Source: Escherichia phage vB_EcoM_phAPEC6. From it: a stretch of 64,000 nt of DNA. Positions 1-64,000 of this stretch are shown here, one piece after another (positions within the stretch are counted from its first letter, which is position 1; every line of letters starts with the position of its first letter). The notes beneath the pieces were generated by a model. The model had not been told where the DNA came from. It worked only from the letters and a program-made list of their open reading frames with translations, and did not search any database. The position numbers and the translations under genes are program-made. The stretch lies in the sequence record MK817115.1; one strand, 5' to 3'.

Positions 1-82
1 TGTTCAAGTACTGAATACTTTTTAAAATTAAGAAAATCTGAAATATCTAACATATACAATCCTCATAAATTTAGACAAAAAA

Positions 83-214
83 TTAGTCGAGAATAAATCT
101 CGACTTGTGTTTTACTTTACCATTTTTCATTTCTTTTTTACGATCCACATGTGTGTGAGGCTTGTTAAACTCATTCATGTGTTTCTGTACGAAATTGTTT
201 ACTTTCTTAGCCAT
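83..214 (-). CDS. small basic protein (43 aa), hypothetical
   Basis: ATG preceded by GGAG SD 6 nt after stop of gene 217..690; translation MAKKVNNFVQKHMNEF...; below ORF-track size cutoff. Confidence 0.3.
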   Translation of the reverse strand: MAKKVNNFVQKHMNEFNKPHTHVDRKKEMKNGKVKHKSRFILD

Positions 215-216
215 AC

Positions 217-690
217 TTACTCCAAACTGGGATCTTTAACTGTTAGACTTTCTATGTCACTCGCATAAAGAACTACATTGGATTGATTTTCAGACACTTT
301 AAAGTCGTGATAACTGTCTTTGACGATAAAATTATCTAATATAAACCCTTTACTACAGCACATCATAATTTTATCATCTTTGATTGTGTAGGTGTTTTTC
401 TTTTTACGTACTTCAGATTGTGGCGTAATACTATCGTTATTACGAATAACACAATCAATATATTGTTCATTTGTACTCATAGGCATACCCATGATAAACG
501 AGTTTTCAGTACTGATTGTTAGTATAAAAACGTTAGTATTTGGGTTGTGAAAAAAATCATGCATTGTCTTGCTACACAAAAATAGACATTGAATAATGTC
601 CTTCACATTAAACATTATATCATGAACTTTGAATGCGTCCAACTCTAAAATGTCATCAATTTTCCCATTTTCAACAGTTTTAATCTCCAT
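217..690 (-). CDS. hypothetical protein (157 aa)
   Basis: ORF track; same-strand tightly packed array; no family motif seen. Confidence 0.6.
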   Translation of the reverse strand: MEIKTVENGKIDDILELDAFKVHDIMFNVKDIIQCLFLCSKTMHDFFHNPNTNVFILTISTENSFIMGMPMSTNEQYIDCVIRNNDSITPQSEVRKKKNTYTIKDDKIMMCCSKGFILDNFIVKDSYHDFKVSENQSNVVLYASDIESLTVKDPSLE

Positions 691-732
691 GATCTATCCT
701 TGATCTTCTAATGCACTCCATGTGCGTTTTTA

Positions 733-1230
733 TTAAGTCACTGCATTATACTTCTCTATAGCATTAGTAATATTTAATATAGCTTCAGGAACCATTTCTT
801 TATTGTATTCACGTTTTAAATTTTCCATTTTCTTAATAATTTCCAAGAAAAATGGCAAAATGCATGAAGTATCTGTGAAATTACATGAGTACAAAGTACT
901 CATTTGAAATAATTCACCTGAATCAATATTAAGAGATTTGTATTCCTTAACAATGTTTTCGTTTGTATTGAAAATATGAAATACTGTTCCCATGTGATGA
1001 AGATATACACCATTCTCATTTTGAATATTGCATGGTGTGATTACAATAGCAGTGTTGTCAATATTATTTACTATTGATAAACGTAGACTATGTAAACCTA
1101 AAATAACAGTACAATCACTTGAACTGCTTTGAATTTGGTCAGCAGTTTGTGTAACACTTGTAATATTTTCCCCATCAAGACAACTCTTGATTTTATCAAA
1201 TGAATTTTTCATTGATTTAGTTAGATACAT
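733..1230 (-). CDS. family A paralog (ExxxFQxS motif protein)
   Basis: ORF track 165 aa; motif SGELFQMSTLY. Confidence 0.7.
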   Translation of the reverse strand: MYLTKSMKNSFDKIKSCLDGENITSVTQTADQIQSSSSDCTVILGLHSLRLSIVNNIDNTAIVITPCNIQNENGVYLHHMGTVFHIFNTNENIVKEYKSLNIDSGELFQMSTLYSCNFTDTSCILPFFLEIIKKMENLKREYNKEMVPEAILNITNAIEKYNAVT

Positions 1231-1634
1231 TTATGAACACCTTCGAAATATTTGATTAATGATTTTATCTTATCGCTACTAATGCCATGTAAGTCAACAC
1301 CTAAACACTCGTATTGAAAAAAATCAATATCCTCAAGCGTGTTTAGATCAATTTCCACCTTATCATGACCCAACGAATTCATAATAACGTTTTTATCATT
1401 AATTGTCAAGAAAGTTTTTTTATCTGAACCTAAAAAGATTTTTACGTGTTTTTTTGGCATTACATCATAAGATAAAGATTGTGAACCATAAATGTATATG
1501 CCTTCCATTGAACCAATATCTATAAAATATAGACGAATCCCTTTGTGGTATTTTGACTCCTTAGTGATCGCCTCTATTAGTTCATCTGTGGTTGTTAACC
1601 TTGTTTCTTTCTTCTCTAAATTGCTCAAATGCAT
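1221..1634 (-). CDS. family A-like paralog
   Basis: ORF track 137 aa; motif EDIDFFQYECLGV; start may be internal Met. Confidence 0.6.
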   Translation of the reverse strand: MHLSNLEKKETRLTTTDELIEAITKESKYHKGIRLYFIDIGSMEGIYIYGSQSLSYDVMPKKHVKIFLGSDKKTFLTINDKNVIMNSLGHDKVEIDLNTLEDIDFFQYECLGVDLHGISSDKIKSLIKYFEGVHKCI

Positions 1635-2055
1635 AAAATAATACCTTGATCATTTGTAATGTTTCTGACATTACATCAGCAGAAAATTGAACATCAGTGT
1701 ATTTTACCATAGTACTTTGAGTAAAGAAAGTAGCTTCAATATCATCAAGGTCAAATGGTTCATCAAATAAATTAGTACTGAACATATCAGTTTTTTTCTT
1801 ATAAGTCAACATAAACTTAGCACTGTATCTCAATACAATTTCATCTTTACTTACTAAAATTCGTGCAATGTTCTGTCTACCCAGTGTTGTAATGTTAACA
1901 TTAAACGTATTCTTTCGTGCCTCAACAATATCAACGAAATAACCATCACCTTGGTAAACGTTATGACGAACTTCTAATCCTTGTTGAACTGTATTGAACA
2001 GTGCGTCCTGGATAAAATAATTTGCAGTATCGATGTTTCCTAAAATATCTAACAT
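1582..2055 (-). CDS. family A-like paralog
   Basis: ORF track 157 aa; variant motif EATFFTQSTMV. Confidence 0.6.
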   Translation of the reverse strand: MLDILGNIDTANYFIQDALFNTVQQGLEVRHNVYQGDGYFVDIVEARKNTFNVNITTLGRQNIARILVSKDEIVLRYSAKFMLTYKKKTDMFSTNLFDEPFDLDDIEATFFTQSTMVKYTDVQFSADVMSETLQMIKVLFYAFEQFREERNKVNNHR

Positions 2056-2585
2056 AACTTCTCCTTTATAGCTGTCATATTTAGAAGAAATTCAGTAAGC
2101 AATTCCTCCGTAACATGCTCTGTATACCAGAATATCACAATATCTTTTGAAAGTCGTGTATTCATAAAAATATCTACTAACTCTTTGTAGTACTCTAGCG
2201 TTTCGAGATTTGTGAGAATTAACGAGTACTGAAAGAGTAATTCTTCAGTTAGATTAAATTCTGGATAAAGTAAATCATTGAACTCATGTGATGCAGTTTG
2301 AACTTGAATTCGGTCAAAGTTATTGGTTATACAACCGGAATAAATATTTCGGTGCAACTCTCTGTACAACGCAGCATAATCTATGAATTTTGCTTTAGGG
2401 TTAAAATCAAGAACACTTTCACCTTTATATGACAATCGGTGGAACGCCGAGAACATAGTCACTTCCCACGGTTGCCTAATATCTAGCTCAGTGATATCAA
2501 TATTATTGGACAGAAGAACCGTAAAAATCTCACCAATCTTTAATAGTAATTTTGTACGTGCCAGTGCTACCATCGGGTCAGTCAT
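2049..2585 (-). CDS. family A paralog
   Basis: ORF track 178 aa; motif EELLFQYSLIL. Confidence 0.7.
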   Translation of the reverse strand: MTDPMVALARTKLLLKIGEIFTVLLSNNIDITELDIRQPWEVTMFSAFHRLSYKGESVLDFNPKAKFIDYAALYRELHRNIYSGCITNNFDRIQVQTASHEFNDLLYPEFNLTEELLFQYSLILTNLETLEYYKELVDIFMNTRLSKDIVIFWYTEHVTEELLTEFLLNMTAIKEKLC

Positions 2586-2998
2586 TATACACCTTCATAT
2601 TCATCAAGAAAATCTTCGATAATCATTTCAGCTTCATCCATATGCATAGCATCAACTTCAATGATGCGAACTTTAGATGCATCCCAAATCATATAACTAG
2701 GAACATTATCAGGCTCGTAGTCATTTTTGTACTGAACAGCATCGTAACCTTTCGAAATACAATGTTCAATTAGTGCACGCCACTCATCATCACTACCTAA
2801 ATCTTCACACAGAAGCACGTTATCAACATCAACTTCTAAGGTATGCAAGTATACTGTACATGCGTCTACTACGTTCAGTGGGCTTCTCAGCTTGCGTAAG
2901 GCAGCTTCCAAAGCACTGTGTTTGCCTCCCATATGAAGTCCACCATACGGGATATAAAAGTTATCAATTTTTACAGTACTCGCATGATACAGTTTCAT
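2585..2998 (-). CDS. hypothetical protein (137 aa), not family A
   Basis: ORF track; acidic C-terminus; no recognisable motif. Confidence 0.6.
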   Translation of the reverse strand: MKLYHASTVKIDNFYIPYGGLHMGGKHSALEAALRKLRSPLNVVDACTVYLHTLEVDVDNVLLCEDLGSDDEWRALIEHCISKGYDAVQYKNDYEPDNVPSYMIWDASKVRIIEVDAMHMDEAEMIIEDFLDEYEGV

Positions 2999-3007
2999 AT
3001 TTCATTC

Positions 3008-3592
3008 CTATTTCAGTACTTTAGTCAATGCTTTCACAGCGGTTTCGAGTTGAGCATAGTCGTTAATTGTAAGGTAATGAATACCATGTGCATTCATTTC
3101 AGCATCTATTTTATTATATAAATCAAACATGTCAAGGATATGATTGTATGCATATGAAGTATTTGAAACACACAATTCTTGGAACAAACGTTCTTCCAAG
3201 TCATTCACAACTTCTCCATGAATATCAAGTACTACACCATCTTTGTAAGTGTAGTACTCTTCACTCCACTCTTCAGAAAGTCGGAACAGTAACGGATTCC
3301 CGCCGAACACTTCCATGTCATAGGAATTTATCTCACTAAGTAGTGTTTCACCTGGTTCTGGTGTGAAGTCAAAATATGCGAGTGTTGTACCATCATAGTC
3401 CTTGAGTGATATACCAGTATGATTTAAGGTTACTTCACCATAATTATTATTCTTGAACTTGATTTTGATATTAATCTCAATGTATTTTATTGTCTCATCA
3501 TCACTGAAATTGTAATCAATTTTATACTTTTTCCAAAGAAGTTTGATATCTTTGAAGTACTTTAATTTACTTTCAATTTCTTTAAAGTCCAT
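3008..3592 (-). CDS. family A-like paralog
   Basis: ORF track 194 aa; motif EERLFQELCVSN. Confidence 0.6.
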   Translation of the reverse strand: MDFKEIESKLKYFKDIKLLWKKYKIDYNFSDDETIKYIEINIKIKFKNNNYGEVTLNHTGISLKDYDGTTLAYFDFTPEPGETLLSEINSYDMEVFGGNPLLFRLSEEWSEEYYTYKDGVVLDIHGEVVNDLEERLFQELCVSNTSYAYNHILDMFDLYNKIDAEMNAHGIHYLTINDYAQLETAVKALTKVLK

Positions 3593-4184
3593 CTGGAACC
3601 ACCATTTCTTGAATGTGCTTACATTTTATATTTGCCATATTGGTATGTAATATAATGCTGTGTTTACGCAATGATTTTACTTTGTAGCACTCATTGAGTA
3701 CCGAAATAATTCCCCATAACTCTTCTACACTAATAGTGATAGGTTCACTTGTACTCAGTTGCATCAGTGCTGCTTGAACATCATCTTTGTTATTAATAGT
3801 GAACTGGATTCCTCTTTTGAGAATTTTAGTTTTTGGATTGTACTCAGCTAATACATCACCTTCTGGATAACCCTCATGAAGTAATAATGTTGTTTCAAAA
3901 TCACCGCAGTTGAAGTTAATTTCATCATAATCAGGTACACAAATGTTCCCTTCCCCGTACTCATTAGGTTCAGATTCTAGTGTTAAAATACGCTGAGTCT
4001 CATTGCTCAGGATGATAGAATCATTCCAGTACTGGGTAGTGAATGCTCTACGTTTCTTTTGAAAGCACATACTCGACATTGACCCATACTTCTTGTATAT
4101 GGACTTCTTGAACTCAATAGCAGCAGGAGCCACCTTGATAACTTCACGAATTAAGTCAATAGCTTCTTGATAACTTTTTCTCAT
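3582..4184 (-). CDS. hypothetical protein (200 aa)
   Basis: ORF track; packed in array. Confidence 0.6.
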   Translation of the reverse strand: MRKSYQEAIDLIREVIKVAPAAIEFKKSIYKKYGSMSSMCFQKKRRAFTTQYWNDSIILSNETQRILTLESEPNEYGEGNICVPDYDEINFNCGDFETTLLLHEGYPEGDVLAEYNPKTKILKRGIQFTINNKDDVQAALMQLSTSEPITISVEELWGIISVLNECYKVKSLRKHSIILHTNMANIKCKHIQEMVVPDGL

Positions 4185-4732
4185 TTATCGTATCCATATA
4201 AAATATGATCTAGTGTACTTTGGACTTCTTCATGAAAGAATGAAGGGTAAACTTGTATTAATTTATCTTTAAGTTCAAGGGAATGGCATAGTTCTAATGT
4301 TTTGTAACAATCCTCGTACTGTGCCAGATCATGTAATGTACTTAACTGAAAATGTTGTTCTTCGGAGTACAATAAATCATAAACCATATTATCGGATAAA
4401 AGATTAGATTTGATTGAAGGATCAAGTACTGTCTGGTGGTGACCAACCCAAAAGATAGCTTTTGAGTTAATGTTATTACAACCCCATCCTTTCCCCATCT
4501 TTTGGTGAATAGCAAATACACAGGAATCATACAAATTAATGCTCAGACGTTCTTCGTCTGCATGGATAGTTACACCATCAATAGATAGTGTATATTTGAA
4601 ATCCATAGCCCCCTCACTTCGTGCACGAGAACTAAAGACCAGATATCGATGAATTATGGTATTGATTTTATCTGTCCATCCATCAACACATTTGGATGCA
4701 CATAATGTAAAAAGATCATGATTGTAGTTCAT
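4181..4732 (-). CDS. family A paralog
   Basis: ORF track 183 aa; motif EEQHFQLSTLHD. Confidence 0.7.
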   Translation of the reverse strand: MNYNHDLFTLCASKCVDGWTDKINTIIHRYLVFSSRARSEGAMDFKYTLSIDGVTIHADEERLSINLYDSCVFAIHQKMGKGWGCNNINSKAIFWVGHHQTVLDPSIKSNLLSDNMVYDLLYSEEQHFQLSTLHDLAQYEDCYKTLELCHSLELKDKLIQVYPSFFHEEVQSTLDHILYGYDK

Positions 4733-4793
4733 AAAATTCTCCTTTAGGACAATGTATCATACAAAAATACCAGAGTCAACCCCTGGTACGAAT

Positions 4794-5375
4794 TTAATCC
4801 ATCATAAGTGGGATAATTGCCCATATCTTTTTCATAATCATATCTTCAGTAAAAACAAATGTTTTAGGAGCAGTATATGATATTGACACACCAAATGGAA
4901 GTTTGATTGCATCATCAATTATATTATGAATATCAAACCATGTTTTAACATAATCATACGGTGGAAGTTCATGAATTGTACTTAACTGAAAGTAATTCTC
5001 TTCACCAAAATCACTATATTCAATTTCACAAATTTTAGTGAATTGATGATTCCATTTAGATATAATACTATTTTTATTATTGTACATAGTAGTTCTATGC
5101 ATAAAACCATTTTTGCTAGTATGATTTGATATTACGTTTTCTTCAATGTCAGTATCTATTTTAAAATTCATATCAAAGTTGTAGTACGGACTTGACGATT
5201 CTTTGAATTTTAAATGTAAATTGCGATTGTTATTAATTTCAATTTCAATACAAAACACATCTGAATCAAAACGATTAAACTTGTAATCGTTATCTTCCGG
5301 TAGATTCTGTATTTTTTTCATAATACTAAGCATAGGGTGTACTACACTTTTAATAAAATCATTTGTTATTTTCAT
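4794..5375 (-). CDS. family A paralog
   Basis: ORF track 193 aa; motif EENYFQLSTIHE. Confidence 0.7.
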   Translation of the reverse strand: MKITNDFIKSVVHPMLSIMKKIQNLPEDNDYKFNRFDSDVFCIEIEINNNRNLHLKFKESSSPYYNFDMNFKIDTDIEENVISNHTSKNGFMHRTTMYNNKNSIISKWNHQFTKICEIEYSDFGEENYFQLSTIHELPPYDYVKTWFDIHNIIDDAIKLPFGVSISYTAPKTFVFTEDMIMKKIWAIIPLMMD

Positions 5376-5868
5376 AGTATTCCTTTAGAACTTTATATGA
5401 TTCAACAATACTATCTTGTGTATAATTTGAACTATATACAACAGCACTTGTTTTAGTTGACCATAGATATGACATAAAGGTTATAACACTACTACATGGA
5501 CTTAATGTATTGTTTTGAAATTCAATTTCTTCAATGTTATCAGTACTGGTATAGATGAATTGGAAAGTACCCATTGATTTATTGGACAGCGATACTATAG
5601 TAGAATCCGTACCAGGACTATACATGAATGTCTCATTACTAATTGAACTATCATTAGTATATGATGGTTTGGGAATATAAATCAAACGCATGATATCGCG
5701 TTCAAGACCTGACTTATTACTTTCCACCAAAGAAATCATATCTATATTTGATATATGTTCAACACTGACATGGAACTTTTTGTCGAGAATCACATCTCCA
5801 TGAGAATTTTTATATGAAGACAAAATCTCATACATCTCAACTAATTCGCGTGCATTTAATAAACTCAT
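5359..5868 (-). CDS. family A-like paralog
   Basis: ORF track 169 aa; motif EEIEFQNNTLSP. Confidence 0.6.
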   Translation of the reverse strand: MSLLNARELVEMYEILSSYKNSHGDVILDKKFHVSVEHISNIDMISLVESNKSGLERDIMRLIYIPKPSYTNDSSISNETFMYSPGTDSTIVSLSNKSMGTFQFIYTSTDNIEEIEFQNNTLSPCSSVITFMSYLWSTKTSAVVYSSNYTQDSIVESYKVLKEYYENNK

Positions 5869-6293
5869 GTTTTGTCTCTTAATGAAAGAATATCCTTAGT
5901 ATAAACTGAAACAGAAATATGATTATATTTCATCATTAATTTATACACATAAGAAGCTAGTACTAAATCGTAAATTAATTTAGTATTATACAGTACTTGG
6001 TATTGTAACGCAAGTGAATCAATATCATCTTTACTTTCAATATCCAGAAATGTACCGAAAAATGTAGTACCGTAGAGATGAAAAGTGGAATTAATGCAAT
6101 CAATGCATTCATTGTCCAATAGAGTAGATGCTGATGCCCTCGGTGAATCCCAAATAGTCACTGCGTGTATGCCCTCAACGAACAAATCTATCCATATTTT
6201 GTGTCGTTGTCTTTTTTTTGTTTTATAATTTTCTGGATTTGAAAGTGTAGTTTCAATTATATCCCATATGTACAAACAATCATCTCTTGTCAT
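5865..6293 (-). CDS. hypothetical protein (142 aa)
   Basis: ORF track; 4-nt overlap with neighbours. Confidence 0.6.
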   Translation of the reverse strand: MTRDDCLYIWDIIETTLSNPENYKTKKRQRHKIWIDLFVEGIHAVTIWDSPRASASTLLDNECIDCINSTFHLYGTTFFGTFLDIESKDDIDSLALQYQVLYNTKLIYDLVLASYVYKLMMKYNHISVSVYTKDILSLRDKT

Positions 6294-6871
6294 TGTAGCA
6301 CCTTATCCATTGCTGCATTTAATGCTTTTAAACGATCAACATTCAAAGTATTGAAGATGTACGTTCCTAAAATGTGGAAATCGAATTGGTTCTTTTTGTA
6401 TGTATGATAAATTAAACTACAAAAAACAACAGTACTAAGAACCTCTTCAGGTATAACAGTGCTCATCTGGAACAGTTCTTCTTCAACTGTACTTGAATCT
6501 GGATTGATAGCTTTTAACACATACTCTTCATCACCGAATAGTACTTTAATATTATATAAAACACCAATAGTACTAATATGGAATGGGTGATGTGAAAAAC
6601 TTCCATCATCCTTAATTTGTATATCGGTTCTAATCTCACACTCTTCATTACTTTTACTTTTATTTTTTACAATACAAATATTTCTGGCCCCAGAAATAGT
6701 AAGAATACCGTGGTCGTAATATTCATTTGACCAACATTTAGATGAAATTGATACATCACGGATGAGATATTGTTTTTCAATTTCTTTCGCACTACCAACA
6801 ATTGATAGCATTTTTTTACTGATATCATATAATAACTGATGGCGTTCTGTCATATAACTATAAGCGTTCAT
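6290..6871 (-). CDS. family A paralog
   Basis: ORF track 193 aa; motif EEELFQMSTVIP. Confidence 0.7.
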   Translation of the reverse strand: MNAYSYMTERHQLLYDISKKMLSIVGSAKEIEKQYLIRDVSISSKCWSNEYYDHGILTISGARNICIVKNKSKSNEECEIRTDIQIKDDGSFSHHPFHISTIGVLYNIKVLFGDEEYVLKAINPDSSTVEEELFQMSTVIPEEVLSTVVFCSLIYHTYKKNQFDFHILGTYIFNTLNVDRLKALNAAMDKVLQ

Positions 6872-7442
6872 ATTTTTCCTTAACAGATTCTATATTTTGA
6901 AGTAGTGTATTCAGAACATCAGTCTTGCAATTGATAAAATCATTGTACATAACTAGTTCACCACAATCAAGAATTTTTGCAGTATCGTAACAAAGCATTA
7001 AGTACTCGAATTCTTTGTAATTGTCCAACAAGGATTTCTGGAAAATGAATGCATCTCGAATATCTTCACTTTGGTCTAATTCTGGTGGAACATCCAACCC
7101 AATAAATCCATCATCTTCACTGAAATTAGATTCTACAATTTTATTCATTTTTTCATGTAATGCATTCGCAAATACCATATTAGAAGAAATAGAACCAATA
7201 CGTTCACGATTTCTGGATGTGCGAATGTACATAGTAATCGTATCCCATGAACTTTTAATTTTTTTAGAAAATTCATAAGTTTTATATACATCCAACTGAA
7301 CTGATCCAAAACGATGTTTGGATTTGTTTTCAATTTTCAGTCGATAATCATCAAATTCAACAATTTCTGTAATGTCATGAATCTCTGAAAGTTCTGCAAT
7401 GTCATGCATGAGTCTCAAAATTTTAGTTCTGATATGGTTCAT
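6858..7442 (-). CDS. family A-like paralog
   Basis: ORF track 194 aa; motif DAFIFQKSLLDN. Confidence 0.65.
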   Translation of the reverse strand: MNHIRTKILRLMHDIAELSEIHDITEIVEFDDYRLKIENKSKHRFGSVQLDVYKTYEFSKKIKSSWDTITMYIRTSRNRERIGSISSNMVFANALHEKMNKIVESNFSEDDGFIGLDVPPELDQSEDIRDAFIFQKSLLDNYKEFEYLMLCYDTAKILDCGELVMYNDFINCKTDVLNTLLQNIESVKEKYERL

Positions 7443-8017
7443 TGTGCATCCTCGAATTTAACAGGTACATGTTCATTAATGAAATTCTTAAGAGCCTGTA
7501 CTAAATCCTCTAATTCTTTTGTACTGTATTTTAAAATAGTTTTAAAGTGAATCAAATCTTTTCTTTCCATGATCTTTGGAATTTTATATGCTAACTCTAA
7601 ACAGCGTACAGTACTGGCATCATACAAAAGGTTTGCGTTGAACATTAGAACATTGTATTCATCAGATGAAATTTTATAATTATATGTATCAATCACTTCA
7701 TGTGTGTATAAATTCTTATACACAATTTTATTCTCACTGAAGTTTGAGCAAACACACAGATGATCGTTGTAAAATGAAGAACGATAATCTTGTTTACGTT
7801 GTACATCTGCTATGATTTGTAATACTGTATATTTTTCTTCAGAATCCAACTCAATGTTAGCATAACTGCTCGCAGTTTCAGATACAAGGATATTGATGTT
7901 ATATTTCTCATTAACTTTAATGTACTGGCGTGAGCCAGTATCAGGAATGAACTTAAAACAATGCTTCAGAAGTAATGTGACTTCTTTAATTAATTCAGTA
8001 CTCATAGATTCCTCCAA
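7439..8017 (-). CDS. family A-like paralog (divergent)
   Basis: ORF track 192 aa; degenerate motif NVLMFNANLLYD. Confidence 0.55.
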   Translation of the reverse strand: MEESMSTELIKEVTLLLKHCFKFIPDTGSRQYIKVNEKYNINILVSETASSYANIELDSEEKYTVLQIIADVQRKQDYRSSFYNDHLCVCSNFSENKIVYKNLYTHEVIDTYNYKISSDEYNVLMFNANLLYDASTVRCLELAYKIPKIMERKDLIHFKTILKYSTKELEDLVQALKNFINEHVPVKFEDAQ

Positions 8018-8071
8018 CTCTAGTTAAAATCAAGTATAACACACCTGAATGCTCTTGTAAAGCCATAAACA

Positions 8072-8092
8072 CAAAAAGACCCATACGGGTCT
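8072..8092 (-). terminator. intrinsic terminator
   Basis: hairpin AGACCC-atac-GGGTCT directly after stop of 8093..8659, followed by T-run on minus strand (A-run 8072-8076 on plus); T-run also on plus side. Confidence 0.5.
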
Positions 8093-8659
8093 TTATTTTG
8101 GTAAAACACTGTCAATGTACGCTAGAACCTCATCTCGAAGGTACGTTCCATCTATAGTTAGGTAATAGTTCATGGGAATATCACTCCCAACCTTCTCATA
8201 AATTTTCATACATGATATCACATCTTCATCACAAATGGTACTCAATTGAAAAAGAACTTCATCGGTTAACGGTACGATATCATGTTTAGATAGGGGATTT
8301 GTATTTTCATTCAACACAATATTAATCAAGTTAGGAGTATTCTTTGACGAAATATAACGATGCTTACTACGAATTACCATTCTCGATAGTGAAATACTGG
8401 AACTCCATCTTGGATCAACATCTTCATATGATAACGATATTAACATCTCGTGAAAATCTTGAAATTTCATTGACGCATAATATGTTTTATCCTCACCGTA
8501 CATACCAAATGATTTAAATTCAATATCCCCCACTTTGTATGTATCGACATCATTATTTGAGAACTTTATTAAACTATTAATTAGTCTAATTAGAATATCA
8601 TCTTTATCCATTCTTAAATAACTCCAAGTGCATGTCGTATAAATCTCTGAAGTCTTCAT
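8093..8659 (-). CDS. family A paralog
   Basis: ORF track 188 aa; motif DEVLFQLSTICD. Confidence 0.7.
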   Translation of the reverse strand: MKTSEIYTTCTWSYLRMDKDDILIRLINSLIKFSNNDVDTYKVGDIEFKSFGMYGEDKTYYASMKFQDFHEMLISLSYEDVDPRWSSSISLSRMVIRSKHRYISSKNTPNLINIVLNENTNPLSKHDIVPLTDEVLFQLSTICDEDVISCMKIYEKVGSDIPMNYYLTIDGTYLRDEVLAYIDSVLPK

Positions 8660-9167
8660 AGAAATCTTTTTCTACCAGAATATCCTTTAAACTAGGAAAC
8701 TCTTCCATAATTTCTTCTATATCCGATTCTATGAAAAACCCTGATGGTTTATCGTAGTTTTGTAACAGATAACTGAAAGTAATAATGTAAAGAAGTTCAT
8801 TAGGATTGTGAATTAAACTTAGCTGGAACATAGCTGATTCTAAATCGGATTCAGTACTAAGATCAACCCAACGTGAATTTCTATAATCAATTCGTACTTG
8901 ACTTGTATTTGGATTCCATGTGAAGCAATGTGTACCAATATGACCTATACAACCAACCCTTGTACTGTCTCCGGTATCAACACTGATATCAACAAATAGT
9001 TCAACACAGATATCGGATGATGTTACACGACCTTTTTTCAGAAATAAATCATTATCCTTACGAAATTGTTTGGATGAAAGAGTGTCAATGATGCACATCA
9101 ATGTTTTTGCAAATGCAACACAATGACGAAATTCAAGCCTATGAAATTGGTAATCATTGATATTCAT
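8604..9167 (-). CDS. family A paralog
   Basis: ORF track 187 aa; motif ESAMFQLSLIHN. Confidence 0.7.
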   Translation of the reverse strand: MNINDYQFHRLEFRHCVAFAKTLMCIIDTLSSKQFRKDNDLFLKKGRVTSSDICVELFVDISVDTGDSTRVGCIGHIGTHCFTWNPNTSQVRIDYRNSRWVDLSTESDLESAMFQLSLIHNPNELLYIITFSYLLQNYDKPSGFFIESDIEEIMEEFPSLKDILVEKDFYEDFRDLYDMHLELFKNG

Positions 9168-9706
9168 AATTCAACCCCCAATATTTTATCAGCAATTGAT
9201 ATAACCTTATCATTGAATACATTACCAATCTCAATCCTTATATACATAGCAGGTGGAATCTTTCCTTGTAGTGAATAATATGTTTGTATACCTAAGTACT
9301 CATTATCTGATAATGAAAATTTGATTCTCTCCATATCAATGTCTGTTACTGGTAAATCAATCATTTCATAATGGTAGTCAACGTTTTCAGTGTATATTTT
9401 ATCGAAGTAATTTGAATAATCACTACTAATATAGATGCTATCATCACGAATAATCACTTTATAATCAGAAGGTTCAAATTTATCTTTAGAAGAAAAGAAT
9501 GCATCATCTATCTTCTCTTCTCTTATACCGAATAACATTTTACCATCATATTTTACATCAAGAATACTACCTAGTATATTAATGGTACAATGCTCATCAA
9601 TATTATGACGTAAAGAACGAGTCTTGTATTTTGGGTTAATGAAAATTTTCATTAATTTTATACAAATGTCAGTAATGCATTTTACATTCTCATTTTCTAT
9701 GTACAT
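9164..9706 (-). CDS. hypothetical protein (180 aa)
   Basis: ORF track; no family motif. Confidence 0.6.
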   Translation of the reverse strand: MYIENENVKCITDICIKLMKIFINPKYKTRSLRHNIDEHCTINILGSILDVKYDGKMLFGIREEKIDDAFFSSKDKFEPSDYKVIIRDDSIYISSDYSNYFDKIYTENVDYHYEMIDLPVTDIDMERIKFSLSDNEYLGIQTYYSLQGKIPPAMYIRIEIGNVFNDKVISIADKILGVEL

Positions 9707-10193
9707 TAAAAGCCCTCTTTAATTCTTTTACATTTTTAATGAATACTTTCATTGCAGAAATCTCAAAAGATAATGTATTAAATTTGCAGTACTTTTTAAA
9801 GTACGACATTATGAATAACATTTTGAGTTCTTTTTCTGTATAAATTAAACTGTTTTGAAAGTAACTTTCTTCGGAAATGTCCGTAAGAAAAGAATAAAAT
9901 GTATTTTGCTTGTGCACAATTTTAATACTATCAGACCAAGATTTGTATGAAACGTAATCAGTACGTGCAAAATCATATAGTGAATTAGATGTATCTGTGT
10001 ATGTTTCCGAGAACACAATCTTATATATCTTATCTTGAATTCGAGAACATATGTACCTATGGTCATCTGTCTCACTGATTGCAATGTATCTATGGAGTAA
10101 ATCTTTATGAGCATTGATGAACTCAAACACTTCTAAACACTCCTTAGCGAACTTCATAGTTTCTCTGTACTTTCGGTTCATTAGTCTCTCCAA
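9690..10193 (-). CDS. family A paralog
   Basis: ORF track 167 aa; motif EESYFQNSLIYT. Confidence 0.7.
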   Translation of the reverse strand: MERLMNRKYRETMKFAKECLEVFEFINAHKDLLHRYIAISETDDHRYICSRIQDKIYKIVFSETYTDTSNSLYDFARTDYVSYKSWSDSIKIVHKQNTFYSFLTDISEESYFQNSLIYTEKELKMLFIMSYFKKYCKFNTLSFEISAMKVFIKNVKELKRAFNVHRK

Positions 10194-10594
10194 ACTTTAC
10201 CAGGGAAGTGTTTCTCGTAGTACTCATCATCACTTAACATATAATCAGGAGTTTCTACTTCTATGGTTTTGAAGATTGTTTCTGGAATGTGTGTGACTTT
10301 ATTGGGTTGTACTTTATGTTCGCGTAAAACCTTCTGTATCGCTCCTAGACGTTGTAAATCGATACATGTAGGAAAGACTAAGCTGTACTGAAATAACTCA
10401 TCAGGGGTCATTATAGACACATCTTTAGCTTGTTTGATTTGATAATTAGTACTAATGAATATATCAAATCCTTGTACAGCATTATAGCTTACATAGGTTG
10501 TTTTATTTTTGTCAATAGGAGCACTTAAACGATATCCATATATCCCGTGTTGGTCAACAAGACAGCGTTGCATAATTTTAATCATTTCTAACAT
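10181..10594 (-). CDS. family A paralog
   Basis: ORF track 137 aa; motif PDELFQYSLVFP. Confidence 0.7.
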   Translation of the reverse strand: MLEMIKIMQRCLVDQHGIYGYRLSAPIDKNKTTYVSYNAVQGFDIFISTNYQIKQAKDVSIMTPDELFQYSLVFPTCIDLQRLGAIQKVLREHKVQPNKVTHIPETIFKTIEVETPDYMLSDDEYYEKHFPGKVWRD

Positions 10595-10940
10595 AATTTA
10601 CCTCATATGTATTGTAACACCACGGTTTAACAATATCGATTTGTATATCATTTGCTTCATGAAAATGTTTAAGTACCTTCTGGTATTCCATTATTTCGTA
10701 CACATCTTCAGTACTTATAGTGCTCTCCTGAAATAATTCCTCTTCTGATAAAGTACTATAATCAGGGATTTTTATTTCTGAATATATATCATTTATCTTT
10801 CCATTATATTGATAAATCTGGATATAAAATTGATTGTATTCTGGAATATAGGTTACATAATGGTTGTGGTTGATTACATATCTTGAAACAAAGTATTCAG
10901 TACCATCAGTCATGTACTGAATTGTTGTCGTATTTTGCAT
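10578..10940 (-). CDS. family A paralog
   Basis: ORF track 120 aa; motif EEELFQESTIST. Confidence 0.7.
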   Translation of the reverse strand: MQNTTTIQYMTDGTEYFVSRYVINHNHYVTYIPEYNQFYIQIYQYNGKINDIYSEIKIPDYSTLSEEELFQESTISTEDVYEIMEYQKVLKHFHEANDIQIDIVKPWCYNTYEVNYVRND

Positions 10941-11400
10941 TCAAATAATCCACGCATTTATAGTATACTGCTAAATCTAAAAAGAATCGTTGTTTGTATT
11001 TGTAATGATGAAGTAGTGCACCATAAAATAACATAGCATTAAGTACTTTTGTATCATTAATCAATGATTTCTGAAAGTACATTTCCTCTGACATGAATAC
11101 TAAATCATTATATGGAACTTGTACTGCTTCTCTAAATGTATCAATATTAATCTTCAAATCAGACCCAGGGCAATATGAAATGTATTCTGCTTTGTAATGA
11201 AAGTCATTATTATCAAAGTACTCCGCGTAGATTTGATTACCTCTACCATTAGTAAATGCTAGTCTTCCTTTAGATGAACTGAACTCATCGTATTGAAACA
11301 TACCACCAAAAGGTTTAGGACTTCTGAACTCCTTTGCAATGCGATAGATATTTTCTGCAAATTCTAAAACACCATCGTAATCATATTCTGTAGTAATCAT
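10906..11400 (-). CDS. family A paralog
   Basis: ORF track 164 aa; motif EEMYFQKSLIND. Confidence 0.7.
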   Translation of the reverse strand: MITTEYDYDGVLEFAENIYRIAKEFRSPKPFGGMFQYDEFSSSKGRLAFTNGRGNQIYAEYFDNNDFHYKAEYISYCPGSDLKINIDTFREAVQVPYNDLVFMSEEMYFQKSLINDTKVLNAMLFYGALLHHYKYKQRFFLDLAVYYKCVDYLNAKYDNNSVHD

Positions 11401-11873
11401 AAACCATTTTTCTCCAGGTACTCAATAATACAATCGACATTGTTCAGGTCCAAGTAGAAATGATCACTATCGGAATTTAGTTCATTTTTAAGGGCTGTTA
11501 AAATCACTGAACTGAAAACAATCCTCTCTGGATACACAGTACTGTACTGGAAGAACTCTTCTTCAGTGTTAATTACAATCGTATCAAATGCTTCATTTAT
11601 AAGAAGATGATTGTAGTATTTGAAATTATCTGAACTTGGGAAATGGTATGAAATAAAATCACCACTTGGTACTTCATCAAGCACTCTAATACTACAAGTT
11701 GATTCATCTGAGCTATAGAGTAACCCATCCATAAAGGAAAGATATCCATTTCGTTTAATAACTTTATTTTTATCAATTAAAAAATCTTCAGTAACATTCG
11801 CAAGGAATTTATAAACCCTGATAATGTCTTTTGCTATTTTTTGTGCATTGCTAAATGATAGGTCTTTGGACAT
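11397..11873 (-). CDS. family A paralog
   Basis: ORF track 158 aa; motif EEEFFQYSTVYP. Confidence 0.7.
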   Translation of the reverse strand: MSKDLSFSNAQKIAKDIIRVYKFLANVTEDFLIDKNKVIKRNGYLSFMDGLLYSSDESTCSIRVLDEVPSGDFISYHFPSSDNFKYYNHLLINEAFDTIVINTEEEFFQYSTVYPERIVFSSVILTALKNELNSDSDHFYLDLNNVDCIIEYLEKNGL

Positions 11874-11932
11874 TGTGTTATAACCCTTTACAATTAATAT
11901 AAAGGGATTATATCACAAAAAATCGGTGGGTG

Positions 11933-12517
11933 TCAAGAGTGGTTGCGAAGTTCTACCATTTCTTCCCAAACTAATTGGTAATCTTCTAAGTCCAGATAGA
12001 AGTCTTCATTCCAGTGCTCATGAAAGTACTTATACATGAATAGAACTCCTAAATCGTATGCAGGAAACAATAATGATAGTTGAAAGTAGTATTCCTGATT
12101 TAAAACTATATCAATAAACTCTAATGTACGTATGCCACCTTTCGATGAACGTATCTCAATGTGTGAGGTATCCTTCATACTGTAACACATGAAACCACCT
12201 CTAAATTCTGGATCATATTCACATTCGAACTGCTCACTGTTGTTATAGAAATCTCTCCCACTTTCTTGATCTTTCGGTCTACGTACTGATACATGAATAT
12301 TTTTATCACGGTACATTGAACGATTTAGTATTTTCAAACATTTGAACTTATCTTCTTTAATGAACTTGATAATATCAATTATATCTTGTGCTGTACTGAT
12401 AGCTGATTCGAATGTATCCAACTTAAGATGATTATATTGGGTTCCAGAGTTCATTTTTTTATCTAACATATAAACCTCATAATTCATACATTTTTGATTT
12501 GAACTGCATATGACCAC
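11933..12517 (-). CDS. family A paralog
   Basis: ORF track 194 aa; motif QEYYFQLSLLFP. Confidence 0.7.
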   Translation of the reverse strand: MVICSSNQKCMNYEVYMLDKKMNSGTQYNHLKLDTFESAISTAQDIIDIIKFIKEDKFKCLKILNRSMYRDKNIHVSVRRPKDQESGRDFYNNSEQFECEYDPEFRGGFMCYSMKDTSHIEIRSSKGGIRTLEFIDIVLNQEYYFQLSLLFPAYDLGVLFMYKYFHEHWNEDFYLDLEDYQLVWEEMVELRNHS

Positions 12518-12818
12518 CTATTTCACATGGATAACAATTCATAATTTTGTTCAATAGAATCTGGTATTTTTTAATAACTTCTATATCAATTTTTATATTA
12601 CTATTAAAAACTAATGATTCTTGAAATAATTCCCCCTCGTCAAGTGAAGTAAAATCATTTATCTTCAAGGGTATATTGTTGCATCGCAAGGAGAATGTAT
12701 TTTCATCACGAATTAAAGTATAGAAATCATTATGTTTTTTATTATAATCAAATTTAACAAGTAGTAGTTTAATATGAGTAGCGTACATTACTTTAACTAA
12801 TTCAGATTCACGTCGCAT
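12477..12818 (-). CDS. family A paralog
   Basis: ORF track 113 aa; motif EGELFQESLVFN. Confidence 0.7.
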   Translation of the reverse strand: MRRESELVKVMYATHIKLLLVKFDYNKKHNDFYTLIRDENTFSLRCNNIPLKINDFTSLDEGELFQESLVFNSNIKIDIEVIKKYQILLNKIMNCYPCEIGGHMQFKSKMYEL

Positions 12819-13240
12819 ACAATACCTCTCTTATGATGCAAACATTCTTGCATAATGTGTTGTATTTTTCGTAACAGAAACACATCCAGTTCATTAAAAA
12901 CAGTACTGTACTGGAACATCTCTTCTTCCCCGTACTCAGTTAAATCATCAATTTCATCTCTAGAAACAGCTACAATATTAAAACCACGTGTACTACAATA
13001 ACCCTTAGTAAGATAATATATGTACTTGTACTCTCCGTTGATATCTAAGAGATCTTGTGTGATACAGAAGCTTTTGGGTGACAGTTTATCATCAGGAACC
13101 ATATGCCTTGCTTGTACATAGCAACGGATACCATCACCTATACTATATGTAATAACTTCAAATTCAATCTTCATAGGTGAATATAATCCTTTTATATTGC
13201 TCAGGTGCAGTACTGAAACGTTTGATTGGATAATTATCAA
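12797..13240 (-). CDS. family A paralog
   Basis: ORF track 147 aa; motif EEEMFQYSTVFN. Confidence 0.7.
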   Translation of the reverse strand: MIIIQSNVSVLHLSNIKGLYSPMKIEFEVITYSIGDGIRCYVQARHMVPDDKLSPKSFCITQDLLDINGEYKYIYYLTKGYCSTRGFNIVAVSRDEIDDLTEYGEEEMFQYSTVFNELDVFLLRKIQHIMQECLHHKRGIVCDVNLN

Positions 13241-13526
13241 AGATTCTTTTCATTTCTTTCTGGATTAAACATAAGAAATCAAAGTTACAATCGTACTTAT
13301 TATCCCATACTAAACTTTCTTGGAATAACTCATCCTCTTGCATTAGTGTAGTGTCAATTACATCTTCACGGACATAGCTATATACTTCATAGCTCTTGAA
13401 GCCATCTTCTGATAATTCTAATTCATATGCAGCCATATCAAACATATCATCATGGTTTGTCTTCAAAGATATTAAACAAGTAACTAATTTTTTAGTTGTA
13501 TAGTATGTAATACTTAATGTGTTCAT
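13164..13526 (-). CDS. family A paralog
   Basis: ORF track 120 aa; motif EDELFQESLVWD. Confidence 0.7.
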   Translation of the reverse strand: MNTLSITYYTTKKLVTCLISLKTNHDDMFDMAAYELELSEDGFKSYEVYSYVREDVIDTTLMQEDELFQESLVWDNKYDCNFDFLCLIQKEMKRIFDNYPIKRFSTAPEQYKRIIFTYED

Positions 13527-13531
13527 TTGTT

Positions 13532-14134
13532 TTATACCTCAGTATATAGCTTACAATAGCTTTCATCGAAATTACAAACACTTCTCAAGTACTGACACAG
13601 GTCATTGAAAATATTTACATTTGATATATATACATTATCAAATTCTGTTCGTTGAAAGAATGTATACATAGAATTTGTAATATATCGCATTGCATCTTCA
13701 CGTCCCATAGTTATATCATTTGTGAACATTGCATCTTCATCAGTACTGATGTGTTCTATTTTAAATGATTTCATAAATGGAATACTCTTTCCTAGGGCAT
13801 AACCATCACCATATGATGCTTCTACTGCACCTTTGGAATAAAGGAATTGATATAAGTCCGAATCACGATTATAAAAAGTACGACATACGGAGGAACATAA
13901 TTTATTATCTATATGAAATAAAAATCTTTTAGCATTTTTGTCTAATACTATTCGCAATGCATCACTCTCTAGAAATATATCACCATCAAGCATAAATGAG
14001 AACTGTACTAATGCTTTTTCTAAATCCGCTCGTTTGTGATAAATCATTTCCTGCATATATATAATATCATTTGCTAATTTCTTAAAAAACAAATGCACAT
14101 CTGCACTACAACATTTATTTGCATTTATTGACAT
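13532..14134 (-). CDS. hypothetical protein, possibly divergent family A
   Basis: ORF track 200 aa; weak motif EDAMFTNDITMG. Confidence 0.55.
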   Translation of the reverse strand: MSINANKCCSADVHLFFKKLANDIIYMQEMIYHKRADLEKALVQFSFMLDGDIFLESDALRIVLDKNAKRFLFHIDNKLCSSVCRTFYNRDSDLYQFLYSKGAVEASYGDGYALGKSIPFMKSFKIEHISTDEDAMFTNDITMGREDAMRYITNSMYTFFQRTEFDNVYISNVNIFNDLCQYLRSVCNFDESYCKLYTEV

Positions 14135-14685
14135 AATAGTTCCTTATACATATGATGTACTTTACAAATCTCATTATAGTATTTCATATCAATGTCATTT
14201 GTATTAAAAACGGAAACAGACAATACTGCTAACTTATCAATTAAGTAATTATTATCGGCGTACTGTTTTAACTTATTGAACATATAGATGCATTTTATAC
14301 TTAATTCATCATGCAACACACTGTTCTGAAAAATATTCTCTTCAGTATTAGGAGATAAGTAATCTTCAATTATATACGATAAACTACTATCGCAATCTTT
14401 ATAGATTGAAATTGATGGATGTAATGTGTCATACATTACACTAAACAGATCACCGTCATATGTGGATATTAAACTATTATTGGAAACAGTAGGATGATAA
14501 TATTTCAGTACTGAAAACTTTGAACAATCAGTGCAGTAAAAATGATCCATCCCTCGACGACTTTCGTATGAGAATAGTTTACTTGTATATTCAATCCCTT
14601 TGGTGCGACGGATTGTTTCATGCATTTCTGCACATTGCATTAAAATTACCATACGTTCAAACGCAAGATCTAAATCATCGTACAT
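14125..14685 (-). CDS. family A paralog
   Basis: ORF track 186 aa; motif EENIFQNSVLHD. Confidence 0.7.
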   Translation of the reverse strand: MYDDLDLAFERMVILMQCAEMHETIRRTKGIEYTSKLFSYESRRGMDHFYCTDCSKFSVLKYYHPTVSNNSLISTYDGDLFSVMYDTLHPSISIYKDCDSSLSYIIEDYLSPNTEENIFQNSVLHDELSIKCIYMFNKLKQYADNNYLIDKLAVLSVSVFNTNDIDMKYYNEICKVHHMYKELLCQ

Positions 14686-14866
14686 AACGGATATCCTTCT
14701 TCAACGAATTAATATATTCCAAAATAACTTGTTCCTGATATTGGGTTCCCAAGTACATCAGTACTTTCAACTCTTTGAATTCAGTACTATATGAGTCTGT
14801 TTGCATCATTCTAGTAGAATATATATTGAATAGTTTAGCAATATCATCTTGGTCTATTATTTTCAT
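14675..14866 (-). CDS. family B paralog (LGTxxQE motif small protein)
   Basis: ORF track 63 aa; motif YLGTQYQEQVILEYINSL. Confidence 0.6.
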   Translation of the reverse strand: MKIIDQDDIAKLFNIYSTRMMQTDSYSTEFKELKVLMYLGTQYQEQVILEYINSLKKDIRYVR

Positions 14867-15062
14867 TAACCCTCTTCTGTATTAGTTCCTGTAAGTGCTG
14901 AATATAACCCTTCATTGCAACATCCTGTTTGTTAGAGCCAACGAAGAACAAGAGCTTAAAGTCATGGTAATCCATTTTTGGTTTAGTAGTGAACCATATG
15001 TCCCACACTGCACTCACAGTTCTCATGTATTCAATTCGATTAAATGTTTTTGAATACTTCAT
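14844..15062 (-). CDS. family B-like paralog
   Basis: ORF track 72 aa; motif FVGSNKQDVAMKGYIQHL. Confidence 0.5.
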   Translation of the reverse strand: MKYSKTFNRIEYMRTVSAVWDIWFTTKPKMDYHDFKLLFFVGSNKQDVAMKGYIQHLQELIQKRVNENNRPR

Positions 15063-15576
15063 CGATGTTCATTGCCAATAAGTTAATATACAAATTACTG
15101 TTAAATGCTATCTGCAATTCCATATAGAACTGAATGATTGCATAGTCAGGGTCAGTACACGATAGTTGAAAACACTGTTCGTCGAATGCATTGTAATTGT
15201 ACTTAGGGATGTGAATTTCACGCTTCAAATCAGGTTGCCCCCACTTCATCGCGTACACACCAATGTTATTGTTCTTTTTCCTTTTCTTAAATGTTAATTG
15301 TTGAATATTTCCTGCGTTATCCAGGAAAATAGAATTATTCGACACAGGTGCACCAATAGAAAACAATGATGTATCAATTACGTGTTTCTCACGTACATCA
15401 CACTTCTGAAATGCACCTGTACCCTGTAATACACGATGAAAATTGTACTTCTCATTAACAACAGTACTAGGATCAATTAAACCAGTACTGCATTTTTTGA
15501 GTACTGGTACGATGATACGAATCTTTTTTGATAAATCTTGTAATGCATCAAAGTCATTGATGTTAACTTTCATCAC
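15040..15576 (-). CDS. family A-like paralog
   Basis: ORF track 178 aa; motif DEQCFQLSCTDP. Confidence 0.65.
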   Translation of the reverse strand: MMKVNINDFDALQDLSKKIRIIVPVLKKCSTGLIDPSTVVNEKYNFHRVLQGTGAFQKCDVREKHVIDTSLFSIGAPVSNNSIFLDNAGNIQQLTFKKRKKNNNIGVYAMKWGQPDLKREIHIPKYNYNAFDEQCFQLSCTDPDYAIIQFYMELQIAFNSNLYINLLAMNIDEVFKNI

Positions 15577-16022
15577 TCAAATGTGGCCTCTTCAGTAGTA
15601 ACAAAATTGATTAGTGTATCCAGTTCAGCAGTGTCAAGATAAAATACATCCAGTACTGATTTCTGATATATTACACTGAATGTGCATAGATTGTCAAGCG
15701 TTCCTTGTTCATAAACAGTACTACCCTGGAAGTACCCTTCTTCAGTACTCAGGGATAAAATGTCTGAAATTTTAAAAGATTCTTCAGTCGCATGTCTTTC
15801 TATATTAACTAAATGTCCGTTTCGGTTCAATGAAATATAATCGTATGCTAACTCAATTAGACTATAATTATCCGCATTAGTGTCAAATAAAGCGACAATT
15901 TTTCGTCTCAATCTCTCATCGTGATCATGGTTTTCATCAGCTAAGTATTCAGGATTTTCTTTGAAGAACTTAACAACTTTTAGAATATCATTTGCTTTCT
16001 TGATTGCACTTTCGTAACTCAT
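15573..16022 (-). CDS. family A paralog
   Basis: ORF track 149 aa; motif EEGYFQGSTVYE. Confidence 0.7.
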   Translation of the reverse strand: MSYESAIKKANDILKVVKFFKENPEYLADENHDHDERLRRKIVALFDTNADNYSLIELAYDYISLNRNGHLVNIERHATEESFKISDILSLSTEEGYFQGSTVYEQGTLDNLCTFSVIYQKSVLDVFYLDTAELDTLINFVTTEEATFE

Positions 16023-16327
16023 AATAATTCAACCACTCCATCTCTAAAGTACATATAACTACCACCATTGGATACTGTGAATTCTATTGTCCCCAATAAT
16101 ATATTATATTTTTTTATTTCACATGTAGTACTTGTAGTGTAAGGCTCACCATCTCCTAAGTACATTGACATATGACATAGAACTTTTCTACCAGCATATT
16201 TCTCTTCAAACGATTGTTCAAAACTATGCATAATTTGATTTAAAGCTGAAATGTAATTAATAAAGTCAGGTATTTCTGTCAATGAATTATAAACCGTACA
16301 AAGTGAATCAAATTCATTTTTAGTCAT
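16019..16327 (-). CDS. hypothetical protein (102 aa)
   Basis: ORF track; packed in array. Confidence 0.6.
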   Translation of the reverse strand: MTKNEFDSLCTVYNSLTEIPDFINYISALNQIMHSFEQSFEEKYAGRKVLCHMSMYLGDGEPYTTSTTCEIKKYNILLGTIEFTVSNGGSYMYFRDGVVELL

Positions 16328-16641
16328 TATATTTCTATCTCAATGTAATCCTGTGTGATTAAGTAATCCCAATGATACTTCACCTGCTTTTGTAATTCAA
16401 TTAACGTAAAGAAGTTGATCGATTTATCCCATACGAGCGATTCCTGGAAAATAAATGATTCATGTTCATCGTAATAATCACACTCTAAAAAATCAGGTAT
16501 ATATTCACTATCGTGAATGTATTCAACAAACGAACTAGCTTGGCATTTCTTTACTACTAGTAATAATGAATTATCATGATCAAACAGATACAATAAACTA
16601 ATTTCACCAGGGACGTACTGAACACTGAATAAGTTTTTCAT
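16327..16641 (-). CDS. family A paralog
   Basis: ORF track 104 aa; motif ESFIFQESLVWD. Confidence 0.7.
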   Translation of the reverse strand: MKNLFSVQYVPGEISLLYLFDHDNSLLLVVKKCQASSFVEYIHDSEYIPDFLECDYYDEHESFIFQESLVWDKSINFFTLIELQKQVKYHWDYLITQDYIEIEI

Positions 16642-17090
16642 TCTATACCTTCTGGATCTTTACGAAGTTCTTCGAAATCCAAATAAAATCGAGGACAGTT
16701 AACACTCTTTAAATACCACATAATAACTAATGCTTCAAGTACTTCATCATCGTAAACAGTACTGTTTTGGAAGTAATACTCTTCACTATCCCACGGACCA
16801 TCCAGTACTTCATAATTCAAAATTAATGGTTTTTTGCGATTAATAAAACGAATGCTACCATTTTCAACATAACTAATAAATTCTGCATCTCTATTGTATT
16901 CAGAAAACGATATAGGACTATTGGAATTCAACCCAAGAATAACCCTTACACCAACGGAGTTATTATACATTTCATCTTTGTAGTAGTTGCCGTTCTCGGC
17001 TTTGTACACTTCTTTGAACTTTCCTGCCTTTATATCGTCAAAGTATCCATGTAGTTCTTTTGCTTTTTCAAGAGCACTTTGTAATGACAT
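16638..17090 (-). CDS. family A paralog, MSLQSALEKAK subfamily
   Basis: ORF track 150 aa; N-term MSLQSALEKAK, motif GPWDSEEYYFQNSTVYD. Confidence 0.75.
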   Translation of the reverse strand: MSLQSALEKAKELHGYFDDIKAGKFKEVYKAENGNYYKDEMYNNSVGVRVILGLNSNSPISFSEYNRDAEFISYVENGSIRFINRKKPLILNYEVLDGPWDSEEYYFQNSTVYDDEVLEALVIMWYLKSVNCPRFYLDFEELRKDPEGIE

Positions 17091-17556
17091 TACCTTCTCC
17101 TACAGTATTCTCTACATATTCATAATCAAAATAGAAACTACTGGAGTCAATACTTTTGAAATACCACATAATCACAATAACATCCAGTTCTTCTTCATTG
17201 TACAACGTACTATTCTGGAAGTAATACTCTTCACTATCCCACGGACCTTCTAGTACTGAATAAGGAATGATAGTGTCATCAGCATCACTATCTGTGTTGT
17301 AGATGGTAATATCTTCATTACGGCAATAACTAATGTACTGATTGTACATATGATATTCACAGTTATCACTGTCACCAGTATCAGTGTGCAGTACTAATGT
17401 TTCTGCACATATCTCGGACTCGTCATAATCGTCACGGTCTTTTACAAAAAATTCAGTATCAGATGTTTTATATACACCTGGAACTGAACCTTCTTGTACC
17501 ATAATCATATACTCATGAATCTTCTTTGCTTCTTTCAATGCACTTTGTAACGACAT
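17068..17556 (-). CDS. family A paralog, MSLQSALEKAK subfamily
   Basis: ORF track 162 aa; N-term MSLQSALKEAK, motif GPWDSEEYYFQNSTLYN. Confidence 0.75.
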   Translation of the reverse strand: MSLQSALKEAKKIHEYMIMVQEGSVPGVYKTSDTEFFVKDRDDYDESEICAETLVLHTDTGDSDNCEYHMYNQYISYCRNEDITIYNTDSDADDTIIPYSVLEGPWDSEEYYFQNSTLYNEEELDVIVIMWYFKSIDSSSFYFDYEYVENTVGEGNVITKCS

Positions 17557-17999
17557 TACAAATCCCCTGAACTTAAATATTCACATGCTCCCCAGTCAAG
17601 AAAGAATGGTTCAAAATTCAATTCCTTAAAGTACCACAACACAACCAAGGAATCAAGCATTTCTTGGTTAAAAATGAAACTCTGTTGGAAGTAATACTCT
17701 TCAGTACCCCACGGGCCATCAAGTACCCCGAAGTCAACAGGTGCATTTGATGTGTCAAACGTAATCTTAGTACCTGGAATATATACAAAAAAACTAGTAT
17801 ATTGACTACATGAAGAGTACTGTATAGTATTGTCTTTATCCTGTCCCATAAGTAAAATATCATCAGAGTATGTCTTTATACCTGATAGATAATACTCATC
17901 ACCAAATGCACTTACTTTATCACCATAGAACCCACTTTTTATGTTATCGTGGAAGTGATGTATTCTGTGTGCTAGTTCAAGTGCACTTGCTAAACTCAT
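17556..17999 (-). CDS. family A paralog, MSLQSALEKAK subfamily
   Basis: ORF track 147 aa; N-term MSLASALELAH, motif GPWGTEEYYFQQSFIFN. Confidence 0.75.
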   Translation of the reverse strand: MSLASALELAHRIHHFHDNIKSGFYGDKVSAFGDEYYLSGIKTYSDDILLMGQDKDNTIQYSSCSQYTSFFVYIPGTKITFDTSNAPVDFGVLDGPWGTEEYYFQQSFIFNQEMLDSLVVLWYFKELNFEPFFLDWGACEYLSSGDL

Positions 18000-18466
18000 A
18001 TATCCTCTTTAATAACTCGTAGTAGATCCAAGTCCAAATAGAAGCTAGGACAATCTGTATTATTAAAGTACCACAGAATGACAAGCTTGTCAAGTACATC
18101 TTCCTCGTAGATAGTATTCTGCTGGAAGTAGTACTCTTCACTTCCCCAGTCATTATCCAGTACTGAATACGGAAGATGTTTCTCTGCTGCACCAGATATA
18201 ATGTCAGAATCTTGTATTAAAATATCAGCATCACGACAGAAGTACATGTAATTATCTTCCAAATTAACATCACACCCATTGAGTGTTGTTTCAGAAGAAT
18301 CTAAGTTTTCTTCATACATGTGAATGTACTCACTACTGTCATCGTATCTCATTCGACAATAAGATTTACCTTCCTTGAATAGATATCCATTGAGACAATT
18401 TGCTACAATTTCTTTGCTGCATAAATCAATTAACTTCGCAATCTCTAATGCTCTTTCTAAACTCAT
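17996..18466 (-). CDS. family A paralog, MSLQSALEKAK subfamily
   Basis: ORF track 156 aa; N-term MSLERALEIAK, motif NDWGSEEYYFQQNTIYE. Confidence 0.75.
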   Translation of the reverse strand: MSLERALEIAKLIDLCSKEIVANCLNGYLFKEGKSYCRMRYDDSSEYIHMYEENLDSSETTLNGCDVNLEDNYMYFCRDADILIQDSDIISGAAEKHLPYSVLDNDWGSEEYYFQQNTIYEEDVLDKLVILWYFNNTDCPSFYLDLDLLRVIKEDI

Positions 18467-18467
18467 T

Positions 18468-18959
18468 TTAACCCCTGTTAATACCGTTATCTACAGTTTT
18501 CTTTACGTATTTGTAATCGAAATAGAAGTTCCCAGAACCAATACTTTTAAAGTACCACATAATTATAATAACATCAAGTACTTCATTATCGTATACAGTA
18601 CTTTGTTGGAAGTAATACTCTTCACTATCCCACGGACCTTCCAGTACTTCACTCGGAATTATAATGTCATCGGAATCGCTATCAGTACTGTAGATGGTAT
18701 CTGTATCATTAATATAGACCATGTACTCATTATGCATATTAATGAAGCATTCATAATCATTAGGGTCGGTATCCAGTACACACGTTTCTGTATCCAGTAC
18801 GCACGTTTCTGTATCTGAGCAGTCATTATAAAGGAGGTTATCCGGTACATAATATTGAGTACTTGTGTCTTTGAAAACACCGTAAACTGAACCTTCTTTT
18901 GCCATATTCATGTACTCATGAATCTTCTTTGCTTTTTCCAATGAACTCTGTAATGTCAT
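18468..18959 (-). CDS. family A paralog, MSLQSALEKAK subfamily
   Basis: ORF track 163 aa; N-term MTLQSSLEKAK, motif GPWDSEEYYFQQSTVYD; contains in-frame 21-nt tandem duplication (ETCVLDT x2). Confidence 0.75.
   Translation of the reverse strand: MTLQSSLEKAKKIHEYMNMAKEGSVYGVFKDTSTQYYVPDNLLYNDCSDTETCVLDTETCVLDTDPNDYECFINMHNEYMVYINDTDTIYSTDSDSDDIIIPSEVLEGPWDSEEYYFQQSTVYDNEVLDVIIIMWYFKSIGSGNFYFDYKYVKKTVDNGINRG
18771..18812 (-). repeat. 21-bp perfect-frame tandem duplication inside CDS
   Basis: gtatccagtacacacgtttct / gtatccagtacgcacgtttct adjacent copies; encodes ETCVLDT twice. Confidence 0.7.
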
Positions 18960-18968
18960 TTTATAATC

Positions 18969-19328
18969 TCATATATTGAAATAATAATTATTCGTTCTTG
19001 ATGGGGATGGATTAAATACGTTTTCTTTTTCAAATCTCTTCATTTCATTTTGCAAAGAAACCATTTCTTCAAATGTACAGGAGTACTTATTCTTATCAAA
19101 CACTAATGCAGCCTGAAATAGTTCACCATCGTCCAGTACTGTATAATCTATAAGACTCTCAGATTCATAGTCATAGTCGTCATGTGATACATGAATAAAT
19201 TTAAAACAAGAATCTTTGTAATGCATATATAAACTCAACTCATGTTCCGAGTCGCCCTTAATAAGATTACAGCACAAGTCCCATCCTTTAGGTAACTTAT
19301 AATAGTACATAGAATAATCATATGTCAT
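18969..19328 (-). CDS. family A paralog
   Basis: ORF track 119 aa; motif DDGELFQAALVFDKNKYSCTFEEM. Confidence 0.7.
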   Translation of the reverse strand: MTYDYSMYYYKLPKGWDLCCNLIKGDSEHELSLYMHYKDSCFKFIHVSHDDYDYESESLIDYTVLDDGELFQAALVFDKNKYSCTFEEMVSLQNEMKRFEKENVFNPSPSRTNNYYFNI

Positions 19329-19681
19329 TCTTGAATTCCTAAATTGAATTTGTATTCTTGATTAATACTTGCATTGGGTTTATGCAAAGCAGCATACTCT
19401 TTCATTTCATTTTGTATTGCAATAACTTCTTCAAATGTACACAAGTACTTCTTATCAAATACTAATGATTCTTGGAATAGTTCTGCGGTATCCATTAATG
19501 TATAGTCCGGCATATCTTGGTGTGGATACTGTAATGAACTGTAATCAATGAATGTAAATTTACCCTGAGTGTAATGAATATACTCATTTGCACTGTGCAT
19601 TAAATCACCTTTGTTTAAATTACAAAAGTACTGATAACTGTGCTTGAAAGTATGTACTGATATTAAAAAATCAAATTCCAT
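19325..19681 (-). CDS. family A paralog
   Basis: ORF track 118 aa; motif DTAELFQESLVFDKKYLCTFEEV. Confidence 0.7.
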   Translation of the reverse strand: MEFDFLISVHTFKHSYQYFCNLNKGDLMHSANEYIHYTQGKFTFIDYSSLQYPHQDMPDYTLMDTAELFQESLVFDKKYLCTFEEVIAIQNEMKEYAALHKPNASINQEYKFNLGIQE

Positions 19682-20052
19682 CAGTACTCAACCTCTACAT
19701 AAATAGATTCAGGAAACTTAGTCATATAATCTTCTGGATAGTTCTGCATTACTTTGATCATTTCTGCCTGTGTAGCACGGACGTATTCAATTGGTGCTCC
19801 TGGTAAATTCCAGACAGTACTTTCCTGAAAGAATTCCTCTTCTGACAGTACTGTCAGATTTACAAAATCATTACGGTAATTTTTTGAATCATCATATGTG
19901 AAGATTTTAAAAGACCCATTTTCATATAGTACAAGAACAAAATGGGAGAATTTTTGTAATGCACCACCAAGGCTTTCCACGACCGCATGATTCAGTGTAC
20001 AGATGACCTCTTTTTTCCTCATACCGAATTGAATTCTAATTTCTTTTTTCAT
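19681..20052 (-). CDS. family A paralog
   Basis: ORF track 123 aa; motif EEEFFQESTVWN. Confidence 0.7.
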   Translation of the reverse strand: MKKEIRIQFGMRKKEVICTLNHAVVESLGGALQKFSHFVLVLYENGSFKIFTYDDSKNYRNDFVNLTVLSEEEFFQESTVWNLPGAPIEYVRATQAEMIKVMQNYPEDYMTKFPESIYVEVEY

Positions 20053-20210
20053 AAAATCTCCTTCAGATTAGTACTGAATTTGTACAGAATATTAGAACTG
20101 TATACAGCCTCTGTATCTGTATCCATAATCAAATCACCTTTGTTTAAATTACAAAAGTACTGATAACTGTGCTTAAAAGAATGTACTGATATTAAAAAAT
20201 CAAATTCCAT
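20049..20210 (-). pseudogene. truncated duplicate of the 5' end of gene 19325..19681 (family A remnant)
   Basis: approx. 80 bp at 20132-20211 nearly identical to 19603-19682 including start codon; resulting 53-aa ORF begins MEFDFLISVHSFKHSYQYFCNLNKGDL then diverges. Confidence 0.4.
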
Positions 20211-20587
20211 CACTCTTCCCCTAGATTGAAATGATTACAAAAATCATCTTCACCAGTACTGCACCAGATATCTATACATTCCCTGTGAATACATTTAATT
20301 CTACGCTGTAATTCAATCATCTCTTCTAATGTACAGATGTACTTCTTATCAAATACTAATGCCGCCTGAAACAGTGCAGCATCATCAAGTACTGTATAGT
20401 CCAACATCTCGGTTGCTTTACCCCTAAACCCAGTACTAAAATCCATCAAATAAAAGTCAGCATTCCAGTACTTTAAAATCTTGTCCCTAGCGTAGTTTAA
20501 ATCACCCTTGTATAAGTTAGAGTGCGTAACTAACTCACCAGTGTACATCCATGTCCTTGCACAAAATTCATTATATTTTATTTCCAT
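20210..20587 (-). CDS. family A paralog
   Basis: ORF track 20210..20695; motif DDAALFQAALVFDKKYICTLEEM; start moved to internal Met MEIKYNEF because upstream extension reads through intergenic sequence. Confidence 0.6.
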   Translation of the reverse strand: MEIKYNEFCARTWMYTGELVTHSNLYKGDLNYARDKILKYWNADFYLMDFSTGFRGKATEMLDYTVLDDAALFQAALVFDKKYICTLEEMIELQRRIKCIHRECIDIWCSTGEDDFCNHFNLGEE

Positions 20588-20783
20588 CTTAATCTCTACT
20601 ATAATTAATAAGGTAAACTCCAATATAAGGAGCACGTTGCGGGGGCGGGGTATTTTTTGTTTCAGGAAACATGAACTGTACTCTGAAAAACACAATATAA
20701 AACTTTATATTAAACATATACCTTAGCATGTTTTTCAGCGGAAATTTTTTTGACCCCCTGCGGCCTGTCAAAACGAAACGTCT

Positions 20784-21008
20784 CTATTTATTCAGCCTAG
20801 AAACCTTGATTTCTTCAATCCTTTTCATTGCACAAAGCCTTCGACTCGTCCTCTCGTATATATTCAATACTCGCTGTAATGCATTATCTGTATTATCTGC
20901 AACTGCAATCTGAACCAAATATGTATCCTTCAAAATAGAATCCATCATGAATTCAAAACCTTTCACACTAAAGCAATATGCCACTTCCGGCTCTTCAAAC
21001 GTAATCAT
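20784..21008 (-). CDS. hypothetical protein (74 aa)
   Basis: ORF track. Confidence 0.45.
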   Translation of the reverse strand: MITFEEPEVAYCFSVKGFEFMMDSILKDTYLVQIAVADNTDNALQRVLNIYERTSRRLCAMKRIEEIKVSRLNK

Positions 21009-21198
21009 AATTCCAATCCCCTATTCCCTCTAACCTTCTAAGATATCTTGCGTAAATTATTTCGAAATATCTGTGCAACGAAATTACGGATTGCTCATAA
21101 TCATCATTCCTGTACATTGTGCATGTCAGAAAATCATTTAACCCAAAATCTAAACTGCACTTGAACTTCTCCTTAGCAACATCTCTAAAATTATTCAT
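20995..21198 (-). CDS. hypothetical protein (67 aa)
   Basis: ORF track. Confidence 0.45.
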   Translation of the reverse strand: MNNFRDVAKEKFKCSLDFGLNDFLTCTMYRNDDYEQSVISLHRYFEIIYARYLRRLEGIGDWNYDYV

Positions 21199-21380
21199 AA
21201 TATGTCCTCTGTACAGCGTAGGTGTACTGTGAACTCAGCACCACTAATAGGTAATCTATATTGTAAGCACGATTTCCTCGTTGACTAGCACGGCTGGAAT
21301 AAAGAATATTATCCACATATGTATTGAACTGATCTTCAAATAACTCTTTCATCAGCATTATACCATCACATAATCATACA

Positions 21381-22004
21381 TCATACATTAACAACTTTAT
21401 CGATGTAATCTTCTAACATATCAATATATCTGGTATTGGTTCTAACTAAAAGGTATGCAAATCCAGAGAACTCCTGTGTATAATGCTTTACAGCGTACAT
21501 ACAACGAAGCTTATCATTGTCATACATTGTACTGTACTGAAACAAACTCTCGTCTGATAGCTCTAATAACGCTTGGGCTTCACTTCTCGTGAACTTCATA
21601 GGGTCATGTACTGCATCACAAAAACAAACCTGTGTCTCGCTATTGAAACCCTGTGATAGATATATACCTTCACACTCTGAACGCACCGATACTGCATTAT
21701 AACTATGTGTTGCCCCCATCATATCTGAACTCAAAACTAAAATCAACCCATTTTTATTTTTAATCAACAAATCTGACTTAAGGGATTTGATCTCCGTATG
21801 GGAAATATCACCAAATCTTCCTGGGACTTCAAACTTATCAACGTTGTATACAATCTTTTGTACTTGCTCTTTTAAACGCTTAATTGCACTTCTGTCTTTT
21901 TCTAATGTATCTAATAAACTCATTGAACTCATTGTACTTTCCTTACATATTTGTACCGAACAAAACGGAACTGCGAACGTCATTGATCGACAATTCATGT
22001 ACAT
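21381..22004 (-). CDS. family A paralog
   Basis: ORF track 207 aa; motif DESLFQYSTMYD; true start may be internal. Confidence 0.65.
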   Translation of the reverse strand: MYMNCRSMTFAVPFCSVQICKESTMSSMSLLDTLEKDRSAIKRLKEQVQKIVYNVDKFEVPGRFGDISHTEIKSLKSDLLIKNKNGLILVLSSDMMGATHSYNAVSVRSECEGIYLSQGFNSETQVCFCDAVHDPMKFTRSEAQALLELSDESLFQYSTMYDNDKLRCMYAVKHYTQEFSGFAYLLVRTNTRYIDMLEDYIDKVVNV

Positions 22005-22284
22005 ATATATTTTGTCTGAACAAAGGAACTAATTGAACTAAACTTTGTTGCATAACAATATGCATATGTAAATTGTCATATGCCGTTTCGTATTGGAAAC
22101 GTGCTGCTTCATCTTCTATGAAATTAGGAACTTGGACTGGATTTTCAAAATTTGTTCTTGAACTGAACTGCACATCATTATCCTGTACTTTAATACCATA
22201 TGCATTATCATCATCATATACATCTAATTCAATTAAACTACCATCACTTTTTATGTTTACCACACAAACCGAAAATCGACTCAT
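21943..22284 (-). CDS. family A-like paralog
   Basis: ORF track 113 aa; motif EAARFQYETAYD. Confidence 0.55.
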   Translation of the reverse strand: MSRFSVCVVNIKSDGSLIELDVYDDDNAYGIKVQDNDVQFSSRTNFENPVQVPNFIEDEAARFQYETAYDNLHMHIVMQQSLVQLVPLFRQNIYVHELSINDVRSSVLFGTNM

Positions 22285-22796
22285 AAACCTATTTCCTCTA
22301 AATCTTTGACAAATGTATCATAATCCGATAATGACAAAAATATGTCTGTACTGATGTTTTGACGTAATGTATTAAACAAATTATGTACCTGTAATAAATC
22401 AGGTGCATAAATCAGGGATTGCTGGAAATACGATTCTTCTGTATCTAATATATCCCTGCACTCAATTTCACGAACTCGTTGGTATATTGAATTTAATAAT
22501 ACATTTTCATCTTTGAGCATTGGAAGGTATCTGATGTACATGTGCTCCATCAACTCATCCTGGATTGAACCCCTGAACTGCAACACGTATTCAAAACACA
22601 TCACTACATCTTGTAGGTAATTGGCACTGTAATTATTGCTGTAAACAATCTTATGACTTCTGAACTCATCATCATTTCTGAACCAATCGTCACCCACTTT
22701 GGTGTACTTATGACTAAGCTTCCCATCCTCCAACGCTCGAATGAACTTCATAATGTTAATTGCAAAATCATATGAATGATGCTTGTGTTGATGCAT
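22281..22796 (-). CDS. family A paralog
   Basis: ORF track 171 aa; motif EESYFQQSLIYA. Confidence 0.7.
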   Translation of the reverse strand: MHQHKHHSYDFAINIMKFIRALEDGKLSHKYTKVGDDWFRNDDEFRSHKIVYSNNYSANYLQDVVMCFEYVLQFRGSIQDELMEHMYIRYLPMLKDENVLLNSIYQRVREIECRDILDTEESYFQQSLIYAPDLLQVHNLFNTLRQNISTDIFLSLSDYDTFVKDLEEIGL

Positions 22797-22804
22797 TTTT
22801 TACC

Positions 22805-22999
22805 TCAATTCTGTCCGAAAAAATAACCAAAATGTTTAAAACAAGAAAGCATTACTATGTTCATCACTCTATCATCAAATTCATCTTGTGTTTCTGCACA
22901 TAATGTTTCACAGATATTCAAATGTAATAATTCAAGCTGGAAACTGTCGGTGAACCAATCAAACTTACGGTATTTTTGTTTAACATCAACTGTAAGCAT
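22805..22999 (-). CDS. hypothetical protein (64 aa)
   Basis: ORF track. Confidence 0.4.
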   Translation of the reverse strand: MLTVDVKQKYRKFDWFTDSFQLELLHLNICETLCAETQDEFDDRVMNIVMLSCFKHFGYFFGQN

Positions 23000-23000
23000 A

Positions 23001-23624
23001 CTATATATCCAACCCTTTTACAACATCTACGAAATGTTCAAACACTTCTTTTGAAAAATAACCACCTTCACAAAAAAGCATACTAAACGGTGGCAGCATG
23101 TCCGATAACTCTTTAGCTAAATTGATTTCTGCTCTTAACTCTTGAACATCAATGATATCATGTACTAACGATAATTGAAACATGAATGCATCTACATCTT
23201 CATTCATTTCTGAATTGTAATATAACTCTTCAGGGAATTTGTCGGTTTCGTAATAATAAAAAACTTTATTGTTGAACACACCACTAATAGGAACATCATT
23301 TTCATCTTTCTTTGAAATGTTTGTTTCCCATGACTCTATATTATTAGGAACAAAAAAATCATAGGCTGATTTTGAACCCTGTACTGAATCCAACTTTATT
23401 CCATAATATTCCGTATCCATGTATTTCTGCTGTAATGTAATACCACGTGTACTGACATTCACTTGGAATATATCATCTTTATCTGGAACACTAAATGGAA
23501 TACATAACACTGAATTCTCAGGGTATTTGGCAATGAATGCATCCAGCACTTTATTAAGCACCGGAATGGCAATTTTACTGTACTGCATCAAATCATACAT
23601 TTTAATTCTGGTCATATCATTCAC
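23001..23624 (-). CDS. family A paralog
   Basis: ORF track 207 aa; motif VDAFMFQLSLVHD. Confidence 0.7.
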   Translation of the reverse strand: MNDMTRIKMYDLMQYSKIAIPVLNKVLDAFIAKYPENSVLCIPFSVPDKDDIFQVNVSTRGITLQQKYMDTEYYGIKLDSVQGSKSAYDFFVPNNIESWETNISKKDENDVPISGVFNNKVFYYYETDKFPEELYYNSEMNEDVDAFMFQLSLVHDIIDVQELRAEINLAKELSDMLPPFSMLFCEGGYFSKEVFEHFVDVVKGLDI

Positions 23625-24144
23625 CTGTGTATGTTTTCACCCTTAGCGATTCAAAATCCCATACATCACTGATTGTACCATTGTGCCTGTAATCATAATA
23701 TTCTACTAATACATTATACAATAACTTCAACGATACAAATTCATGATTCCACGGAGCTTTATTCTCATGAACACATTTGGTGATATAAGGTATAATATAT
23801 AAACTAAACAACACTAATGGTGAATGTATACATTGCATTTGAAAATATTCTTCTTCTTGCATACAATGCTCAGGAATAATCAATTCCGTATGTGACCCTA
23901 AGCTATACGAACCTGCTGTGTATTTTTTCGTATCACATGCGTACCATATTGTACTATCCGAAATAAATGGAATGATACCATTATTGTTTGCAATGTACAT
24001 CATATGGTAAGAGCGATTTGTCTTGTTAAATATCTCAATACTTTCGATATTACTACAAATCATGTATTCAATGCAATCAATAATCTTATCTTTAAATGCA
24101 CCAATTTCATTGAATGTCATTGATTTCTGCACTTCACTGCTCAT
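23617..24144 (-). CDS. family A-like paralog
   Basis: ORF track 175 aa; motif EEEYFQMQCIHS. Confidence 0.65.
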   Translation of the reverse strand: MSSEVQKSMTFNEIGAFKDKIIDCIEYMICSNIESIEIFNKTNRSYHMMYIANNNGIIPFISDSTIWYACDTKKYTAGSYSLGSHTELIIPEHCMQEEEYFQMQCIHSPLVLFSLYIIPYITKCVHENKAPWNHEFVSLKLLYNVLVEYYDYRHNGTISDVWDFESLRVKTYTGE

Positions 24145-24683
24145 ATGTTCTCCTTAAAAAAATTCAAATACTCTTCATTGAAAGCATATGTATCATCTTT
24201 TTTGTTATGCACCACATAATCATAAAGAGCTATGAATGCAGGGATTATGATCTTACATGATTTATTATTGTATTTGTACTGCTCCAAATCAACGGTGTTC
24301 AATTTAGCAATAAGCATAGCAGCAAAGATATCTTCATGGCGGTGTACTGTGCTGTACTGAAAATATTCATCCTCTCCAATATCGGGATGATATAACGGTA
24401 TAACCAAATTATTACGAATTGACATCTTATATTTTTGTAATGCAGCTAAATGTATGAACCACAATCTATCTTCATTGAAATATGGAAAAATAATTTTGTC
24501 TGTGCTAATAAAAATTTCTTCATTTCGATTATTTGTCACAAGAGGTGCATACATTTTAATTTTTGCAGATTTAATAATTAAATTAAAAATATAATGAATC
24601 TTATGAACTGCACTTGATGCATCTTCGTATGTACTTGGGATTATGAAACTCACTATATGTTCTCCTTTAAAATGAATACACAT
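24141..24683 (-). CDS. family A paralog
   Basis: ORF track 180 aa; motif EDEYFQYSTVHR. Confidence 0.7.
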   Translation of the reverse strand: MCIHFKGEHIVSFIIPSTYEDASSAVHKIHYIFNLIIKSAKIKMYAPLVTNNRNEEIFISTDKIIFPYFNEDRLWFIHLAALQKYKMSIRNNLVIPLYHPDIGEDEYFQYSTVHRHEDIFAAMLIAKLNTVDLEQYKYNNKSCKIIIPAFIALYDYVVHNKKDDTYAFNEEYLNFFKENI

Positions 24684-24735
24684 GATAACAGCTTTGGTCT
24701 TCTATGTCAATACCAAAACGAAAAAAGCCCATATC

Positions 24736-25242
24736 TTACGATACAGGCGTTCTGGGCATGTTGATTTGAATTTCATTGTACAAATCATCAATATATAGAC
24801 ATGAAAAAAATACACTATCTTGTACTATATTGTTGTGATAAAGCATTTTAAATACTACATAAAAAAATAAATCAATATCATCGTGGACTAAATTCTGCTG
24901 GAACCACCACTCGTCTGTTAAATCTTGTGCATTAAAATCATCAGGAACTTCAATGAACGACATATCACAATCTTCTTTGTACTCAAACCACATGTCGTCA
25001 TTCGGATAACGTTCATGCTTCTCTGGGTAACAATTGCTGGGATTAAATGTTAAAATATTAAACCCCGTAGAGCAACGTTCTTTATTTAAAAATGTATTAT
25101 TCCATACCTGATATTTTTCACCAACATCAAGCTCTTCTGTTACTGATTTTATTGCACATAATGTACTGTATATTGTTTCTATCTTGTGAACATATTTAAA
25201 TGCAGCATCTAAGCTGAACTCTAAATCATACATGTACTGCAT
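24736..25242 (-). CDS. family A paralog
   Basis: ORF track 168 aa; motif TDEWWFQQNLVHD. Confidence 0.7.
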   Translation of the reverse strand: MQYMYDLEFSLDAAFKYVHKIETIYSTLCAIKSVTEELDVGEKYQVWNNTFLNKERCSTGFNILTFNPSNCYPEKHERYPNDDMWFEYKEDCDMSFIEVPDDFNAQDLTDEWWFQQNLVHDDIDLFFYVVFKMLYHNNIVQDSVFFSCLYIDDLYNEIQINMPRTPVS

Positions 25243-25562
25243 AAAATTACCTCAACTAAAGCAAGGACTGTATTGAATTCCACTATACTTGTAATTCCTT
25301 GAAGGTACATATACTTTGCTACTACATATTTCTGTACTAAATTATAATTATTAAATTCCTCAAAATTGTAATTTAGAACAAAATCTGTACTCAAAAATAT
25401 CTTATGCATCTCTAATGCACTTTGATAATACGCGTACAACTCACTGATATCAATACTGGTTAAATTATATTGTTCATATCTATGATACGGGATGGCTTCA
25501 ATTTCAATACTATAAAACCATTCTCTTAACTTATTAATATCAAATGTATTATTCAGCTTCAT
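25221..25562 (-). CDS. hypothetical protein (113 aa)
   Basis: ORF track. Confidence 0.55.
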   Translation of the reverse strand: MKLNNTFDINKLREWFYSIEIEAIPYHRYEQYNLTSIDISELYAYYQSALEMHKIFLSTDFVLNYNFEEFNNYNLVQKYVVAKYMYLQGITSIVEFNTVLALVEVILCSTCMI

Positions 25563-26115
25563 AACTCAATACCTCCATTAAACACTCATACACACCATCA
25601 ATCGCATAAGCACAAAAATTGAAATTAATTTTGTGATTCTTGTGTAATGGACTATTGTGTACTGTACTCATTATGACATTATAAAATAACAAACGCACTG
25701 GTACAAGCATTGAACCTTGGAAAAATTCTTCCTCTGATTTATATGTATTGTACTCTATTGTTTTGTTCGTTTCTTTATCATATGTTACCATTACTAATGG
25801 GGCATTTTTATTATACCATGCGTACTCTAAATCATTCTTTCCAATAACAGCACCAGGTGCGAAATCCAAAAGACCAATAACACTACGGGAATTTGGGGTA
25901 TCAGGTGTATTGAATCGTTTATCAAAATGACTCGTGCACGCAATATATGTATTGTACTTCGATGGAATAATACCAATACATTTGTGGAAATGACGCTTGT
26001 GATATTTCTGGGCATTATATAAGGCTGCAACAATACAAGCTAACTTTTGTCCCATAAGGATTGCATTAGCGTAGGTGTACTGAATTTCATTGCTGGTACG
26101 GTACTTCGAGGTCAT
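25549..26115 (-). CDS. family A paralog
   Basis: ORF track 188 aa; motif EEEFFQGSMLVP. Confidence 0.7.
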   Translation of the reverse strand: MTSKYRTSNEIQYTYANAILMGQKLACIVAALYNAQKYHKRHFHKCIGIIPSKYNTYIACTSHFDKRFNTPDTPNSRSVIGLLDFAPGAVIGKNDLEYAWYNKNAPLVMVTYDKETNKTIEYNTYKSEEEFFQGSMLVPVRLLFYNVIMSTVHNSPLHKNHKINFNFCAYAIDGVYECLMEVLSYEAE

Positions 26116-26398
26116 AATATTTCCTTTGCCATATCATGGGCTTAAAATCAATAACAGCTTTCTGTATCTTTTTTAATAATAAGACATCATAACCACCCGT
26201 GTCAATCACTAATTGCTGTTGGAACAATTCTTCATCGGATAATGTATTGAAATCTACAAAATAATCTGTAACTATCGAATCATTTAAATGTGCCATGTAC
26301 CAACCTGAACTTCTTGAATAAATCAAATTCCACCCATCGTCATCATCTTCTAATTCAACATAAATCATATCTGGGGTATACATCATTTTATACTTCAT
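26087..26398 (-). CDS. family A paralog
   Basis: ORF track 103 aa; motif DEELFQQQLVID. Confidence 0.7.
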   Translation of the reverse strand: MKYKMMYTPDMIYVELEDDDDGWNLIYSRSSGWYMAHLNDSIVTDYFVDFNTLSDEELFQQQLVIDTGGYDVLLLKKIQKAVIDFKPMIWQRKYYDLEVPYQQ

Positions 26399-26936
26399 AA
26401 CTATATCCTTGCATTAATAAATCATAAACTACATGGACTAAATTTAATTGAATATAAAATTTTAAACCTTTAATTAATGGATTCAAATGCATTGTACTGA
26501 ATAACATTAGATACATCATCTCATGCGGTTTTGTGATTAATGATTTTTGAAATACTTCAGCTTCATCATAAGGGTCTATGAACTGAAATTTGTCTTCATC
26601 ATAATTTGTATTGGAATGCTGATATATAAAATAATCATCATTGGTATTGTACCACAAATATCCTTCGAATCCTGTACTAACATCTTTGGTCAATGGGGAT
26701 GCTGATACTGGATTTGAACTGATTAATGCACCTACATCAACAATCCCCGTTGTATCATATTCGATTTCAACATCAATATCAATGTATTTCCTTGCGATAT
26801 CCGCGTTTATGGACAAATATAAACTACCACCTGTCCTCTGACTCAGGATTCCATCTATATGCGATATAGGATGGTTGTTATTGAGGATAAGCATTATTGT
26901 ACTTATCTTGTGTGCTAATAACTCTATCTCATTCAT
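26388..26936 (-). CDS. family A paralog
   Basis: ORF track 182 aa; motif EAEVFQKSLITK. Confidence 0.7.
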   Translation of the reverse strand: MNEIELLAHKISTIMLILNNNHPISHIDGILSQRTGGSLYLSINADIARKYIDIDVEIEYDTTGIVDVGALISSNPVSASPLTKDVSTGFEGYLWYNTNDDYFIYQHSNTNYDEDKFQFIDPYDEAEVFQKSLITKPHEMMYLMLFSTMHLNPLIKGLKFYIQLNLVHVVYDLLMQGYSYEV

Positions 26937-27136
26937 AATTTACCTATCGATGGATACCTAGGATTTGTAGGATGTAAAATCCTGTCCTGTACTGAAAGGT
27001 GCTCAAATGTAATTAAACTCAAATAATAATCGTAATTATCAATACCACCCTTCAAATGTATATTGTAATACATCTTAATACTATCTAATAATGAATCCTG
27101 TAATGCATTTAATGTTATCGTATTAATCTTTTGCAT
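26933..27136 (-). CDS. hypothetical protein (67 aa)
   Basis: ORF track. Confidence 0.45.
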   Translation of the reverse strand: MQKINTITLNALQDSLLDSIKMYYNIHLKGGIDNYDYYLSLITFEHLSVQDRILHPTNPRYPSIGKL

Positions 27137-27284
27137 TAATGTTCTTCTCTTAAAAATCGTTTGATAGCATAATCTAAATAAAATTCATAACACATGCTAT
27201 CTCTGTTCTTTATCCATATTTTGTAATCGGATTTTATATTACGCAACAAATAATTTGTATTAATTGTGTAATAATCTAATCGCC

Positions 27285-27677
27285 CTAATCTTTCCATTTA
27301 ATAGGATACTCCTTTCCTTGTACTATATATGACAAAATCCATCCGTAATGAATAGGATGATTTTTGTCTGAATCAGGAATAAAATATAAAGCTGTACTTG
27401 GATTATGACTGAATAAATCTTTATTGTCAAATGTAAAATGTGATAATATAATTTTCCTTGCACTTGGACGAATAACATTCTTAACACTGAACTCTGAACC
27501 TTTGTATTTCTCCGATAATTCAAATAATGCATCTGTAATTAAATCACTGATCTCTTGGATTACAAAATTCTGATAAAATGCATTAATCTCTTTTAACTCT
27601 GTATACAATTCACTTCTGGTATTCAAAAGAAATATTACTTTTTTAAGATCCTGAACTATTTCTGGATTCATATTCAT
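27285..27677 (-). CDS. hypothetical protein (130 aa)
   Basis: ORF track. Confidence 0.55.
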   Translation of the reverse strand: MNMNPEIVQDLKKVIFLLNTRSELYTELKEINAFYQNFVIQEISDLITDALFELSEKYKGSEFSVKNVIRPSARKIILSHFTFDNKDLFSHNPSTALYFIPDSDKNHPIHYGWILSYIVQGKEYPIKWKD

Positions 27678-27909
27678 TTATCTCATTCTGTATCTTAAGC
27701 ATCAAAATTTGCATATTAATTTTTTGTACAAGGTGCTTGATAAATTTCTGTGCCATTTCTTCTTGTTCTTTTGTACCAAGATAAAATAACAGATTAAATT
27801 CTGATAATCGCAAAGAAAAATCTTCATCACCACCCTTTAAACAAAAATCCCTGTACTTTGTAGCGTACAAATATTGGTTTACCTTTTTATAATACCCTGT
27901 GTTTTGCAT
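27643..27909 (-). CDS. family B paralog
   Basis: ORF track 88 aa; motif YLGTKEQEEMAQKFIKHL. Confidence 0.6.
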   Translation of the reverse strand: MQNTGYYKKVNQYLYATKYRDFCLKGGDEDFSLRLSEFNLLFYLGTKEQEEMAQKFIKHLVQKINMQILMLKIQNEINEYESRNSSGS

Positions 27910-28097
27910 ACTATCTCCGTTCGCAACGAATTTATATAATAATGAACAAATTGTTCTTGTGAACGTGTTCCAAGAAAAATAAACATATCAAACTCTGTTG
28001 TTTTTAAATTCAATGCATCTTTTGTAAAATTCCTGTTGAATTCCCTGTACTTTTGGGTCTTCCATTCTTGATTAATTGTCTTGTATATCGATTTCAA
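27879..28097 (-). CDS. family B paralog
   Basis: ORF track 72 aa; motif FLGTRSQEQFVHYYINSL. Confidence 0.6.
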   Translation of the reverse strand: MKSIYKTINQEWKTQKYREFNRNFTKDALNLKTTEFDMFIFLGTRSQEQFVHYYINSLRTEIVCKTQGIIKR

Positions 28098-28398
28098 TGA
28101 TTCTCCCTGATGTACCTTGTATTAGCTTATCATACATATCGAGCATCACTTTTTGAATACTAATTAGTACTGGCATCGTGCAAATATCAATGTCGTATAC
28201 TAAGCTGTACTGGAATAATTCATCTTCCTGCATTTGTACTAAATTAGGTAAAGGATAATTGTCTGCCTCTTCATCCTGGTACTTGAAATGCATAACACCA
28301 TCCTTTTTGTACAAAAGAATGTCAATATCACCTAACTCATCAGCATAACCAAAAATACATATACTCGATGTTTTTGCTATATTAAATTTCATCTCCAC
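28072..28398 (-). CDS. family A paralog
   Basis: ORF track 108 aa; motif EDELFQYSLVYD. Confidence 0.7.
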   Translation of the reverse strand: MEMKFNIAKTSSICIFGYADELGDIDILLYKKDGVMHFKYQDEEADNYPLPNLVQMQEDELFQYSLVYDIDICTMPVLISIQKVMLDMYDKLIQGTSGRIIEIDIQDN

Positions 28399-28634
28399 CT
28401 CTCTCCGTCAGCACAAGAGTACTGGTACGTTGTCGTTAGGGTAGGGACCATGTTTGTAATGGGCATGTTGTTAACAATAACCGTAACAGGCATAAGAATC
28501 GTCTCTACTCTACTCTGTCCTGTCCTTGTGCAATTCATCTTCTGCATTTCATCTGAATCCATGAAATACAATACAAATGGTGCAATCCCAAGAACAATAC
28601 ACAAGACGATAAGGAAATTTAAAAAATTTAACAT
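28389..28634 (-). CDS. small membrane protein (predicted N-terminal TM helix)
   Basis: ORF track 81 aa; hydrophobic stretch LNFLNFLIVLCIVLGIAPFVLYF. Confidence 0.45.
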   Translation of the reverse strand: MLNFLNFLIVLCIVLGIAPFVLYFMDSDEMQKMNCTRTGQSRVETILMPVTVIVNNMPITNMVPTLTTTYQYSCADGERWR

Positions 28635-28693
28635 AATTTTTACCCTATGATTAACGTTAGTGTACTATATCAGTAATGAAAAGTACTGTCAAG

Positions 28694-29098
28694 CTAGTAT
28701 TGCACTGTTCTAATGAAAGTACCTTTACTCATGGATTTAAGCTTATGAACCTCTTCCTGCATACCCTTAATTAACCCTAAAGGTATAGGTAAATCATGTA
28801 CTAAGCTGTACTGAAAGTATTCTTCTTCAGATAAAGTACTAACATCTGGAACGCCAATTTTAGTTATATAATCTTGATGTGTTGACCAATAAATTATATC
28901 TTCAGTACTATTGTACTCCCCATATACTGAACAATATTGATGAATATCTTTCCTGTACCCTTGAGCAATAAAGAACTTATCTAATGCATTACCAGCATTA
29001 ATAGAATTTACTTCGATTGTCACAGTACTTGAGCTTGTATAACTCTTAATATTATCAGTACTCTTAATACTCAACGATGTGTTCTTCATAATCACCAT
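28694..29098 (-). CDS. family A paralog
   Basis: ORF track 134 aa; motif EEEYFQYSLVHD. Confidence 0.7.
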   Translation of the reverse strand: MVIMKNTSLSIKSTDNIKSYTSSSTVTIEVNSINAGNALDKFFIAQGYRKDIHQYCSVYGEYNSTEDIIYWSTHQDYITKIGVPDVSTLSEEEYFQYSLVHDLPIPLGLIKGMQEEVHKLKSMSKGTFIRTVQY

Positions 29099-29408
29099 TA
29101 GGCTCCTGTTTAGATTCTTTCATTAGTACTATCATCTTATGTACTAATGGCATAGGAAACTCTAAATCCCATACTAATGATTCCTGAAAGTATTCCTCTG
29201 GTGATAAAGTACTTAAATCTTTAATATCAACGTGCTTGTATATTTTATTTTCGTAATTAACAAATGATATATATAAATCACTAACATAAGAATCATAGGT
29301 AATTGTGAATGGTTTACCCTTGTAATCCATTACATCTCTACATAGACTACTTTTGATATATGTATGTTCAAATGATTTATATACCTTGAGTTGTATATTA
29401 GTTTTCAT
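29064..29408 (-). CDS. family A paralog
   Basis: ORF track 114 aa; motif PEEYFQESLVWD. Confidence 0.7.
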   Translation of the reverse strand: MKTNIQLKVYKSFEHTYIKSSLCRDVMDYKGKPFTITYDSYVSDLYISFVNYENKIYKHVDIKDLSTLSPEEYFQESLVWDLEFPMPLVHKMIVLMKESKQEPNGDYEEHIVEY

Positions 29409-29658
29409 ATTTCTCTTTATTAGCTTGTTTGGTTTTATAGTGAATTAAATCTATTAATGTAATCAAGTACAACGTCAAATAGTACTCTTGTTGATCTGTA
29501 CCTAATGATACAAAGAACTTGTGCTCATAGATTAAAACCTGTTTCTCTTCAAATGGACATTTAATCCTCTGTATAGGCTTAAGTAAATGATAGTACTTAT
29601 TAAATCTATGATACATTTCTAGTTCTGTCAGTACTTTCATATTAAACACATACTCCAT
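29398..29658 (-). CDS. family B paralog
   Basis: ORF track 86 aa; motif SLGTDQQEYYLTLYL. Confidence 0.6.
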   Translation of the reverse strand: MEYVFNMKVLTELEMYHRFNKYYHLLKPIQRIKCPFEEKQVLIYEHKFFVSLGTDQQEYYLTLYLITLIDLIHYKTKQANKEKYEN

Positions 29659-29863
29659 TAGCAGTAGCAGTACTTAAAGCACTCAAATACCTCTGTACGG
29701 CTTGCTCTTGATGATCTGTACCTAAAAGTATATACACCCATAATTCATTGTAGTGTACATCTTCTGTATAAGGGTTGTTGTAACTTTTTGATAATATAGC
29801 ATCAAATTCAGATGCATAATCCCTTGTGAACTTAAACATATCTTGTTGTGTTATGATTCTCAT
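29642..29863 (-). CDS. family B paralog
   Basis: ORF track 73 aa; motif LLGTDHQEQAVQRYL. Confidence 0.65.
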   Translation of the reverse strand: MRIITQQDMFKFTRDYASEFDAILSKSYNNPYTEDVHYNELWVYILLGTDHQEQAVQRYLSALSTATANGVCV

Positions 29864-30075
29864 AACTTTTCCTGTATAAGCTTCTTAAGTATTTCTATGT
29901 GTGAATTAACAGTTCTTTCTTGATGCTGTGTTCCTAAGAGTGTCAGTACTATCATCTCTGAACGCAAAAGATTTTTTTCAAGTTCACTTATATCAGTTCT
30001 TGAATCAAGTGCCATATATTTGTGATTATTCTTCCTGAATAGTGCCAAGTACTCTTGATTTGATATTTCCTTCAT
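29860..30075 (-). CDS. family B paralog
   Basis: ORF track 71 aa; motif LLGTQHQERTVNSHI. Confidence 0.65.
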   Translation of the reverse strand: MKEISNQEYLALFRKNNHKYMALDSRTDISELEKNLLRSEMIVLTLLGTQHQERTVNSHIEILKKLIQEKL

Positions 30076-30302
30076 AGTTTATTCCTGATGCCATTTAAAA
30101 GTGCTCTAATATGCTCATTGACAAATCGCTCTTGGGAATCTGTTCCTAGAGTGAGTAGCAATCTTAAATCTGAACTTTTGATGTGATATTCTAAATCATT
30201 CTTTGATTCTTGCATCAGTTTCTTAAAGGATGAGAAGTTTGCAGCCATTAGTTCAATGTATTCTGCTGTTCCTAGGGGTTTGTGTGTGTGCTGTCTGTGC
30301 AT
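30072..30302 (-). CDS. family B paralog
   Basis: ORF track 76 aa; motif TLGTDSQERFVNEHI. Confidence 0.65.
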   Translation of the reverse strand: MHRQHTHKPLGTAEYIELMAANFSSFKKLMQESKNDLEYHIKSSDLRLLLTLGTDSQERFVNEHIRALLNGIRNKL

Positions 30303-30514
30303 TTTAATTGTATTACCCTTTTGAGTGTATTAATGTAATTATACACATTGGCTTCTTGATAGTTTGTTCCTAGAGTAGCTTGAACGTAGATTTCATTTAA
30401 CTTAATAATTTTATCAGAATCTGGAAGTTTTGATGTGTTAATGGCAAATAACTTCGAAAACAGTCCATTTATGATTGTTAGGTATTCTACTTCGGTAATG
30501 ATTCGCATTTGCAT
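30272..30514 (-). CDS. family B paralog
   Basis: ORF track 80 aa; motif TLGTNYQEANVYNYI. Confidence 0.65.
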   Translation of the reverse strand: MQMRIITEVEYLTIINGLFSKLFAINTSKLPDSDKIIKLNEIYVQATLGTNYQEANVYNYINTLKRVIQLKCTDSTHTNP

Positions 30515-30726
30515 TGGATAAACCTTTTTAGTTCATTGATGTAATCATTAATATTGCATTCTTGATAGTTAGTCCCTAGTGTAGCTTGAACATAGATTTC
30601 ACTTACTAGAATACTTATTTCATCATCTGGTAATTTCATGCTTTTTGTTATAAACAGCTTTAGAATTAAACTACTTAATAGTTGGTTGTATTCTGTGGGT
30701 GAAATGATTTTCATTTGCATTTGCAT
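30487..30726 (-). CDS. family B paralog
   Basis: ORF track 79 aa; motif TLGTNYQECNINDYI. Confidence 0.65.
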   Translation of the reverse strand: MQMQMKIISPTEYNQLLSSLILKLFITKSMKLPDDEISILVSEIYVQATLGTNYQECNINDYINELKRFIQCKCESLPK

Positions 30727-30932
30727 TTTCTCAGTACTGATTCTTTAAGTTCATTAATGTAGCACTCTACATATTCTTCTTGTAGGTTTGTTCCGATATG
30801 TAACAGTACTCTTAAATCTGCTCTCAGTACTTCTTTATCATCTTCATCTATATCAGACAGTGTTATGTTTAAGAATTTACTTGAACTCTCTATAAGTAAT
30901 ATTACTGAATCACCTTTGCTTAAAATTTTCAT
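30711..30932 (-). CDS. family B paralog
   Basis: ORF track 73 aa; motif HIGTNLQEEYVECYI. Confidence 0.65.
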   Translation of the reverse strand: MKILSKGDSVILLIESSSKFLNITLSDIDEDDKEVLRADLRVLLHIGTNLQEEYVECYINELKESVLRKCKCK

Positions 30933-31140
30933 AATCTCTTTTTGCTTTCCTCGCCAAAAGGTACATATACGATTCTTCGTATTGTGCTTGGTAGTTTGTG
31001 TTTAAGAGTCGAAACAACTTCTGTTCTGCTAGAACGAGTTGCTTATCTTCATAACAACGATAGCGTATCAACTTTTTGTATTCGATGTTGATTACATCCA
31101 TTACTATAAGCCCATGTTCATCATCTGTCAAGTGTTTCAT
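30910..31140 (-). CDS. family B paralog
   Basis: ORF track 76 aa; motif LLNTNYQAQYEESYM. Confidence 0.6.
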   Translation of the reverse strand: MKHLTDDEHGLIVMDVINIEYKKLIRYRCYEDKQLVLAEQKLFRLLNTNYQAQYEESYMYLLARKAKRDYENFKQR

Positions 31141-31379
31141 GCATTTTTTCTTTTTCTTATATGTTTAGTTAAAAGGTATATTAGTTTTCTATTGTATTCT
31201 TCCTGATAGTTTGTTCCTAATAGTGCAAGAAGTTTTGCTTCAACTAAAGCTAATTGACGTTCTTCAAATGTGTGTTCCAGTATGTACTTGGGGTTTGATT
31301 TTTTAGCGTAAGCACTATTAGTCTTCATTACAATCTTATGATATTCATTAGCAGTTAGGATTTTTAAATACTTGATCAT
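31137..31379 (-). CDS. family B paralog
   Basis: ORF track 80 aa; motif LLGTNYQEEYNRKLI. Confidence 0.65.
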   Translation of the reverse strand: MIKYLKILTANEYHKIVMKTNSAYAKKSNPKYILEHTFEERQLALVEAKLLALLGTNYQEEYNRKLIYLLTKHIRKRKNA

Positions 31380-31599
31380 GTATCTTTTCCTTTATAGAGA
31401 ATTTAAGATATCGAAGCATACTTTCAATGTAATACTCTTGTCTGTCAGTGCCAAGAAAGTACATGAGTTGAATGTATAAAACTTCTGCACTCCTTTCCGC
31501 TGGAGACTTGTTTGTGTCGTTTGGAAGTTGATTTGTATGTTTTCTTGATTTAATTAGTCGTTCTTTTAACTCATCGTCTGTTAAGTATTTCATTTGCAT
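31348..31599 (-). CDS. family B paralog
   Basis: ORF track 83 aa; motif FLGTDRQEYYIESML. Confidence 0.65.
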   Translation of the reverse strand: MQMKYLTDDELKERLIKSRKHTNQLPNDTNKSPAERSAEVLYIQLMYFLGTDRQEYYIESMLRYLKFSIKEKIHDQVFKNPNC

Positions 31600-31825
31600 T
31601 TACTTTTTCCTTAATAGTGATTTTAAGATATCTAATCATACGTGCAACATATTCCTCTTGTCTATCAGTTCCCAGAAGATATGGTAGTGATTGGAATAAT
31701 ACTTCTGCACTCCTTTCTGCTGGGGTTTGGTTTAGGTCAATTGGACGTTTATTGGTATATCTCTTGGCACGAACTAATCTCTCGACGTATTCATTATAGG
31801 TTAAGTATATCATTTCATTTTGCAT
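31571..31825 (-). CDS. family B paralog
   Basis: ORF track 84 aa; motif LLGTDRQEEYVARMI. Confidence 0.65.
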   Translation of the reverse strand: MQNEMIYLTYNEYVERLVRAKRYTNKRPIDLNQTPAERSAEVLFQSLPYLLGTDRQEEYVARMIRYLKITIKEKVNANEILNRR

Positions 31826-32045
31826 TTACTTTTTCCTTAATACTCATTATAAGATGTTCAATCATATTTTGAACCATAAATTCTTGTTTATCAGTTCCAA
31901 GAACGTATGGTAGCTTCTGAAACAATACATTTGCAGATACTTCAGATATTGATTGATTTGGACCGAACTTAAGAGTAATGTTTTTGGTTTTTAACATCTT
32001 CTCTTGAAATTCTTCATTCGTTAAGTATATCATTTCATTTTGCAT
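31815..32045 (-). CDS. family B paralog
   Basis: ORF track 76 aa; motif VLGTDKQEFMVQNMI. Confidence 0.65.
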   Translation of the reverse strand: MQNEMIYLTNEEFQEKMLKTKNITLKFGPNQSISEVSANVLFQKLPYVLGTDKQEFMVQNMIEHLIMSIKEKVNAK

Positions 32046-32261
32046 TTACATTCTCTCATATATATTTTGGGTTAAAAGGTCAATCCAGATTTCCACATAT
32101 CGTTGTTGGTGTTGCGTCCCTAACAGTACACCCAACTTAGCTTCACACTCTAATAACAATCTGGTTTTGTATGGTAGACTTTGGAATCCTATAGTAGCAT
32201 CTAATTTGGTAATTGCATAGTTGATTCGGATGAATCTTTCTTGCAATGTGATGTTGATCAT
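32046..32261 (-). CDS. family B paralog
   Basis: ORF track 71 aa; motif LLGTQHQQRYVEIWI. Confidence 0.65.
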   Translation of the reverse strand: MINITLQERFIRINYAITKLDATIGFQSLPYKTRLLLECEAKLGVLLGTQHQQRYVEIWIDLLTQNIYERM

Positions 32262-32548
32262 TTCTTAGTACACCTCAGTGGTTGGGTCATTTGATGAAAG
32301 TACAGCTTACCTCTGATTTCCAGTAGCAACTCCGCGATTAAGCGATTTACTTCTGTATCTTGATAGTTTGTTCCTAAGAATACACCCATCTTTAACTCAC
32401 GCATCATAATCATTTTCTTACTGTGTTGAATTTCTGGGTTGTGATAGATTGTATTACGTTTGTGCGTAATTTTTGTCATACGCTCGGTATATTCATCTTT
32501 ACTTAAATTGATCATTTGCATGTTCATCAACCTCACATTTATTTTCAA
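32258..32548 (-). CDS. family B paralog
   Basis: ORF track 96 aa; motif FLGTNYQDTEVNRLI. Confidence 0.65.
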   Translation of the reverse strand: MKINVRLMNMQMINLSKDEYTERMTKITHKRNTIYHNPEIQHSKKMIMMRELKMGVFLGTNYQDTEVNRLIAELLLEIRGKLYFHQMTQPLRCTKK

Positions 32549-32550
32549 TA

Positions 32551-32817
32551 CTATTCTTTAGTTTGTAGATATAGTTTTCTTCCAATATATCTCTTAAGTG
32601 CGATTATGTATTCATCTACATAATACTCCTGATAGTTTGTTCCTATGAATGCACCCACCTTTAACTCAAGTTTCATAATCATCTTATTTCCGTGTTTAAT
32701 GACTTCTCCGTGATGGATTTCATTAAGTCCAGGTGCAATTTTTACCAGGCGTTCTTTATATTTTGCTTGAGATAATTTAATCATTTTCATGTTAATTACC
32801 CTTACATTTATTTTCAA
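32551..32817 (-). CDS. family B paralog
   Basis: ORF track 88 aa; motif FIGTNYQEYYVDEYI. Confidence 0.65.
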   Translation of the reverse strand: MKINVRVINMKMIKLSQAKYKERLVKIAPGLNEIHHGEVIKHGNKMIMKLELKVGAFIGTNYQEYYVDEYIIALKRYIGRKLYLQTKE

Positions 32818-33022
32818 TACTATTCATGAGTTCTATAAGATAGTTTTCTACCTTACCTTCCTGATAGTTAGTCCCTAGGAAGTTGCACAACACGGCTTCT
32901 ATGATTTTGATTTTCCTGATATCAGGCTTCAATCTTTTGTTATTGAATATTTGAATCCTTATATCTCTGGATGCATTTAAACGTTTTTGATATTCATGGT
33001 AAGTTAAATTAATCATTTTCAT
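32792..33022 (-). CDS. family B paralog
   Basis: ORF track 76 aa; motif FLGTNYQEGKVENYL. Confidence 0.65.
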   Translation of the reverse strand: MKMINLTYHEYQKRLNASRDIRIQIFNNKRLKPDIRKIKIIEAVLCNFLGTNYQEGKVENYLIELMNSIENKCKGN

Positions 33023-33237
33023 TTACGTTTAACCTCTCGCTGGAGGGCATCAATTAACATCAGTACAGCATTCTCTTGATAGTTTGTTCCTAAGACTGAA
33101 AGCATCTTTATCTCATTTACTAAAATCAACTTCTTTGAGGGTTCAATAATGTGACTATCATAAACGGCCTTACGTGCTGGATAAGTTTTCGCCAGTATAA
33201 CATAAAATTCGTCTTTACTTAAATTAATCATTTGCAT
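33019..33237 (-). CDS. family B paralog
   Basis: ORF track 72 aa; motif VLGTNYQENAVLMLI. Confidence 0.65.
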   Translation of the reverse strand: MQMINLSKDEFYVILAKTYPARKAVYDSHIIEPSKKLILVNEIKMLSVLGTNYQENAVLMLIDALQREVKRK

Positions 33238-33446
33238 TTACTTTTAACCTCTTTCTGTAGAGCGTCAATCCATAGATCCACATACATTTGTTGATAGTTT
33301 GTGCCTAAGAGTGCACCTACATAGAGTTCAGTTACTAGTGCGTGCTTAAGGTTAGCTTGGATGCTCTTATCGCTTGATAAGATTTTCCTTCTGCTGGTGC
33401 ATGTTTTCAGGAGTCTGATGTATTCAAAGCCTTGTAAATTTCTCAT
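33228..33446 (-). CDS. family B paralog
   Basis: ORF track 72 aa; motif LLGTNYQQMYVDLWI. Confidence 0.65.
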   Translation of the reverse strand: MRNLQGFEYIRLLKTCTSRRKILSSDKSIQANLKHALVTELYVGALLGTNYQQMYVDLWIDALQKEVKSKCK

Positions 33447-33658
33447 ATTTTGGATACCACCTTGTTACGTAAGGCACTTAACAATACGTCAGTGTAGATG
33501 TTTTGATAGTTTGTCCCTACGAAAGCACCCAACTTCATTTCAGCTATTATAACACATTTGTCCTCTTGTGCAATAGATTTGTTTAACACAATACTATACA
33601 CTTTTGATTTGATAGTTTGTAACCTCCAATGATACTGAAACTCATTTAGTGTTATCAT
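33443..33658 (-). CDS. family B paralog
   Basis: ORF track 71 aa; motif FVGTNYQNIYTDVLL. Confidence 0.65.
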   Translation of the reverse strand: MITLNEFQYHWRLQTIKSKVYSIVLNKSIAQEDKCVIIAEMKLGAFVGTNYQNIYTDVLLSALRNKVVSKI

Positions 33659-33893
33659 TCTCTCGTCTCCATATCTCGGTTCTAATGTGTTGACATTGTG
33701 CTTCGATGAACATATCTATTGATTTGGCAATTGCTTTTTTATCAGTGCCTGTCATCAGTACAAGCATCTCTGCCTCACTATGAATTAAACGCATGATATC
33801 ATAGGGTAATATTTCAGATACAGTGTCATAGTGTTTCTGTGCCAGTGTCTGTAATAGTTTACAATACATTTTGTGATTTAGTCTGTGTCGCAT
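33642..33893 (-). CDS. family B-like paralog (divergent)
   Basis: ORF track 83 aa; motif LMTGTDKKAIAKSID. Confidence 0.5.
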   Translation of the reverse strand: MRHRLNHKMYCKLLQTLAQKHYDTVSEILPYDIMRLIHSEAEMLVLMTGTDKKAIAKSIDMFIEAQCQHIRTEIWRRENDNTK

Positions 33894-34150
33894 TGTTTAT
33901 TCCATTCTCTTCTGGCTTGACGGGTTTTATCTGATATTTCGTTTCTCAATGCAGCGATATATCGTAGAGTGAACAGTTCTTGATAGTTAGTCCCTATGAA
34001 TTTATTAAGATATACATCAGCGTTGACGATATCAGCTTCACGGGAATTATAAAGTTTATTGTTCGTGCGGAGGGTGTTTAGAAGAGAGAAGAGGGCAGTC
34101 TGATACTCCACTCCTGATAAAATCTTCATGTTTTGTGAGCAAATAATCAT
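33878..34150 (-). CDS. family B paralog
   Basis: ORF track 90 aa; motif FIGTNYQELFTLRYI; start probably internal Met. Confidence 0.6.
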   Translation of the reverse strand: MIICSQNMKILSGVEYQTALFSLLNTLRTNNKLYNSREADIVNADVYLNKFIGTNYQELFTLRYIAALRNEISDKTRQARREWNKQCDTD

Positions 34151-34370
34151 CTAGTTTATCCTGTATAACATTCGTTAATTGTTCGATATATTCTGTGCAA
34201 AACTTATCTTGATATTGAGTCCCCATAAAGTACAGCAACCATAGCTCATTAACTTTAGCTCGCATTTGGTTCCATGTAAGGCTGGGGTCACCGTAGACTA
34301 TCCTTGTGATGGGGGTTAGTTTACGAATTATAGTTTCAAATTCATCATCAGTTAAGTGTTTCATTTGCAT
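34056..34370 (-). CDS. family B paralog (C-terminally extended)
   Basis: ORF track 104 aa; motif FMGTQYQDKFCTEYI; overlaps next gene. Confidence 0.55.
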   Translation of the reverse strand: MQMKHLTDDEFETIIRKLTPITRIVYGDPSLTWNQMRAKVNELWLLYFMGTQYQDKFCTEYIEQLTNVIQDKLDDYLLTKHEDFIRSGVSDCPLLSSKHPPHEQ

Positions 34371-34579
34371 TTGTCCCTTATTAAATCAGTGAGGGCAACT
34401 ATGTGTGCAACAACATACTCTTCCTGAAAGTTCGTCCCCAGTACAGCCATCATGCGTATATCGGTGGTGTTTATCCTGTGTTCCCTTACACATAAACCTT
34501 CTGTGTGAGGAAGTGTAAAATATTTGTTTATTGCAGCAACGATAATTTTATTCTTCTCGGAGTTACTTAAATGTTTCAT
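34361..34579 (-). CDS. family B paralog
   Basis: ORF track 72 aa; motif VLGTNFQEEYVVAHI. Confidence 0.65.
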   Translation of the reverse strand: MKHLSNSEKNKIIVAAINKYFTLPHTEGLCVREHRINTTDIRMMAVLGTNFQEEYVVAHIVALTDLIRDKCK

Positions 34580-34788
34580 AGTTTACTCCTGATATAATTC
34601 TGAAGTGCAATTAAGTATTCCCCTACATAATACACCTGAAAGTCTGTATCAAGGAATGCACCCATAAGTAAATCTTTTTCTAATACCCTTGATAAGTTAA
34701 GGTCTGCATTTGAAAGGTATATAAGTAAGATTTCACCCTGTGCGGAATTGAAACGTTTCTTATATTCTTCTGGTGTTAAAAAAATCAT
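34576..34788 (-). CDS. family B paralog
   Basis: ORF track 70 aa; motif FLDTDFQVYYVGEYL. Confidence 0.6.
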   Translation of the reverse strand: MIFLTPEEYKKRFNSAQGEILLIYLSNADLNLSRVLEKDLLMGAFLDTDFQVYYVGEYLIALQNYIRSKL

Positions 34789-35000
34789 AATTTGCTCCTG
34801 ATATATTTCTCAAGAGATGACAAATACTTTTCCTCATAATACTTCTGATAGTCTGTTCCTAAGAATGCACCCAATAGTATATCATTTTCCAATACCTCGG
34901 CTAAGTTTAAATCAGAAGTCTCTTCGTATATTATGAGGATTTCAAGTTGTCTGGCAGCGATGCGTTCAGTATATTGATATGAGTTTTCTATAATAATCAT
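34785..35000 (-). CDS. family B paralog
   Basis: ORF track 71 aa; motif FLGTDYQKYYEEKYL. Confidence 0.65.
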   Translation of the reverse strand: MIIIENSYQYTERIAARQLEILIIYEETSDLNLAEVLENDILLGAFLGTDYQKYYEEKYLSSLEKYIRSKL

Positions 35001-35206
35001 AATTTACTCTTTATATCTTGAATTAAAAATCGAATCCATTCTTCAACATAATCTTCCTGATGGTTTGTGTTCAGTACAGCCAACATGCGGATCTCTGCTC
35101 TTGCAACTTCAATTTCAGTTTTAGGAAGGTCTTTGCTGATATCCACCATTAAGTCCATGTATTTCAAGATAAGACCGTATGATTGGGTTCGTGTTATAGT
35201 TTTCAT
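34997..35206 (-). CDS. family B paralog
   Basis: ORF track 69 aa; motif VLNTNHQEDYVEEWI. Confidence 0.6.
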   Translation of the reverse strand: MKTITRTQSYGLILKYMDLMVDISKDLPKTEIEVARAEIRMLAVLNTNHQEDYVEEWIRFLIQDIKSKL

Positions 35207-35403
35207 TGTTTCCTCGTGGACAATATTTTATTTTTCAATGTATCCATATATTGAATCACCCATCTTTCCTGATAGTTAGTTCCCAAAGTAATCAAAAGGT
35301 ATAACTCCATTCGTTCTACGTGTGTGTCTGTATTATAAATCTTTGTGAAGTTTTTACGTAACAGTGATTGATATTCTTCTTTATTTAAAATACGCATTTT
35401 CAT
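35203..35403 (-). CDS. family B paralog
   Basis: ORF track 66 aa; motif TLGTNYQERWVIQYM. Confidence 0.65.
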   Translation of the reverse strand: MKMRILNKEEYQSLLRKNFTKIYNTDTHVERMELYLLITLGTNYQERWVIQYMDTLKNKILSTRKQ

Positions 35404-35597
35404 AGTTTACTCGTTATATCTTCAATTAAATACCAAATCCAATCGTTGACATACCTTTCCTGAAAGTTAGTTCCAATGAATAGTGCCATAATTAATTCAC
35501 GCTTATAGGCAATACCACGGTCATGGGACTTATACATTATCATAGCCATGTTATTGATAAGTCTTTCGTGGTGCTGTTCTTTAGTTAAAATACGCAT
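35400..35597 (-). CDS. family B paralog (first gene of array)
   Basis: ORF track 35400..35627; motif FIGTNFQERYVNDWI; start set to Met of MRILTKEQ which follows SD AAGGGAG. Confidence 0.65.
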   Translation of the reverse strand: MRILTKEQHHERLINNMAMIMYKSHDRGIAYKRELIMALFIGTNFQERYVNDWIWYLIEDITSKL

Positions 35598-35627
35598 AGG
35601 GACTCCCTTAAAATTATTATCGATCAT

Positions 35628-35846
35628 ATTTTATACGATTCATATAAAAAGTCAATAACATTTTATTCGTAATACCCCTTTATCGAAGTCGCTAAGGTTA
35701 CCCGCCCTTTAGCCCCCTACGCATTTTGCCATAGTCCAATCCCTTTTATTTCAAAAAAGTCAAGGGATTACCTATGCATTTTTTTAACGCATAATTTTAA
35801 AAACGCCTTGACTTTTTTCTGAATCAGTACTAGATCCCTTTACGCA
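35628..35846 (-). promoter_or_regulatory. regulatory region upstream of family B array (promoter-like TTGACT-N16-TAAAAT plus inverted and direct repeats)
   Basis: minus-strand TTGACT..TAAAAT about 40 nt upstream of array start; inverted repeat AATCCCTT..AAGGGATT; repeated cctttacgcatt-like motif three times. Confidence 0.4.
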
Positions 35847-36056
35847 TTAATCCTTCGTTACGCTAACGATTATCTGTGTATCCCCGTAGTCCTGCCATAC
35901 TTCCACGCCATCGGTCGCCCTGGTTAGTCGTGCTGTCATCTGCTTAATGGTCTTAGGCTTTAGTGGAACCTGTTGCAGTACTGTACGCATAGCATCATTG
36001 ACGTTATCATGTACGCCTGCAATAGTACCTAGAACGCTGTATACTGTATAGAACAT
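35847..36056 (-). CDS. hypothetical protein (69 aa)
   Basis: ORF track; SD AGGAG upstream; small hairpin GGCCGC..GCGGCC upstream. Confidence 0.6.
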   Translation of the reverse strand: MFYTVYSVLGTIAGVHDNVNDAMRTVLQQVPLKPKTIKQMTARLTRATDGVEVWQDYGDTQIIVSVTKD

Positions 36057-36124
36057 ATGTATGTACTCCTGATATAGTTAAGGCCGCTACAAGGCGGCCT
36101 ATGATGTTTGGTGATGTGTAACGC

Positions 36125-36526
36125 TTACAGTCCTAAGATAGTGCGTGCTTCGTTACGTTCCGTACACAGCTGCATGATGTGAGCAAGTAAGTCCTTGCTA
36201 ATGTATCCGTTGTCCATAGCTTCACGGATAGATACATCATAAGCACCGAACCCCGTGCGAACGATACGCACATCATTCAGGTTAGTATTATAGATACCGC
36301 CGAGATCAACGGCTTCGAATACTACATCAACAGAATATTCATTGTTGCCATCGTGGAAGTTTTCCAGTGCAATAGTATTGGATACCGCCCAACGTTTGCA
36401 GTTTCCAATGATGCGGCACTGTTCCGGTTGGATAGTGCCATTACTTACAGCGTACTCCAGTGCATCTTTACCGAAAGTCCGAGCCAGTACTAAAACGTCA
36501 GCGAAGGAATTGATTGAGAAGGTCAT
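36125..36526 (-). CDS. hypothetical protein (~133 aa)
   Basis: ORF track 36125..36559; start moved to MTFSINSF Met behind SD AAGGAG; track N-terminal extension translates the promoter hairpin. Confidence 0.6.
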   Translation of the reverse strand: MTFSINSFADVLVLARTFGKDALEYAVSNGTIQPEQCRIIGNCKRWAVSNTIALENFHDGNNEYSVDVVFEAVDLGGIYNTNLNDVRIVRTGFGAYDVSIREAMDNGYISKDLLAHIMQLCTERNEARTILGL

Positions 36527-36547
36527 GATAAAACTCCTTAATTTAGG

Positions 36548-36612
36548 AGGGAGAACCATTTCCCCCTCTCTATGTAAAACATTATACTTGATTCTAAGTA
36601 CTATGCAAGTAC
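36548..36612 (-). promoter_or_regulatory. early-type promoter + 5' GC hairpin cassette (PeSL-like)
   Basis: minus-strand TTGCAT-N16-TATAAT followed by hairpin around GGGAGAACCATTTCCCCC, then SD and ATG. Confidence 0.55.
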
Positions 36613-36615
36613 TTT

Positions 36616-36948
36616 TTACATTTTAATACCTGGATTCAGGTAGCGGTGAGATCCATATTCTGGATCGGTTTCGGTCCAGTACTGTAAATCTATAGTACCT
36701 TTAGCGTTAATCTTGTCTACCAGCTTATTCATCTTAGCGTATACTACATCAGCATCGATGCGTTTAAAGCCAGTAGCTTTAGTGAAGTAGTAGTGATTTG
36801 CTTCACTATCATTAAGGATATACCGAGCACCGTTTGCAGTCTGTGCGATAATGATTGAGTATTCTACTTCCCGATCCAGACCGTCGATGAATACAGATGA
36901 AACATTGGTACGGATGAAAGCTTTAACGATAGCGATTGAAGTACTCAT
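36616..36948 (-). CDS. hypothetical protein (110 aa)
   Basis: ORF track; SD AGGAG; own promoter TTGACA-N17-AATAAT upstream. Confidence 0.65.
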   Translation of the reverse strand: MSTSIAIVKAFIRTNVSSVFIDGLDREVEYSIIIAQTANGARYILNDSEANHYYFTKATGFKRIDADVVYAKMNKLVDKINAKGTIDLQYWTETDPEYGSHRYLNPGIKM

Positions 36949-37153
36949 TTTGAATCTCCTAACTTTGTGGGCCGTCGCACCATTGCCGCCCTACGAGATA
37001 CATTATTGCAGTACTGATATACTTTGTCAATACTTTTTTATTAATAGTTTTAGTTCCACCAGCAGATAGTTACTCACCGTTATTAACTATATATTTTGGA
37101 TACACTCCTGCACCCAGTGGGCTAGTTTTTGTCTATGCGTATATAATAGCAAA

Positions 37154-37181
37154 GGGACTGACCGGAGTCAATCCCTTTTTT
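37154..37181. terminator. intrinsic terminator hairpin (conserved repeat-element copy 1)
   Basis: GGGACTGAC-cgga-GTCAATCCC followed by TTTTTT on plus; A-run on other side (bidirectional potential). Confidence 0.45.
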
Positions 37182-37192
37182 ATTCTTTTTTG

Positions 37193-37393
37193 TTAGATGA
37201 TTCTCCAATCTTCTACGATCATGGTAAGATAACGGACCATCGATTCAAGTGATTCGAATTCCCGATAGTCTGCCGCTCCACCAGCGGTACAAGTACAGCC
37301 GATTAAACCATTTTGCAATTCCTTAATCTGTACATCGATAAGGTTGGCTTTAGCTTCTTTCAGTACTTCAACCAGGGCGATAGCGATAGACAT
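37193..37393 (-). CDS. hypothetical protein (66 aa)
   Basis: ORF track; SD GGAGT. Confidence 0.6.
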   Translation of the reverse strand: MSIAIALVEVLKEAKANLIDVQIKELQNGLIGCTCTAGGAADYREFESLESMVRYLTMIVEDWRII

Positions 37394-37415
37394 AATGTTT
37401 TACTCCAAACTATTA

Positions 37416-37476
37416 GCGGGAGAACTATTCCCCCGCTCTATGTAAAACATTATACATTACTGGTTAGTACTGTCAA
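37416..37476 (-). promoter_or_regulatory. early-type promoter + 5' GC hairpin cassette (PeSL-like)
   Basis: TTGACA-N16-TATAAT then hairpin GCGGGAGAACTATTCCCCCGC. Confidence 0.55.
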
Positions 37477-37483
37477 ATAGTTT

Positions 37484-37741
37484 TTATGAAATATCTTCGA
37501 TGTAGTCGGCCCATTTCATTTTTTCAGTACTGTCAATGGCTACCGGATTATTTGGATCAAACCATTCACCATTACCGCAGTACATACCAACGGCTACGGT
37601 TTTATAGCCATCCTGGGCCGTACTCCACGACATTGCACGATAGATATGGCCTTTAACTGGTTGCAGTACTGGTAATGTTTTATGGTCTTCTACGTAGGCC
37701 ATAGCTTGAGGATTTACCCGATATTGTGTGAACTGTTCCAT
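37484..37741 (-). CDS. hypothetical protein (85 aa)
   Basis: ORF track; SD AAGGGGA; promoter TTGACA-N17-TGTAAT upstream. Confidence 0.6.
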   Translation of the reverse strand: MEQFTQYRVNPQAMAYVEDHKTLPVLQPVKGHIYRAMSWSTAQDGYKTVAVGMYCGNGEWFDPNNPVAIDSTEKMKWADYIEDIS

Positions 37742-37817
37742 TATGTTTCCCCTTGTAGTTAGTAAAGTTATTACATCAGTACTATCAAGCTATGTCAATA
37801 GTACTGAAATAAAACTT

Positions 37818-38042
37818 TTAGATTAGATTATTGATGCCTGAAATGGTAGACTCACTTTCTTCTTTCTCCCATTGGCGGTAGTACTTCCACGCTTCATGAT
37901 AGGTGGCGATCAGTTCATCTTTTTGATCCTGAGTACATGCCAGTACTGAATCACTGTAAGCGGTGTTATAGATAGAATCGAATGATTTCTTCTCTTCTGC
38001 CAGGTTAGCTACTTCCCGCATCAGTTCATCAAAGTTAGCCAT
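37818..38042 (-). CDS. hypothetical protein (~74 aa)
   Basis: ORF track 37818..38087; start moved to MANFDEL Met downstream of hairpin. Confidence 0.55.
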   Translation of the reverse strand: MANFDELMREVANLAEEKKSFDSIYNTAYSDSVLACTQDQKDELIATYHEAWKYYRQWEKEESESTISGINNLI

Positions 38043-38061
38043 TTTAGTACTCCTTATTAGT

Positions 38062-38120
38062 GGGGGAGGATATCTCCCCCTATGCAAAACATTATACTTT
38101 GTTTTAGTTATTATGCAAGT
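38062..38120 (-). promoter_or_regulatory. early-type promoter + 5' GC hairpin cassette (PeSL-like)
   Basis: TTGCAT-N16-TATAAT then perfect hairpin GGGGGAG-gatat-CTCCCCC. Confidence 0.55.
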
Positions 38121-38374
38121 ACTTTTTTCATATAAACATTAAATTCTACACCGCCGTAACCTTCTACGATGATATGTTTTGCGTTATCACGTTTGCACAT
38201 AGTGAAACCGTTGTTGATGTGTTCTGCATTTTCCAGGGCGACATCACCGATAGCGGCACATACGGCACTAATAACAGTATTCCGCAAAGTACTGGTATCA
38301 TTAGCGGTCATAGTAGTTTGCAGTACTACGTTGTCGTATACGTGTGCATTGATAGTGATTTCGATAGTGTTCAT
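38111..38374 (-). CDS. hypothetical protein (87 aa)
   Basis: ORF track; SD AGGAG. Confidence 0.6.
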   Translation of the reverse strand: MNTIEITINAHVYDNVVLQTTMTANDTSTLRNTVISAVCAAIGDVALENAEHINNGFTMCKRDNAKHIIVEGYGGVEFNVYMKKVLA

Positions 38375-38391
38375 GGTGTATCTCCTGCACA

Positions 38392-38455
38392 GTCGGGAGA
38401 ACTATTCCCCCGCTCTATGTAAAACATTATACGTTAATCTAACTACAATGCAAGT
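38392..38455 (-). promoter_or_regulatory. early-type promoter + 5' GC hairpin cassette (PeSL-like)
   Basis: TTGCAT..TATAAT then hairpin GAGCGGG..CCCGCTC. Confidence 0.55.
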
Positions 38456-38460
38456 ACTTT

Positions 38461-38652
38461 TTAAATTTTATTTCCGATATAGTCCGGTCTATTCTTTTCG
38501 GTCATACGCTTTGCTAATGTTTGCATATGGCTTATTGCGTTTAATGTGTCTTCCTCCAGGGATGAATCAACATAATCAGGATCATTCTTCACCTTGCAAT
38601 GATTATGATAGCGTAGTACTGCCAGTACTTTTTTAACTTCTTCTACTGTCAT
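38461..38652 (-). CDS. hypothetical protein (63 aa)
   Basis: ORF track; start overlaps stop of upstream gene. Confidence 0.55.
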   Translation of the reverse strand: MTVEEVKKVLAVLRYHNHCKVKNDPDYVDSSLEEDTLNAISHMQTLAKRMTEKNRPDYIGNKI

Positions 38653-38921
38653 AATAAGTACCCCACTTCGTTAGCTTTCAGGTTAGTATCAATCATCAGT
38701 GGATTTTTGTAGTTCACAAAACGATTAGTTTTCTCGATAGCGAATCCCATATAATCCAGCTTACTAACAGTACATTCATTCTTAAAAACTTCTTTCGCTG
38801 CATTGATGGCTGATTCAATTGATAACCGACCATCTAAGTTAATGTTTCCAAATGATCCACCAGCAGAAGTAGGATTACCGTTCATATCTTTAATGATCAT
38901 AGTAGCGGAGTAGCTAGACAT
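38649..38921 (-). CDS. hypothetical protein (90 aa)
   Basis: ORF track; SD AAGGAA. Confidence 0.6.
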   Translation of the reverse strand: MSSYSATMIIKDMNGNPTSAGGSFGNINLDGRLSIESAINAAKEVFKNECTVSKLDYMGFAIEKTNRFVNYKNPLMIDTNLKANEVGYLL

Positions 38922-38943
38922 AATTTTGTTTCCTTTTAGTATC

Positions 38944-39002
38944 GGGGAGAACTATTCTCCCCTTGATGTAAACTATTATACAGTACTAAGATACTTTGTC
39001 AA
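38944..39002 (-). promoter_or_regulatory. early-type promoter + 5' GC hairpin cassette (PeSL-like)
   Basis: TTGACA-N16-TATAAT then hairpin GGGGAGAA-cta-TTCTCCCC. Confidence 0.55.
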
Positions 39003-39005
39003 TAC

Positions 39006-39227
39006 TTAATTACGTTTAAAATGATATGTGCCTTTATCATCCTGTACGCCCCATACTGATTTACCATCAACACCAGTGAAACCGGATTGTAATTCAATAT
39101 GGAAACCATTATTATCAACTACAAAAACTTTTTTATTTTCATCCCGATAACATTGATATTCTGAATCAACATTAAAGGCCGCATCATTCAGAAGATTGGA
39201 AGCGTAAATGCAAGTCATTGTAGTCAT
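39006..39227 (-). CDS. hypothetical protein (~73 aa)
   Basis: ORF track 39006..39302; start moved to MTTMTCIYAS Met behind SD AAGGAA. Confidence 0.55.
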   Translation of the reverse strand: MTTMTCIYASNLLNDAAFNVDSEYQCYRDENKKVFVVDNNGFHIELQSGFTGVDGKSVWGVQDDKGTYHFKRN

Positions 39228-39247
39228 GATTTTATTCCTTATTGCCA

Positions 39248-39308
39248 GGGAGAACCATTTCCCCCTCTCGATATAAAACATTATACTTGATTCTAAGTAC
39301 AATGCAAG
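39248..39308 (-). promoter_or_regulatory. early-type promoter + 5' GC hairpin cassette (PeSL-like)
   Basis: TTGCAT-N16-TATAAT then hairpin GGGAGAACCATTTCCCCC. Confidence 0.55.
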
Positions 39309-39422
39309 TACTTTTTATCAAATACTTTAAAATAGTTTTCAGTACTGAATACTTATATAATAGATACACTTATGCACCCTGTGGGTCAGTGAGTTATCTC
39401 TCAATGAATATATATTAGCAAA

Positions 39423-39450
39423 GGGACTGACCGGAGTCAATCCCTTTTTT
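39423..39450. terminator. intrinsic terminator hairpin (conserved repeat-element copy 2)
   Basis: GGGACTGAC-cgga-GTCAATCCC + TTTTTT on plus; lies just downstream of kinase-like gene stop on minus. Confidence 0.45.
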
Positions 39451-39458
39451 AATCTTTT

Positions 39459-40043
39459 TTATCGTGTTATAGTTACGGCTTTTACATCACGCTTTTTATA
39501 GTACTGATTCCAGATATTGCGGGTTAAACCGTAATCAAGTACTTTAATAAGTCCATTACGATCCTGGCCGATATTCTGTTTTCTGATATCTCTTATCGTT
39601 AGTGTTGATAATGTATCATCGACGTGTTGTAGTGCATCAGCAAAGCGGTGCTGGCGTTCAATGGCATTACGTTTAATATTGTACTTTAATTCGTTGCACG
39701 CGTTAACGTGCTTCACACTGCCTTTACTTGCAGTACTCAACCGATCCATAACGATAAACATATTATCAGGATCGCATAAATGCATATGCACCTTTGCAAA
39801 GTACTGTTTCAATTGAGGGCGGTCATAGTCTAAAAAATTCCATACCTTACATTCAGTTTCATTTTGTTCTACACCCGCATCACAATTGGCGACCTTAATC
39901 ACTAACCGATCATTTAAAGCGAATACGATACGGGAAGAACCCGCCCCGATGATCTCCAGGCCAGCTAACCGACAAGCTGAAAGGATCTCTTTGTTGGTTT
40001 CCATTTCTGACAGTGTACGGATGAATTTAGTATAATTACGCAT
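39459..40043 (-). CDS. putative Ser/Thr protein kinase-like protein
   Basis: ORF track 39459..40100, start moved to Met behind SD AAGGAG; Gly-rich loop IGAGSSRIVF, VIKV lysine, catalytic-loop-like RDIRKQNIG, DYG (DFG-like) motif. Confidence 0.5.
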   Translation of the reverse strand: MRNYTKFIRTLSEMETNKEILSACRLAGLEIIGAGSSRIVFALNDRLVIKVANCDAGVEQNETECKVWNFLDYDRPQLKQYFAKVHMHLCDPDNMFIVMDRLSTASKGSVKHVNACNELKYNIKRNAIERQHRFADALQHVDDTLSTLTIRDIRKQNIGQDRNGLIKVLDYGLTRNIWNQYYKKRDVKAVTITR

Positions 40044-40074
40044 TGCATGTTCTCCTTGAGTTAATGAAACTATC

Positions 40075-40317
40075 TTACAGTACTTTACTATCAATGGCAA
40101 CCACTTTTTTCACACTAACCGCGTGAATCACTTCCTTAGTGTTTTTAGTACTGAATACTTTCGCTGTTCCTTGTTCTACTGCAATGCGATAACGACCGTT
40201 AACATCAACCATATTAATAAAGTCCGGTGTACTAAACCGAGTAGTACGGCATTTCAGTACTGTTAACAATTCCACCAGCGATGTAGTTTCTTTGATACGT
40301 TTTTCTAAAGTAATCAT
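40075..40317 (-). CDS. hypothetical protein (80 aa)
   Basis: ORF track; promoter TTGACA-N17-TACTAT upstream. Confidence 0.6.
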   Translation of the reverse strand: MITLEKRIKETTSLVELLTVLKCRTTRFSTPDFINMVDVNGRYRIAVEQGTAKVFSTKNTKEVIHAVSVKKVVAIDSKVL

Positions 40318-40375
40318 TTTGTTTTCCCCCGTGTTGGTATGTACATATAGTACTAAAACATTTGAGTACTGTCAA

Positions 40376-40594
40376 TTAGATAATAGAATATTTCTTTAGT
40401 GATAATGCGTCTTCTGTCGGTTGATATTCTACACCGTTCCCGTTATCAACCTTAGTGAGTAAACCTTTATCAATGAGTTTTTTGATGGTACGGTTTCCCT
40501 GTTGAAAACTGGTGAAGTGTGAATCATTACGAAAGGTATAACCGTGCTTCACTGCTTCATCAATAGTTTTCTTTTCGATTTTAGATAATTTCAT
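40376..40594 (-). CDS. hypothetical protein (~72 aa)
   Basis: ORF track 40376..40654; start moved to MKLSKIEK Met because promoter TTGACA-N17-TATTAT overlaps the track N-terminus. Confidence 0.55.
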   Translation of the reverse strand: MKLSKIEKKTIDEAVKHGYTFRNDSHFTSFQQGNRTIKKLIDKGLLTKVDNGNGVEYQPTEDALSLKKYSII

Positions 40595-40650
40595 TTTGTT
40601 TCTCTCTCTGTGTTGGTATAGATACATAATACTAAAACAATTGAGTACTG

Positions 40651-40905
40651 TCAACGTGATATTAGTTTTATTTTTTTATTGTATTGTTGGTGTTCATATA
40701 GATTAATTTTTCCAGTACTCTCAATTACTATTCTATTGTTAGTGTCTACATCGATAACACGTAGTTTCCCGTTGCTTAACTTCCTGGGTAATAGACTACC
40801 ATTAATAAACTCATTAGCAAGCTGTACGGCCTTTGTGATGATTCTCTGTGGTGCTTTATAGTGTACCCGCAAGATATTATCTTTAGATAGTTGTACCTTC
40901 ATCAT
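40651..40905 (-). CDS. hypothetical protein (84 aa)
   Basis: ORF track; SD AGGAT. Confidence 0.6.
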   Translation of the reverse strand: MMKVQLSKDNILRVHYKAPQRIITKAVQLANEFINGSLLPRKLSNGKLRVIDVDTNNRIVIESTGKINLYEHQQYNKKIKLISR

Positions 40906-40920
40906 TTTAGTTTATCCTAT

Positions 40921-40946
40921 AAAAAAAGGCGGGAACTGAACCCGCC
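40921..40946 (-). terminator. intrinsic terminator
   Basis: hairpin GGCGGG-aactgaa-CCCGCC with T-run on minus side (A7 on plus) directly after stop of 40970..41365. Confidence 0.5.
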
Positions 40947-40969
40947 GTGTTGTTAGTACTGCAAAGTTA

Positions 40970-41365
40970 TTAGATAACCTGGCGGCGTTTACTGTATACT
41001 GTTACACGGTTTCCTTTACGGTCATGACGGATCTCTTTCTGGTTACGAATCAGTTCACTTGGACGCTTAAGGTTTGCCAGGTGATCCGCGTGAGTCCATG
41101 CATTTGCGTTAACTGTAACTTCAATATCAGAACCTTTCAAAAAGTCATCTTGAGCGTTCAGTACTTCAGCCAGTTCTTGAGCTTGCTTTAGTTCTGCTTC
41201 AGTAAGTACAGGCTCAGGTGAATTCACAATATCAGAGATCTCTTTGAACTGTACCGCCCAGCGTTGTCCTTTCGGTGCATCTTTGCCCATGTCTTTAAAT
41301 GTTTCACCTTCTTCACGAGCAACGATGCGAGCTTGTTCACGGGTAGCGAAGAATTTAGTAATCAT
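40970..41365 (-). CDS. hypothetical protein; paralog of 52987..53253
   Basis: ORF track; shares FATREQAR..TFKDMG..RKGNRVTVY with 52987..53253. Confidence 0.6.
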   Translation of the reverse strand: MITKFFATREQARIVAREEGETFKDMGKDAPKGQRWAVQFKEISDIVNSPEPVLTEAELKQAQELAEVLNAQDDFLKGSDIEVTVNANAWTHADHLANLKRPSELIRNQKEIRHDRKGNRVTVYSKRRQVI

Positions 41366-41464
41366 GGTGTACATCCTATTAGTTAAGTTAATTAGTACTA
41401 CAAGTTAGAGTCTATTATAAAGTACTATCTGGGCAATGTCAAATAGTACTTTAAATGGATTCTA

Positions 41465-41788
41465 TTACATGTCTTTTTTACGTTTTACATCGTAGTAACG
41501 AACTGTAATTTCTTTGTTGATCTCATCCTCAATTCTGTGTAGTACTTTCTCTTTCGGGTTGAAACCTATTACAGTTTCTTTAATGATCTCCAAGCCCGTG
41601 TATTCGCCTTGTGTACCGTAACCGTAAGTAAAGGTTTCATGTCCCAGGTCTTCCCAGCGGTCACCAATCAATGCAGACACGTAGCATGAGTGGTAAGTAT
41701 TGCCGTGGCTATCAGTCCACCGATTAACTTTAATGTCAAAGGAAGTTACAATTTTCATTTCTACTTTCTGGGCAAGGATCATAGTCAT
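41465..41788 (-). CDS. hypothetical protein; paralog of 47657..48001
   Basis: ORF track 107 aa; shared GNTY.S, YGYG, DVKRKKD with 47657..48001. Confidence 0.6.
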   Translation of the reverse strand: MTMILAQKVEMKIVTSFDIKVNRWTDSHGNTYHSCYVSALIGDRWEDLGHETFTYGYGTQGEYTGLEIIKETVIGFNPKEKVLHRIEDEINKEITVRYYDVKRKKDM

Positions 41789-41875
41789 TTTAATTTCTCT
41801 CTTTTTGTTAGGAAGGGAACCATTCCCCTCACTTGATGTAAACTATTATACAGTACTAAGATACTTTGTCAATAC

Positions 41876-42151
41876 TTAAGTATTGTAAATGTCGTGAATA
41901 GTGATAAAGTTTTTACGACCGTAAACATGTAAATCAGTATCAATGTAGTGCTTATCAAGTACATCCTCGACGCTTAAAGCCGTGTCGTGAATATCTTCAT
42001 AGAATTGTGGATCTACAATCTTACTTAAATCATCCGGCGTTAACTTATCATTGAGCCATTGCACCGCCTGGATATCTGCATCACGTTTCCAGTCTTCCAG
42101 GTTAGTAGTCAGTACTTGCTCGATTTCGTTAGCTGTCAGTAGAATCCGCAT
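41876..42151 (-). CDS. hypothetical protein (91 aa)
   Basis: ORF track; promoter + hairpin GTGGGGAActatTCCCCAC upstream. Confidence 0.6.
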   Translation of the reverse strand: MRILLTANEIEQVLTTNLEDWKRDADIQAVQWLNDKLTPDDLSKIVDPQFYEDIHDTALSVEDVLDKHYIDTDLHVYGRKNFITIHDIYNT

Positions 42152-42240
42152 TTTAATTTCTCTCTTTGTTAGGTGGGGAACTATTCCCCACTTGATGTAA
42201 AATATTATACAGTACTAAAAACTATTGTCAAACTATTTTA

Positions 42241-42441
42241 TCAAATTGTTTCCCATTTCATGTTACCCGCTTTACGCTGTGAAACAGGAATAAACATGTT
42301 ATTAATGTTACTAATATAACCGACCTGTAAGTCACGCTGTGAACCATACGCCCGACTTGCTGCATTTTTAGCACCGCGTTCTGATTTATAAACGCCGCTG
42401 GATACTGTAAAGCCTACTACACCGAAAGTAAAATGTTTCAT
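42241..42441 (-). CDS. hypothetical protein (66 aa)
   Basis: ORF track; SD AGAGGA; preceded by tandem promoters and structured leader. Confidence 0.6.
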   Translation of the reverse strand: MKHFTFGVVGFTVSSGVYKSERGAKNAASRAYGSQRDLQVGYISNINNMFIPVSQRKAGNMKWETI

Positions 42442-42507
42442 TTTGTATTCCTCTTTGTGGTTGATGTAAGTATTATACTCGTTTAATTTCTATTGTCAAA
42501 CTATTTT

Positions 42508-42581
42508 ATCAGGGGAGGTTTTCGTATGTCTTACTCCTGGACTACTTAACGGGGTTACTTATTTCGTTCCCCGTCCTGATG
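42508..42581 (-). ncRNA. conserved structured 5' leader element, copy 1
   Basis: ~75 nt between two sigma70-like promoters; closing stem ATCAGG/CCTGAT with two internal hairpins; near-identical copy at 52314-52389, diverged copy near 49351-49421. Confidence 0.35.
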
Positions 42582-42726
42582 TAAAACATTATACTTGATT
42601 CTAAGTACAATGCAAGTACTTTTTAAAAATAGTTTTCAGTACTTGATAGTACTAGCCACCAGCATATAATAGATACATTTATGCACCCTGTGGGTTAGAT
42701 TGTTTCTATGCATATATAATAGCAAA

Positions 42727-42754
42727 GGGACTGACCGGAGTCAATCCCTTTTTT
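42727..42754. terminator. intrinsic terminator hairpin (conserved repeat-element copy 3)
   Basis: GGGACTGAC-cgga-GTCAATCCC + TTTTTT. Confidence 0.45.
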
Positions 42755-42762
42755 AAATCTTT

Positions 42763-42912
42763 TTAAACTTGTTTTGGGTTGCGATATGTGATAGCGTTCG
42801 GGTACATTTGTTTAATGTTATTCCATGCCTGGTTAACATTGTAACCACTTGATCGAATCAGTTGGTTACTTCCTACGCCCTGAAACACTACTTCGAATAA
42901 GAATTCTTTCAT
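42763..42912 (-). CDS. small protein (49 aa), hypothetical
   Basis: own reading: MKEFLFEVVFQGVGSNQLIRSSGYNV...; ATGA overlap with upstream ORF; below track cutoff. Confidence 0.35.
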   Translation of the reverse strand: MKEFLFEVVFQGVGSNQLIRSSGYNVNQAWNNIKQMYPNAITYRNPKQV

Positions 42913-43079
42913 GCTGCAATCCCCTCTGATTTACCTTTACGCCAGGCGTTAGCCAGTTCATTACGTTGCCATACATCCAATGCAATGTATAGTTTAGCAG
43001 TATCCCCTTTAGGGTATTCGCCAGTAGTGCCTAACCGATAAAACAGATCTTTCAGTACTGATAATTCTACTTGGATCAT
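42909..43079 (-). CDS. small protein (56 aa), hypothetical
   Basis: own reading: MIQVELSVLKDLFYRLGTTGEYPKGD...; ATGA overlaps both neighbours. Confidence 0.35.
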   Translation of the reverse strand: MIQVELSVLKDLFYRLGTTGEYPKGDTAKLYIALDVWQRNELANAWRKGKSEGIAA

Positions 43080-43168
43080 TGTATTACTCCTGATTGTGTT
43101 AGTACTTCTACGATGGCATGAATGATCATAAGTACAGCTAACACAACAATCATCGGATTCATTTGCAT
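43076..43168 (-). CDS. hydrophobic micro-protein (30 aa), putative membrane peptide
   Basis: own reading: MQMNPMIVVLAVLMIIHAIVEVLTQSGVIQ; SD GAAGGAG 8 nt upstream. Confidence 0.35.
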   Translation of the reverse strand: MQMNPMIVVLAVLMIIHAIVEVLTQSGVIQ

Positions 43169-43185
43169 AAGCTGTACTCCTTCTA

Positions 43186-43398
43186 TTAATCTTTCAGCCA
43201 ATGATCTTGAATGAATTTTTCACAGAATCCCTGTTTCATAGATTCTAACAGGCGTTCACGGTGAGCGGCGGCATATTGCTCAGTACTATGCGTTACGCCA
43301 GGTTGATAACGTGAAACACCGTCCGGTCCGATATATTGAACATCCCACGGTTTTTCGTTAGTATCAGACCATTTACGAACGATTAGTTGACCTTGCAT
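43186..43398 (-). CDS. hypothetical protein (70 aa)
   Basis: ORF track; SD AGAGGAA. Confidence 0.6.
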   Translation of the reverse strand: MQGQLIVRKWSDTNEKPWDVQYIGPDGVSRYQPGVTHSTEQYAAAHRERLLESMKQGFCEKFIQDHWLKD

Positions 43399-43415
43399 GT
43401 TTCTTTCCTCTTAGT

Positions 43416-43476
43416 GGGGAGAATCATTTCTCCCCTTCATGTAAACTATTATACAGTACTATAATCTATTGTCCAG
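43416..43476 (-). promoter_or_regulatory. early-type promoter + 5' GC hairpin cassette (PeSL-like)
   Basis: TGGACA-N16-TATAAT then hairpin GGGGAGAA-tcat-TTCTCCCC. Confidence 0.55.
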
Positions 43477-43483
43477 TACTTTT

Positions 43484-43672
43484 TTACAGTTTATGAATCA
43501 ATTCTTTATCTAAGCGATAGCGTACATTATTAATGGTAACAGCATTATTTTTAATGCTACGCTGTACTGGCCCACCAGCAATAACAAACGTTGCTTTATT
43601 ACCCCGAACAATGATAGCACTACCAGGATTGCCAAAATCATCTTGTACTAAAATACTTGATAAGTTTTCCAT
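43484..43672 (-). CDS. hypothetical protein (~62 aa)
   Basis: ORF track 43484..43678; start moved 2 codons to Met behind SD AGAGGAA. Confidence 0.55.
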   Translation of the reverse strand: MENLSSILVQDDFGNPGSAIIVRGNKATFVIAGGPVQRSIKNNAVTINNVRYRLDKELIHKL

Positions 43673-43750
43673 TTTCATTTCCTCTTAGTAGGGGAAGACG
43701 TTTCCCCTTGATGTAAGTACTATAACAGTACTGGAAACTAAATGCAAGTA

Positions 43751-44107
43751 CTACGATAAAATCATGATAGGATATTCACTATCGATCAGTACTTCAAATC
43801 CAAAACTTTCATACCATTCTTTAAGATTAAAGGCGTTATCTTCTCCCGTATCGCATTCTAAAATGATACAATCTGAATCATCGGCGGCATCAATAAAGGC
43901 GTTCATCAATTCCGTACCTTCACCATTACCCCGACTAGCAGGATCAACATAAAGAGAATCAATAAACGCTACACGGTCATAATCAAGATCCGGTGCAATG
44001 ATTCCACGTTTAACAAACCAGTACTGCAATTGTGCTACTTTGCCCTGTACTTGATAGCCAGTGATCTCGCCATTGTCAGTAGTACGCGTGGTATGTTGTA
44101 TTCCCAT
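43751..44107 (-). CDS. GNAT-family N-acetyltransferase-like protein
   Basis: ORF track 118 aa; acetyl-CoA-binding-like RGNGEGTELM and C-terminal WYESFGFE resembling GNAT motifs A/B. Confidence 0.45.
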   Translation of the reverse strand: MGIQHTTRTTDNGEITGYQVQGKVAQLQYWFVKRGIIAPDLDYDRVAFIDSLYVDPASRGNGEGTELMNAFIDAADDSDCIILECDTGEDNAFNLKEWYESFGFEVLIDSEYPIMILS

Positions 44108-44170
44108 GATTTCTATCCTCAGTTAAGATATAAAATATTATACACTATCTTTCAGTACTGTCAATACTTT

Positions 44171-44428
44171 TTATCTCATAGATCTATGCCAACAATTACG
44201 CGGATCTCTTTTAAAAGTACTATCATGATCCTCCTGGCAAGTTATGCAATACTTACATCCCTTAACAGCCTGGCGGCGATTCTCAGGGATTTTATCGCCA
44301 CAGTCGAGGCAATGTATCAGTGATTCTATTTGTGCGTTAATTTGCTTTCTAGCGTGGTTTACGGCGGCCTGAATCACTGCGTTAATCTCGTCTTGCTCGG
44401 CCCCGTCTTTCGCGAATCCTACAGCCAT
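44171..44428 (-). CDS. TraR/DksA-type C4 zinc-finger protein
   Basis: ORF track 85 aa; CLDCGDKIPENRRQAVKGCKYCITCQ (CxxC-N17-CxxC, as in TraR/DksA family). Confidence 0.45.
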   Translation of the reverse strand: MAVGFAKDGAEQDEINAVIQAAVNHARKQINAQIESLIHCLDCGDKIPENRRQAVKGCKYCITCQEDHDSTFKRDPRNCWHRSMR

Positions 44429-44625
44429 TATTTTAACTTTTTTCTGTCATTGATTAATGCTTTCAGTACTATACTAATGATTTGCAATGATTCATCAATA
44501 ACTATAAAATTATTTTCTTTCATTAGATGATAGTTACCATTGATATTATATTCTAACGAGTACTGTTTACGTTTAATTTTTGATAATGTTTCTATTTGTT
44601 TTTGTACTGATTTCATGCTAATCAT
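44428..44625 (-). CDS. hypothetical protein (65 aa)
   Basis: ORF track; translationally coupled to downstream gene (TAATG). Confidence 0.55.
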   Translation of the reverse strand: MISMKSVQKQIETLSKIKRKQYSLEYNINGNYHLMKENNFIVIDESLQIISIVLKALINDRKKLK

Positions 44626-44730
44626 TGTTAAACGTCCTGTAACGCATTCTAACGAGATAAACGGTTTAGTACTGGCATTGTATAGGGTAATGGATTAAAG
44701 CCCACCAGCGTTAACCAGTGGGCTATAATC

Positions 44731-44874
44731 TTACATCTTGCGGATAATCTTAACAGTATCTTTCACCGATTTACCGTTTTGCTGACATTGTTCGATCATC
44801 GCGTATTGTTCTGCGGTCAGATCCTCGCCAGTTTTTGCCAGTACTGCATCGATGAATGAATCTAGTGCGATCAT
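44731..44874 (-). CDS. small protein (47 aa), hypothetical
   Basis: own reading: MIALDSFIDAVLAKTGEDLTAEQYAMIEQCQQNGK...; own promoter TTGACA-N16-TATAAT upstream. Confidence 0.35.
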   Translation of the reverse strand: MIALDSFIDAVLAKTGEDLTAEQYAMIEQCQQNGKSVKDTVKIIRKM

Positions 44875-44973
44875 TTTGTTTCTCTCTTAGGTTAAGTTAA
44901 CTACTGTTTATAAAACTTATTATACAGTACTATCAAACTATGTCAATATCTTTAATAGTACTGGTAATATATT

Positions 44974-45153
44974 TTAGCGGTAGTCGTCGTATGCTTTATT
45001 CACCTGGCGAATGTAACTTTCAAAGGCTTCGTCTACCGTTTCATACTCCCGAACATAATCACCATAGGAAACTACATACATCCCTTTTTGATCTTCAAAC
45101 GTCATGATGATAGAATCCAGGCCGATGATTTCAGTTTTTGCGATGATAGCCAT
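44974..45153 (-). CDS. small protein (59 aa), hypothetical
   Basis: own reading: MAIIAKTEIIGLDSIIMTFEDQKGMYVV...; SD AGGAA; own promoter TTGACA-N16-TATAAT. Confidence 0.4.
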   Translation of the reverse strand: MAIIAKTEIIGLDSIIMTFEDQKGMYVVSYGDYVREYETVDEAFESYIRQVNKAYDDYR

Positions 45154-45234
45154 TTTTAATTCCTTAGTAGTGTAGTTGATAAAACTTATTATACAGTACT
45201 ATCAAACTATGTCAATAGTACTGTGATAATATTT

Positions 45235-45447
45235 TTAGTTAATGATAGTCAGTGTAAAATTGTAATCCCCTGCCTGGTATAGTACTTTGTCGCCGAACGT
45301 ACCAACACGTTTCATATTGCAATAGATACCCATAACACTTTTTACATCTTTGATATTCCGAACGCCTGTGATATCCTTGTTGAAATTTTCATGATCAGAA
45401 AATAAAACTTGTTTTGCATTTTTCAGTACAGTGCAGATATTAGCCAT
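45235..45447 (-). CDS. hypothetical protein (70 aa)
   Basis: ORF track; SD AGAGAA. Confidence 0.6.
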   Translation of the reverse strand: MANICTVLKNAKQVLFSDHENFNKDITGVRNIKDVKSVMGIYCNMKRVGTFGDKVLYQAGDYNFTLTIIN

Positions 45448-45467
45448 TTTGATTTCTCTTTGTTAGT

Positions 45468-45527
45468 GGGGAGAACTATTCTCCCCTTGATGTAACTTAT
45501 TATACAGTACTATAATCTATTGTCAAA
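45468..45527 (-). promoter_or_regulatory. early-type promoter + 5' GC hairpin cassette (PeSL-like)
   Basis: TTGACA-N16-TATAAT then hairpin GGGGAGAA-cta-TTCTCCCC. Confidence 0.55.
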
Positions 45528-45540
45528 CTATTTTTTAATA

Positions 45541-45882
45541 TTATTCAAAATCTTCTGGACCGGACTGATAATCATCTTCACCGTATGCACTTTCTAACTT
45601 CTCGCCAGTGTGATCATCAGTTAGTGAGTCATCCTCATAGTTCACGTCTACGCCCGTGATGTAAAACTGGCTATCGTCTGGATCATTGAAATTAATTTTC
45701 TGAATGTTTACAATAACGGTATTGATGCCCAGGACACCGCCATCAGCAGTTACAAAGTACTGATAGTTTTCACAACCGCCTGTATTGAAACCGTAATTAA
45801 TTTCGGCCCGACCATCATTTAAACGCAGTGCCTGGGCGATGATTTCGTTTTCAAAGTTAGATTGAGCAATTGAGATAGTCAT
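45541..45882 (-). CDS. hypothetical protein (~113 aa)
   Basis: ORF track 45541..45945; start moved to MTISIAQS Met downstream of hairpin. Confidence 0.55.
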   Translation of the reverse strand: MTISIAQSNFENEIIAQALRLNDGRAEINYGFNTGGCENYQYFVTADGGVLGINTVIVNIQKINFNDPDDSQFYITGVDVNYEDDSLTDDHTGEKLESAYGEDDYQSGPEDFE

Positions 45883-46065
45883 GATTCGTTTCCTTATTAC
45901 CAGGGGAAACCGTTTCCCCTCTCGATGTAAAACATTATACGCCAATTGAGATAGTTTGCAAGTACTTTTTAAAAATAGTTTTCAGTACTCAATACTTATA
46001 TAATAGATACACTTATGCACCCGGTGGGCTAGTGAGCTATCTCTCAATGAATATATAATAGCAAA

Positions 46066-46094
46066 ATGGCTGACCGAAGTCAACCACTTTTTTC
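46066..46094. terminator. intrinsic terminator hairpin (conserved repeat-element copy 4, diverged)
   Basis: TGGCTGAC-cgaa-GTCAACCA + TTTTTT. Confidence 0.4.
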
Positions 46095-46096
46095 AT

Positions 46097-46231
46097 TTAT
46101 TTTTTAGCTTTCAGTACTGCCGCCTTTCGCGTCATGCCTTGCTTAATGTACTCCTTTACTTTCGCTTTACGTGCTTTCGCTTTATCTGCTTTCGTTTTAG
46201 GAGTACTGTAAATTAAACCGTTAGGATTCAT
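46097..46231 (-). CDS. small basic protein (44 aa), hypothetical
   Basis: own reading: MNPNGLIYSTPKTKADKAKARKAKVKEY... Confidence 0.3.
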   Translation of the reverse strand: MNPNGLIYSTPKTKADKAKARKAKVKEYIKQGMTRKAAVLKAKK

Positions 46232-46321
46232 TTAAATCACCATAAAGAATAGATAGGTTACTAACAATGCCGCGATCAATGCACCGATCACCGCTGAACT
46301 GTAATAAGCTAATGATTTCAT
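46232..46321 (-). CDS. hydrophobic micro-protein (29 aa), putative membrane peptide
   Basis: own reading: MKSLAYYSSAVIGALIAALLVTYLFFMVI; ATGA overlap with upstream gene stop. Confidence 0.3.
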   Translation of the reverse strand: MKSLAYYSSAVIGALIAALLVTYLFFMVI

Positions 46322-46500
46322 TTTTTAGCCTGGAAGTAATGTTTAATTTGTGCGGCGGTCAGTGCACAATTACGCAGGAAGTTTTCTGTATAACTGCGGC
46401 GAGTACTGAAAGAGAATTGACCTTTGCCGTTACCGATAGTAACATCAAACCGAGCGTTGTATTGTTTCATTTTGTTTCTCCTGTTATTGGGGAGAATCAT
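46318..46500 (-). CDS. hypothetical protein (60 aa)
   Basis: ORF track; SD AGGAG. Confidence 0.6.
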   Translation of the reverse strand: MILPNNRRNKMKQYNARFDVTIGNGKGQFSFSTRRSYTENFLRNCALTAAQIKHYFQAKK

Positions 46501-46549
46501 TTCTCCCCTTCATGTAAAACATTATACAGTACTAAAAACTAATTGCAAG
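46489..46549 (-). promoter_or_regulatory. early-type promoter + 5' GC hairpin cassette (PeSL-like)
   Basis: TTGCAA-N16-TATAAT then hairpin GGGGAGAA-tcat-TTCTCCCC. Confidence 0.55.
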
Positions 46550-46551
46550 TA

Positions 46552-46698
46552 CTATTTTTTAGATTTACGCAAACTTTCTACCATCTCAGGAGTAAGGCCA
46601 GGCGGGTAGGAAACCACTTCATCAACGAAACGTAAAGGGAATACCCCAGCGAAAGGTGAACATGCTTTCTTAGTATTACTCTTTTTTGATGCTTTCAT
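46552..46698 (-). CDS. small protein (48 aa), hypothetical
   Basis: own reading: MKASKKSNTKKACSPFAGVFPLRFVDEV...; preceded by promoter + hairpin GGAGAGAAtcatTTCTCCCC. Confidence 0.35.
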   Translation of the reverse strand: MKASKKSNTKKACSPFAGVFPLRFVDEVVSYPPGLTPEMVESLRKSKK

Positions 46699-46767
46699 TT
46701 CATATTCCTTAATTAGTGGAGAGAATCATTTCTCCCCTTCATGTAAAACATTATACGCGTTTAAAAA

Positions 46768-46977
46768 CTAATTGCAAGTATTATTTGAAAGTAAATGCTC
46801 ATACGCTGCATTAACTACGTTTTCAATAACCGACTGTACAGAAAGATCCCCCACGTCCTGGCTATAGTAGAAATCGCTTACAGTACTATCATCGTATGCA
46901 AATACTTTACCAGGATCTGCATCAATCACATACATATTAACCTTTAAGATGTCGATCTTATCCTGTACAGTAAGCAT
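46768..46977 (-). CDS. hypothetical protein (69 aa)
   Basis: ORF track. Confidence 0.55.
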   Translation of the reverse strand: MLTVQDKIDILKVNMYVIDADPGKVFAYDDSTVSDFYYSQDVGDLSVQSVIENVVNAAYEHLLSNNTCN

Positions 46978-46982
46978 ATTAA

Positions 46983-47255
46983 TTAACCTTTTAAGTACTG
47001 GCTTAAGTAGTCTTGTTGATCTTCGGTGATTGCAGCCATCTTCCCTAGTACTGGATTGATGATATAATCCCCTGTAACGTCCTGTAACGCATTCTCAGGC
47101 GGTTTAACGGCTGGGGTAGCCATAGCCATTGCCTGGACTTGTTCGACGCTGTAACGCTCATAAAGGCGGCATTCTTCCGGTGTTAACATAGCATCAGTAC
47201 GCTTCATCGGTTTAATGATGCTTTCGATCTCATTCAGTACTTGATTAACGTTCAT
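46983..47255 (-). CDS. hypothetical protein (90 aa)
   Basis: ORF track. Confidence 0.6.
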   Translation of the reverse strand: MNVNQVLNEIESIIKPMKRTDAMLTPEECRLYERYSVEQVQAMAMATPAVKPPENALQDVTGDYIINPVLGKMAAITEDQQDYLSQYLKG

Positions 47256-47306
47256 GGTATAATCCCCAATATAAGCGGCCTAAATCGACCGCTAACGATG
47301 TTTTGA

Positions 47307-47576
47307 TTAATAGGTGTATGGTTGACGCTCAAACAATGAATAGACGTTATACGCCCCGCTTATGGGCTTCGCTGGTAAATCAATTTTATATTGTTCACGC
47401 TTAAAGATAATAAAACGGCAATTGTTTTTAACATCAAAATTGATTGAACGTTCCAGGAGTTTACCATCGTGCACAAATACAAGATAACCGCTCGCTACTT
47501 GTTTTGTAGTACTGGTTGCAACCATAGACCGCCGAACATGTGTACCTGCATCAATTAAAGTACTGATATTTTTCAT
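47307..47576 (-). CDS. hypothetical protein (89 aa)
   Basis: ORF track. Confidence 0.6.
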   Translation of the reverse strand: MKNISTLIDAGTHVRRSMVATSTTKQVASGYLVFVHDGKLLERSINFDVKNNCRFIIFKREQYKIDLPAKPISGAYNVYSLFERQPYTY

Positions 47577-47656
47577 TATACTATCTTCTTAAGTTAATTT
47601 AATTTCTTTCCCCTATGCAGACACTATATCAAAGTATCTGCATAAAGTAAAGCTAA

Positions 47657-48001
47657 TTAAAGATCTTTTTTGCGTTTAACATCAGTTACCGAACTGTAAA
47701 CAGTGATATTATTGTCACGGCAAAAACGGGAAAGATAAGAACCGCGTAAAAACTCTTTATCTTCCATATTAATAACCTTGCTAAATTCTTCCATTGCTAC
47801 AGTGTCAAAGTGATCCCCGTATCCATATTGGAACGGCACGTTTACTACTTCAATAAAATTACCATCAATTTCTACGTCTACACTTAAAGAGAAATAAGTG
47901 TTACCATATGAAGCCTGGAACCAACGCCGAGCGGCAATATGTACAACTTCAACAGAAGACAGGTTGATATTTTGTTTTGCGATAGTGTTGATATTAGCCA
48001 T
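47657..48001 (-). CDS. hypothetical protein; paralog of 41465..41788
   Basis: ORF track 114 aa; shared GNTY, YGYG, DVKRKKD motifs. Confidence 0.6.
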   Translation of the reverse strand: MANINTIAKQNINLSSVEVVHIAARRWFQASYGNTYFSLSVDVEIDGNFIEVVNVPFQYGYGDHFDTVAMEEFSKVINMEDKEFLRGSYLSRFCRDNNITVYSSVTDVKRKKDL

Positions 48002-48082
48002 TTTAATTTCCTCTTAGTTGTCTTGATAAAATCTATTATGCCAGTACTATCAAACTATGTCAATAGTACTGTGATAATATTT

Positions 48083-48226
48083 TTACTTACTTTTTGCTTT
48101 CTTTGCTGCTTCCACCTGGTCGGCCCATTCTTTACCCCATACTTGTAAATTATAATGGTACTGGCAAAGTGCAACGCCCCGCTTTAAACCAGTAATAGAT
48201 TTTTTACCACATTGACAAGTTTTCAT
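48083..48226 (-). CDS. small Cys-containing protein (47 aa), hypothetical
   Basis: own reading: MKTCQCGKKSITGLKRGVALCQYHYNLQ...; preceded by promoter + hairpin. Confidence 0.35.
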   Translation of the reverse strand: MKTCQCGKKSITGLKRGVALCQYHYNLQVWGKEWADQVEAAKKAKSK

Positions 48227-48312
48227 ATTAGTTTCCTCATTATCAGGGAGAACCATTTCTCCCCTTGATGTAATGTATTATACTTTATCTGATTTACTTT
48301 GCAAGTACTTTT

Positions 48313-48540
48313 TTAATTTAATTCATCCAGGCAAAGGATACGCTCAACGCCCAAATCAGTTAAACTAATCGACGGCACTTGATAGGTTTCAATGTATGCT
48401 ACACTTGCCCACTGACCGAACTCATTAACGGCCCATTTATCCATTGCAAAATGCAATTCCGCACCTTTCTTATTAGTAATTACAGCAACAGTAGAAGAAT
48501 TGCCAGTAGTACCAGTTACGCGAGTGATTACGATAGCCAT
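48313..48540 (-). CDS. hypothetical protein (~75 aa)
   Basis: ORF track 48313..48597; start moved to MAIVITRV Met downstream of hairpin. Confidence 0.55.
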   Translation of the reverse strand: MAIVITRVTGTTGNSSTVAVITNKKGAELHFAMDKWAVNEFGQWASVAYIETYQVPSISLTDLGVERILCLDELN

Positions 48541-48775
48541 TGTTTTAATTCCTTTGATTTGGAAGGAGAACCGTTTCCCCCTCTCGATGTAAAACATTAT
48601 ACGCTAATCTCTTAATCGTGCAAGTACTTTTTATTACTTTTTGCAAAATACTTTAAACGCACTCAATCGCGTTCTTACAGCCTTAACGCCACCAGCTAGG
48701 GCAATGCATCAGATAATCAGTTTAATGCGTTAGAATCGATTCTAGGCGGTGCTGGTGGCCTGGTAAACGTTAAAC

Positions 48776-48803
48776 ACAAAAAAGCCCACTTATGCAGTGG
48801 GCT
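48776..48803 (-). terminator. intrinsic terminator
   Basis: hairpin AGCCCACT-tatgc-AGTGGGCT followed by T-run on minus (A-run on plus) after stop of 48825..49307. Confidence 0.5.
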
Positions 48804-48824
48804 AGTGATTCAGTACTTTAATTG

Positions 48825-49307
48825 TTATGCTTCCACTTTGCGATGAGCTTCGATCCATTCCTCGCGAGTCATACCGCTGGAGTTAATCGCATCCAGTACT
48901 ACCGCAATGCAGTTACCACGCACCGGAATCAGATATTCTTCCCCGTTGTCCAGTACTACCGCTACACGTTTTTGAATCCATTTTTTAGGCTTAGATTCCG
49001 GCTTATCTTCCCCATACTTAACCGCCAGGGCTTTTTGTGCCATCTCTGTAACTACTTCCAGATCCAATCCAACTACTGCCGCCTGAATACTTTCAATTGT
49101 TGCTTGTAGTTCTGCTTCACGGGCCGCCTTTGCCGCTTCAATTTCTGCCGCTTTATTTGCTTGTAGTTCTTTCGCAGTACTATAAGCGATGTTAAAATTA
49201 TTGCGTACCGCTTTCATGGTATCGTTATCCAGATCAGCCAGGATCTCTGCCGCGACGTTAGTTTCATTTGCTACCAGTGCTTTGATGAATGATTTTACAT
49301 TAGCCAT
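48825..49307 (-). CDS. hypothetical protein (~160 aa), Ala/Glu-rich central helix
   Basis: ORF track 48825..49322; start moved to MANVKSF Met behind SD GAGGAT. Confidence 0.6.
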   Translation of the reverse strand: MANVKSFIKALVANETNVAAEILADLDNDTMKAVRNNFNIAYSTAKELQANKAAEIEAAKAAREAELQATIESIQAAVVGLDLEVVTEMAQKALAVKYGEDKPESKPKKWIQKRVAVVLDNGEEYLIPVRGNCIAVVLDAINSSGMTREEWIEAHRKVEA

Positions 49308-49350
49308 TTTATAAATCCTCAATTAAAGTTTAGTTTACGTTGGTTAGTGT

Positions 49351-49421
49351 ATCAAAGTTTTCTCGACGTGTCCAGTTTTTCGTTCGACTTACTGGCGGTC
49401 TACTTAGTGCTCCCCGTCTTG
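49351..49421 (-). ncRNA. structured 5' leader element, diverged copy 3
   Basis: partial sequence similarity to leaders at 42508-42581 and 52314-52389; sits between promoter TTGACA-N16-TAGAAT and gene start. Confidence 0.25.
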
Positions 49422-49510
49422 ATGTAATATATTCTACGCCTTTTTGCGGTAATGTCAACTATTTTTTAAAACTATTTTCAAAGTATCTCAGTACTACGAT
49501 ACTACAAAAA

Positions 49511-49534
49511 CAAAAAAAGCCCACCAGGTGGGCT
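49511..49534 (-). terminator. intrinsic terminator
   Basis: perfect hairpin GCCCACC-a-GGTGGGC with T-run on minus side (A7 on plus) after stop of 49541..49771. Confidence 0.5.
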
Positions 49535-49540
49535 ATGTAC

Positions 49541-49771
49541 TTAATCAGTAATTAAAACATTAAACACTTTATCATTTAACGTTATGGGTGTACTGCTACC
49601 AGGCTTGAGATCAGTTAGTACACCTGCAATAGCTTTTTCATTGGCGACCTTTCCAGTGTCCAACAGTACTACAGTACTGATAAGATTAACGCTCGTTTCA
49701 ATATCATAATGCACGGCGTTAAGTAGTTGTGTAGTACTGCTTTCGTTAAGTAAAACAATTCGCTTAGTCAT
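49541..49771 (-). CDS. hypothetical protein (76 aa)
   Basis: ORF track. Confidence 0.6.
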   Translation of the reverse strand: MTKRIVLLNESSTTQLLNAVHYDIETSVNLISTVVLLDTGKVANEKAIAGVLTDLKPGSSTPITLNDKVFNVLITD

Positions 49772-49792
49772 GATGTTACCCCGTAGTATCTA

Positions 49793-50092
49793 TCAACGGC
49801 AATTAATAACGCCAGTATGAGTTACTTTCTCAGTATCCATAACAGTGACCGAACCGCGTTTAGTACTTGCATCGTAATAAATTGTCGTGCTACCGTTTTC
49901 GTCTTCTTCATGGAACGGGCCGTTTTTAAATGCTTCCGGCTGGATCTCTAAATCCTTTAAAACAATCTCGCCAGTACTTTCATCGGTCATTGCAACAGTG
50001 CACTGAATGAATTTTTCACTACTTACATCTAATGACGCATTAACAGCGAAAGAGGAAACAGATAAAGCCAGGGCGATGATTGCAATTTTCAT
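49793..50092 (-). CDS. small secreted/exported protein (N-terminal signal peptide)
   Basis: ORF track 99 aa; N-term MKIAIIALALSVSSFAVNA has signal-peptide features; SD AGGAT. Confidence 0.5.
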   Translation of the reverse strand: MKIAIIALALSVSSFAVNASLDVSSEKFIQCTVAMTDESTGEIVLKDLEIQPEAFKNGPFHEEDENGSTTIYYDASTKRGSVTVMDTEKVTHTGVINCR

Positions 50093-50112
50093 TTGATTAT
50101 CCTTAGTTACCA

Positions 50113-50173
50113 GGGGGAACCGCTCCCCCCTTGCGATGTAAAATATTATACAGTACTAAAAACTAATTGCAAG
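50113..50173 (-). promoter_or_regulatory. early-type promoter + 5' GC hairpin cassette (PeSL-like)
   Basis: TTGCAA-N16-TATAAT then hairpin GGGGGAA-ccg-CTCCCCC. Confidence 0.55.
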
Positions 50174-50177
50174 TACT

Positions 50178-50414
50178 TTATGATTTTTTATAAAACATTT
50201 CGGCAGTGATATTTTTACCCGTTGGTTGTACTTTATCCAGAATTTTTTGATGTCCAGGGCGACCAAATGAATAAGATCCGTAAACCGTAAACCAGTAGTT
50301 ACCCTCAGTGTTTACATGTACAGCACAATAGGGAACGCCCCGCGATTCATCACTAGTAAAGTGTGATACCGTACCCGTTACATTCGCAGACGTTGATTTG
50401 ATTTGTTCGACCAT
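50178..50414 (-). CDS. hypothetical protein (78 aa)
   Basis: ORF track; SD AGGAA. Confidence 0.6.
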   Translation of the reverse strand: MVEQIKSTSANVTGTVSHFTSDESRGVPYCAVHVNTEGNYWFTVYGSYSFGRPGHQKILDKVQPTGKNITAEMFYKKS

Positions 50415-50522
50415 TTTCTTATTCCTTAGTTACCAGGGGAACCGCTCCCCCTATGCAAAACATTATACGCGTTTAAAAACTAATAGCAAGTATTTTAATA
50501 AAAAGTATTTGGAAAATAATTG

Positions 50523-50551
50523 TTGACAAGTGCATCCAGTACTGGCATAAT
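50523..50551 (+). promoter_or_regulatory. plus-strand sigma70-like promoter (antisense orientation)
   Basis: TTGACA-N17-CATAAT on plus strand; no plus ORF downstream. Confidence 0.4.
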
Positions 50552-50621
50552 TACTACATCAAGACGAAACAGTCACTAACCCACCGGGTGCCGAGATCCG
50601 TCTATTAAATGATTCAGTACT

Positions 50622-50650
50622 AAAAAAAGAAAGGGGATCAATTGATCCCC
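50622..50650 (-). terminator. intrinsic terminator
   Basis: perfect palindrome GGGGATCAATTGATCCCC with T-run on minus side, directly after stop of 50657..50878. Confidence 0.55.
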
Positions 50651-50656
50651 TCGTTG

Positions 50657-50878
50657 TTATTTTGTAAGGTATAAACAGAAGTCACCTTTATTTGCTACGC
50701 CGCCAGTGTAACGCGAGGAATAGTTAGAAACGTCCTGGACTTCTGCTATTACCAGGGTATCATCATTCAATTCGTCGCAGAAGCAAACGGCTGGATCTTG
50801 TACGCCGATATTGTCGGCATGTTCCCGCATAGATTTAACCAGTGCTTCAAGTTGGGAAAGAGTAGTGATATTAGCCAT
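50657..50878 (-). CDS. hypothetical protein (~73 aa)
   Basis: ORF track 50657..50908; start moved to MANITTLS Met downstream of hairpin. Confidence 0.55.
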   Translation of the reverse strand: MANITTLSQLEALVKSMREHADNIGVQDPAVCFCDELNDDTLVIAEVQDVSNYSSRYTGGVANKGDFCLYLTK

Positions 50879-50961
50879 TTTATTTTCCTCATTACCAGGG
50901 AGAACCATTTCTCCCCTTGATGTAAACTATTATACAGTACTAAAAACTAATTGCAAGTACT

Positions 50962-51243
50962 TTAACTGTAAGATCCGCAACGGTCGCAGTAGTGCCCCTC
51001 GTCATCGTCAACGAATTGACCAACGAAATTATCTACTTTCGCTTTCAGGTTATTATAATCGTTTTCTACTTCATTTAAACGCTTCTGGTAGTATTCCAGT
51101 GCTTTAAGATATGCCGCATCAGCAGTTTTCTCCTGCATAGCTAAATTCATGCCACGCGTTTCATCGTACAGCCAAAAACCATCGGTGCACTGGCTAATAG
51201 ATAATGACTTGCTTAGTACTGTATAGTTAATTACTTTACTCAT
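50962..51243 (-). CDS. hypothetical protein (~93 aa), Cys-rich C-terminus
   Basis: ORF track 50962..51324; start moved to MSKVINYT Met downstream of hairpin GGCGGGAAccatTCCCCGCC. Confidence 0.55.
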   Translation of the reverse strand: MSKVINYTVLSKSLSISQCTDGFWLYDETRGMNLAMQEKTADAAYLKALEYYQKRLNEVENDYNNLKAKVDNFVGQFVDDDEGHYCDRCGSYS

Positions 51244-51301
51244 TAGATAAACCCTCAATAAAGGCGGGAACCATTCCCCGCCATTGTTACAGTACTGAAT
51301 A

Positions 51302-51541
51302 TTACATTCCAACCATTGCAGCACGGATCGCAGTAGTGCTATACTTAAAGCCGTCCGGCGTTGTAGTAGTACCGTTGGCTTTTAATCTGCGGTACATGCA
51401 TTCCGCTGCAATATCTTTAGTTCTACTTTGTGCGATACAACTTTGTGCAAGCCGATACAATGACTCACCGTTATTAATCCATAAGGAAACATTCCAATGA
51501 GTTTTGTTTTTGTGCCCGTTGTAAGTTTTAGTACTAGCCAT
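51302..51541 (-). CDS. hypothetical protein; paralog of 53339..53578
   Basis: ORF track 79 aa; shared HKNKTHWNVSLWINN..LYRLAQ..PDGFKYSTTAIRAAMVGM. Confidence 0.65.
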   Translation of the reverse strand: MASTKTYNGHKNKTHWNVSLWINNGESLYRLAQSCIAQSRTKDIAAECMYRRLKANGTTTTPDGFKYSTTAIRAAMVGM

Positions 51542-51633
51542 TTTTTTTAATCCTCGTTTGAGCGGGGAACCACTCCCCGCCTCGATATAAAGTATTATAC
51601 GCTTTTAAACTTAGTTTGCAAGTACTTTTTAAA

Positions 51634-52245
51634 TTAATATTCGATTGATTCTACTACGCCATCAATAACATTGAATTGATATTCGTTACCCTCAATCAGT
51701 GCTGTAATGTTTTCAGTAGTGAATTGATCCTCATATGCATTCTCTAAATCACGGTACAACTTGCGGGATAATTCACGAATAGTTTCAGTGAGTAGTTCCT
51801 CAAGCTCATTAACTAACGTTTCTTGTTTTGCGGTTAAATCAGTGTAAGCCGATTCAATGTACCCGCTTACAGTGTTTTCATGCGAGTAGTGGGAGTGAGA
51901 ACGCTTTACACTCATCGCCAAATCATCTTCATTCAGCAGGTGACGGATTGAGCGATACTTAGTTAATGCTCTTACCTTGCGTAAAAACTTCACTGCGTCA
52001 ACGTGGTCAGTACTGATTGATGCACCGTCACCCTGGGACCAAAAACCACTGAATTGTATTTCAGCGTCATTAATGCCATATTCCGGCAATACTGTTTCTT
52101 TATAGTGTTCAATTTCACTTTCAGAAAAATAATCGTCGTTTGAGTTTTTTTCACGTTCCCGAACCAGTTCGATAGCTGACGTTTTTTGTTCTGCGTTCAA
52201 TTCAGAAAAATCCATAACATAAGTAGTAGTAGTGATAGTTTTCAT
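51634..52245 (-). CDS. acidic hypothetical protein (203 aa)
   Basis: ORF track; SD AGGGT; preceded by tandem promoters and structured leader copy 2. Confidence 0.6.
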   Translation of the reverse strand: MKTITTTTYVMDFSELNAEQKTSAIELVREREKNSNDDYFSESEIEHYKETVLPEYGINDAEIQFSGFWSQGDGASISTDHVDAVKFLRKVRALTKYRSIRHLLNEDDLAMSVKRSHSHYSHENTVSGYIESAYTDLTAKQETLVNELEELLTETIRELSRKLYRDLENAYEDQFTTENITALIEGNEYQFNVIDGVVESIEY

Positions 52246-52313
52246 TTTGTAACCCTCATTCAGTAGTTTATGTAAGTATTATACGCTTTTAAAAACAATT
52301 GTCAAACTATTTT

Positions 52314-52389
52314 ATCAGGGGAGTTTTTCGTGTGCCTTACTCCTGGGCTACTTAACGGGAAGTTACTTATTTCGTTCCCCGTCCTGATG
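52314..52389 (-). ncRNA. conserved structured 5' leader element, copy 2
   Basis: near-identical to 42508-42581 with some differences falling in predicted stems; flanked by promoters TTGCAA..TATAAT and TTGACA-N16-TATAAT. Confidence 0.35.
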
Positions 52390-52467
52390 TAAAACATTAT
52401 ACGCCTTTAAACATAGTTTGCAAGTACTTTTTAAAAATAGTTTTCAGTACTGAATAGTAAAAAGGTA

Positions 52468-52496
52468 TTGACAGCACTATCCAGTACTGGTATAAT
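52468..52496 (+). promoter_or_regulatory. plus-strand consensus sigma70 promoter (antisense orientation)
   Basis: perfect TTGACA-N17-TATAAT on plus strand; no plus ORF follows. Confidence 0.45.
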
Positions 52497-52670
52497 ATAC
52501 CCCATGACAACAGCTAACCCACCGGGTGCACAATTGTAACTGTACTAAACTACTTTTTCTATAGATACACTCCCGCACCCTATGGGCTACGGCTTATCTG
52601 CCAATGAATACATTATGCCAGTACTGACAAAATAAGTCAATACCGGCAATTGTAAAGATTTGTAAACTAC

Positions 52671-52901
52671 TTATACTGCAATCGCGTCCAGGCTATAATA
52701 ATAATAAGTGCCGTATTGGTGTACTTTATTACCTTTTATTTCAGTACTGAATGAATCCGAACGATTGGCATATGATGTTAATTTATAGTACTTTACTTTA
52801 CTAATACGTTGCCATACACCGCAGATCCGCTGTAAGTAAGTAGTTTTATTTGTGGTAGTATCTTTTACGGCTTTCAATTCGATCATATACATAGTGGTCA
52901 T
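52671..52901 (-). CDS. hypothetical protein (76 aa)
   Basis: ORF track; SD AGGAG. Confidence 0.6.
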   Translation of the reverse strand: MTTMYMIELKAVKDTTTNKTTYLQRICGVWQRISKVKYYKLTSYANRSDSFSTEIKGNKVHQYGTYYYYSLDAIAV

Positions 52902-52986
52902 TTTATTACTCCTTGCTTTAGTGGGGAACTATTCCCCACCTGATATAAAGTATTATACGCGTTTAAACTTAGTTTGCAAGTACTTT

Positions 52987-53253
52987 TTATTCAAGTACTG
53001 CGATCTTTTTAATACGGTACACGGTCACGCGGTTGCCCTTTCGGTCGAGCTTTATTTCTACCACTCGACGCGATACACTATCAGGACTTTTCAACGCCGC
53101 TAACCAGTACTGTAATGATCTGGCGGTACTACGCTTTACAATGGCCCAACGTTTACCACGTTCCGATTGTACGCCCATATCTTTAAACGTTGCCCCGTCC
53201 TGGCGTGCGGCGATCCGAGCTTGTTCACGCGTCGCAAAATACTTAATATTCAT
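52987..53253 (-). CDS. hypothetical protein; paralog of 40970..41365
   Basis: ORF track 52987..53289; start moved to MNIKYFATREQAR Met behind SD AAGGG. Confidence 0.6.
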   Translation of the reverse strand: MNIKYFATREQARIAARQDGATFKDMGVQSERGKRWAIVKRSTARSLQYWLAALKSPDSVSRRVVEIKLDRKGNRVTVYRIKKIAVLE

Positions 53254-53338
53254 GCTGTTGCCCTTATCGTTGGTGTATGAATAAAACACTATTATAAAGT
53301 ACTATCGCAAAAAATGATAGTACTTTAAATAAATTCTA

Positions 53339-53578
53339 TTACATTCCAACCATTGCAGCACGGATCGCAGTAGTGCTATATTTGAATCCGTCCGGTGTTT
53401 TATCTTGTCCAGTCTGTTCTAAAAATAACATCATATGACGGGCCGCATCATTACGATTAGTATTGGCGGCAATAAAGTCCTGGGCCAACCGGTATAATGA
53501 TTCATCGTTATTAATCCAAAGGCTTACATTCCAATGAGTTTTGTTTTTGTGACCTAAGAACATTTTTGATTTAGCCAT
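53339..53578 (-). CDS. hypothetical protein; paralog of 51302..51541
   Basis: ORF track 53339..53617; start moved to MAKSKMFLGHKNKTHW Met by paralog alignment and SD GAGGAT. Confidence 0.6.
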   Translation of the reverse strand: MAKSKMFLGHKNKTHWNVSLWINNDESLYRLAQDFIAANTNRNDAARHMMLFLEQTGQDKTPDGFKYSTTAIRAAMVGM

Positions 53579-53671
53579 TTTTTTAATCCTCTTATATAGT
53601 GGGGAACTATTCCCCACCTGATGTAAAACATTATACGCTTTTAAACATAGTTTGCAAGTACTTTATTAAAC

Positions 53672-54034
53672 TTATTCGTAAATTTTGCCACTGTCAGCCC
53701 ATACCAGGAAACGAGGCATATTATCCCATGCATCTTGTTTTAAATTTAAACCGTGTAATACTTCTGTACTTTCCATTCCTGGTACTGGTTTACTATACAC
53801 CGCAAATAGTTCACCCATATACTGATAAGCCATCGTTAAATCACTGGCGATCATCTTATGGATCATCGCATCAAGCATCACGGTAGCGGCGTATTGTTCA
53901 CGCTTAAGCGGTAACATTGCAATAAGTTCCCGATAAGCTGAAATGTGAATTTTTACCGTTTCAGCCGGAAGACCTTTCATCTCTTCACGGAAGTTAACCA
54001 GGTTAGCAATAATTTTATTGATTTGAGTCGCCAT
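53672..54034 (-). CDS. hypothetical protein (~120 aa)
   Basis: ORF track 53672..54091; start moved to MATQINKI Met downstream of hairpin AGCGGGAAgtgtTCCCGCT. Confidence 0.55.
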   Translation of the reverse strand: MATQINKIIANLVNFREEMKGLPAETVKIHISAYRELIAMLPLKREQYAATVMLDAMIHKMIASDLTMAYQYMGELFAVYSKPVPGMESTEVLHGLNLKQDAWDNMPRFLVWADSGKIYE

Positions 54035-54148
54035 CGTTTTCATCTCTCTTACAGTGTAGCGGGAAGTGTTCCCGCTCTCGATGTAAAACATTATACGCTT
54101 TTAAACATAGTTTGCAAGTACTTTCTACATGTACTTTTAAAATAGTTT

Positions 54149-54235
54149 TCTTTCTATATAGGAGTACTATTATTCAGTACTGCAACCATCCAGGGGAACT
54201 ATCTTTCTATATAGTAGTACTATTATTCAGTACTG
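54149..54235. repeat. direct repeat, two ~34-bp copies
   Basis: tctttctatataggagtactattattcagtactg at 54149-54182 and near-identical copy at 54202-54235. Confidence 0.7.
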
Positions 54236-54397
54236 AATCAATCAACCAAATCACTACTACACCCCGTAAAACGGCCTCAGACGCATTCTAACGCATTAAT
54301 ACACCCAAGCTATACATTTGCACCATTCCAATCATTCCAGGGCTTTACGGGCCGTTTAAACGCGTTAAATTATTTTCAATTATTTTGTTTTTAGGTA

Positions 54398-54425
54398 TTG
54401 ACTCAGTACAGAAAAAGCGTATAAT
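54398..54425 (+). promoter_or_regulatory. plus-strand sigma70-like promoter
   Basis: TTGACT-N16-TATAAT on plus. Confidence 0.4.
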
Positions 54426-54612
54426 TACTATATAGACGCGAGAAAGCGGAAACCCCAGAGGGTGCGGAATTACGCCCAAAATTCAAGATATAAAAAAAGG
54501 ATACACTCCCGCACCCTAGCAGGTAAACGCACTTTCTCAGTACTGAAATATAGTACCATAGTCCGGCCCAGGATAGCAAGCAAATTAATTAAAACTTTTT
54601 TCATCCAGGGTA

Positions 54613-54640
54613 TTGCTTTATTTTTCCAGTACTGTATAAT
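54613..54640 (+). promoter_or_regulatory. plus-strand sigma70-like promoter
   Basis: TTGCTT-N16-TATAAT on plus, followed by CCCACCGGGTG motif. Confidence 0.4.
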
Positions 54641-54860
54641 AGTTCCATCAAGTCGAGAAAGACTCAAGCCCACCGGGTGCATAGTTACGCCCAAAATTCA
54701 GTACTAGATTATTTTTTAAAAATATTCATCCAGGCGGTTGACATTGCCCCCAGTTTATAAGATAATGATTCCAGATTCAGAAAAATCTAACTCCAGATAC
54801 TGCGGGGAAACTATCCCCACGCGGTAGGGGAACTATTGGAAAAAACAAAATAAAATTTTG

Positions 54861-55000
54861 ATTTAGCCGTCTATACTTCCAGACGTGTAACCATCTAGCC
54901 GTTTAGCCGTCCAAACGTCTAGCCATCCAGCCCTCCAGAAATCTAGCCGTTTAGCCGTCTAGATGGATAGCCATCTTTACTTCCAGACTTCTGGAGGGCT
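54861..55000. repeat. iteron-like cluster of short direct repeats with flanking inverted repeat
   Basis: TAGCCGT occurs at least five times and TAGCCAT twice within ~110 bp; inverted repeat GCCCTCCAGAA ... TTCTGGAGGGC; direct repeat ACTTCCAGAC x2. Confidence 0.6.
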
Positions 55001-55860
55001 AGACATATCTACGTCCAAAATCCACCCAGGGTAACTACGCCCAAAATCCGTCAGTACTATACCATAGATCTATCTTTTGAAAGGGAGTATTCAGTACTGC
55101 CATCATAGCCCTCACTATGTTACCCTAGGAGGATGAAGACTATCATGTAGTACTGAATACTGTTAGAGGGAATCCACCAGCACAAGCTGGTGGCATAATG
55201 CTTTAGATTAAAATCAGTACTGACACCATTCTGTTAATATCAGTACTGTTATTACGATTTTCATATGAGGTTCAAAAAGATGTACCACCACAGGAGGAAC
55301 TATCTTTTCTGTACTGTCTCACGACAGGAGGTAGAGTAAATGAATTGTTCGCAGCAACTCATCACCCTATGTAGAACATTATACAGTACTGAATCATAAT
55401 GTCAATAGCTTTCTTTCATTATTCAGTACTGATATTCTTGAGAACTACCCGACTACAAACATCATTATATCCCACAAATCATAAACGTCCCAACGTAAAT
55501 TTCAACTTTCGAAGATCCAACTTTTATTTCATAGGTACTCCAAAATTTTTAGGATCGAGATTTAGGATGGAGTACTAACCAACTTTTTGCTGGAGCCTCA
55601 AGGGGTAATGGAATTTTACCCCGAAGGGTAAAGGGGTAATTGAAATTAAGGTGAAAGTAATAATTCAGTACTAATCATTGCGTGATTACTTTTGATTACA
55701 TTTGATGTAATTTGAAAAATGGAAAAGGAGCTTGGAAACTACAAAGTACGGCAGACTTCCTCTGCCTACTTAGTGGCATATCAGTACTGAATCCTTCCCG
55801 TGCATTCTTGAGCATTCTTGTCTATACTAATCAGTACTGAATCATATATAATCATTCTGT

Positions 55861-55920
55861 GATTCTACGGTGCTCATATAAATGTTTATATATGATTACT
55901 TATGACTACCTATGATTACG
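55861..55920. repeat. tandem TGATTAC-type short repeats
   Basis: tatgattac / tatgactac / tatgattac in tandem; further gattac copies near 55680-55720. Confidence 0.5.
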
Positions 55921-56033
55921 GGGTTTAGCCTGGGGAGAATCCTAGTGATCGCATTTGTCCAGGCTGAATTTTAACAATTCGCCTGTACATAAAGGTTGTT
56001 CACTAGGAGCTTCCCCTGTCTCTATGTGTTTAA

Positions 56034-56225
56034 TTACTTTCTATATATAAGCATTAAGATATAGTAGTACTGATTATACTGTACATTCTCTTTAATATTA
56101 TAAGGGTCTATAGCAATCTCGGTACATCTGTTAAATGCATATCTATTAAATGCCAGTGGAATTATAGATCTAATCCATACTTGTTCATTTTCTTTTAGTT
56201 TACTTATATAGAAGTTTTTATACAT
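56034..56225 (-). CDS. family C paralog (small protein, N-term M.KEFY, C-term LIxRY)
   Basis: ORF track 63 aa; MYKNFYISKL...ILMLIYRK. Confidence 0.6.
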   Translation of the reverse strand: MYKNFYISKLKENEQVWIRSIIPLAFNRYAFNRCTEIAIDPYNIKENVQYNQYYYILMLIYRK

Positions 56226-56240
56226 AGTATTCTCTATTAA

Positions 56241-56423
56241 TTAATATGATAGTACTAGTGTTAGTACTGAGCACAATTGTTCTTTATAGTTCTTAGGGTA
56301 TATAGAATCTTTTATGCACTCATTGAAGTGCCATAGGTATAATCTTGGGTCGCATTCTTTATATATTCTTACGGGGACGAATGTTAGTTTTCTTATATAG
56401 AATTCTTTATGTTCTTTATTCAT
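56241..56423 (-). CDS. family C paralog
   Basis: ORF track 60 aa; MNKEHKEFYIRKL... Confidence 0.6.
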   Translation of the reverse strand: MNKEHKEFYIRKLTFVPVRIYKECDPRLYLWHFNECIKDSIYPKNYKEQLCSVLTLVLSY

Positions 56424-56424
56424 A

Positions 56425-56613
56425 TTAGTACCTGAATATAAGTAGGATTATGTTATAGTACTGGTTAGTACTGCAATGATTCTCTATACATCGATTAACA
56501 GTTATGGAATAGCTATATCTGGCGTAAGCATTATCCAGCGGGATTTTACATTGAGCACTTAGAGAAAGTACAGTAGGTAGTGTATTCAAATAGAAGTCTT
56601 TGTAATTATTCAT
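56425..56613 (-). CDS. family C paralog
   Basis: ORF track 62 aa; MNNYKDFYLNTL...IILLIFRY. Confidence 0.6.
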   Translation of the reverse strand: MNNYKDFYLNTLPTVLSLSAQCKIPLDNAYARYSYSITVNRCIENHCSTNQYYNIILLIFRY

Positions 56614-56815
56614 ACAGGAATAGTATACCTATGATACCTGAGTACAGGTTAGTACTGTTACCATCTTCGTTTGCGTTTAAAGTCATTTGAATACAATTAT
56701 TGTAGCATACTCTGCCGAAAAATGTATTAGTACTTAAAGGTGGAGTAGTCCTTAGAAACATTTGTTCTGAGGGGCTTATGTATTTGGAGTAGAATTCTTT
56801 ATGTTCTTTATTCAT
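56606..56815 (-). CDS. family C paralog
   Basis: ORF track 69 aa; MNKEHKEFYSKYIS...GILFLYE. Confidence 0.6.
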   Translation of the reverse strand: MNKEHKEFYSKYISPSEQMFLRTTPPLSTNTFFGRVCYNNCIQMTLNANEDGNSTNLYSGIIGILFLYE

Positions 56816-56820
56816 ATTAG

Positions 56821-57006
56821 TTAGTGTCTGTATATAAGTAATAGTAAGAATACGTACTGCACATCTTCATCTTTAGTATTGAGTACTGTACGTATTGCGT
56901 CATTAAACAAGAATATAGTACTTGGGTCATGAGAATTTAAAGGGGTTCTGGGTACGGCATGTTTGTAGTTCCCTTTAACAAATTGTGTGTAGTATTCTCT
57001 ATGCAT
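56821..57006 (-). CDS. family C paralog
   Basis: ORF track 61 aa; MHREYYTQFV...LLLLIYRH. Confidence 0.6.
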   Translation of the reverse strand: MHREYYTQFVKGNYKHAVPRTPLNSHDPSTIFLFNDAIRTVLNTKDEDVQYVFLLLLIYRH

Positions 57007-57007
57007 A

Positions 57008-57193
57008 TTAGTACCTATATATTAGGGCGATAATGTAGTACAATTCATATGGAATGTAATTTGGGGTGATCGCACACTGTGTATGGTAAATGAATTGTTC
57101 GGTATTTTTCTTATCCTTGATATCTATTGGGATTAGTGGTATAAGCATTTGGGAGTTTAGATCGAGATGGCTTAAGTAGAATTCTTTATGCAT
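57008..57193 (-). CDS. family C paralog
   Basis: ORF track 61 aa; MHKEFYLSHL...IIALIYRY. Confidence 0.6.
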   Translation of the reverse strand: MHKEFYLSHLDLNSQMLIPLIPIDIKDKKNTEQFIYHTQCAITPNYIPYELYYIIALIYRY

Positions 57194-57202
57194 ATTGTTC
57201 TT

Positions 57203-57391
57203 TTAGAATACGAAAGCTAGGTACAGGGTATGATACAGTACTCGATGATAGCTGTCAAAATCTAGTATACATGCTTTAGTGCACATAGTAAAGTACACTT
57301 TATCGTTTTGTGCATTGATACCGCGAGGTTTATCTAATAGATTAGTACTGAGGTACATTGGGAAATATTTTGTGTAGTATTCTTTATGCAT
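57203..57391 (-). CDS. family C paralog
   Basis: ORF track 57203..57436; start moved to MHKEYYTKYF Met by paralog alignment. Confidence 0.55.
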   Translation of the reverse strand: MHKEYYTKYFPMYLSTNLLDKPRGINAQNDKVYFTMCTKACILDFDSYHRVLYHTLYLAFVF

Positions 57392-57392
57392 A

Positions 57393-57575
57393 TTAGTACC
57401 TGAATATAAGTAGGATAGTGTTATATAGCTGGTCATAACTACTACTATTTTCTATACTTCGTTCTATGCAGTTATTGAATCCCAGTACTGCCAAATCGTT
57501 ATCCATAGGGACTTTGTATCTGGCGTAGTGTTCAAAAATGCTGGGGAGAAATTGTGTGTAGTATTCTTTGTGCAT
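57393..57575 (-). CDS. family C paralog
   Basis: ORF track 60 aa; MHKEYYTQFL...ILLIFRY. Confidence 0.6.
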   Translation of the reverse strand: MHKEYYTQFLPSIFEHYARYKVPMDNDLAVLGFNNCIERSIENSSSYDQLYNTILLIFRY

Positions 57576-57576
57576 A

Positions 57577-57762
57577 TTAGTACCTATATATTAGTAAAAG
57601 GATGTGATACAGTACTCGATTATAGTCTTCAATATATATCGAGGATTTAGTGCACTGAATGAAGTAGTCTTTTTCGTAGTTTTTTTCTATACCCAATGGT
57701 TCTGTTGGTACAAGGTGTTGGAGATACATTGGGAGTTTCTCTATGTAGTATTCTTTATACAT
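57577..57762 (-). CDS. family C paralog
   Basis: ORF track 61 aa; MYKEYYIEKL...LLLIYRY. Confidence 0.6.
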   Translation of the reverse strand: MYKEYYIEKLPMYLQHLVPTEPLGIEKNYEKDYFIQCTKSSIYIEDYNRVLYHILLLIYRY

Positions 57763-57771
57763 ATATTATCC

Positions 57772-57972
57772 TTAGTACTGGAACGCAAGGTACAGGGTGT
57801 GGTAAAGTTGTACTTGATAATTGTTTTCATTAGCTTCTTCATTAAGTACTTGTTCAGTACATGTACGGAAGTAATCAGCTTCATATATACAGTCAATACC
57901 GCGAGGTTCATCTTCTAATAGATTTCCTTGTAGAAACTTTGGTAGTTCTTTTATGTAGAATTCTTTATACAT
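57772..57972 (-). CDS. family C paralog
   Basis: ORF track 57772..58035; start moved to MYKEFYIKEL Met by paralog alignment. Confidence 0.55.
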   Translation of the reverse strand: MYKEFYIKELPKFLQGNLLEDEPRGIDCIYEADYFRTCTEQVLNEEANENNYQVQLYHTLYLAFQY

Positions 57973-58636
57973 AGTTTGTAATATACGTAATGAGGTGATG
58001 CATTTTCTTATCAGTACTGATAATTTCCTGTACATGTTTTGTCAGATTGTACGCGTTTTTATAGAGTACTGGATTATCGATTACAGTACTGTACATGAAT
58101 AGTTCTTCTTCCTGTAGTTCTTTGTGTTCTAGTTCTTTGAGGAATTCTACAATTGATTTAGTTTCTTCTGTACGTTGTGCTTGCCAGAAGTGCATATTCT
58201 CGTGTACTTTTTTTGCACCTATACTGTATATACCACCCATTTGGAATTGTGCTGTATTGACATCGTGGGAGGTGTTACAATTCCCGAAGAAGTATGTATT
58301 CCCGAAGTATAGCATTAAAGTGCACGGGGTATTATCCAACTGCATATGGATGATGAAGGATGCGTTCTTTAGTACCTTTGTGCTCGTATTAGTACTCAAT
58401 ACTTTTAAATCAGTATTATAGATATTCATATAATGAACAGCTATATTATTTTTCTTCATGTACAATCCCAGGTTCTTTGATACGTTAACTCCATTTGTAC
58501 TGGATTTTTCCTTTTTATTTCGTTTCTTTAGTACATTCGGGTGATACGTATATGCAGATGTAACTGATTCTGCCTGAATACTATTGAGGTACTTAAAGTG
58601 CTTAAGGTATTGTTTGCTGTGTGCATTAAGTTTCAT
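57965..58636 (-). CDS. hypothetical protein (223 aa) with family A-like motif, embedded in family C array
   Basis: ORF track; motif QEEELFMYSTVIDNP; SD AGGAAA. Confidence 0.6.
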   Translation of the reverse strand: MKLNAHSKQYLKHFKYLNSIQAESVTSAYTYHPNVLKKRNKKEKSSTNGVNVSKNLGLYMKKNNIAVHYMNIYNTDLKVLSTNTSTKVLKNASFIIHMQLDNTPCTLMLYFGNTYFFGNCNTSHDVNTAQFQMGGIYSIGAKKVHENMHFWQAQRTEETKSIVEFLKELEHKELQEEELFMYSTVIDNPVLYKNAYNLTKHVQEIISTDKKMHHLITYITNYV

Positions 58637-58646
58637 TTGGTTTCCT

Positions 58647-58826
58647 TTATATAGATGCCAGGGCGAGGATTTCCCTGTAGGGATTATCTTGTGTTAGTAC
58701 AGCATAAATGCAGTTATTGAGATTAATATTTTTAGTACTTTTTGTTCCTAGTTTGTAGTACTTCACGAAGGTGTCGTACATGAAACGGTCTTTTATGGTT
58801 ATACGTTCTCTATAGAATTGTTGCAT
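58647..58826 (-). CDS. family C-like paralog (59 aa)
   Basis: own reading: MQQFYRERITIKDRFMYD...ILALASI; just below track cutoff. Confidence 0.4.
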   Translation of the reverse strand: MQQFYRERITIKDRFMYDTFVKYYKLGTKSTKNINLNNCIYAVLTQDNPYREILALASI

Positions 58827-58834
58827 AGTATTCC

Positions 58835-59017
58835 TTAAATAGCGATTAGTTTCATTACTTCTCTGTATGTGTACTTTTCGTTTTGTGCATCTCTTGTGAC
58901 GACATATAGGAAGGTGTGTTTATCTTTTTTGTTCCCGCAATTGTAGAAAATATTGAACTTATTGAAGTTGAATCTTTCGGCGTGTTGTAGTTTAGTTAAA
59001 TAGAATTCTATGTTCAT
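58835..59017 (-). CDS. family C paralog
   Basis: ORF track 60 aa; MNIEFYLTKL...VMKLIAI. Confidence 0.55.
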   Translation of the reverse strand: MNIEFYLTKLQHAERFNFNKFNIFYNCGNKKDKHTFLYVVTRDAQNEKYTYREVMKLIAI

Positions 59018-59025
59018 TTTCTTCC

Positions 59026-59211
59026 TTACATTTCAATAAGTTTCAGTACTGCTCGGTACGTGTACTTAGTTGTCAGTGCTTCTTTAATAGAAATACAGAA
59101 GTAATGTTGTTTGTCTCTTATACTGCCGCGTTTGTAGTACCACACATGGGAGTTGTGACTGTACTTGTCTCTGTCGGATAGTTGTTGGTAGTAGTAGCTT
59201 ATATGATTCAT
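59026..59211 (-). CDS. family C paralog
   Basis: ORF track 61 aa; MNHISYYYQQL...VLKLIEM. Confidence 0.55.
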   Translation of the reverse strand: MNHISYYYQQLSDRDKYSHNSHVWYYKRGSIRDKQHYFCISIKEALTTKYTYRAVLKLIEM

Positions 59212-59420
59212 TATAATGTAATTAGCCTTACTATATTAAAGTACTCGGTCCCTGGTGTACCTTGTAGTATATTACGCACGACATTTTTTTGGTGCTGGAT
59301 GATTGCTGAAGGTGCGGTTCTTTTTAGTTTTTTTAAAGTACTGAATTCTTGTTTAAGTATGAACTGTACATCTTTAGGGAGAATATCTATGTAGTACTGA
59401 TGAATGTTTGTAGTTTTCAT
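59211..59420 (-). CDS. family C paralog
   Basis: ORF track 69 aa; ...QYYIDILPKD...IVRLITL. Confidence 0.55.
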   Translation of the reverse strand: MKTTNIHQYYIDILPKDVQFILKQEFSTLKKLKRTAPSAIIQHQKNVVRNILQGTPGTEYFNIVRLITL

Positions 59421-59430
59421 ATAGCACCTT

Positions 59431-59625
59431 TTAGAACTTAAAGATGAGGTTCAGGATAGAGCGGTACTTAGTTTCAGGGAACTGATGTTCTATTGCATAA
59501 CGTGTCGCCATCCTGAAATCGTAATTGTAATATAGATTATCCTTTCTCATAGGTGGTGCTAAAGAGAATGATAGCTGGTCTTGCTTGTGTAGTTTACTAC
59601 CATAGAAATCTTTATGATTATTCAT
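59431..59625 (-). CDS. family C paralog
   Basis: ORF track 64 aa; MNNHKDFYGSKL...ILNLIFKF. Confidence 0.6.
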   Translation of the reverse strand: MNNHKDFYGSKLHKQDQLSFSLAPPMRKDNLYYNYDFRMATRYAIEHQFPETKYRSILNLIFKF

Positions 59626-59827
59626 AGAAGTAGATTAGTCCTATTAAACCTGAGTACATAATATTTTTGTTATTGCATTCGATTGCTTCTAGAGTACTAC
59701 GTATACAATTATTAAAGCAATCTCTACCGAAGTGAGTATTGGTACTTACAGGTGATACACTCCTTAGAAACAATTGTTCTTCGTTGCTAAGGTATTTGGT
59801 GTAGAATTCTTTATGTTCAGTATTCAT
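59618..59827 (-). CDS. family C paralog
   Basis: ORF track 69 aa; MNTEHKEFYTKYLS...LIGLIYFYE. Confidence 0.6.
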   Translation of the reverse strand: MNTEHKEFYTKYLSNEEQLFLRSVSPVSTNTHFGRDCFNNCIRSTLEAIECNNKNIMYSGLIGLIYFYE

Positions 59828-59828
59828 A

Positions 59829-60032
59829 TTAGTACTCGATTAAAAGGGCAAGGATATAATAGTATTGCATACTTTCTGCCCCTTGTAAAGCATTTCTTAT
59901 GATATTATTCCTGTACGAGTTCAGGAGTTTAGGACAACGTTTGTAGTGTATAATAGTATTTTGTGTATACAGTAGGCTTTCTCGTAGACCTTTTGTTGGT
60001 AGTGCATCGATGTAGTACTGTTCGATATTCAT
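59829..60032 (-). CDS. family C paralog
   Basis: ORF track 67 aa; MNIEQYYIDAL...ILALLIEY. Confidence 0.55.
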   Translation of the reverse strand: MNIEQYYIDALPTKGLRESLLYTQNTIIHYKRCPKLLNSYRNNIIRNALQGAESMQYYYILALLIEY

Positions 60033-60256
60033 ATAGATAGCAGTACTAAGATTTTTGATAATTGTTTATTGCTATCCCCGCAGATGTTGCTGTGTAAAAT
60101 ACTCACAATGAGGGTATCAATTGCATTGTTCATCATAAGGGTGCATCCTGGACTATTATAATTTTTTAGCTCAATTAGCCACGAACTATCCGAGAGAAAC
60201 TCCCCGTACTCTAGTTCATTTAGAGTATTGAGGTAGTACTTAAGAGTATTTGTCAT
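60029..60256 (-). CDS. family C paralog (first gene of array)
   Basis: ORF track 75 aa; MTNTLKYYLNTL...; SD AAGGAG. Confidence 0.55.
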   Translation of the reverse strand: MTNTLKYYLNTLNELEYGEFLSDSSWLIELKNYNSPGCTLMMNNAIDTLIVSILHSNICGDSNKQLSKILVLLSI

Positions 60257-60281
60257 GTGTAGTTCTCCTTATATTCCTTCT

Positions 60282-60310
60282 ATAGTACAACAGTACTGAA
60301 AGGATGTCAA
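60282..60310 (-). promoter_or_regulatory. sigma70-like promoter for family C array (divergent region)
   Basis: minus-strand TTGACA-N17-TACTAT about 25 nt upstream of 60256 start. Confidence 0.45.
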
Positions 60311-60358
60311 GGGTTTTCTTTATGGGGTAAATATGATATAATGAATAAGGAGGGATTT

Positions 60359-61507
60359 ATGTTACCTTTTGCAAGAATGATTAAGTACGGGAATATTGCC
60401 CCTGGTGATGATGGACGTTTTAAAATATATTCCAGTGATTCCATGTATCTTCATGATACTTATACTGATAAGTTGTATGCATCTTCTGCGACGAATTGGG
60501 GTACTGGTACAGGTGTAGCATCGAGTAAATTTATTCTTTGTGCGGAGAATGTTAAACGAGTTCTATTGGAAGATAACAGTAGTGATTGTCAATTGTACGA
60601 AGAGAAAGGTACGGGAAAAGTTTTTATCACTGGCAACACGAAGGCATTCACTGGTGTAACTGATAGAAAAACTTTGTGGACGGACTGTACTACATGGATA
60701 ACATCAGGTGGTATTAATGTTTCTGATATAAAATACATGAGTAGTTTTTATGATATGAAGGTGAATTTGATAACAAACGATGGTACATTGTATTGTTGTG
60801 GAGCTAACAATATATCGAACATATCATCATTTGGTGATGGCACAAACATTAATTCTTTTAACACATTCAAAAGAGTAGATACTATAACTTCGGTTAAAAA
60901 GGCAGTTGGTAACATTTATTTGCGAGAAGATAATACTTTATGGGGTTGTGGTTTTAACTATTACTACCAGTTGGGTACGGGTAATCAAACTTCTATTACT
61001 GGGGTGACGATGATTTCTTCGGATGTTATAGATTTTAATGTAAGTTATCAGAGTACATTTTTTATCAAATCGGATAATAATTTGTACGCTTGTGGTAAAC
61101 AGTTCGGTGCACAATATGGGAACGAATTTGGTACAGGTGGTACTTCTACATCTACAGATATACAATATAAAACTCCGACATTATTGAGTTCAGGAGTTTA
61201 TACTCTATATACTTGTGTTGGTAACATGGCATCACATATTGTCAAAGCAGATGAAGTTCTATATGCTTCTGGAACGAATGGGTTTGGGCAATTAGGTGTT
61301 GGTAATAATAATAATCAGTACTCCTATACTCCTTCTTATACTTCTTTTAATAGTTCGTGTGATTTGGTACGCAGTCCATCTGGATCACTTATACTTACGG
61401 ATACTGGAAAATTATATTATTGTGGCATTGCAATAGTAGTAATGGGTGGTATTTCTGGACAGAACGTTCTTAATTATACAGAAGTAGATATGTCATTTAT
61501 ACAATGA
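60359..61507 (+). CDS. RCC1-like repeat (beta-propeller) protein, paralog 1
   Basis: ORF track 60341..61507, start set to MLPFARMIKYGN Met behind SD AAGGAGGG; repeats with G.N..GQLG.G signature (WGCGFNYYYQLGTGN, GTNGFGQLGVGN). Confidence 0.6.
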   Translation: MLPFARMIKYGNIAPGDDGRFKIYSSDSMYLHDTYTDKLYASSATNWGTGTGVASSKFILCAENVKRVLLEDNSSDCQLYEEKGTGKVFITGNTKAFTGVTDRKTLWTDCTTWITSGGINVSDIKYMSSFYDMKVNLITNDGTLYCCGANNISNISSFGDGTNINSFNTFKRVDTITSVKKAVGNIYLREDNTLWGCGFNYYYQLGTGNQTSITGVTMISSDVIDFNVSYQSTFFIKSDNNLYACGKQFGAQYGNEFGTGGTSTSTDIQYKTPTLLSSGVYTLYTCVGNMASHIVKADEVLYASGTNGFGQLGVGNNNNQYSYTPSYTSFNSSCDLVRSPSGSLILTDTGKLYYCGIAIVVMGGISGQNVLNYTEVDMSFIQ

Positions 61508-61515
61508 ATTAATAT

Positions 61516-61545
61516 GCCAGTACTTGATACTGGCTTTTCTTTTTG
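61516..61545 (+). terminator. intrinsic terminator
   Basis: hairpin GCCAGTA-cttga-TACTGGC followed by TTTTCTTTTTGT. Confidence 0.6.
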
Positions 61546-61579
61546 TATTAAATATAGTATAATGAATAAAGGAGGAATT

Positions 61580-62722
61580 ATGTTACCTTTTGCAAGAATG
61601 GTTAAGTACGGGAATATTGCACCTGCACAAATCGGTAGATATAAAATATACAGTTCATCTTCTTCACTATTTTTATTGGATACCCAAAAACACAATTTGT
61701 ACAGTACATCGAACATTAATTATACTAGTGGTACAGGTAATGTTGAGCCTAAATTTGTGTTAAGTGCAACTAATGTTAAAAGATTATTACTATCTGATAA
61801 TAGTTGTGCAATGCAAATATATGAAGATATGAATGGGCGTGCAGCGATGTGTGGCACAAGAACTGCATATAGTGGGGTTGCAAATGATAATGTACTGGTA
61901 TGGACGGATTGCACTACATGGTTCACAAATGTAGGGTTGAATGTATCAGATATTCAGTACATGTCTGGTTTTTATAATCTGAAACTAAACATAGTTATGA
62001 ATAATGGTGATTTGTGGTGTAGTGGGAAAAACAACACTACTACTATGTCATCATTTGGTAATAGCACAAATATCGATTCATTCAATCAGTTTACCAAAAT
62101 AACAACAATATCAAATGTTATTAAAGCCACCGGGAATATATACTTATGTGCAGATAATACTTTATGGGGATGTGGTTTTAACTCTTACTATCAGTTAGGG
62201 ACAGGTAATCAAACATCCAGTATTAATTTGATTATGATGGCTTCTAATGTTATCGACTGTAATGTTGGTCTTCAAAATACTTATTACTTGACTAATAATA
62301 AAGAACTTTATGGATGTGGTACACAATTTGGTACAACTTACGGGAATGAATTTGGAACAGGAAGGCAGGGAACATCAATACAATATAAGACTCCTACTAT
62401 AATTTTCACAAATGCAGATGGTCTGGCTGTTTGTGTCGGTAATATGTCTACTCATGTTATTCAATATGATAAAGTTTTTAGTTCTGGTAATAATGCCCTT
62501 GCACAGTTGGGTGTAGGCAACCGTGACAATGTGTACACATATACACAATCATTTGATAATTTCAAAATGGATTCTTCTATAGTACGTGCAAACGTTGGAA
62601 CATTGATAATGACAGCGGACAATAAGTTATATTACAGTGGGAGAAATGATGTTGTTATGGGTGGAACAAGCACACAATACACGACGGTTTTCAGTGAAGT
62701 TAATATGTCATTTATACAATGA
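61580..62722 (+). CDS. RCC1-like repeat (beta-propeller) protein, paralog 2
   Basis: ORF track 61514..62722, start set to MLPFARMVKYGN behind SD AAAGGAGG; motifs WGCGFNSYYQLGTGN, NALAQLGVGN. Confidence 0.6.
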   Translation: MLPFARMVKYGNIAPAQIGRYKIYSSSSSLFLLDTQKHNLYSTSNINYTSGTGNVEPKFVLSATNVKRLLLSDNSCAMQIYEDMNGRAAMCGTRTAYSGVANDNVLVWTDCTTWFTNVGLNVSDIQYMSGFYNLKLNIVMNNGDLWCSGKNNTTTMSSFGNSTNIDSFNQFTKITTISNVIKATGNIYLCADNTLWGCGFNSYYQLGTGNQTSSINLIMMASNVIDCNVGLQNTYYLTNNKELYGCGTQFGTTYGNEFGTGRQGTSIQYKTPTIIFTNADGLAVCVGNMSTHVIQYDKVFSSGNNALAQLGVGNRDNVYTYTQSFDNFKMDSSIVRANVGTLIMTADNKLYYSGRNDVVMGGTSTQYTTVFSEVNMSFIQ

Positions 62723-62728
62723 ATTAAT

Positions 62729-62758
62729 GCCAGTACTTGATACTGGCTTTTCTTTTTT
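62729..62758 (+). terminator. intrinsic terminator
   Basis: same hairpin GCCAGTA-cttga-TACTGGC + T-run. Confidence 0.6.
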
Positions 62759-62794
62759 GTATTAAATATAGTATAATGAATAAAGGAGGGAATT

Positions 62795-63937
62795 ATGTTA
62801 CCTTTTGCAAGAATGGTTAAGTACGGAAATGAAGCACCAGAACCAAAACCTCTATTTAAAAATAGATTACAAGCAAATTATAATACTCGTTTTTATTTGC
62901 ATGTTAATGGTGACTTGTACTGGTATGGTTCATCTTCATTTGGACAAGGTGGTAATGGTTCATTACAATCATCCACCGTATGGACCCGTGTGAATAATAA
63001 TATTGAACGTTACTGGGGTGGTGTTCTTGGTTCCATTGCCATTAAGAATGATGGAACTATTTGGTTCACAGGTGCTAGTATAGTAATGCCACAAATCGGA
63101 ACAAATACAAATGGGGTTTGGATTGATGTAACCCAGTACTTCACTGATTTTGGTGTCAGTGCTGATGATATTGATGGTATTGCTGTTGGACAGAATTTGC
63201 GTGTATTTTTGAAAAATGGAAAATGGTTCTACTGTGGTGCTGGCGAGGGTGGTGTATTTGGTAACGCATCAACAGCTAATGTCACATCGTTCAGATACAG
63301 CACTATAGAAAATGTTAAAAGTTATGGCTGTTCTTTGCTCAGTACTGGGTTAGTTCTTGATGATGGTTCCTATTGGTATGCAGGAAATACTGTTGCTCCT
63401 GGTAGTACAACAACATCAAATATATTAAGTTTTACAAAAGACAATACGATCACCAATGCTATACAAGCTGTAAATACATACCGTACTTCATATATATTTC
63501 TTAATGATGGTTCAGTGAAGGTTGCTTCACCAAATGCATATGGTCAAGCTGGTGTAGGTAGAGTATCAGCAGTACCAATGAGTACATTAATTCCCAATTT
63601 ATCATTCCAAGGTGAAATAGAGTTGGTGGGTGGTTTATCCAACAACGAAGGGAATGGATGTGTTGTTAAAAATAATAATAAGTTATATACTTGTGGTCGA
63701 AATACCTATGGTGCATGTGGTGTTAATCAAACATCCGAAAATATACTAACTTTCACCGAAATGGTTCTTGATGCATTAGAAGGAAGACGAATTTCAGGCT
63801 TCGTAATTGATAATTTCTATTCAATGATAATTGATGAAAATAACAATTTGTATATGAGTGGTTTGGCTGAACTTGGAAATGTTCCAGCCGTGAGAGTTCC
63901 AACCAGAGTCCCCGATTCCCTTCTACCGTGGAAATAA
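62795..63937 (+). CDS. RCC1-like repeat (beta-propeller) protein, paralog 3 (more divergent)
   Basis: ORF track 380 aa; N-term MLPFARMVKYGN; motifs SSFGQGGNG, NAYGQAGVGR, NTYGACGVN. Confidence 0.6.
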   Translation: MLPFARMVKYGNEAPEPKPLFKNRLQANYNTRFYLHVNGDLYWYGSSSFGQGGNGSLQSSTVWTRVNNNIERYWGGVLGSIAIKNDGTIWFTGASIVMPQIGTNTNGVWIDVTQYFTDFGVSADDIDGIAVGQNLRVFLKNGKWFYCGAGEGGVFGNASTANVTSFRYSTIENVKSYGCSLLSTGLVLDDGSYWYAGNTVAPGSTTTSNILSFTKDNTITNAIQAVNTYRTSYIFLNDGSVKVASPNAYGQAGVGRVSAVPMSTLIPNLSFQGEIELVGGLSNNEGNGCVVKNNNKLYTCGRNTYGACGVNQTSENILTFTEMVLDALEGRRISGFVIDNFYSMIIDENNNLYMSGLAELGNVPAVRVPTRVPDSLLPWK

Positions 63938-63945
63938 TGTAATAT

Positions 63946-63975
63946 GCCAGTACTTGATGCTGGCTTTTCTTTTTT
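63946..63975 (+). terminator. intrinsic terminator
   Basis: hairpin GCCAGTA-cttga-TGCTGGC (one G-T wobble) + T-run; followed by the same TATAAT/RBS module, suggesting a fourth copy begins beyond the window. Confidence 0.55.
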
Positions 63976-64000
63976 GTATTAAATATAGTATAATGAATAA

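Follow-up and report, generated by a model that had tools for sequence, protein, structure and literature searches.

A 64,000-nucleotide stretch of the genome of the Asteriusvirus jumbo coliphage vB_EcoM_phAPEC6 (the window, 98.7% identical to vB_EcoM_G17) carries a tandem array of at least 40 paralogous genes, here family A. This multigene family is old in Rak2-like jumbo phages, and its paralogues are conserved one by one and in the same order across phage genera. We tentatively take the array to encode a set of early proteins that interact with the host or counter its defences.

We delimited the family with an iterative HMM seeded with eight BLAST-linked members, which an ORF could join only if it scored E < 1e-3 before its addition. 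BLASTP alone links members as groups of 14, 8 and 2; the HMM gathers 40 ORFs, all of them minus-strand and inside 733-29408, whereas none of the ORFs of the window outside the array passed it (Table 1). These firm members represent 40 of the 69 minus-strand ORFs between 217 and 29408 and 64% of the array DNA, with three genes of family B and about 20 small, unrelated ORFs scattered among them. The count is a lower bound because roughly six further ORFs of the array are probable or possible members, one of which (23001-23624) has a positional counterpart in phage A4 that passes the family A HMM. Thus, the one very large paralogue family proposed by the sequence-only reading stands, at 40 firm and about six probable or possible members instead of some 50. 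That reading had begun the array at 217, but membership is undetectable for the first ORF (217-690) and starts at 733; it had also placed one member outside the array (57965-58636), which is at most a possible outlier, with the invariant Q replaced by M, about 2 kb past the terminal-repeat boundary.

Members match nine PHROG families (phrog_9317, 12674, 13866, 28549, 19795, 15629, 30243, 35776 and 34636) with E values down to 1e-141, all annotated 'unknown function'. Family A is split into many groups there, yet these are one family because they hit each other at E values of 1e-5 to 1e-13. By profile search, 39 members occur in A4, 42 in EC.P1 and at least 28 in Klebsiella phage RaK2, so that related phages do carry the array with differing content.

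That the array represents decaying duplicates, selfish DNA or chance frames, with a motif arising from composition, is effectively refuted. The region is AT-rich (30-35% GC) and holds one truncated duplicate (20049-20213), but the motif FQxS occurs in 36 minus-strand ORFs, all of them inside 733-29408, against a single, unrelated ORF elsewhere in the window, about 36-fold above the chance expectation of one per roughly 9,500 residues. Profile homology extends beyond the motif over the whole alignable domain of about 110-160 residues in the 40 members, gene-wide dN/dS in 29 orthologue pairs is 0.08-0.67 as opposed to values above 1 for ORFs nested in antisense or in an alternative frame, a second genus retains the family, and the fold predictions are confident.

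Table 1 Positions of family A genes and of predicted regulatory elements in the window; members are firm unless labelled otherwise
Feature	Position	Strand	Support or remark
Family A array, whole	733..29408	-	Tightly packed; 40 firm members
Member, 165 aa, SGELFQMSTL	733..1230	-	HMM E=1.2e-4; RBH RaK2 L007 30742-31239
Member, 178 aa	2049..2585	-	HMM E=3.7e-5; RBH RaK2 29287-29838
Member, 183 aa	4181..4732	-	HMM E=4e-4
Member, 193 aa	4794..5375	-	HMM E=1.3e-7; RBH RaK2 26506-27099
Member, 169 aa, FQNN variant	5359..5868	-	HMM E=1.2e-4; RBH RaK2 26027-26518
Member, 193 aa	6290..6871	-	HMM E=2.8e-5
Member, 188 aa	8093..8659	-	HMM E=9.4e-9
Member, 187 aa	8604..9167	-	HMM E=4.3e-8; RBH RaK2 22607-23215
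Member, 167 aa	9690..10193	-	BLAST-linked seed
Member, short form, 137 aa	10181..10594	-	BLASTP + HMM
Member, short form, 120 aa	10578..10940	-	BLASTP + HMM
Member, 164 aa	10906..11400	-	Seed; tblastn 29.5% identity to RaK2 ORF419
Member, 158 aa	11397..11873	-	HMM; first gene past consensus promoter 11936-11907
Member, 194 aa	11933..12517	-	HMM E=9.9e-14
Member, short form, 113 aa	12477..12818	-	BLASTP + HMM
Member, 147 aa	12797..13240	-	HMM E=2e-8
Member, short form, 120 aa	13164..13526	-	BLASTP + HMM
Member, 186 aa	14125..14685	-	HMM E=1.9e-5
Member, 149 aa	15573..16022	-	Seed
Member, short form, 104 aa	16327..16641	-	HMM E=1.4e-4
Member, 150 aa, in recent five-gene tandem block	16638..17090	-	BLASTP
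Member, 162 aa, long form modelled	17068..17556	-	BLASTP
Member, 147 aa, recent tandem block	17556..17999	-	BLASTP
Member, 156 aa, FQQN variant, recent tandem block	17996..18466	-	BLASTP
Member, 163 aa	18468..18959	-	BLASTP; 58% identity to 17068-17556
Member, short form, 119 aa, FQAA variant	18969..19328	-	BLASTP + HMM
Member, short form, 118 aa, modelled	19325..19681	-	BLASTP
Member, short form, 123 aa	19681..20052	-	BLASTP + HMM
Member, 161 aa as listed	20210..20695	-	BLASTP + HMM; listed TTG start probably too far upstream
Member, 207 aa	21381..22004	-	HMM E=5.2e-4
Member, 171 aa	22281..22796	-	HMM E=3.2e-7; RBH RaK2 17221-17595
Member, 175 aa, FQMQ variant	23617..24144	-	HMM E=3.4e-4
Member, 180 aa	24141..24683	-	HMM E=1.5e-4
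Member, 168 aa, FQQN variant	24736..25242	-	HMM E=3.8e-4
Member, 188 aa	25549..26115	-	BLASTP + HMM
Member, short form, 103 aa	26087..26398	-	HMM E=1.4e-5
Member, 182 aa	26388..26936	-	BLASTP + HMM
Member, short form, 108 aa	28072..28398	-	BLASTP + HMM; RBH RaK2 9090-9425
Member, 134 aa	28694..29098	-	BLASTP + HMM
Member, short form, 114 aa, promoter-proximal array end	29064..29408	-	BLASTP + HMM
Probable divergent member, LEERLFQELCV	3008..3592	-	hhalign probability 81.5% over 55 columns
Probable member, divergent DA[FY]xFQxS subfamily	6858..7442	-	Motif; subfamily profile vs family A P=1.3e-4
Probable member, DA[FY]xFQxS subfamily	23001..23624	-	hhalign 76.7%
Possible member, DEQCFQLSCT, basic protein	15040..15576	-	Motif; hhalign only 9.5%
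Possible member	21943..22284	-	E=0.0036, enlarged HMM
Truncated duplicate, 54 aa	20049..20213	-	Copies 5' end of 19325-19681: 85 nt, 96% identity
Possible outlying member, EEELFMYSTV	57965..58636	-	HMM E=0.06; hhalign 72% over 20 columns
Predicted sigma-70-like promoter, TTGACA-17-TATAGT + TG	28664..28692	-	In intergenic gap
Terminator hairpin then promoter, TTGACA-17-TATCAT + TG	24682..24748	-	Terminator also annotated in G17
Promoter-like site, TTGACA-16-AAAAAT	20744..20771	-	In 88-nt gap
Perfect-consensus promoter, TTGACA-18-TATAAT + TG, then 5' hairpin	11907..11936	-	
Terminator hairpin then promoter, TTTACA-17-TATACT + TG	8033..8094	-	
Terminator hairpin overlapping TTGACT -35 element	4733..4793	-	

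Across this domain an N-terminal helix is followed by a beta-meander, the EExxFQxS helix, a hydrophobic helix and a terminal FYLD strand, with the FQ pair about 45-60 residues from the C terminus and a motif tail of the form x-S-[TL]-[VI]. The sequence-only reading had given [DE][DE]x[FYL]FQxS to all members; F and Q are indeed present in 40/40, but S in only 33/40, and the EE positions are acidic in about 80-88%. It was right that the flanks diverge strongly (median pairwise identity among the 40 members of 17%). The predicted models are confident (pLDDT 89.5 for a long form, 84.7 for a short form) and share the C-terminal topology and the order of elements, although they are not independent because both used the same 40-sequence alignment. 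The proteins are mostly acidic (median pI 5.0) and soluble, a hydrophobic 19-mer being found in only 1 of 40.

Conserved positions are mainly hydrophobic or aromatic, with the EE pair, Q114, S116 and D103 as the polar exceptions. Instead of a structural keystone, a functional site common to the members could lie behind the invariant Q and the near-invariant EE and S, as strictly conserved polar residues are unusual for a purely structural core and the motif is kept in RaK2. The polar face of the helix might then dock all paralogues on one host or phage machine (for example a protease, a modifying enzyme or a polymerase) while the variable beta-sheet picks substrates, in which case family A would recall the F-box/PRANC or BTB families that large eukaryotic viruses have expanded. 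We consider such adaptors unlikely, as the helix, with its acidic N terminus, F and Y/L on a common face and S as the C-cap, follows the pattern expected for packing and capping.

No solved structure matches the predicted fold, and the structural relatives found all belong to Rak2-like phages. The family profile has no match among PDB sequences at E ≤ 10, and the searches place family A in no known fold or family. Similarity to known anti-defence or host-takeover proteins was not found, nor was a nucleic-acid-binding or enzymatic signature. PADLOC defence components gave only chance-like single-member matches (best E=9e-5, in 1 of 40 members), and acidic DNA mimics of the Ocr/ArdA type share acidity as the sole common trait, with no sequence or structural match.

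SUKH/SMI1-KNR4 proteins, for which the sequence-only reading had suggested a search, are likewise small and of alpha+beta build, often stand in tandem as polyimmunity arrays and occur in viruses too. A relationship to them is not supported: no Pfam SUKH or SMI1_KNR4 match was found at E ≤ 0.1 in the 40 members, structural similarity to solved SUKH-fold proteins was not found, and as to linkage with toxins or effectors, a criterion for SUKH, known domains were found in none of the 20 array ORFs outside the family. The layout, with small diverged paralogues in tandem whose alleles vary strongly from strain to strain, would also suit a set that neutralises toxins or effectors like SUKH-type polyimmunity loci, or that excludes competing jumbo phages during persistent infection, to which the frequency of Asteriusvirus genomes in bacterial assemblies has been attributed (bioRxiv 10.1101/2024.12.31.630880). 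We regard this explanation as very doubtful.

Family A members of RaK2 are collinear with the array of the window (Spearman rho -0.80, p=2e-4), and for 16 of the 40 members a RaK2 protein is a nearer relative than any paralogue of the same genome. The expansion is therefore ancient and older than the split of Asteriusvirus and Alcyoneusvirus, so that a recent burst is not supported. Diversifying selection, which the sequence-only reading had inferred from the size of the array, is not evident at the gene-wide level: the median dN/dS of the orthologue pairs is 0.29, equal to that of the non-family genes nearby, with synonymous sites saturated wherever alleles differ most. A value of about 0.3 indicates purifying selection, and the pattern at these loci is one of old alleles and mosaic recombination under such selection. 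Same-position alleles are only 23-40% identical between phages whose array-adjacent genes (window 35.8-40.1 kb) in the direct terminal repeat (DTR) are 86-100% identical; for A4, median identity is 39% for family A, while the DTR genes of the two genomes compared share 96%. Within the genus, DNA coverage of the array varies between 3% and 100%.

Paralogues that stay paired one to one over the long term, from genus to genus, are as compatible with fixed housekeeping as with an arms race. Conserved order and purifying selection are both typical of fixed functions, and the paralogues might be chaperones, scaffolds or DNA/RNA-handling factors for replication or assembly of a 350-kb genome, specialised by phage client. 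We find this improbable, since the allelic and coverage plasticity described above is unusual for core functions, the searches returned no nucleic-acid-binding or enzymatic signature, and the proteins are missing from the virion proteome. Table 1 of the phAPEC6 virion mass-spectrometry work lists nothing between gp347 and gp549, and the family A homologues gp426c and gp442c are absent from that proteome, so that a structural role in the virion is not supported either.

Array genes overlap by 1-4 nt, and just seven gaps between them reach 40 nt. Five of these seven contain strong sigma-70 matches; the gaps hold 5 of the 21 strongest minus-strand promoter matches in about 1.5% of the DNA, and terminator hairpins adjoin three of the gap promoters; the total of promoter-like matches is not above shuffled expectation, so that only their placement in gaps is informative. 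Family A genes thus form a few operon-like units behind predicted host sigma-70-type promoters. The array belongs to a unidirectional block of small genes just inside the 20.7-kb DTR, which is present as two identical 20,668-bp copies in G17, corresponds to 35,695-55,770 of the window and has been confirmed experimentally in the genus (PMC13070987). For CBB, early expression is predicted in the equivalent region (PMC5259590), and in the distant relative PA5oct genes inside the DTR, not this array, are early (PMC7318152).

Family A invites comparison with three kinds of viral gene expansion. The MGF110, MGF360 and MGF505 families of ASFV and the ankyrin/PRANC, Bcl-2-like and kelch families of poxviruses are host-range and immune-evasion factors. 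Like them, family A comprises tens of diverged tandem paralogues on one scaffold close to the termini of a large linear dsDNA genome, is non-structural and varies in content between strains; unlike them, it serves a phage of a bacterial host in a role that we infer, and it shows no sequence or fold relationship to them. In poxviruses the families also grow and shrink within short timescales, whereas many family A paralogues are old and keep their order across genera.

The hyperplastic early regions of T4-like phages, the host-takeover module in the SPO1 terminal redundancy and the T5 pre-early genes code for proteins of host takeover and anti-defence, and the phages can do without them in the laboratory. 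They share with the array small genes of unknown function, sigma-70 promoters (predicted for the array), a location at or near terminal repeats and variability between relatives. Those blocks mix unrelated genes, however, whereas here a single family dominates 29 kb, and its genes are operon-packed rather than individually promoted. As a very large single-family expansion in a jumbo phage, family A also resembles the lineage-specific expansion in Bacillus phage G, whose roughly 35 zinc-ribbon proteins differ in having a known fold and a proposed function as DNA-binding or transcription factors (PMC7824862); family A is acidic and has no known fold or metal-binding motif.

Host-range, anti-defence or immunity functions, which the sequence-only reading had put forward, are plausible for family A. 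Its members are small soluble proteins, mostly acidic and not part of the virion, that share a single alpha/beta scaffold. As early host-interaction or counter-defence proteins, they would have their conserved positions in the structural core and their variable positions on the surface. Each paralogue may bind, and neutralise or redirect, a different host protein, for host takeover or to counter a defence system, and recombinational exchange of alleles would fit the set to different host strains.

Family A, the set of paralogous genes whose products share an EExxFQxS core, fills the minus strand of the window from 733 to 29408. Within this interval 36 minus-strand ORFs carry FQxS, compared to a single, unrelated ORF in the rest of the window, and BLASTP links alone join 14 short members, 8 long members and 1 extra pair. 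An HMM seeded with the 8 BLAST-linked long members and iterated over all 262 window ORFs converged at 40 ORFs, each of which entered the model only after recruitment at E < 1e-3; all are on the minus strand at 733-29408 and none elsewhere. Motif count, BLASTP links and iterated HMM thus confirm that the paralogue array is real. The homology also reaches well beyond the motif: the domain-wide alignment comprises an N-terminal part with an amphipathic helix (in long forms), several Y/I/F-rich strands and a conserved D, and a C-terminal part in which EE-x-[YL]-F-Q-x-S-x-[VI] is followed by a hydrophobic helix and an F-Y-L-D strand. Start methionine aside, only the F and the Q are invariant. Pairwise identity among the 40 members has a median of 16.8% and a maximum of 62%, adjacent members are more similar than random pairs (permutation p < 0.0002), and the members fall into 12 short (103-137 aa) and 28 long (147-207 aa) forms.

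The sequence-only reading had counted about 50 paralogues from position 217 onwards. Membership is firm for 40 of the 69 non-overlapping minus-strand ORFs of that interval, and the figure of about 50 was itself not reached; ORF 217-690, which had been counted in, has no detectable relationship to family A by hhalign. An ORF at 57965-58636, proposed as a member outside the array, reads EEELFMYSTV, with M in place of the invariant Q, and counts as no more than a possible member. Adding 146 database homologues to the HMM brought in no further window ORFs at E < 1e-3. When mini-profiles of 21 non-member ORFs, built from window, EC.P1 and A4 orthologues, were compared by hhalign, only three exceeded a probability of 70% and the others were indistinguishable from controls, so we do not claim the whole array as one superfamily. 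Interspersed among the members are 3 genes of family B, a second family of small paralogous proteins, and roughly 20 unrelated small ORFs that carry no Pfam domain. The plus-strand ORFs of the region are antisense shadows, and nested ORFs have dN/dS > 1.

Additional probable or possible members, embedded family B genes and a perfect-consensus promoter match of the array region (window coordinates)
Feature	Position	Strand	Basis
Probable or possible family A member	3008-3592	-	hhalign 81%
Probable or possible family A member	6858-7442	-	DA[FY]xFQxS subfamily, as 23001-23624; P=1.3e-4
Probable or possible family A member	15040-15576	-	
Probable or possible family A member	21943-22284	-	
Probable or possible family A member	23001-23624	-	hhalign 77%
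Family B copy	14675-14866		
Family B copy	27643-27909		
Family B copy	27879-28097		
Predicted promoter, perfect TTGACA-18-TATAAT with upstream TG	11936-11907	-	sigma-70 match

Family A could not be assigned to any family in Pfam (scans of 10 members and of all 40), NCBIfam or PADLOC, and a profile search of all PDB sequences gave no match. PHROGs does contain family A proteins, spread over at least 9 groups of 'unknown function'. AlphaFold2 models computed with the 40 paralogues as alignment are confident and reached a pLDDT of 89.5 and a pTM of 0.85 for a long form (162 aa), and 84.7 and 0.82 for a short form (118 aa). The long form is predicted to consist of helix 3-21, seven strands, short helices 99-103 and 109-115 (the latter holding the motif), helix 121-135, strand 141-144 (FYFD) and helix 145-153; the short form has five strands, the motif helix, a long helix and a terminal strand. 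Comparison of the two therefore defines a core domain of roughly 110 aa, extended in long forms by an N-terminal helix and further strands. Conserved positions lie in strands and helices and, leaving aside D103 and the polar residues of the motif (EE, Q, S), are hydrophobic or aromatic, a pattern that on these models suggests a conserved core with variable surfaces. In a rival to the host-interaction reading favoured below, the invariant polar motif would dock all paralogues, as adaptors, onto one common partner, which we consider improbable.

Foldseek searches of predicted viral structures matched only uncharacterized proteins of 121Q, Cronobacter phage GAP32, RaK2, Serratia phage BF and Yersinia phages fHe-Yen9-03/-04. 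Exhaustive profile searches yielded 42 clusters at 90% identity and 111 representatives at 50% identity, all short. Where a source is named, they are hypothetical proteins encoded by Asteriusvirus or by related jumbo phages of Salmonella, or they lie on roughly 350-kb 'E. coli' contigs, of the kind attributed to jumbo phages persisting in bacterial isolates (bioRxiv 10.1101/2024.12.31.630880); most others come from metagenome or Logan contigs, and the clusters of ten divergent representatives hold Logan contigs only. We found no description in the literature of family A, its motif, its fold or its cross-genus collinearity.

The expansion is old. In Klebsiella phage RaK2 (JQ513383; genus Alcyoneusvirus) we found at least 28 HMM matches and 32 ORFs with FQx[ST] in 31 kb; tblastn with the HMM consensus as query gave no match, but a real family A member did reach RaK2. 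Window and RaK2 share 16 reciprocal best hits in collinear order (rho -0.80, p = 2e-4; ten strongest alone, rho -0.93), and 16 of the 40 window members are nearer to a RaK2 protein than to any paralogue in their own genome, which together indicate an ancient expansion whose paralogues were individually maintained. Phage-internal housekeeping would be another role for such a set, though we give it little credence. Gene sizes suggest that the array borders are syntenic across genera too: in RaK2 (244822-285289), ORF441 (894 nt) and ORF445 (861 nt) lie immediately downstream of the array, and genes of comparable length (849-855 nt) are found immediately upstream of the window start in Sharanji and EC.P1. 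Recent local duplications lie on top of this layout, in a five-gene block at 16638-18959 and at 18969-20695. ORF 20049-20213 is a truncated duplicate, with 85 nt that are 96% identical to the 5' end of 19325-19681; the resulting direct repeat (19599-19683 and 20128-20212) records a recent partial gene duplication.

Asteriusvirus genomes differ widely in how much of an 8-kb array slice they cover at the DNA level, from 3% to 100%, and the related phages A4 (ON286972) and EC.P1 carry syntenic arrays with 39 and 42 members by HMM. Positional orthologues in EC.P1 give dN/dS of 0.08-0.67, with a family A median of 0.29 (other array genes, 0.25; family B, 0.31), and dS runs from 0.03 to >2 along the array, indicating mosaic recombination. 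In the comparison with A4, the median identity of family A alleles is 39% and dS is saturated, which makes this comparison unreliable for omega; repeat genes of the same genome pair, which lie inside the direct terminal repeat, are 96% identical. Gene-wide positive selection is rejected on the dN/dS values, which at that level do not support the diversifying selection suggested earlier, and the hypervariability reflects old, exchanged alleles under purifying selection. That the genes have no function is effectively excluded. In the A4 array, A4_348 (23821-24357) is annotated as a 'DNA ligase', a label that looks wrong because the protein is a family A member (HMM E = 1.4e-11), and the 1.4-kb A4_379 (8878-10290), annotated as a 'methyl-accepting chemotaxis protein', has no counterpart in the window.

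Family A proteins are acidic (median pI 5.0; below 6 in 35 of 40). A hydrophobic 19-mer occurs in only 1 of the 40, whose start is probably mis-called, so transmembrane segments are unlikely, as is membrane or secreted localization by the same hydropathy. An immunity or exclusion set, yet another role considered for the family, appears more doubtful still than adaptors or housekeeping. The phAPEC6 virion proteome (62 proteins) lacks the family A homologues gp426c and gp442c and has no entry between gp347 and gp549. The evidence supports family A genes being real, under selection and encoding non-structural soluble proteins.

Window 1-24000 shares 98.7% identity with vB_EcoM_G17 (314276-338286) and 97-99% with SHEFM2K, 121Q and Sharanji, which are jumbo myoviruses of roughly 350 kb (Asteriusvirus, 'Rak2-like' group). 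GC content in the region is low (30-35%), and the GC skew is negative. The G17 record begins and ends with the same 20,668-bp sequence, which maps to window 35,695-55,770. Direct terminal repeats of about 21 kb are also reported for Sharanji (PMC11895373), and restriction mapping confirmed them in fEgEco12 (PMC13070987). The Sharanji GenBank record starts and ends at the spot of the 85-nt repeat; a physical genome end there, around window 20174, is ruled out by the duplicated ends of G17, which place the terminal repeat outside the array. Inward from the right terminus, the repeat is followed by the family B array (proteins of about 75 aa) and then family A, all transcribed in one direction, away from the terminus. 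Early transcripts of the related phage PA5oct are those of repeat genes (PMC7318152), and the equivalent region of CBB is predicted to be early (PMC5259590).

BLAST links join 29 paralogues of about 66-104 aa into family B, and many of these proteins are basic (pI 8-10). The family fills the 6 kb between family A and the repeat (29642-35627), with three copies embedded in the family A array. GC content rises to 0.36-0.41 in the repeat, where an intergenic cassette of about 90 nt recurs in at least 21 copies (36531-55421), each reading, on the coding minus strand, as a strong predicted sigma-70 promoter (TTGCAA or TTGACA, 17 nt, TATAAT), a conserved GGGGAGAA...TTCTCCCC hairpin and a small-gene ribosome-binding site. 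Each repeat gene thus seemingly has its own promoter and 5' hairpin, whereas families A and B are operon-packed. The gene-free 1.6 kb closing the repeat contains a tandem array of 8-nt period (CGTCTAGC / CATCCAGC ...; 54868-55019), a possible element for packaging, terminus or origin function. The sign of the GC skew flips near 56 kb, not far from where the repeat ends, although the minus strand continues to carry the genes up to about 60.3 kb. Beyond the repeat, at 56034-60256, small BLAST-linked ORF groups (7, 4, 2 and 2 members, about 60-87 aa), earlier called the family C block, surround the possible family A outlier, and three consecutive paralogous plus-strand ORFs of about 380-400 aa (60341-63937) mark the switch in transcription direction.

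Starts and stops of array genes overlap by 1-4 nt across long runs, and only seven gaps of at least 40 nt, roughly 1.5% of the sequence, occur in 29 kb. Promoter-like matches in total are not above shuffled expectation, so only their placement is informative: 5 of the 21 best minus-strand sigma-70 matches fall inside the seven gaps, namely four predicted promoters with upstream TG and a weaker site at 20771-20744. Two of these gaps also contain a terminator hairpin upstream of the promoter (8018-8092 and 24684-24735). Judging from these predicted sites, the host polymerase probably transcribes family A. The evidence supports a location of family A in a terminal block that is probably early, and a conserved scaffold with strain-variable alleles and probably diverse surfaces.

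We tentatively favour, at somewhat short of even odds, that family A proteins are early host-interaction proteins for host takeover or counter-defence, with one target per paralogue. In a more specific and rather less likely form, Rak2-like jumbo phages would deploy about 40 early proteins on one scaffold not seen before, each disabling a different host defence or factor, with alleles shuffled between phages to match host strains. If this counter-defence reading were true, the array would be to these phages what the multigene families are to ASFV and poxviruses. It would also represent a new protein fold and, among bacteriophages, the largest known counter-defence set built on a single scaffold.

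One uncharacterized family takes up roughly 8% of a 350-kb phage genome and has been maintained in no fewer than two genera (Asteriusvirus and Alcyoneusvirus); jumbo phages of Cronobacter, Serratia and Yersinia encode structural relatives. As it is split over many PHROGs, lacks a Pfam entry and is sometimes mis-annotated, a unified definition would improve the annotation of every genome of the clade. Should its members be host-interaction proteins, they would amount to about 40 naturally occurring variants of a single scaffold that differ in specificity, would aid the discovery of new anti-defence or host-takeover mechanisms and the engineering of binders, and would help to explain the narrow, variable host ranges of therapeutic jumbo coliphages.

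Follow-up and report, generated by a model that had tools for sequence, protein, structure and literature searches.

An old tandem subfamily of acidic proteins within a large, lineage-specific gene array of Asteriusvirus jumbo phages

Five head-to-tail paralogs in an Escherichia jumbo phage

We analyzed a stretch of 64,000 nucleotides (hereafter, the window) from Escherichia phage vB_EcoM_phAPEC6 (MK817115.1), a PBECO4/121Q-like E. coli jumbo phage (Asteriusvirus) with 99.5% identity to PBECO4 and 94% to 121Q; the array region described below is 94%–97% identical between the window and 121Q. A sequence-only reading of this DNA had pointed to five consecutive genes with matching starts and endings at 16638–18959, and five open reading frames, here named A1 to A5, are found at exactly these coordinates, all on the minus strand and packed head to tail (Table 1). 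The end of A2 overlaps the start of A1 by 23 nt, and a Shine-Dalgarno-like sequence lies ahead of each gene. The encoded proteins open with variations on one theme, as that reading had noticed: MSLQSALEKAK (A1), MSLQSALKEAK (A2), MSLASALELAH (A3), MSLERALEIAK (gene A4) and MTLQSSLEKAK (A5). Their common C-terminal ending is equally real and takes the form of a GPWDSEEYYFQ..S..Y / WYFK / FY[FL]D block in all five. The proteins are very acidic (pI 4.05–4.66, net charge −10 to −26), with an N-terminus that appears amphipathic and unremarkable.

A5 carries an in-frame tandem duplication whose 21-nt unit is polymorphic among phages, with two copies in the window and 121Q and one in UE-S1 and phage A4. 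The sole recent duplication trace near, but outside, the five genes is an 85-nt direct repeat (19599–19683 and 20128–20212, 96% identical) that flanks an inserted gene.

Table 1. Coordinates of the genes and sequence features in the window
Feature	Position	Strand	Description
Family A array	733..29408	−	At least 40 paralogs, one strand; iterative HMM search of window ORFs converged at 40
Paralog B	15573..16022	−	149 aa; phrog_12674, E 2e-53; phrog_9317, E 3e-11
A1	16638..17090	−	150 aa, pI 4.66; last copy; phrog_9317, E 5e-60
A2	17068..17556	−	162 aa, pI 4.05; phrog_9317, E 9e-66
A3	17556..17999	−	147 aa, pI 4.25; phrog_9317, E 3e-55
Gene A4	17996..18466	−	156 aa, pI 4.10; phrog_9317, E 6e-59
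A5	18468..18959	−	163 aa, pI 4.05; first transcribed copy; phrog_9317, E 3e-65
Tandem duplication in A5	18769..18815	−	In frame, 21 nt (LDTETCV twice); Tandem Repeats Finder: period 21, 2.2 copies, 96% matches
Identical patch, A1	16767..16799	−	32–35 nt encoding GPWDSEEYYFQ; longest exact matches between copies
Identical patch, A2	17216..17250		As above
Identical patch, A5	18606..18641		As above
Promoter candidate	20744..20771	−	Sigma-70-like, TTGACA-16-AAAAAT; promoter scan; nearest upstream of the gene run containing A5 to A1

The five copies form a subfamily but are strongly diverged

Homology among A1–A5 is far beyond chance. All five genes match phrog_9317 (PHROGs v4) from profile position 1 to 155–158 of 160, with E values from 3e-55 to 9e-66, pairwise BLASTP comparisons give E values of 1e-16 to 2e-59, and on nucleotides a repeat finder recovers five 152-nt copies with a period of 437–484 nt. 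The claim that the five resemble each other more than they do other family members also stands: over HMM-aligned positions their mean identity is 36% (29%–57%), versus 17% with the other 35 paralogs in the window, and 226 of 300 bootstraps of a Poisson-corrected neighbor-joining tree recover them as monophyletic. Neighbor joining, like the Nei-Gojobori estimates of dS and dN used below, is a simple method for very divergent sequences. The closest family member by profile match, paralog B, is 24%–34% identical to A1–A5 but falls outside the five-gene clade, joining it in only 26 of 300 bootstraps.

To call the copies highly similar, however, overstates the case. Global protein identity is 30%–43% (60% for A2/A5) and codon-aligned nucleotide identity 48%–57% (71% for A2/A5), and the closest pair, A2 and A5, is not adjacent. 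Most of the BLASTP alignments span the full length. Identity resides mainly at both gene ends, with 48% in the N-terminal helix and 56% in the C-terminal 48 residues as against 19% in the central 70 residues.

The duplications most likely predate the split of the sampled phages

Adjacency, colinearity, monophyly and assignment to a single PHROG support local tandem duplication as the origin of the five genes. The sequence-only reading went further, taking the amplification to be recent and the array to be still growing locally. Such growth would resemble the "genomic accordion" seen when phages or poxviruses amplify a gene under selection. Amplification of anti-defense loci has been documented in T-even phages (PMC9391042; PMC13096335), and recent traces lie nearby in the form of the polymorphic 21-nt duplication in A5 and the 85-nt repeat. 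Against a recent event, dS between copies is saturated, reaching 1.07 for A2/A5 and being above 1.2 or not computable for the other pairs; the low nucleotide identity and the separation of the most similar pair argue in the same direction.

Comparison with five related phages (121Q, UE-S1, fEgEco12, TH47 and phage A4) is equally at odds with recent amplification. Nearly every copy has an ortholog there that is 69%–98% identical, versus 30%–60% between paralogs in the window. Each copy is matched by its own counterpart in phages diverged up to dS 0.7, and in 121Q and UE-S1 there is one ortholog per copy with the order preserved. The orthologs show dS of 0.05–0.7 and dN/dS of 0.05–0.7, with the exception of a diverged A2-like gene of phage A4 (dS 1.04, 61% identical) whose orthology is uncertain. 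By copy, A1 orthologs are 92%–93% identical in 121Q and UE-S1 and 69%–71% in fEgEco12 and TH47; A2 orthologs are 91%–98% identical, with dN/dS of 0.05–0.12; A3 orthologs are 80%–95% identical, the exact A3 protein also occurring in PBECO4 and Salmonella phage SD-1_S14; orthologs of gene A4 are 84%–92% identical across the five phages, with a 58% identical relative in the distant phage Turkey5; and for A5, ortholog identity falls from 96% (121Q) through 91% (UE-S1) to 78% (phage A4), with no ortholog in fEgEco12 or TH47.

Continuing expansion fares no better. The 3.5-kb stretch around the block measures 3,480–3,504 bases in the 18 records with at least 94% identity, for a query of 3,501 bases, and copy number is therefore unchanged among them. 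Where numbers do differ, at deeper divergence, a copy has been replaced or lost and none added, and no fresh duplication of A1–A5 genes was seen in the compared phages. A recent, ongoing amplification is thus extremely unlikely. Rather, these comparisons strongly indicate that the block was duplicated locally before the sampled Asteriusvirus phages split, and that each copy has since been retained as a separate gene under purifying selection. A dN/dS below 1 for each copy is not the signature expected of an ongoing single-residue arms race.

Whole-cassette exchange and short-patch recombination have probably remodeled the array

Differences between phages affect whole genes. fEgEco12 and TH47 have four copies, with a 62-aa ORF and a short-type family member in the place of A5, and phage A4 is without A1. 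Neighboring copies also differ in their affinities: A3 is nearer to fEgEco12 (dS 0.115) than to 121Q (0.175) or UE-S1 (0.567), and for A1 the order is reversed. Of 35 phage records, only 7 have a single piece that covers at least 80% of positions 1–25000 of the window. These patterns strongly suggest that related phages have remodeled the array chiefly by exchanging, replacing and losing entire gene cassettes, with occasional short-patch recombination between paralogs. Apparent pseudogenes in the CMSTMSU and Salmonella "SD" phage records, whose split or frameshifted genes look like the product of low-quality assembly, were set aside.

Recombination between paralogs could in principle account for more than this. 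Under concerted evolution, gene conversion would homogenize the conserved ends and thereby generate the apparent clade and the closeness of A2 and A5; the tree would then reflect recombination and not the order of duplication, and the copies might be older still. Several observations fit: A1, A2 and A5 share 32–35 identical nucleotides at the motif despite saturated dS elsewhere, nearly the same synonymous codons (AGT GAA GAG TAT TAC TTC) are used there in all five genes and not across the 40 paralogs, some A5 orthologs carry an A2-type N-terminus, and identity is high at the gene ends only. Across the 40 paralogs the motif codons vary freely (TTT/TTC 22:18, CAA/CAG 15:25), which led us to reject family-wide selection on the motif at the nucleotide level and makes the shared patch specific to the A1/A2/A5 subgroup. 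Between A2 and A5, however, even the best-matching nucleotide stretches reach just 77%–79% identity over 115–218 nt, so that no long tract has been converted recently, and the length, N-terminal helix and strong acidity common to the five fit shared descent. We therefore regard concerted evolution as a rather unlikely main cause of the grouping and favor an old tandem duplication.

A superfamily of at least 40 paralogs has a restricted distribution among jumbo phages

A1–A5 belong to a much longer single-strand array, which we refer to as family A. Its 40 members in the window, the five included, share a C-terminal motif, [ST]-E-E-x-x-F-Q-x-S-[LT]-[VI]-x-[DN], and their mean identity across the family is only about 16%–17%. 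In the structure models described below, a long helix and then a terminal strand come after the motif. Neighboring paralogs fall into phrog_12674, phrog_13866, phrog_15629 and phrog_30243, with weaker cross-hits between PHROGs; these four and phrog_9317 are all annotated as "unknown function". PHROGs treats them as separate families, which the common motif and the iterative HMM search here link into one superfamily. The array lies between a region of tiny ORFs and methylase and nucleotide-metabolism genes (flanks checked in phage G17), and neither 29.4–64 kb of the window nor, in phage G17, the 50 kb past the window start yielded a family A member.

We searched for array loci in other phages using a six-sequence alignment. 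Klebsiella phage RaK2 has at least 25 motif-bearing members (ORF378–439) in a syntenic array between a tiny-ORF region and a dam methylase gene, and Serratia phage BF has at least two family members. On a larger scale, the family profile matches 157 cluster representatives among 1.84 billion, nearly all with the motif; among 144 newly retrieved library hits that we inspected, 112 have the strict pattern and most others a variant recognizable by eye. In ten sampled clusters, the named members are Asteriusvirus phages or ~350-kb contigs filed under E. coli, the one exception being a fragment of 70 residues assigned to Actinomadura adrarensis. Four of the ten hold metagenome contigs only. A search of complete E. 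coli genomes gave no match. Overall, A1–A5 are an old tandem subfamily (phrog_9317) within a lineage-specific multigene array.

Predicted structures combine a variable sheet with conserved helices

An AlphaFold2 model of A1 has a mean pLDDT of 90.3 and a pTM of 0.85, and a second model a pLDDT of 86.2; both end in the same helix-helix-strand arrangement. The models describe a sequence-variable antiparallel beta-sheet packed on conserved C-terminal helices, to which A1–A5 add a conserved N-terminal helix specific to the five genes. No consistent Pfam hit was obtained for family A, a profile search of PDB sequences returned nothing, a PDB fold search with the confident models gave no convincing neighbor, and Foldseek against viral models retrieved uncharacterized RaK2-like phage proteins only. 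PADLOC, which covers defense systems and not anti-defense proteins, produced scattered single hits, none of them consistent.

The p32 fold has a single N-terminal helix, a sheet of seven antiparallel strands and helices at the C-terminus, a layout that appears similar to the A1 model. Structural resemblance to the p32/gC1qBP/Mam33 fold, and to polo-box domains, is weak and lies in the general plan, in which terminal helices pack against an antiparallel sheet; strong acidity is a further trait that p32/Mam33 proteins have in common with A1–A5.

In the models, the first C-terminal helix bears the invariant F-Q and the nearly invariant E-E of the motif. Two glutamates, a glutamine and a phenylalanine are the sole nearly invariant residues of the family, and their clustering on one helix could be taken as the active site of an enzyme, for example a metal-dependent nuclease or other hydrolase with E-E and Gln as catalytic residues and substrates that differ by paralog. 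The searches of Pfam and PDB sequences gave no enzyme-family match, however, the [ST]-E-E that opens the helix may act as a structural cap and F-Q may serve core packing, and forty paralogous enzymes in one phage would be unusual, making an enzymatic role highly improbable. The motif also recalls a TEV or 3C protease site (E-x-x-Y-F-Q-[GS]), a resemblance that we rejected: Q can be followed by N, Q, G, Y, E, L or M, and the motif lies inside a predicted helix.

Promoter matches point to early expression and virion proteomes lack the family

The sigma-70-like promoter candidate upstream of A5 (Table 1) sits in a 54-nt gap at 20730–20783, and no other gap of at least 45 nt follows down to 11932. 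With a stricter promoter pattern and an intergenic test, 25 of 35 near-consensus sigma-70 sites on the coding strand fall within the intergenic 16% of the sequence, several of them inside the array; a generic promoter scan of 14–23 kb showed no enrichment, with 50 sites versus 49 expected from shuffled sequence. In place of an RNA polymerase of their own, PBECO4/121Q-like phages have a gene for a sigma factor (PMC11895373). The array is probably expressed early, a timing suggested by the promoter consensus matches.

The phiKZ inner body is built from a paralogous family, and other jumbo phages have small head proteins that form families of paralogs. Family A could by analogy comprise packaged virion components, for example parts of a phiKZ-like inner body: an inner-body-like bubbling pattern has been seen in 121Q (PMC5646251) and phAPEC6 (PMC7247149). 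A few family masses also lie near those of small, unnamed phAPEC6 virion proteins. We discount these matches as chance, given that forty proteins of 12–23 kDa yield many near-coincidences; the two best would require gp306c and gp347 to lie five genes from each other on the same strand. The published proteomes speak against a virion role. None of the 54 virion proteins of RaK2 (Table S3) lies between gp275 and gp493, a range that contains its family members, and none of the 62 virion proteins of phAPEC6 (Table 1 of PMC7247149) lies between gp347 and gp549, which covers the array by our own gene-number mapping of the window to about gp408–551. The array is moreover situated among early-type promoters, beside nucleotide-metabolism genes and away from head genes. 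The proteomes leave room for packaged proteins of low abundance, but a virion role is very unlikely.

Discussion

We describe an old tandem subfamily in a lineage-specific array of at least 40 members and propose for it a diversified role in host interaction, a combined reading to which we assign a probability of about 60%. The array of 121Q has been mentioned before in one sentence and read there as the product of tandem duplication (2017, mBio, PMC5646251). It is almost certainly the same array, as family members occupy about genes 356–403 of 121Q and beyond. That report, which gave no gene list, motif, subfamilies, dating, structure or function, called the 121Q genes "very similar", whereas identity averages so little across the family as defined here.

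Segmental amplification of anti-defense genes in T4 and T6 (PMC9391042; PMC13096335) likewise concerns tandem accessory genes of a large lytic phage. The copies of such an accordion are near-identical, unstable and variable in number between isolates, unlike A1–A5, which are 30%–60% identical and fixed one-to-one; amplification of this type is nonetheless plausible as the way in which the array first arose. The zinc-ribbon expansion of Bacillus phage G, with roughly 35 copies (PMC7824862), is also clustered, phage-specific and of unknown role, and phAPEC6 itself has eleven RCC1-like genes (PMC7247149), the first three in the same window (60341–63937), which form another large, clustered, phage-specific paralog expansion of a jumbo phage. 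Those two expansions are built on known domains, in contrast to family A, which has neither a Pfam domain nor a convincing structural neighbor.

Literature searches found no functional study of family A. Our best guess is that its members are early, cytoplasmic, acidic host-interaction proteins. Host RNA polymerase would transcribe the genes early, within a long polycistronic run; the conserved helices would hold the fold together, and the divergent sheet would determine, for each paralog, which protein or defense protein of the host it binds. The array may in this way form a diversified arsenal for host takeover or counter-defense, similar in kind to the multigene families found in large DNA viruses of eukaryotes, and we place the mechanism as a whole a little short of even odds; the purifying selection on each copy counts against it. 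More tentatively, and at lower odds again, the array might be to phages what multigene families are to poxviruses and African swine fever virus: one new fold would supply dozens of early binders, each neutralizing a different host factor or defense system. Such a repertoire could persist in the RaK2-like jumbo phages that infect Escherichia, Klebsiella and Serratia, with cassettes reshuffled between phages, and variable halves could be swapped with the help of recombination at the conserved patch that encodes the motif.

Ongoing amplification, if true, would have shown phage genome growth in action, and the data do not support it. What emerges in its place fits the idea that old tandem duplications, whose copies then diverged, account for part of the growth of jumbo phage genomes (Hua et al., 2017). 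Roughly 29 kb, or ~8% of a 350-kb genome, is given over to one superfamily without a Pfam match or a close solved structure, and the syntenic array has been kept from jumbo phages of E. coli to those of Klebsiella. The array thereby presents a well-defined and tractable set of candidate host-interaction genes, of which the five acidic copies form a compact block.

Five adjacent genes form one branch of a paralogous family

Five consecutive open reading frames (ORFs), numbered A1 to A5 by rising coordinate, lie exactly where the sequence-only reading placed them (16638–18959) and, all being on the minus strand, are transcribed from A5 to A1. Their junctions consist of one 1-nt gap and otherwise overlaps of 1, 4 and 23 nt, and a Shine-Dalgarno-like sequence stands ahead of every gene. 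The MSLQSALEKAK-like N terminus and the C-terminal block (GPWDSEEYYFQ.S..Y, WYFK, FY[FL]D) were confirmed in all five, each of which matches phrog_9317 end to end and none of which matches Pfam. Pairwise BLASTP among them gives E values from 1e-16 to 2e-59, and the DNA of the block contains five 152-nt repeat copies with a period of 437–484 nt and 64–75% identity to the reference copy.

Genes of the five-gene block and anchors used to map the window onto phAPEC6 gene products
Feature	Coordinates	Strand	Description
A5	18468-18959	minus	ORF, first in transcription order
A4	17996-18466	minus	ORF
A3	17556-17999	minus	ORF
A2	17068-17556	minus	ORF
A1	16638-17090	minus	ORF, last in transcription order
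Anchor 1			PhoH = gp341c
Anchor 2		plus	Lone plus-strand gene G17_00454 = gp347
Anchor 3	62795-63937	plus	RCC1-like product, 41.23 kDa = gp551

The copies had been called highly similar, which overstates their likeness: global alignments give protein identities of 30–43%, with the exception of A2/A5 (60%), and identity along the proteins is 48% over the N-terminal 22 residues, 56% over residues 93–140 and 19% over the central 70 residues. Codon-aligned nucleotide identity is 48–57% (71% for A2/A5), and A2 and A5, the most alike pair, are non-adjacent. An iterative HMM search of all window ORFs converged on 40 paralogues at 733–29408, every one on the minus strand and all sharing the motif [ST]-E-E-x-x-F-Q-x-S-[LT]-[VI]-x-[DN]. 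That A1–A5 are closer to one another than to other members was borne out, with a mean identity over HMM-aligned positions of 36% among them vs 17% to the other 35 paralogues; they are monophyletic in 226/300 neighbour-joining bootstraps, A2 and A5 grouping in 297/300. By eye, motif-like strings also occur in three minus-strand array ORFs that lack a family-HMM match: 15040–15576 (DEQCFQLSCTD), 21943–22284 (DEAARFQYETAYD) and 13532–14134 (degenerate DEDAMFTNDIT). The true membership in the window is probably above 40.

The block is old and stably inherited

At 16.0–19.5 kb the window shares 99.5% identity with Escherichia phage PBECO4 and 94% with phage 121Q, and 33 phage records match, all of them ~350-kb coliphages or Salmonella phages in or near Asteriusvirus. 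The best match of window 1–25000 is vB_EcoM_G17 (98.7%), and a single piece covering at least 80% of it exists in only 7 of 35 phage records. Alignments of the Salmonella 'SD' phage records to the window are broken into many pieces; in one of these phages, SD-1_S14, the A5 orthologue is split at 3132–3532 of its record into ORFs of 101 and 30 aa, a split that may reflect either misassembly or genuine decay.

The five genes do form a block, and this arose by tandem duplication, as had been proposed, but the proposed recency does not stand. Synonymous divergence (dS, Nei-Gojobori) between copies is 1.07 for A2/A5 and above 1.2 or not computable for other pairs, vs 0.05–0.7 between the window genes and their orthologues in phages 121Q, UE-S1, fEgEco12, TH47 and A4 (dN/dS 0.05–0.7), the exception being a diverged A2-like gene of phage A4 (dS 1.04). 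Each copy has one orthologue in 121Q and in UE-S1, in preserved order and at 80–98% identity. Nor is the array still expanding here by local duplication: the 3.5-kb stretch spans 3,480–3,504 bases in 18 records at ≥94% identity, and copy number is therefore constant in them. The distant phage Turkey5 carries an A4-like gene, 58% identical, beside more diverged members. Taken together, saturated dS, one-to-one orthologues, the constant count and the Turkey5 gene place the origin of the block before the sampled Asteriusvirus phages radiated, and purifying selection maintains each copy. A1–A5 are an old and diverged subfamily that is stably inherited; the amplification is neither recent nor ongoing.

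How the array changes

Phages fEgEco12 and TH47 have four copies, the A5 position being taken by two ORFs, one of 62 aa and the other a short-type family member of 114 aa, while phage A4 lacks A1 and its A2-like gene is diverged (61% identity). Divergence is mosaic by gene, A3 being nearest fEgEco12 and A1 nearest 121Q. Two A5 orthologues of other phages, including phage A4 (P0007 and P0008), have an A2-type N terminus (MSLESALKEAKK), which points to chimeras between paralogues. A1 (16767–16799), A2 (17216–17250) and A5 (18606–18641) have in common 32–35 identical nt encoding GPWDSEEYYFQ; synonymous sites of these genes are saturated outside this patch, and the motif codons are free to vary across the wider family. 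This pattern is suggestive of gene conversion or recombination in short patches at the motif.

Traces of recent duplication are limited to two small repeats. One is a 21-nt in-frame tandem duplication (LDTETCV twice) in the variable part of A5 (18769–18815), with two copies in the window and 121Q and a single one in UE-S1 and phage A4. The other, an 85-nt direct repeat (82/85 bases identical, 96%) just upstream of the block (19599–19683 and 20128–20212), has a second copy heading a truncated 54-aa ORF (20049–20213) in which the first 28 codons of gene 19325–19681 are repeated. It flanks gene 19681–20052, an insertion missing from UE-S1, where a fused 243-aa ORF is found instead; repeat and flanked gene are the sole recent duplication/insertion footprint near the block. 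The array thus changes through the exchange and loss of cassettes and through recombination over short patches, and not through fresh duplication of A1–A5.

Range, predicted structure and possible role of the family

A profile built from A1–A5 and a family member outside their clade (15573–16022, minus strand, phrog_12674) found only 61 proteins among 5.8 billion. An exhaustive search of 1.84 billion cluster representatives with the profile from all 40 paralogues gave 157 matches (E up to 0.001), nearly all with the motif. Among 10 sampled clusters, named members belong to Asteriusvirus phages or ~350-kb contigs filed under E. coli; the sole exception is a fragment of 70 residues recorded under Actinomadura adrarensis, and four clusters hold metagenome contigs only. 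A motif-based scan of viral contigs led to Klebsiella phage RaK2 and Serratia phage BF. In RaK2, at least 25 members with the motif (ORF378–439) occupy the coliphage position, between the tiny-ORF region on the upstream side and the dam methylase gene on the downstream side; the RaK2 paper puts paralogues at about 10% of its products. No further members were found at 29.4–64 kb of the window or in the 50 kb past the window start in G17; the latter 50 kb carry methylase, RNA ligase, polynucleotide kinase, DNA ligase, ClpP, PhoH and NrdD/G genes. The array mentioned by Hua et al. (PMC5646251) is very probably this one; we found no published description of the family's motif, subfamilies, age, structure or function.

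The AlphaFold2 model of A1 (mean pLDDT 90.3, pTM 0.85, 62-sequence alignment) has an N-terminal helix (3–21), seven strands (28–91), helices at 93–97, 103–109 (the E-E-Y-Y-F-Q motif) and 115–129, and a last strand. A short-type member (19325–19681; pLDDT 86.2) has the same core without the N-terminal helix. A PDB-sequence profile search gave no match and Foldseek against viral models returned only uncharacterised proteins (121Q, SP27, RaK2, GAP32, Yersinia fHe-Yen9-04, Serratia BF); provisionally, the models may represent a new fold.

PADLOC and Pfam gave no consistent match for the family, of which A1–A5 are the most acidic members (pI 4.05–4.66, net charge −10 to −26). By our own mapping on three anchors, the window corresponds to about phAPEC6 gp408–551. 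Array products are missing from both published virion proteomes, that of phAPEC6 having no entry between gp347 and gp549 and that of RaK2 none between gp275 and gp493. The coding strand has 35 near-consensus sigma-70 sites, and 25 of these lie between genes, in 16% of the sequence; their density is very high at 35–56 kb and lower within the array. No separate promoter serves A5–A1, which belong to a gapless gene run that extends from a weak candidate promoter at 20744–20771 to about 11.9 kb. These phages encode a sigma factor and no RNA polymerase of their own (PMC11895373).

The minus strand at 35000–56000 holds very small ORFs, with a near-consensus sigma-70 promoter in almost every intergenic gap, many in the extended form TTGACA-N-AGTACTGTATAAT and others of a second repeated type (TTGACTCCGGTCAGTCCCTTTGCTATTAT); the region has the appearance of a densely packed field of immediate-early promoters. 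Within the array, the minus-strand gap 8006–8092 contains a hairpin, a T-run (GACCCGTATGGGTCTTTTT) and then a TTTACA...TATACT promoter-like site; it looks like a terminator–promoter boundary dividing the array into transcription units. Elsewhere in the window, three RCC1-repeat genes in a row (60341–63937, plus strand; 388, 402 and 380 aa) open the array of eleven RCC1-like 'DNA condensation protein' genes that has been reported in phAPEC6 (PMC7247149), the third product having the mass of virion protein gp551, and a 213-aa ORF with a TTG start (39459–40100, minus strand) has a weak protein-kinase-like Pfam match (E 0.003, under the curated cut-off).

A1–A5 form a single branch within a large, uncharacterised multigene family that is characteristic of the RaK2-like jumbo phages. 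Acidity, absence from virion proteomes, the promoter pattern and the sigma factor point to early, non-structural, cytoplasmic proteins, and we infer that these may bind targets.

Follow-up and report, generated by a model that had tools for sequence, protein, structure and literature searches.

In tailed phages, illegitimate recombination produces mosaic 'novel joints' of the Hendrix type, as known from lambdoid phages and mycobacteriophages. In the rII region of T4, duplications and deletions arise at microhomologies of a few bases. The duplications are unstable and are resolved by homologous recombination between the repeats, and headful packaging tolerates small changes in genome size. In T4-type phages, PeSL shuffling has been described: non-essential early genes have short direct repeats on either side, and these repeats drive gene gain, gene loss and the formation of mini-circles (Arbiol et al. 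2010, PMC2839356; PMC4122927). This PeSL-mediated modular shuffling is the closest described system to the locus analysed here.

In this study, we analysed a 64,000-nt stretch of the genome of Escherichia phage vB_EcoM_phAPEC6 (MK817115.1; hereafter the window). It contains a 53-aa ORF that is, in all likelihood, a recombination scar, left when a segment related to genes A4_364 and A4_365 of phage A4 was joined before a 118-aa gene. As in PeSL shuffling, small non-essential early genes of hyperplastic regions are gained, lost or exchanged among related phages through homologous recombination at flanking short direct repeats, and the repeat-flanked unit, here 529 bp, could in principle leave as a small circle and re-insert. 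Unlike the PeSL repeats, which are dispersed promoter/stem-loop cassettes and are absent at the 529-bp unit, the repeats here are coding sequence, 82 nt from the 5' end of the 118-aa gene, and their duplication was apparently made by the insertion itself. The locus resembles mosaic novel joints in that ancestry switches within a few bases at a microhomology, the parental sequences are found in other phages and the product is viable. It differs from them in that the joint lies within two coding sequences and gives an in-frame chimera and an 82-nt duplication, not a clean gene boundary. The T4 rII rearrangements were laboratory events in one genome, whereas here a natural population has both states and the insert comes from another locus or lineage. 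Both illegitimate and homologous recombination are textbook sources of phage mosaicism, and the locus holds no conceptual novelty; it is an ordinary but unusually well documented junction. It gives a base-pair-level view of gene-content change in jumbo-phage arrays of small early genes. Microhomology splicing, repeat-mediated loss and spread, and unequal crossover between paralogs are all seen in one 2-kb stretch across about 32 genomes, and the spliced gene can be traced to another part of the array or another lineage.

The window belongs to an Asteriusvirus (121Q/PBECO4-type) jumbo coliphage and is 99% identical to EC22.5-2, BF17 and G17 and 93% identical to 121Q. All genes of the array region lie on the minus strand and are densely packed with stop/start codon overlaps. 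In gene direction, a 125-aa gene is followed by the 53-aa ORF, a 123-aa gene, the 118-aa gene and a 119-aa gene (Table 1). Between 0.7 and 29.4 kb of the window, some 40 ORFs on the minus strand have a [DE]EE.[FY]FQ.S.[VI].D motif in common, and F69, Q70 and V74 are invariant in the family alignment. A PHROGs search with the 53-aa ORF and its neighbours returned only phrog_15629 and phrog_13866, both without an assigned function. A Pfam scan of the same proteins and of A4_364 gave no match at or near the gathering score, and a BFVD search with the AlphaFold2 model matched uncharacterised proteins of Rak2-like jumbo phages only. A literature search returned no account of this gene family and no Asteriusvirus transcriptome. 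A promoter and terminator scan of positions 18900-21100 stayed at or below chance and placed nothing at the repeats. PeSL-like cassettes occur elsewhere in the window (36-55 kb), not at the 529-bp unit.

Table 1. Positions in the window of the 53-aa ORF, its parts and joints, and the related genes
Feature	Position	Strand	Remark
125-aa paralog (phrog_15629)	20210..20587	-	Upstream of the 53-aa ORF; directly before the 118-aa gene where the unit is absent
Repeat copy B	20131..20212	-	TGA of the 125-aa gene, overlapping ATG and the 27 118-type codons heading the 53-aa ORF
Chimeric 53-aa ORF	20049..20210	-	118-type N-terminus fused in frame to A4_364-type C-terminus; ATG at 20210, TGA at 20049
Left joint, microhomology GATTT	20131..20135	-	118 codons 26-27 (GDL) / A4_364 codons ~144-145 (QDL)
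Tail of the 53-aa ORF (3' end of A4_364-type gene)	20049..20130	-	blastn and alignment with A4_364
Secondary in-frame 63-nt deletion site	20084..20096	-	Relative to 121Q gene 366 and A4_364
A4-type patch (364 tail and 365-type gene)	19684..20130	.	Ectopic, between the repeat copies
123-aa gene (phrog_13866)	19681..20052	-	Cargo of the unit; 93.5% aa identity to A4_365
Right joint, microhomology TGATGGA (7 nt)	19677..19683	-	Stop/start overlap common to A4_365/366 and 125/118
Repeat copy A	19602..19683	-	TGA of the 123-aa gene, overlapping ATG and first 27 codons of the 118-aa gene
Intact 118-aa gene (phrog_15629)	19325..19681	-	Source of the duplicated start
119-aa gene (phrog_15629)	18969..19328	-	PHROGs
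Positional counterparts of A4_364 and A4_365	13164..14134	-	200 aa and 120 aa; 24-28% identity to those of A4
120-aa gene	13164..13526	-	Positional counterpart within the A4 364-365-366 block
113-aa gene	12477..12818	-	Positional counterpart within the A4 364-365-366 block

A repeat search followed by alignment identified an 85-nt direct repeat (19599-19683 and 20128-20212) with 96% identity, a spacing of 529 nt and a blastn E-value of 4e-35. A pattern search allowing up to three mismatches found its 82-nt core, TGATGG...GGTGATTT, at exactly two sites, copy A with 0 mismatches and copy B with 2. None was found in 100 dinucleotide-preserving shuffles, and none is expected by chance. These results confirm the preliminary description of this DNA, which had reported that about 80 bp at the start of the 118-aa gene recur with two mismatches. 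The repeat begins exactly at TGATG, the overlap of the upstream gene's TGA with the ATG, and ends at codon 27 (KGDL). At the two differing positions, copy B has T33 and T38 instead of A and C. The repeat pair is an outlier in the array, since the remaining paralog pairs are 70-86% identical at most and only in the conserved gene core.

The distribution of the repeat was determined in relatives. Two copies of the 85-mer were present in 11 records (10 genomes), and a single copy in 23 records (22 genomes). In E9.1, PBECO4 and fEgEco12, the window flanks (up to 19683 and from 20128) overlap by one 85-nt copy, and these one-copy genomes equal the window minus 529 bp with otherwise collinear flanks. 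The copy-A variants A33/C38 were found in the one-copy genomes JP4, SP27, UB and ELP-22, and the copy-B variants T33/T38 in the one-copy genomes PBECO4, E9.1 and the SD phages. Variants of either type in one-copy genomes are expected of crossovers at differing points of the repeat, or of allele shuffling by recombination. These results demonstrate that the unit is polymorphic, with one repeat copy in the empty alleles; its horizontal movement is seen in phage Turkey3, described below. Since the direct repeats enclose an insert of gene size that some relatives have and others lack, they might also be regarded as the target-site duplication of a transposon, an insertion sequence or a homing-endonuclease element. 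However, no terminal inverted repeats were found in or near the unit, and the 123-aa and 53-aa products have no transposase, HNH or other Pfam domain. The 82-nt duplication also far exceeds those made by transposases, and the left end of the insert is a gene fragment. A mobile element of this kind is therefore hardly conceivable as the source of the repeats.

The 53-aa ORF encodes MEFDFLISVHSFKHSYQYFCNLNKGDL + IMDTDTEAVYSSNILYKFSTNLKEIL, and its TGA and the start codon of the 123-aa gene overlap in ATGA. It had been noted that the ORF diverges after KGDL and ends at the ATG of the next gene, which is correct. It had also been placed in an intergenic gap, but it abuts both neighbours by stop/start overlaps and carries a CDS annotation in relatives (G17_00559, PSLUR01_00268 and 121Q gene 366). 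The first 27 codons are those of the 118-aa gene, and the last 25 codons are the 3' end of the 192-aa gene A4_364. In the DNA alignment, the remnant follows the 118-aa gene to AAAGGTGATTT and then A4_364 (CAGGATTTGATTATGGAT...) up to the start of the 123-aa gene. When A4_364 was compared with the whole window by blastn, the tail alone matched (20049-20093, 91% identity, E 1.5e-12; 20080-20135, 82% identity, E 2.2e-10). At the equivalent position in 121Q, gene 366 encodes 74 aa (MEFDFLISVHTVKGAPQYLCNLNKGDL-IMDTDTEVVYSSNVLCKEFQNSKMLELLCIADCNILYKFSTNLKEIL), and its tail is identical to A4 at 131 of 149 nt. The C-terminus of A4_364, ...FQQDLIMDVDSAATYSSNVLCKEFQNSKILELLYIADCNILYKFCTHLKEIL (C-terminal reading ...AFQQDLIMDVDSAATYSSNVLCKEFQNSKILELLYIADCNILYKFCTHLKEIL), aligns with 121Q gene 366 beyond KGDL and with the window ORF minus 21 codons. 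The ORF is a chimera of two genes, with breakpoints at both ends of the A4-type segment.

Each parent is represented by only a part of its product. Residues 1-39 of the 53-aa ORF match positions 1-39 of the phrog_15629 profile (hmmscan, E 1.2e-9), and no further PHROGs match was obtained. The N-terminal hairpin of phrog_15629 with its C-N-L-x-K-G-D motif is kept, and 25 of the 27 residues are those of the 118-aa gene. The phrog_15629 core, D-Y-T-x-x-D-x-x-E-L-F-Q-x-x-L-V-F-D, and the C-terminal helices are absent from both the 53-aa and the 74-aa forms, and the 53-aa ORF has no counterparts of F69, Q70 and V74. On the A4_364 side, the C-terminal 47 residues (LIMD...YKF.T.LKEIL) and the ATGA overlap with the 365-type gene are present, the window form lacking 21 internal codons. 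The N-terminal body of A4_364 (about 145 residues, with the ..AFQQ signature) is not in the window, where tblastn matched the tail only (20079-20141). An internally deleted 118-type paralog was also considered, in view of the LMDT/IMDT and YKF..NL resemblance, and was dropped when the contiguous A4_364 match was found. The preliminary description was right to call the ORF a remnant, but it is not merely a truncated paralog, since an A4_364-type 3' end follows KGDL in frame. The 'hypothetical protein' annotated here in at least 10 GenBank genomes is most likely a fusion stub and not a member of the family.

We then compared the sequences at the joints. At the left joint, the 118-aa gene reads GGT GAT TTA and A4_364 reads CAG GAT TTG. 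At the right joint, the homology between the window and A4 ends exactly at TGATGGA. Within the tail, 63 nt (21 codons) are missing from the window form between the short direct repeats TAAT[G/A]TTCTGT, TAATGTTCTGT and TAATATTCTGT; the loss is a secondary in-frame slippage deletion.

The duplicated gene start had been taken as the footprint of unequal recombination between paralogs. In its full form, this explanation holds that unequal homologous crossover of neighbouring paralogs made a local tandem duplication, of which the 118-aa gene copy remains in truncated form. It would account for a gene start duplicated 529 nt upstream, and a crossover between the 125-aa and 118-aa genes is indeed seen in a relative. 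In L021, a fEgEco12-like metagenomic contig whose flanks are 99.6% identical, the two genes are merged into one 125::118 hybrid. Its crossover lies within a 104-nt zone of the conserved core, and the hybrid protein is of full length. Unequal homologous crossover between adjacent paralogs thus does occur in the array, as an event separate from the one at the 53-aa ORF. The two events affected one array and one gene family, and both changed the copy number, but the L021 crossover joined homologous, equivalent positions and left a full-length protein, whereas the joint in the 53-aa ORF is non-homologous and yields a stub. Past codon 27, the homology of the remnant is with the A4_364 3' end and with no 118-type gene. 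The joined positions, codon 27 of the 118-aa gene and codon ~145 of 364, share an identity of 5 nt only. In addition, the gene in between is from a different subfamily (phrog_13866), with a native locus several kb off on the A4 map. Recombination as such is upheld by these results, but an unequal crossover between paralogs is very improbable as the origin of the 53-aa ORF.

The source of the inserted segment was investigated in other phages. The unique 444 nt between the repeats were found in 12 phage records, 11 of them with the same arrangement and the twelfth being phage A4. In A4, the 192-aa gene A4_364 directly precedes A4_365 with an ATGA overlap, and A4_365 is the ortholog of the 123-aa gene of the window. 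Among the phage records, a full-length A4_364-type gene was present in A4 only. A search of 5.8 billion proteins for A4_364 yielded 15 near-identical full-length variants, all from A4-like phages, and a 365-type gene came next in every readable context. The adjacency 364-365-118, as in the parent of a single crossover, was not found in this search. In IMG/VR scans, A4_364 and the 123-aa gene matched nothing except 121Q itself and a single distant contig. A4_364 aligned end to end with the 200-aa gene of the window (13532..14134) at 24% identity (E 2e-6). A4_364 is thus a genuine gene of the superfamily, complete in length and with 15 variants. The tail therefore belongs originally to the 192-aa gene, and the small ORF derives from it.

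A gene-by-gene comparison of the window with 48 kb of A4 showed that the arrays are collinear. A4 has a single 118-like gene (A4_350), and its 364-365-366 block lies about 5.5 kb further along the array. The three window counterparts of this block (200, 120 and 113 aa) are 24-41% identical to the A4 genes. Since the window holds its own diverged counterparts of 364 and 365 at 13164-14134, the patch of about 0.45 kb between the repeats is an extra, ectopic copy of the A4 type. The event had also been proposed as the likely mechanism that builds the array. It did add a gene, but the DNA between the repeats is no duplicate of a neighbour, its A4 locus being those 5.5 kb away. A recent import from the A4 lineage was considered but is not supported: dS between the 123-aa gene and A4_365 was 0.10, not below that of other conserved window/A4 orthologs (0.03-0.44). 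As this value is within the ortholog range, the source need not be a phage of the A4 lineage. The donor could have been an A4-lineage phage present in a mixed infection, or else the native locus of the same lineage, which was later replaced.

In the origin that we consider most probable, a segment of about 0.5 kb, consisting of the last ~47 A4_364-type codons and the 123-aa A4_365-type gene, would have been joined before the 118-aa gene. The joints are GATTT in codons 26-27 of the 118-aa gene and, at the stop/start overlap, TGATGGA. The latter re-enters the recipient 82 nt upstream of the exit point, so that the start of the 118-aa gene is doubled, with one gene left intact and one start fused to a foreign tail. 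The 63-nt slippage deletion would then have shortened the ORF in frame from 74 aa, the older state seen in 121Q, to the 53 aa of the window. The order and number of the events are not reconstructable.

For the molecular route, we infer one of two possibilities. In the first, a template switch or an illegitimate crossover would have taken place twice during a mixed infection; in the second, a duplication would have come first and a deletion after it. In a template switch, replication would leave the recipient at GATTT, copy the 364 tail and the 365-type gene and re-enter at TGATGGA. In the second route, a single genome would undergo a tandem duplication of about 6.5 kb, from the 118-aa gene to the native 365 at TGATGGA. 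A deletion of about 6 kb at GATTT, spanning codon 27 of the 118-aa gene to codon 145 of 364, would follow, and the native 364-365 would be replaced later. This route predicts exactly both observed joints, its distances and gene order agree with the A4 map, and the dS to A4 is not unusually low. It also counts in its favour that T4 forms tandem duplications at short homologies and that headful packaging leads to their trimming. However, an extra step is needed, because the native 364/365 counterparts are only 24-28% identical, and an intermediate with two A4-type 365 copies was absent from 34 records, each of which has one place. The single-genome route is a serious possibility, though an improbable one. 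The double switch or crossover was given about twice the weight of duplication-then-deletion, because the latter needs the native locus to be replaced as well and its intermediates were not seen.

We next considered whether the chimeric ORF is expressed and used. It is probably translated as a by-product, since the native TGATG initiation context of the 125-to-118 junction is kept and the stop lies at the ATGA of the 123-aa gene. We infer that it has no function of its own; of the predicted family fold (AlphaFold2 model, pLDDT 86), it keeps the first beta-hairpin only. Alternatively, it could be a new small gene under selection, acting as a peptide or as a translational bridge from the 125-aa to the 123-aa gene. 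All 10 carrier genomes have the ORF intact, and the fusion and the 63-nt deletion both keep the frame, for which the joint probability by chance is about 1/9; this leaves some room for selection. The retained TGATG start context and ATGA stop/start overlap are in line with such a role. A tail dN/dS of 0.36 would be in line with it as well, but dN/dS of the tail and the head (about 0.36) is uninformative, as fewer than 20 substitutions underlie it, and many of the ~18 accrued in the functional A4 gene. In addition, the superfamily core [DE]EE.[FY]FQ..L[VI].D is missing, leaving only that first beta-hairpin. Coupling is not needed, as a strong AAGGAG Shine-Dalgarno sequence lies 7 nt upstream of the start codon of the 123-aa gene. 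The 121Q copy shows clustered amino-acid changes, and 22 genomes live without the unit. Selection for a new function is therefore quite unlikely.

The repeats also affect the later fate of the unit. As direct repeats, the 82-85-nt copies allow homologous recombination, between each other or with a one-copy genome, to remove or install the unit, and the same exchanges hold both copies nearly identical. A more far-reaching and doubtful proposal is that the 529-bp unit is a self-propagating cassette, in which the copy of the 118 5' end serves as a portable homology arm beside the cargo. If so, the unit could enter any Asteriusvirus with a 118-type gene, by double crossover or as a mini-circle, and could leave as easily. 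The frame of the 53-aa ORF would have been kept because ribosome flow from the 125-aa gene to the cargo is thereby preserved, and the unit would be a coding-sequence analogue of PeSL shuffling.

Transfer of the unit was examined in phage Turkey3. Its unit is 100% identical to that of the window over the 444 nt, with 0 differences from ~19650 to 20150, whereas its flanks show 4-13 differences per 50 nt to the window on a background that is 10-20% diverged. fEgEco12, which is near-isogenic to Turkey3 (flanks 99.1% and 98.3% identical), does not have the unit, and three more members of the Turkey3 lineage, TH47, ph0011 and vB_Ec-M-J, have one repeat copy each. Copy B of Turkey3 carries the resident (fEgEco12-type) variants A42 and T49. 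Copy A is of the window or donor type at positions 33-49 and of the resident type at G83. Because these patterns switch within the copies, the exchange points lie inside the repeats. As read from these variants, the Turkey3 unit is an import by homologous recombination and the sole gain or loss with a proven direction. Transfers of this kind make both copies alike, which can explain why the copies are 96-98% identical in most carriers and only about 85% identical in 121Q. The differences in copy B of 121Q are clustered in codons 11-17, a segment that is also variable among 118 orthologs. The ~85% copies of 121Q are more readily explained by two differing alleles of the 118-aa gene than by a recent target duplication, and a later allele exchange must be invoked.

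A fusion of the two consecutive phrog_15629 genes, which encode proteins of 125 and 118 aa, was found in one relative, and a possible fusion in another (Table). In the metagenomic contig L021, from a fEgEco12-like phage, a single hybrid gene matches the 125-aa gene exactly over its 5' two-thirds and the 118-aa gene exactly over its 3' third. This hybrid is the product of an unequal homologous crossover in which one gene equivalent was lost. In phage UE-S1, an additional A immediately ahead of the TGATG stop/start overlap places the stop out of frame, and the two genes are annotated as one. The single CDS reflects either fusion by read-through or a sequencing error at a homopolymer.

Gene content also differs between relatives in the adjacent phrog_9317 run. 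The 163-aa gene of this run is replaced by two shorter genes in the related phages Turkey3 and fEgEco12. In vB_Ec-M-J, just two phrog_15629-type genes are present here (118 and 125), and the position of the 119-aa gene is empty.

The sole sizeable non-coding gap close to the gene-start repeat and its 53-aa scar ORF lies at 20588-20783. It contains a promoter-like site and a C/G-rich tract, CCCCGCCCCCG, and is variable between relatives.

The ORFs at 700-29400 that share a common motif form a very large paralog superfamily. No matches to this superfamily were found in Pfam, and no convincing fold relative was found in the PDB; Rak2-like jumbo phages were the sole source of its structural relatives.

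A repeated intergenic cassette was found at 36500-55400. Read in minus-strand order, TTGCAAGTACT-N17-TATAATGTTTTACAT precedes a hairpin of high GC content (GGGGAGAA...TTCTCCCC) as well as a ribosome-binding site. These cassettes are similar to ones known from T4-type phages, the promoter/stem-loop (PeSL) cassettes. Two more sets of paralogs or repeats, diverged and in tandem, were observed at 29600-33600 and 56400-59900.

Features at the locus, in the window and in related phages (window positions unless a contig or locus is named)
Feature	Position	Strand	Description
Hybrid gene, protein P0032	L021 4001-4330		Logan SRR27732228 contig, fEgEco12-like phage
UES1_321, phage UE-S1	L017 1026-1754		242-aa CDS; 125-aa and 118-aa genes as one
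phrog_9317 paralogs	16638-18959		five in tandem, 147-163 aa, spacing 437-484 nt
Promoter-like site	20771-20744	minus	TTGACA-N16-AAAAAT, inside gap 20588-20783
Tandem ORFs	700-29400	minus	~40, 100-210 aa each; motif [DE]EE.[FY]FQ.S.[VI].D
Intergenic cassette	36500-55400		~90 nt, ~20 copies, e.g. 46479-46565, 50887-50973
Imperfect repeats	54868-55019		8-nt period, CGTCTAGC-like units, in a non-coding stretch
Genes of 70-85 aa	one of the sets at 29600-33600 and 56400-59900		common ...CTTGATAGTTTGTTCCTA segment
Repeats of 66-245 nt	56.4-59.8 kb		the other set
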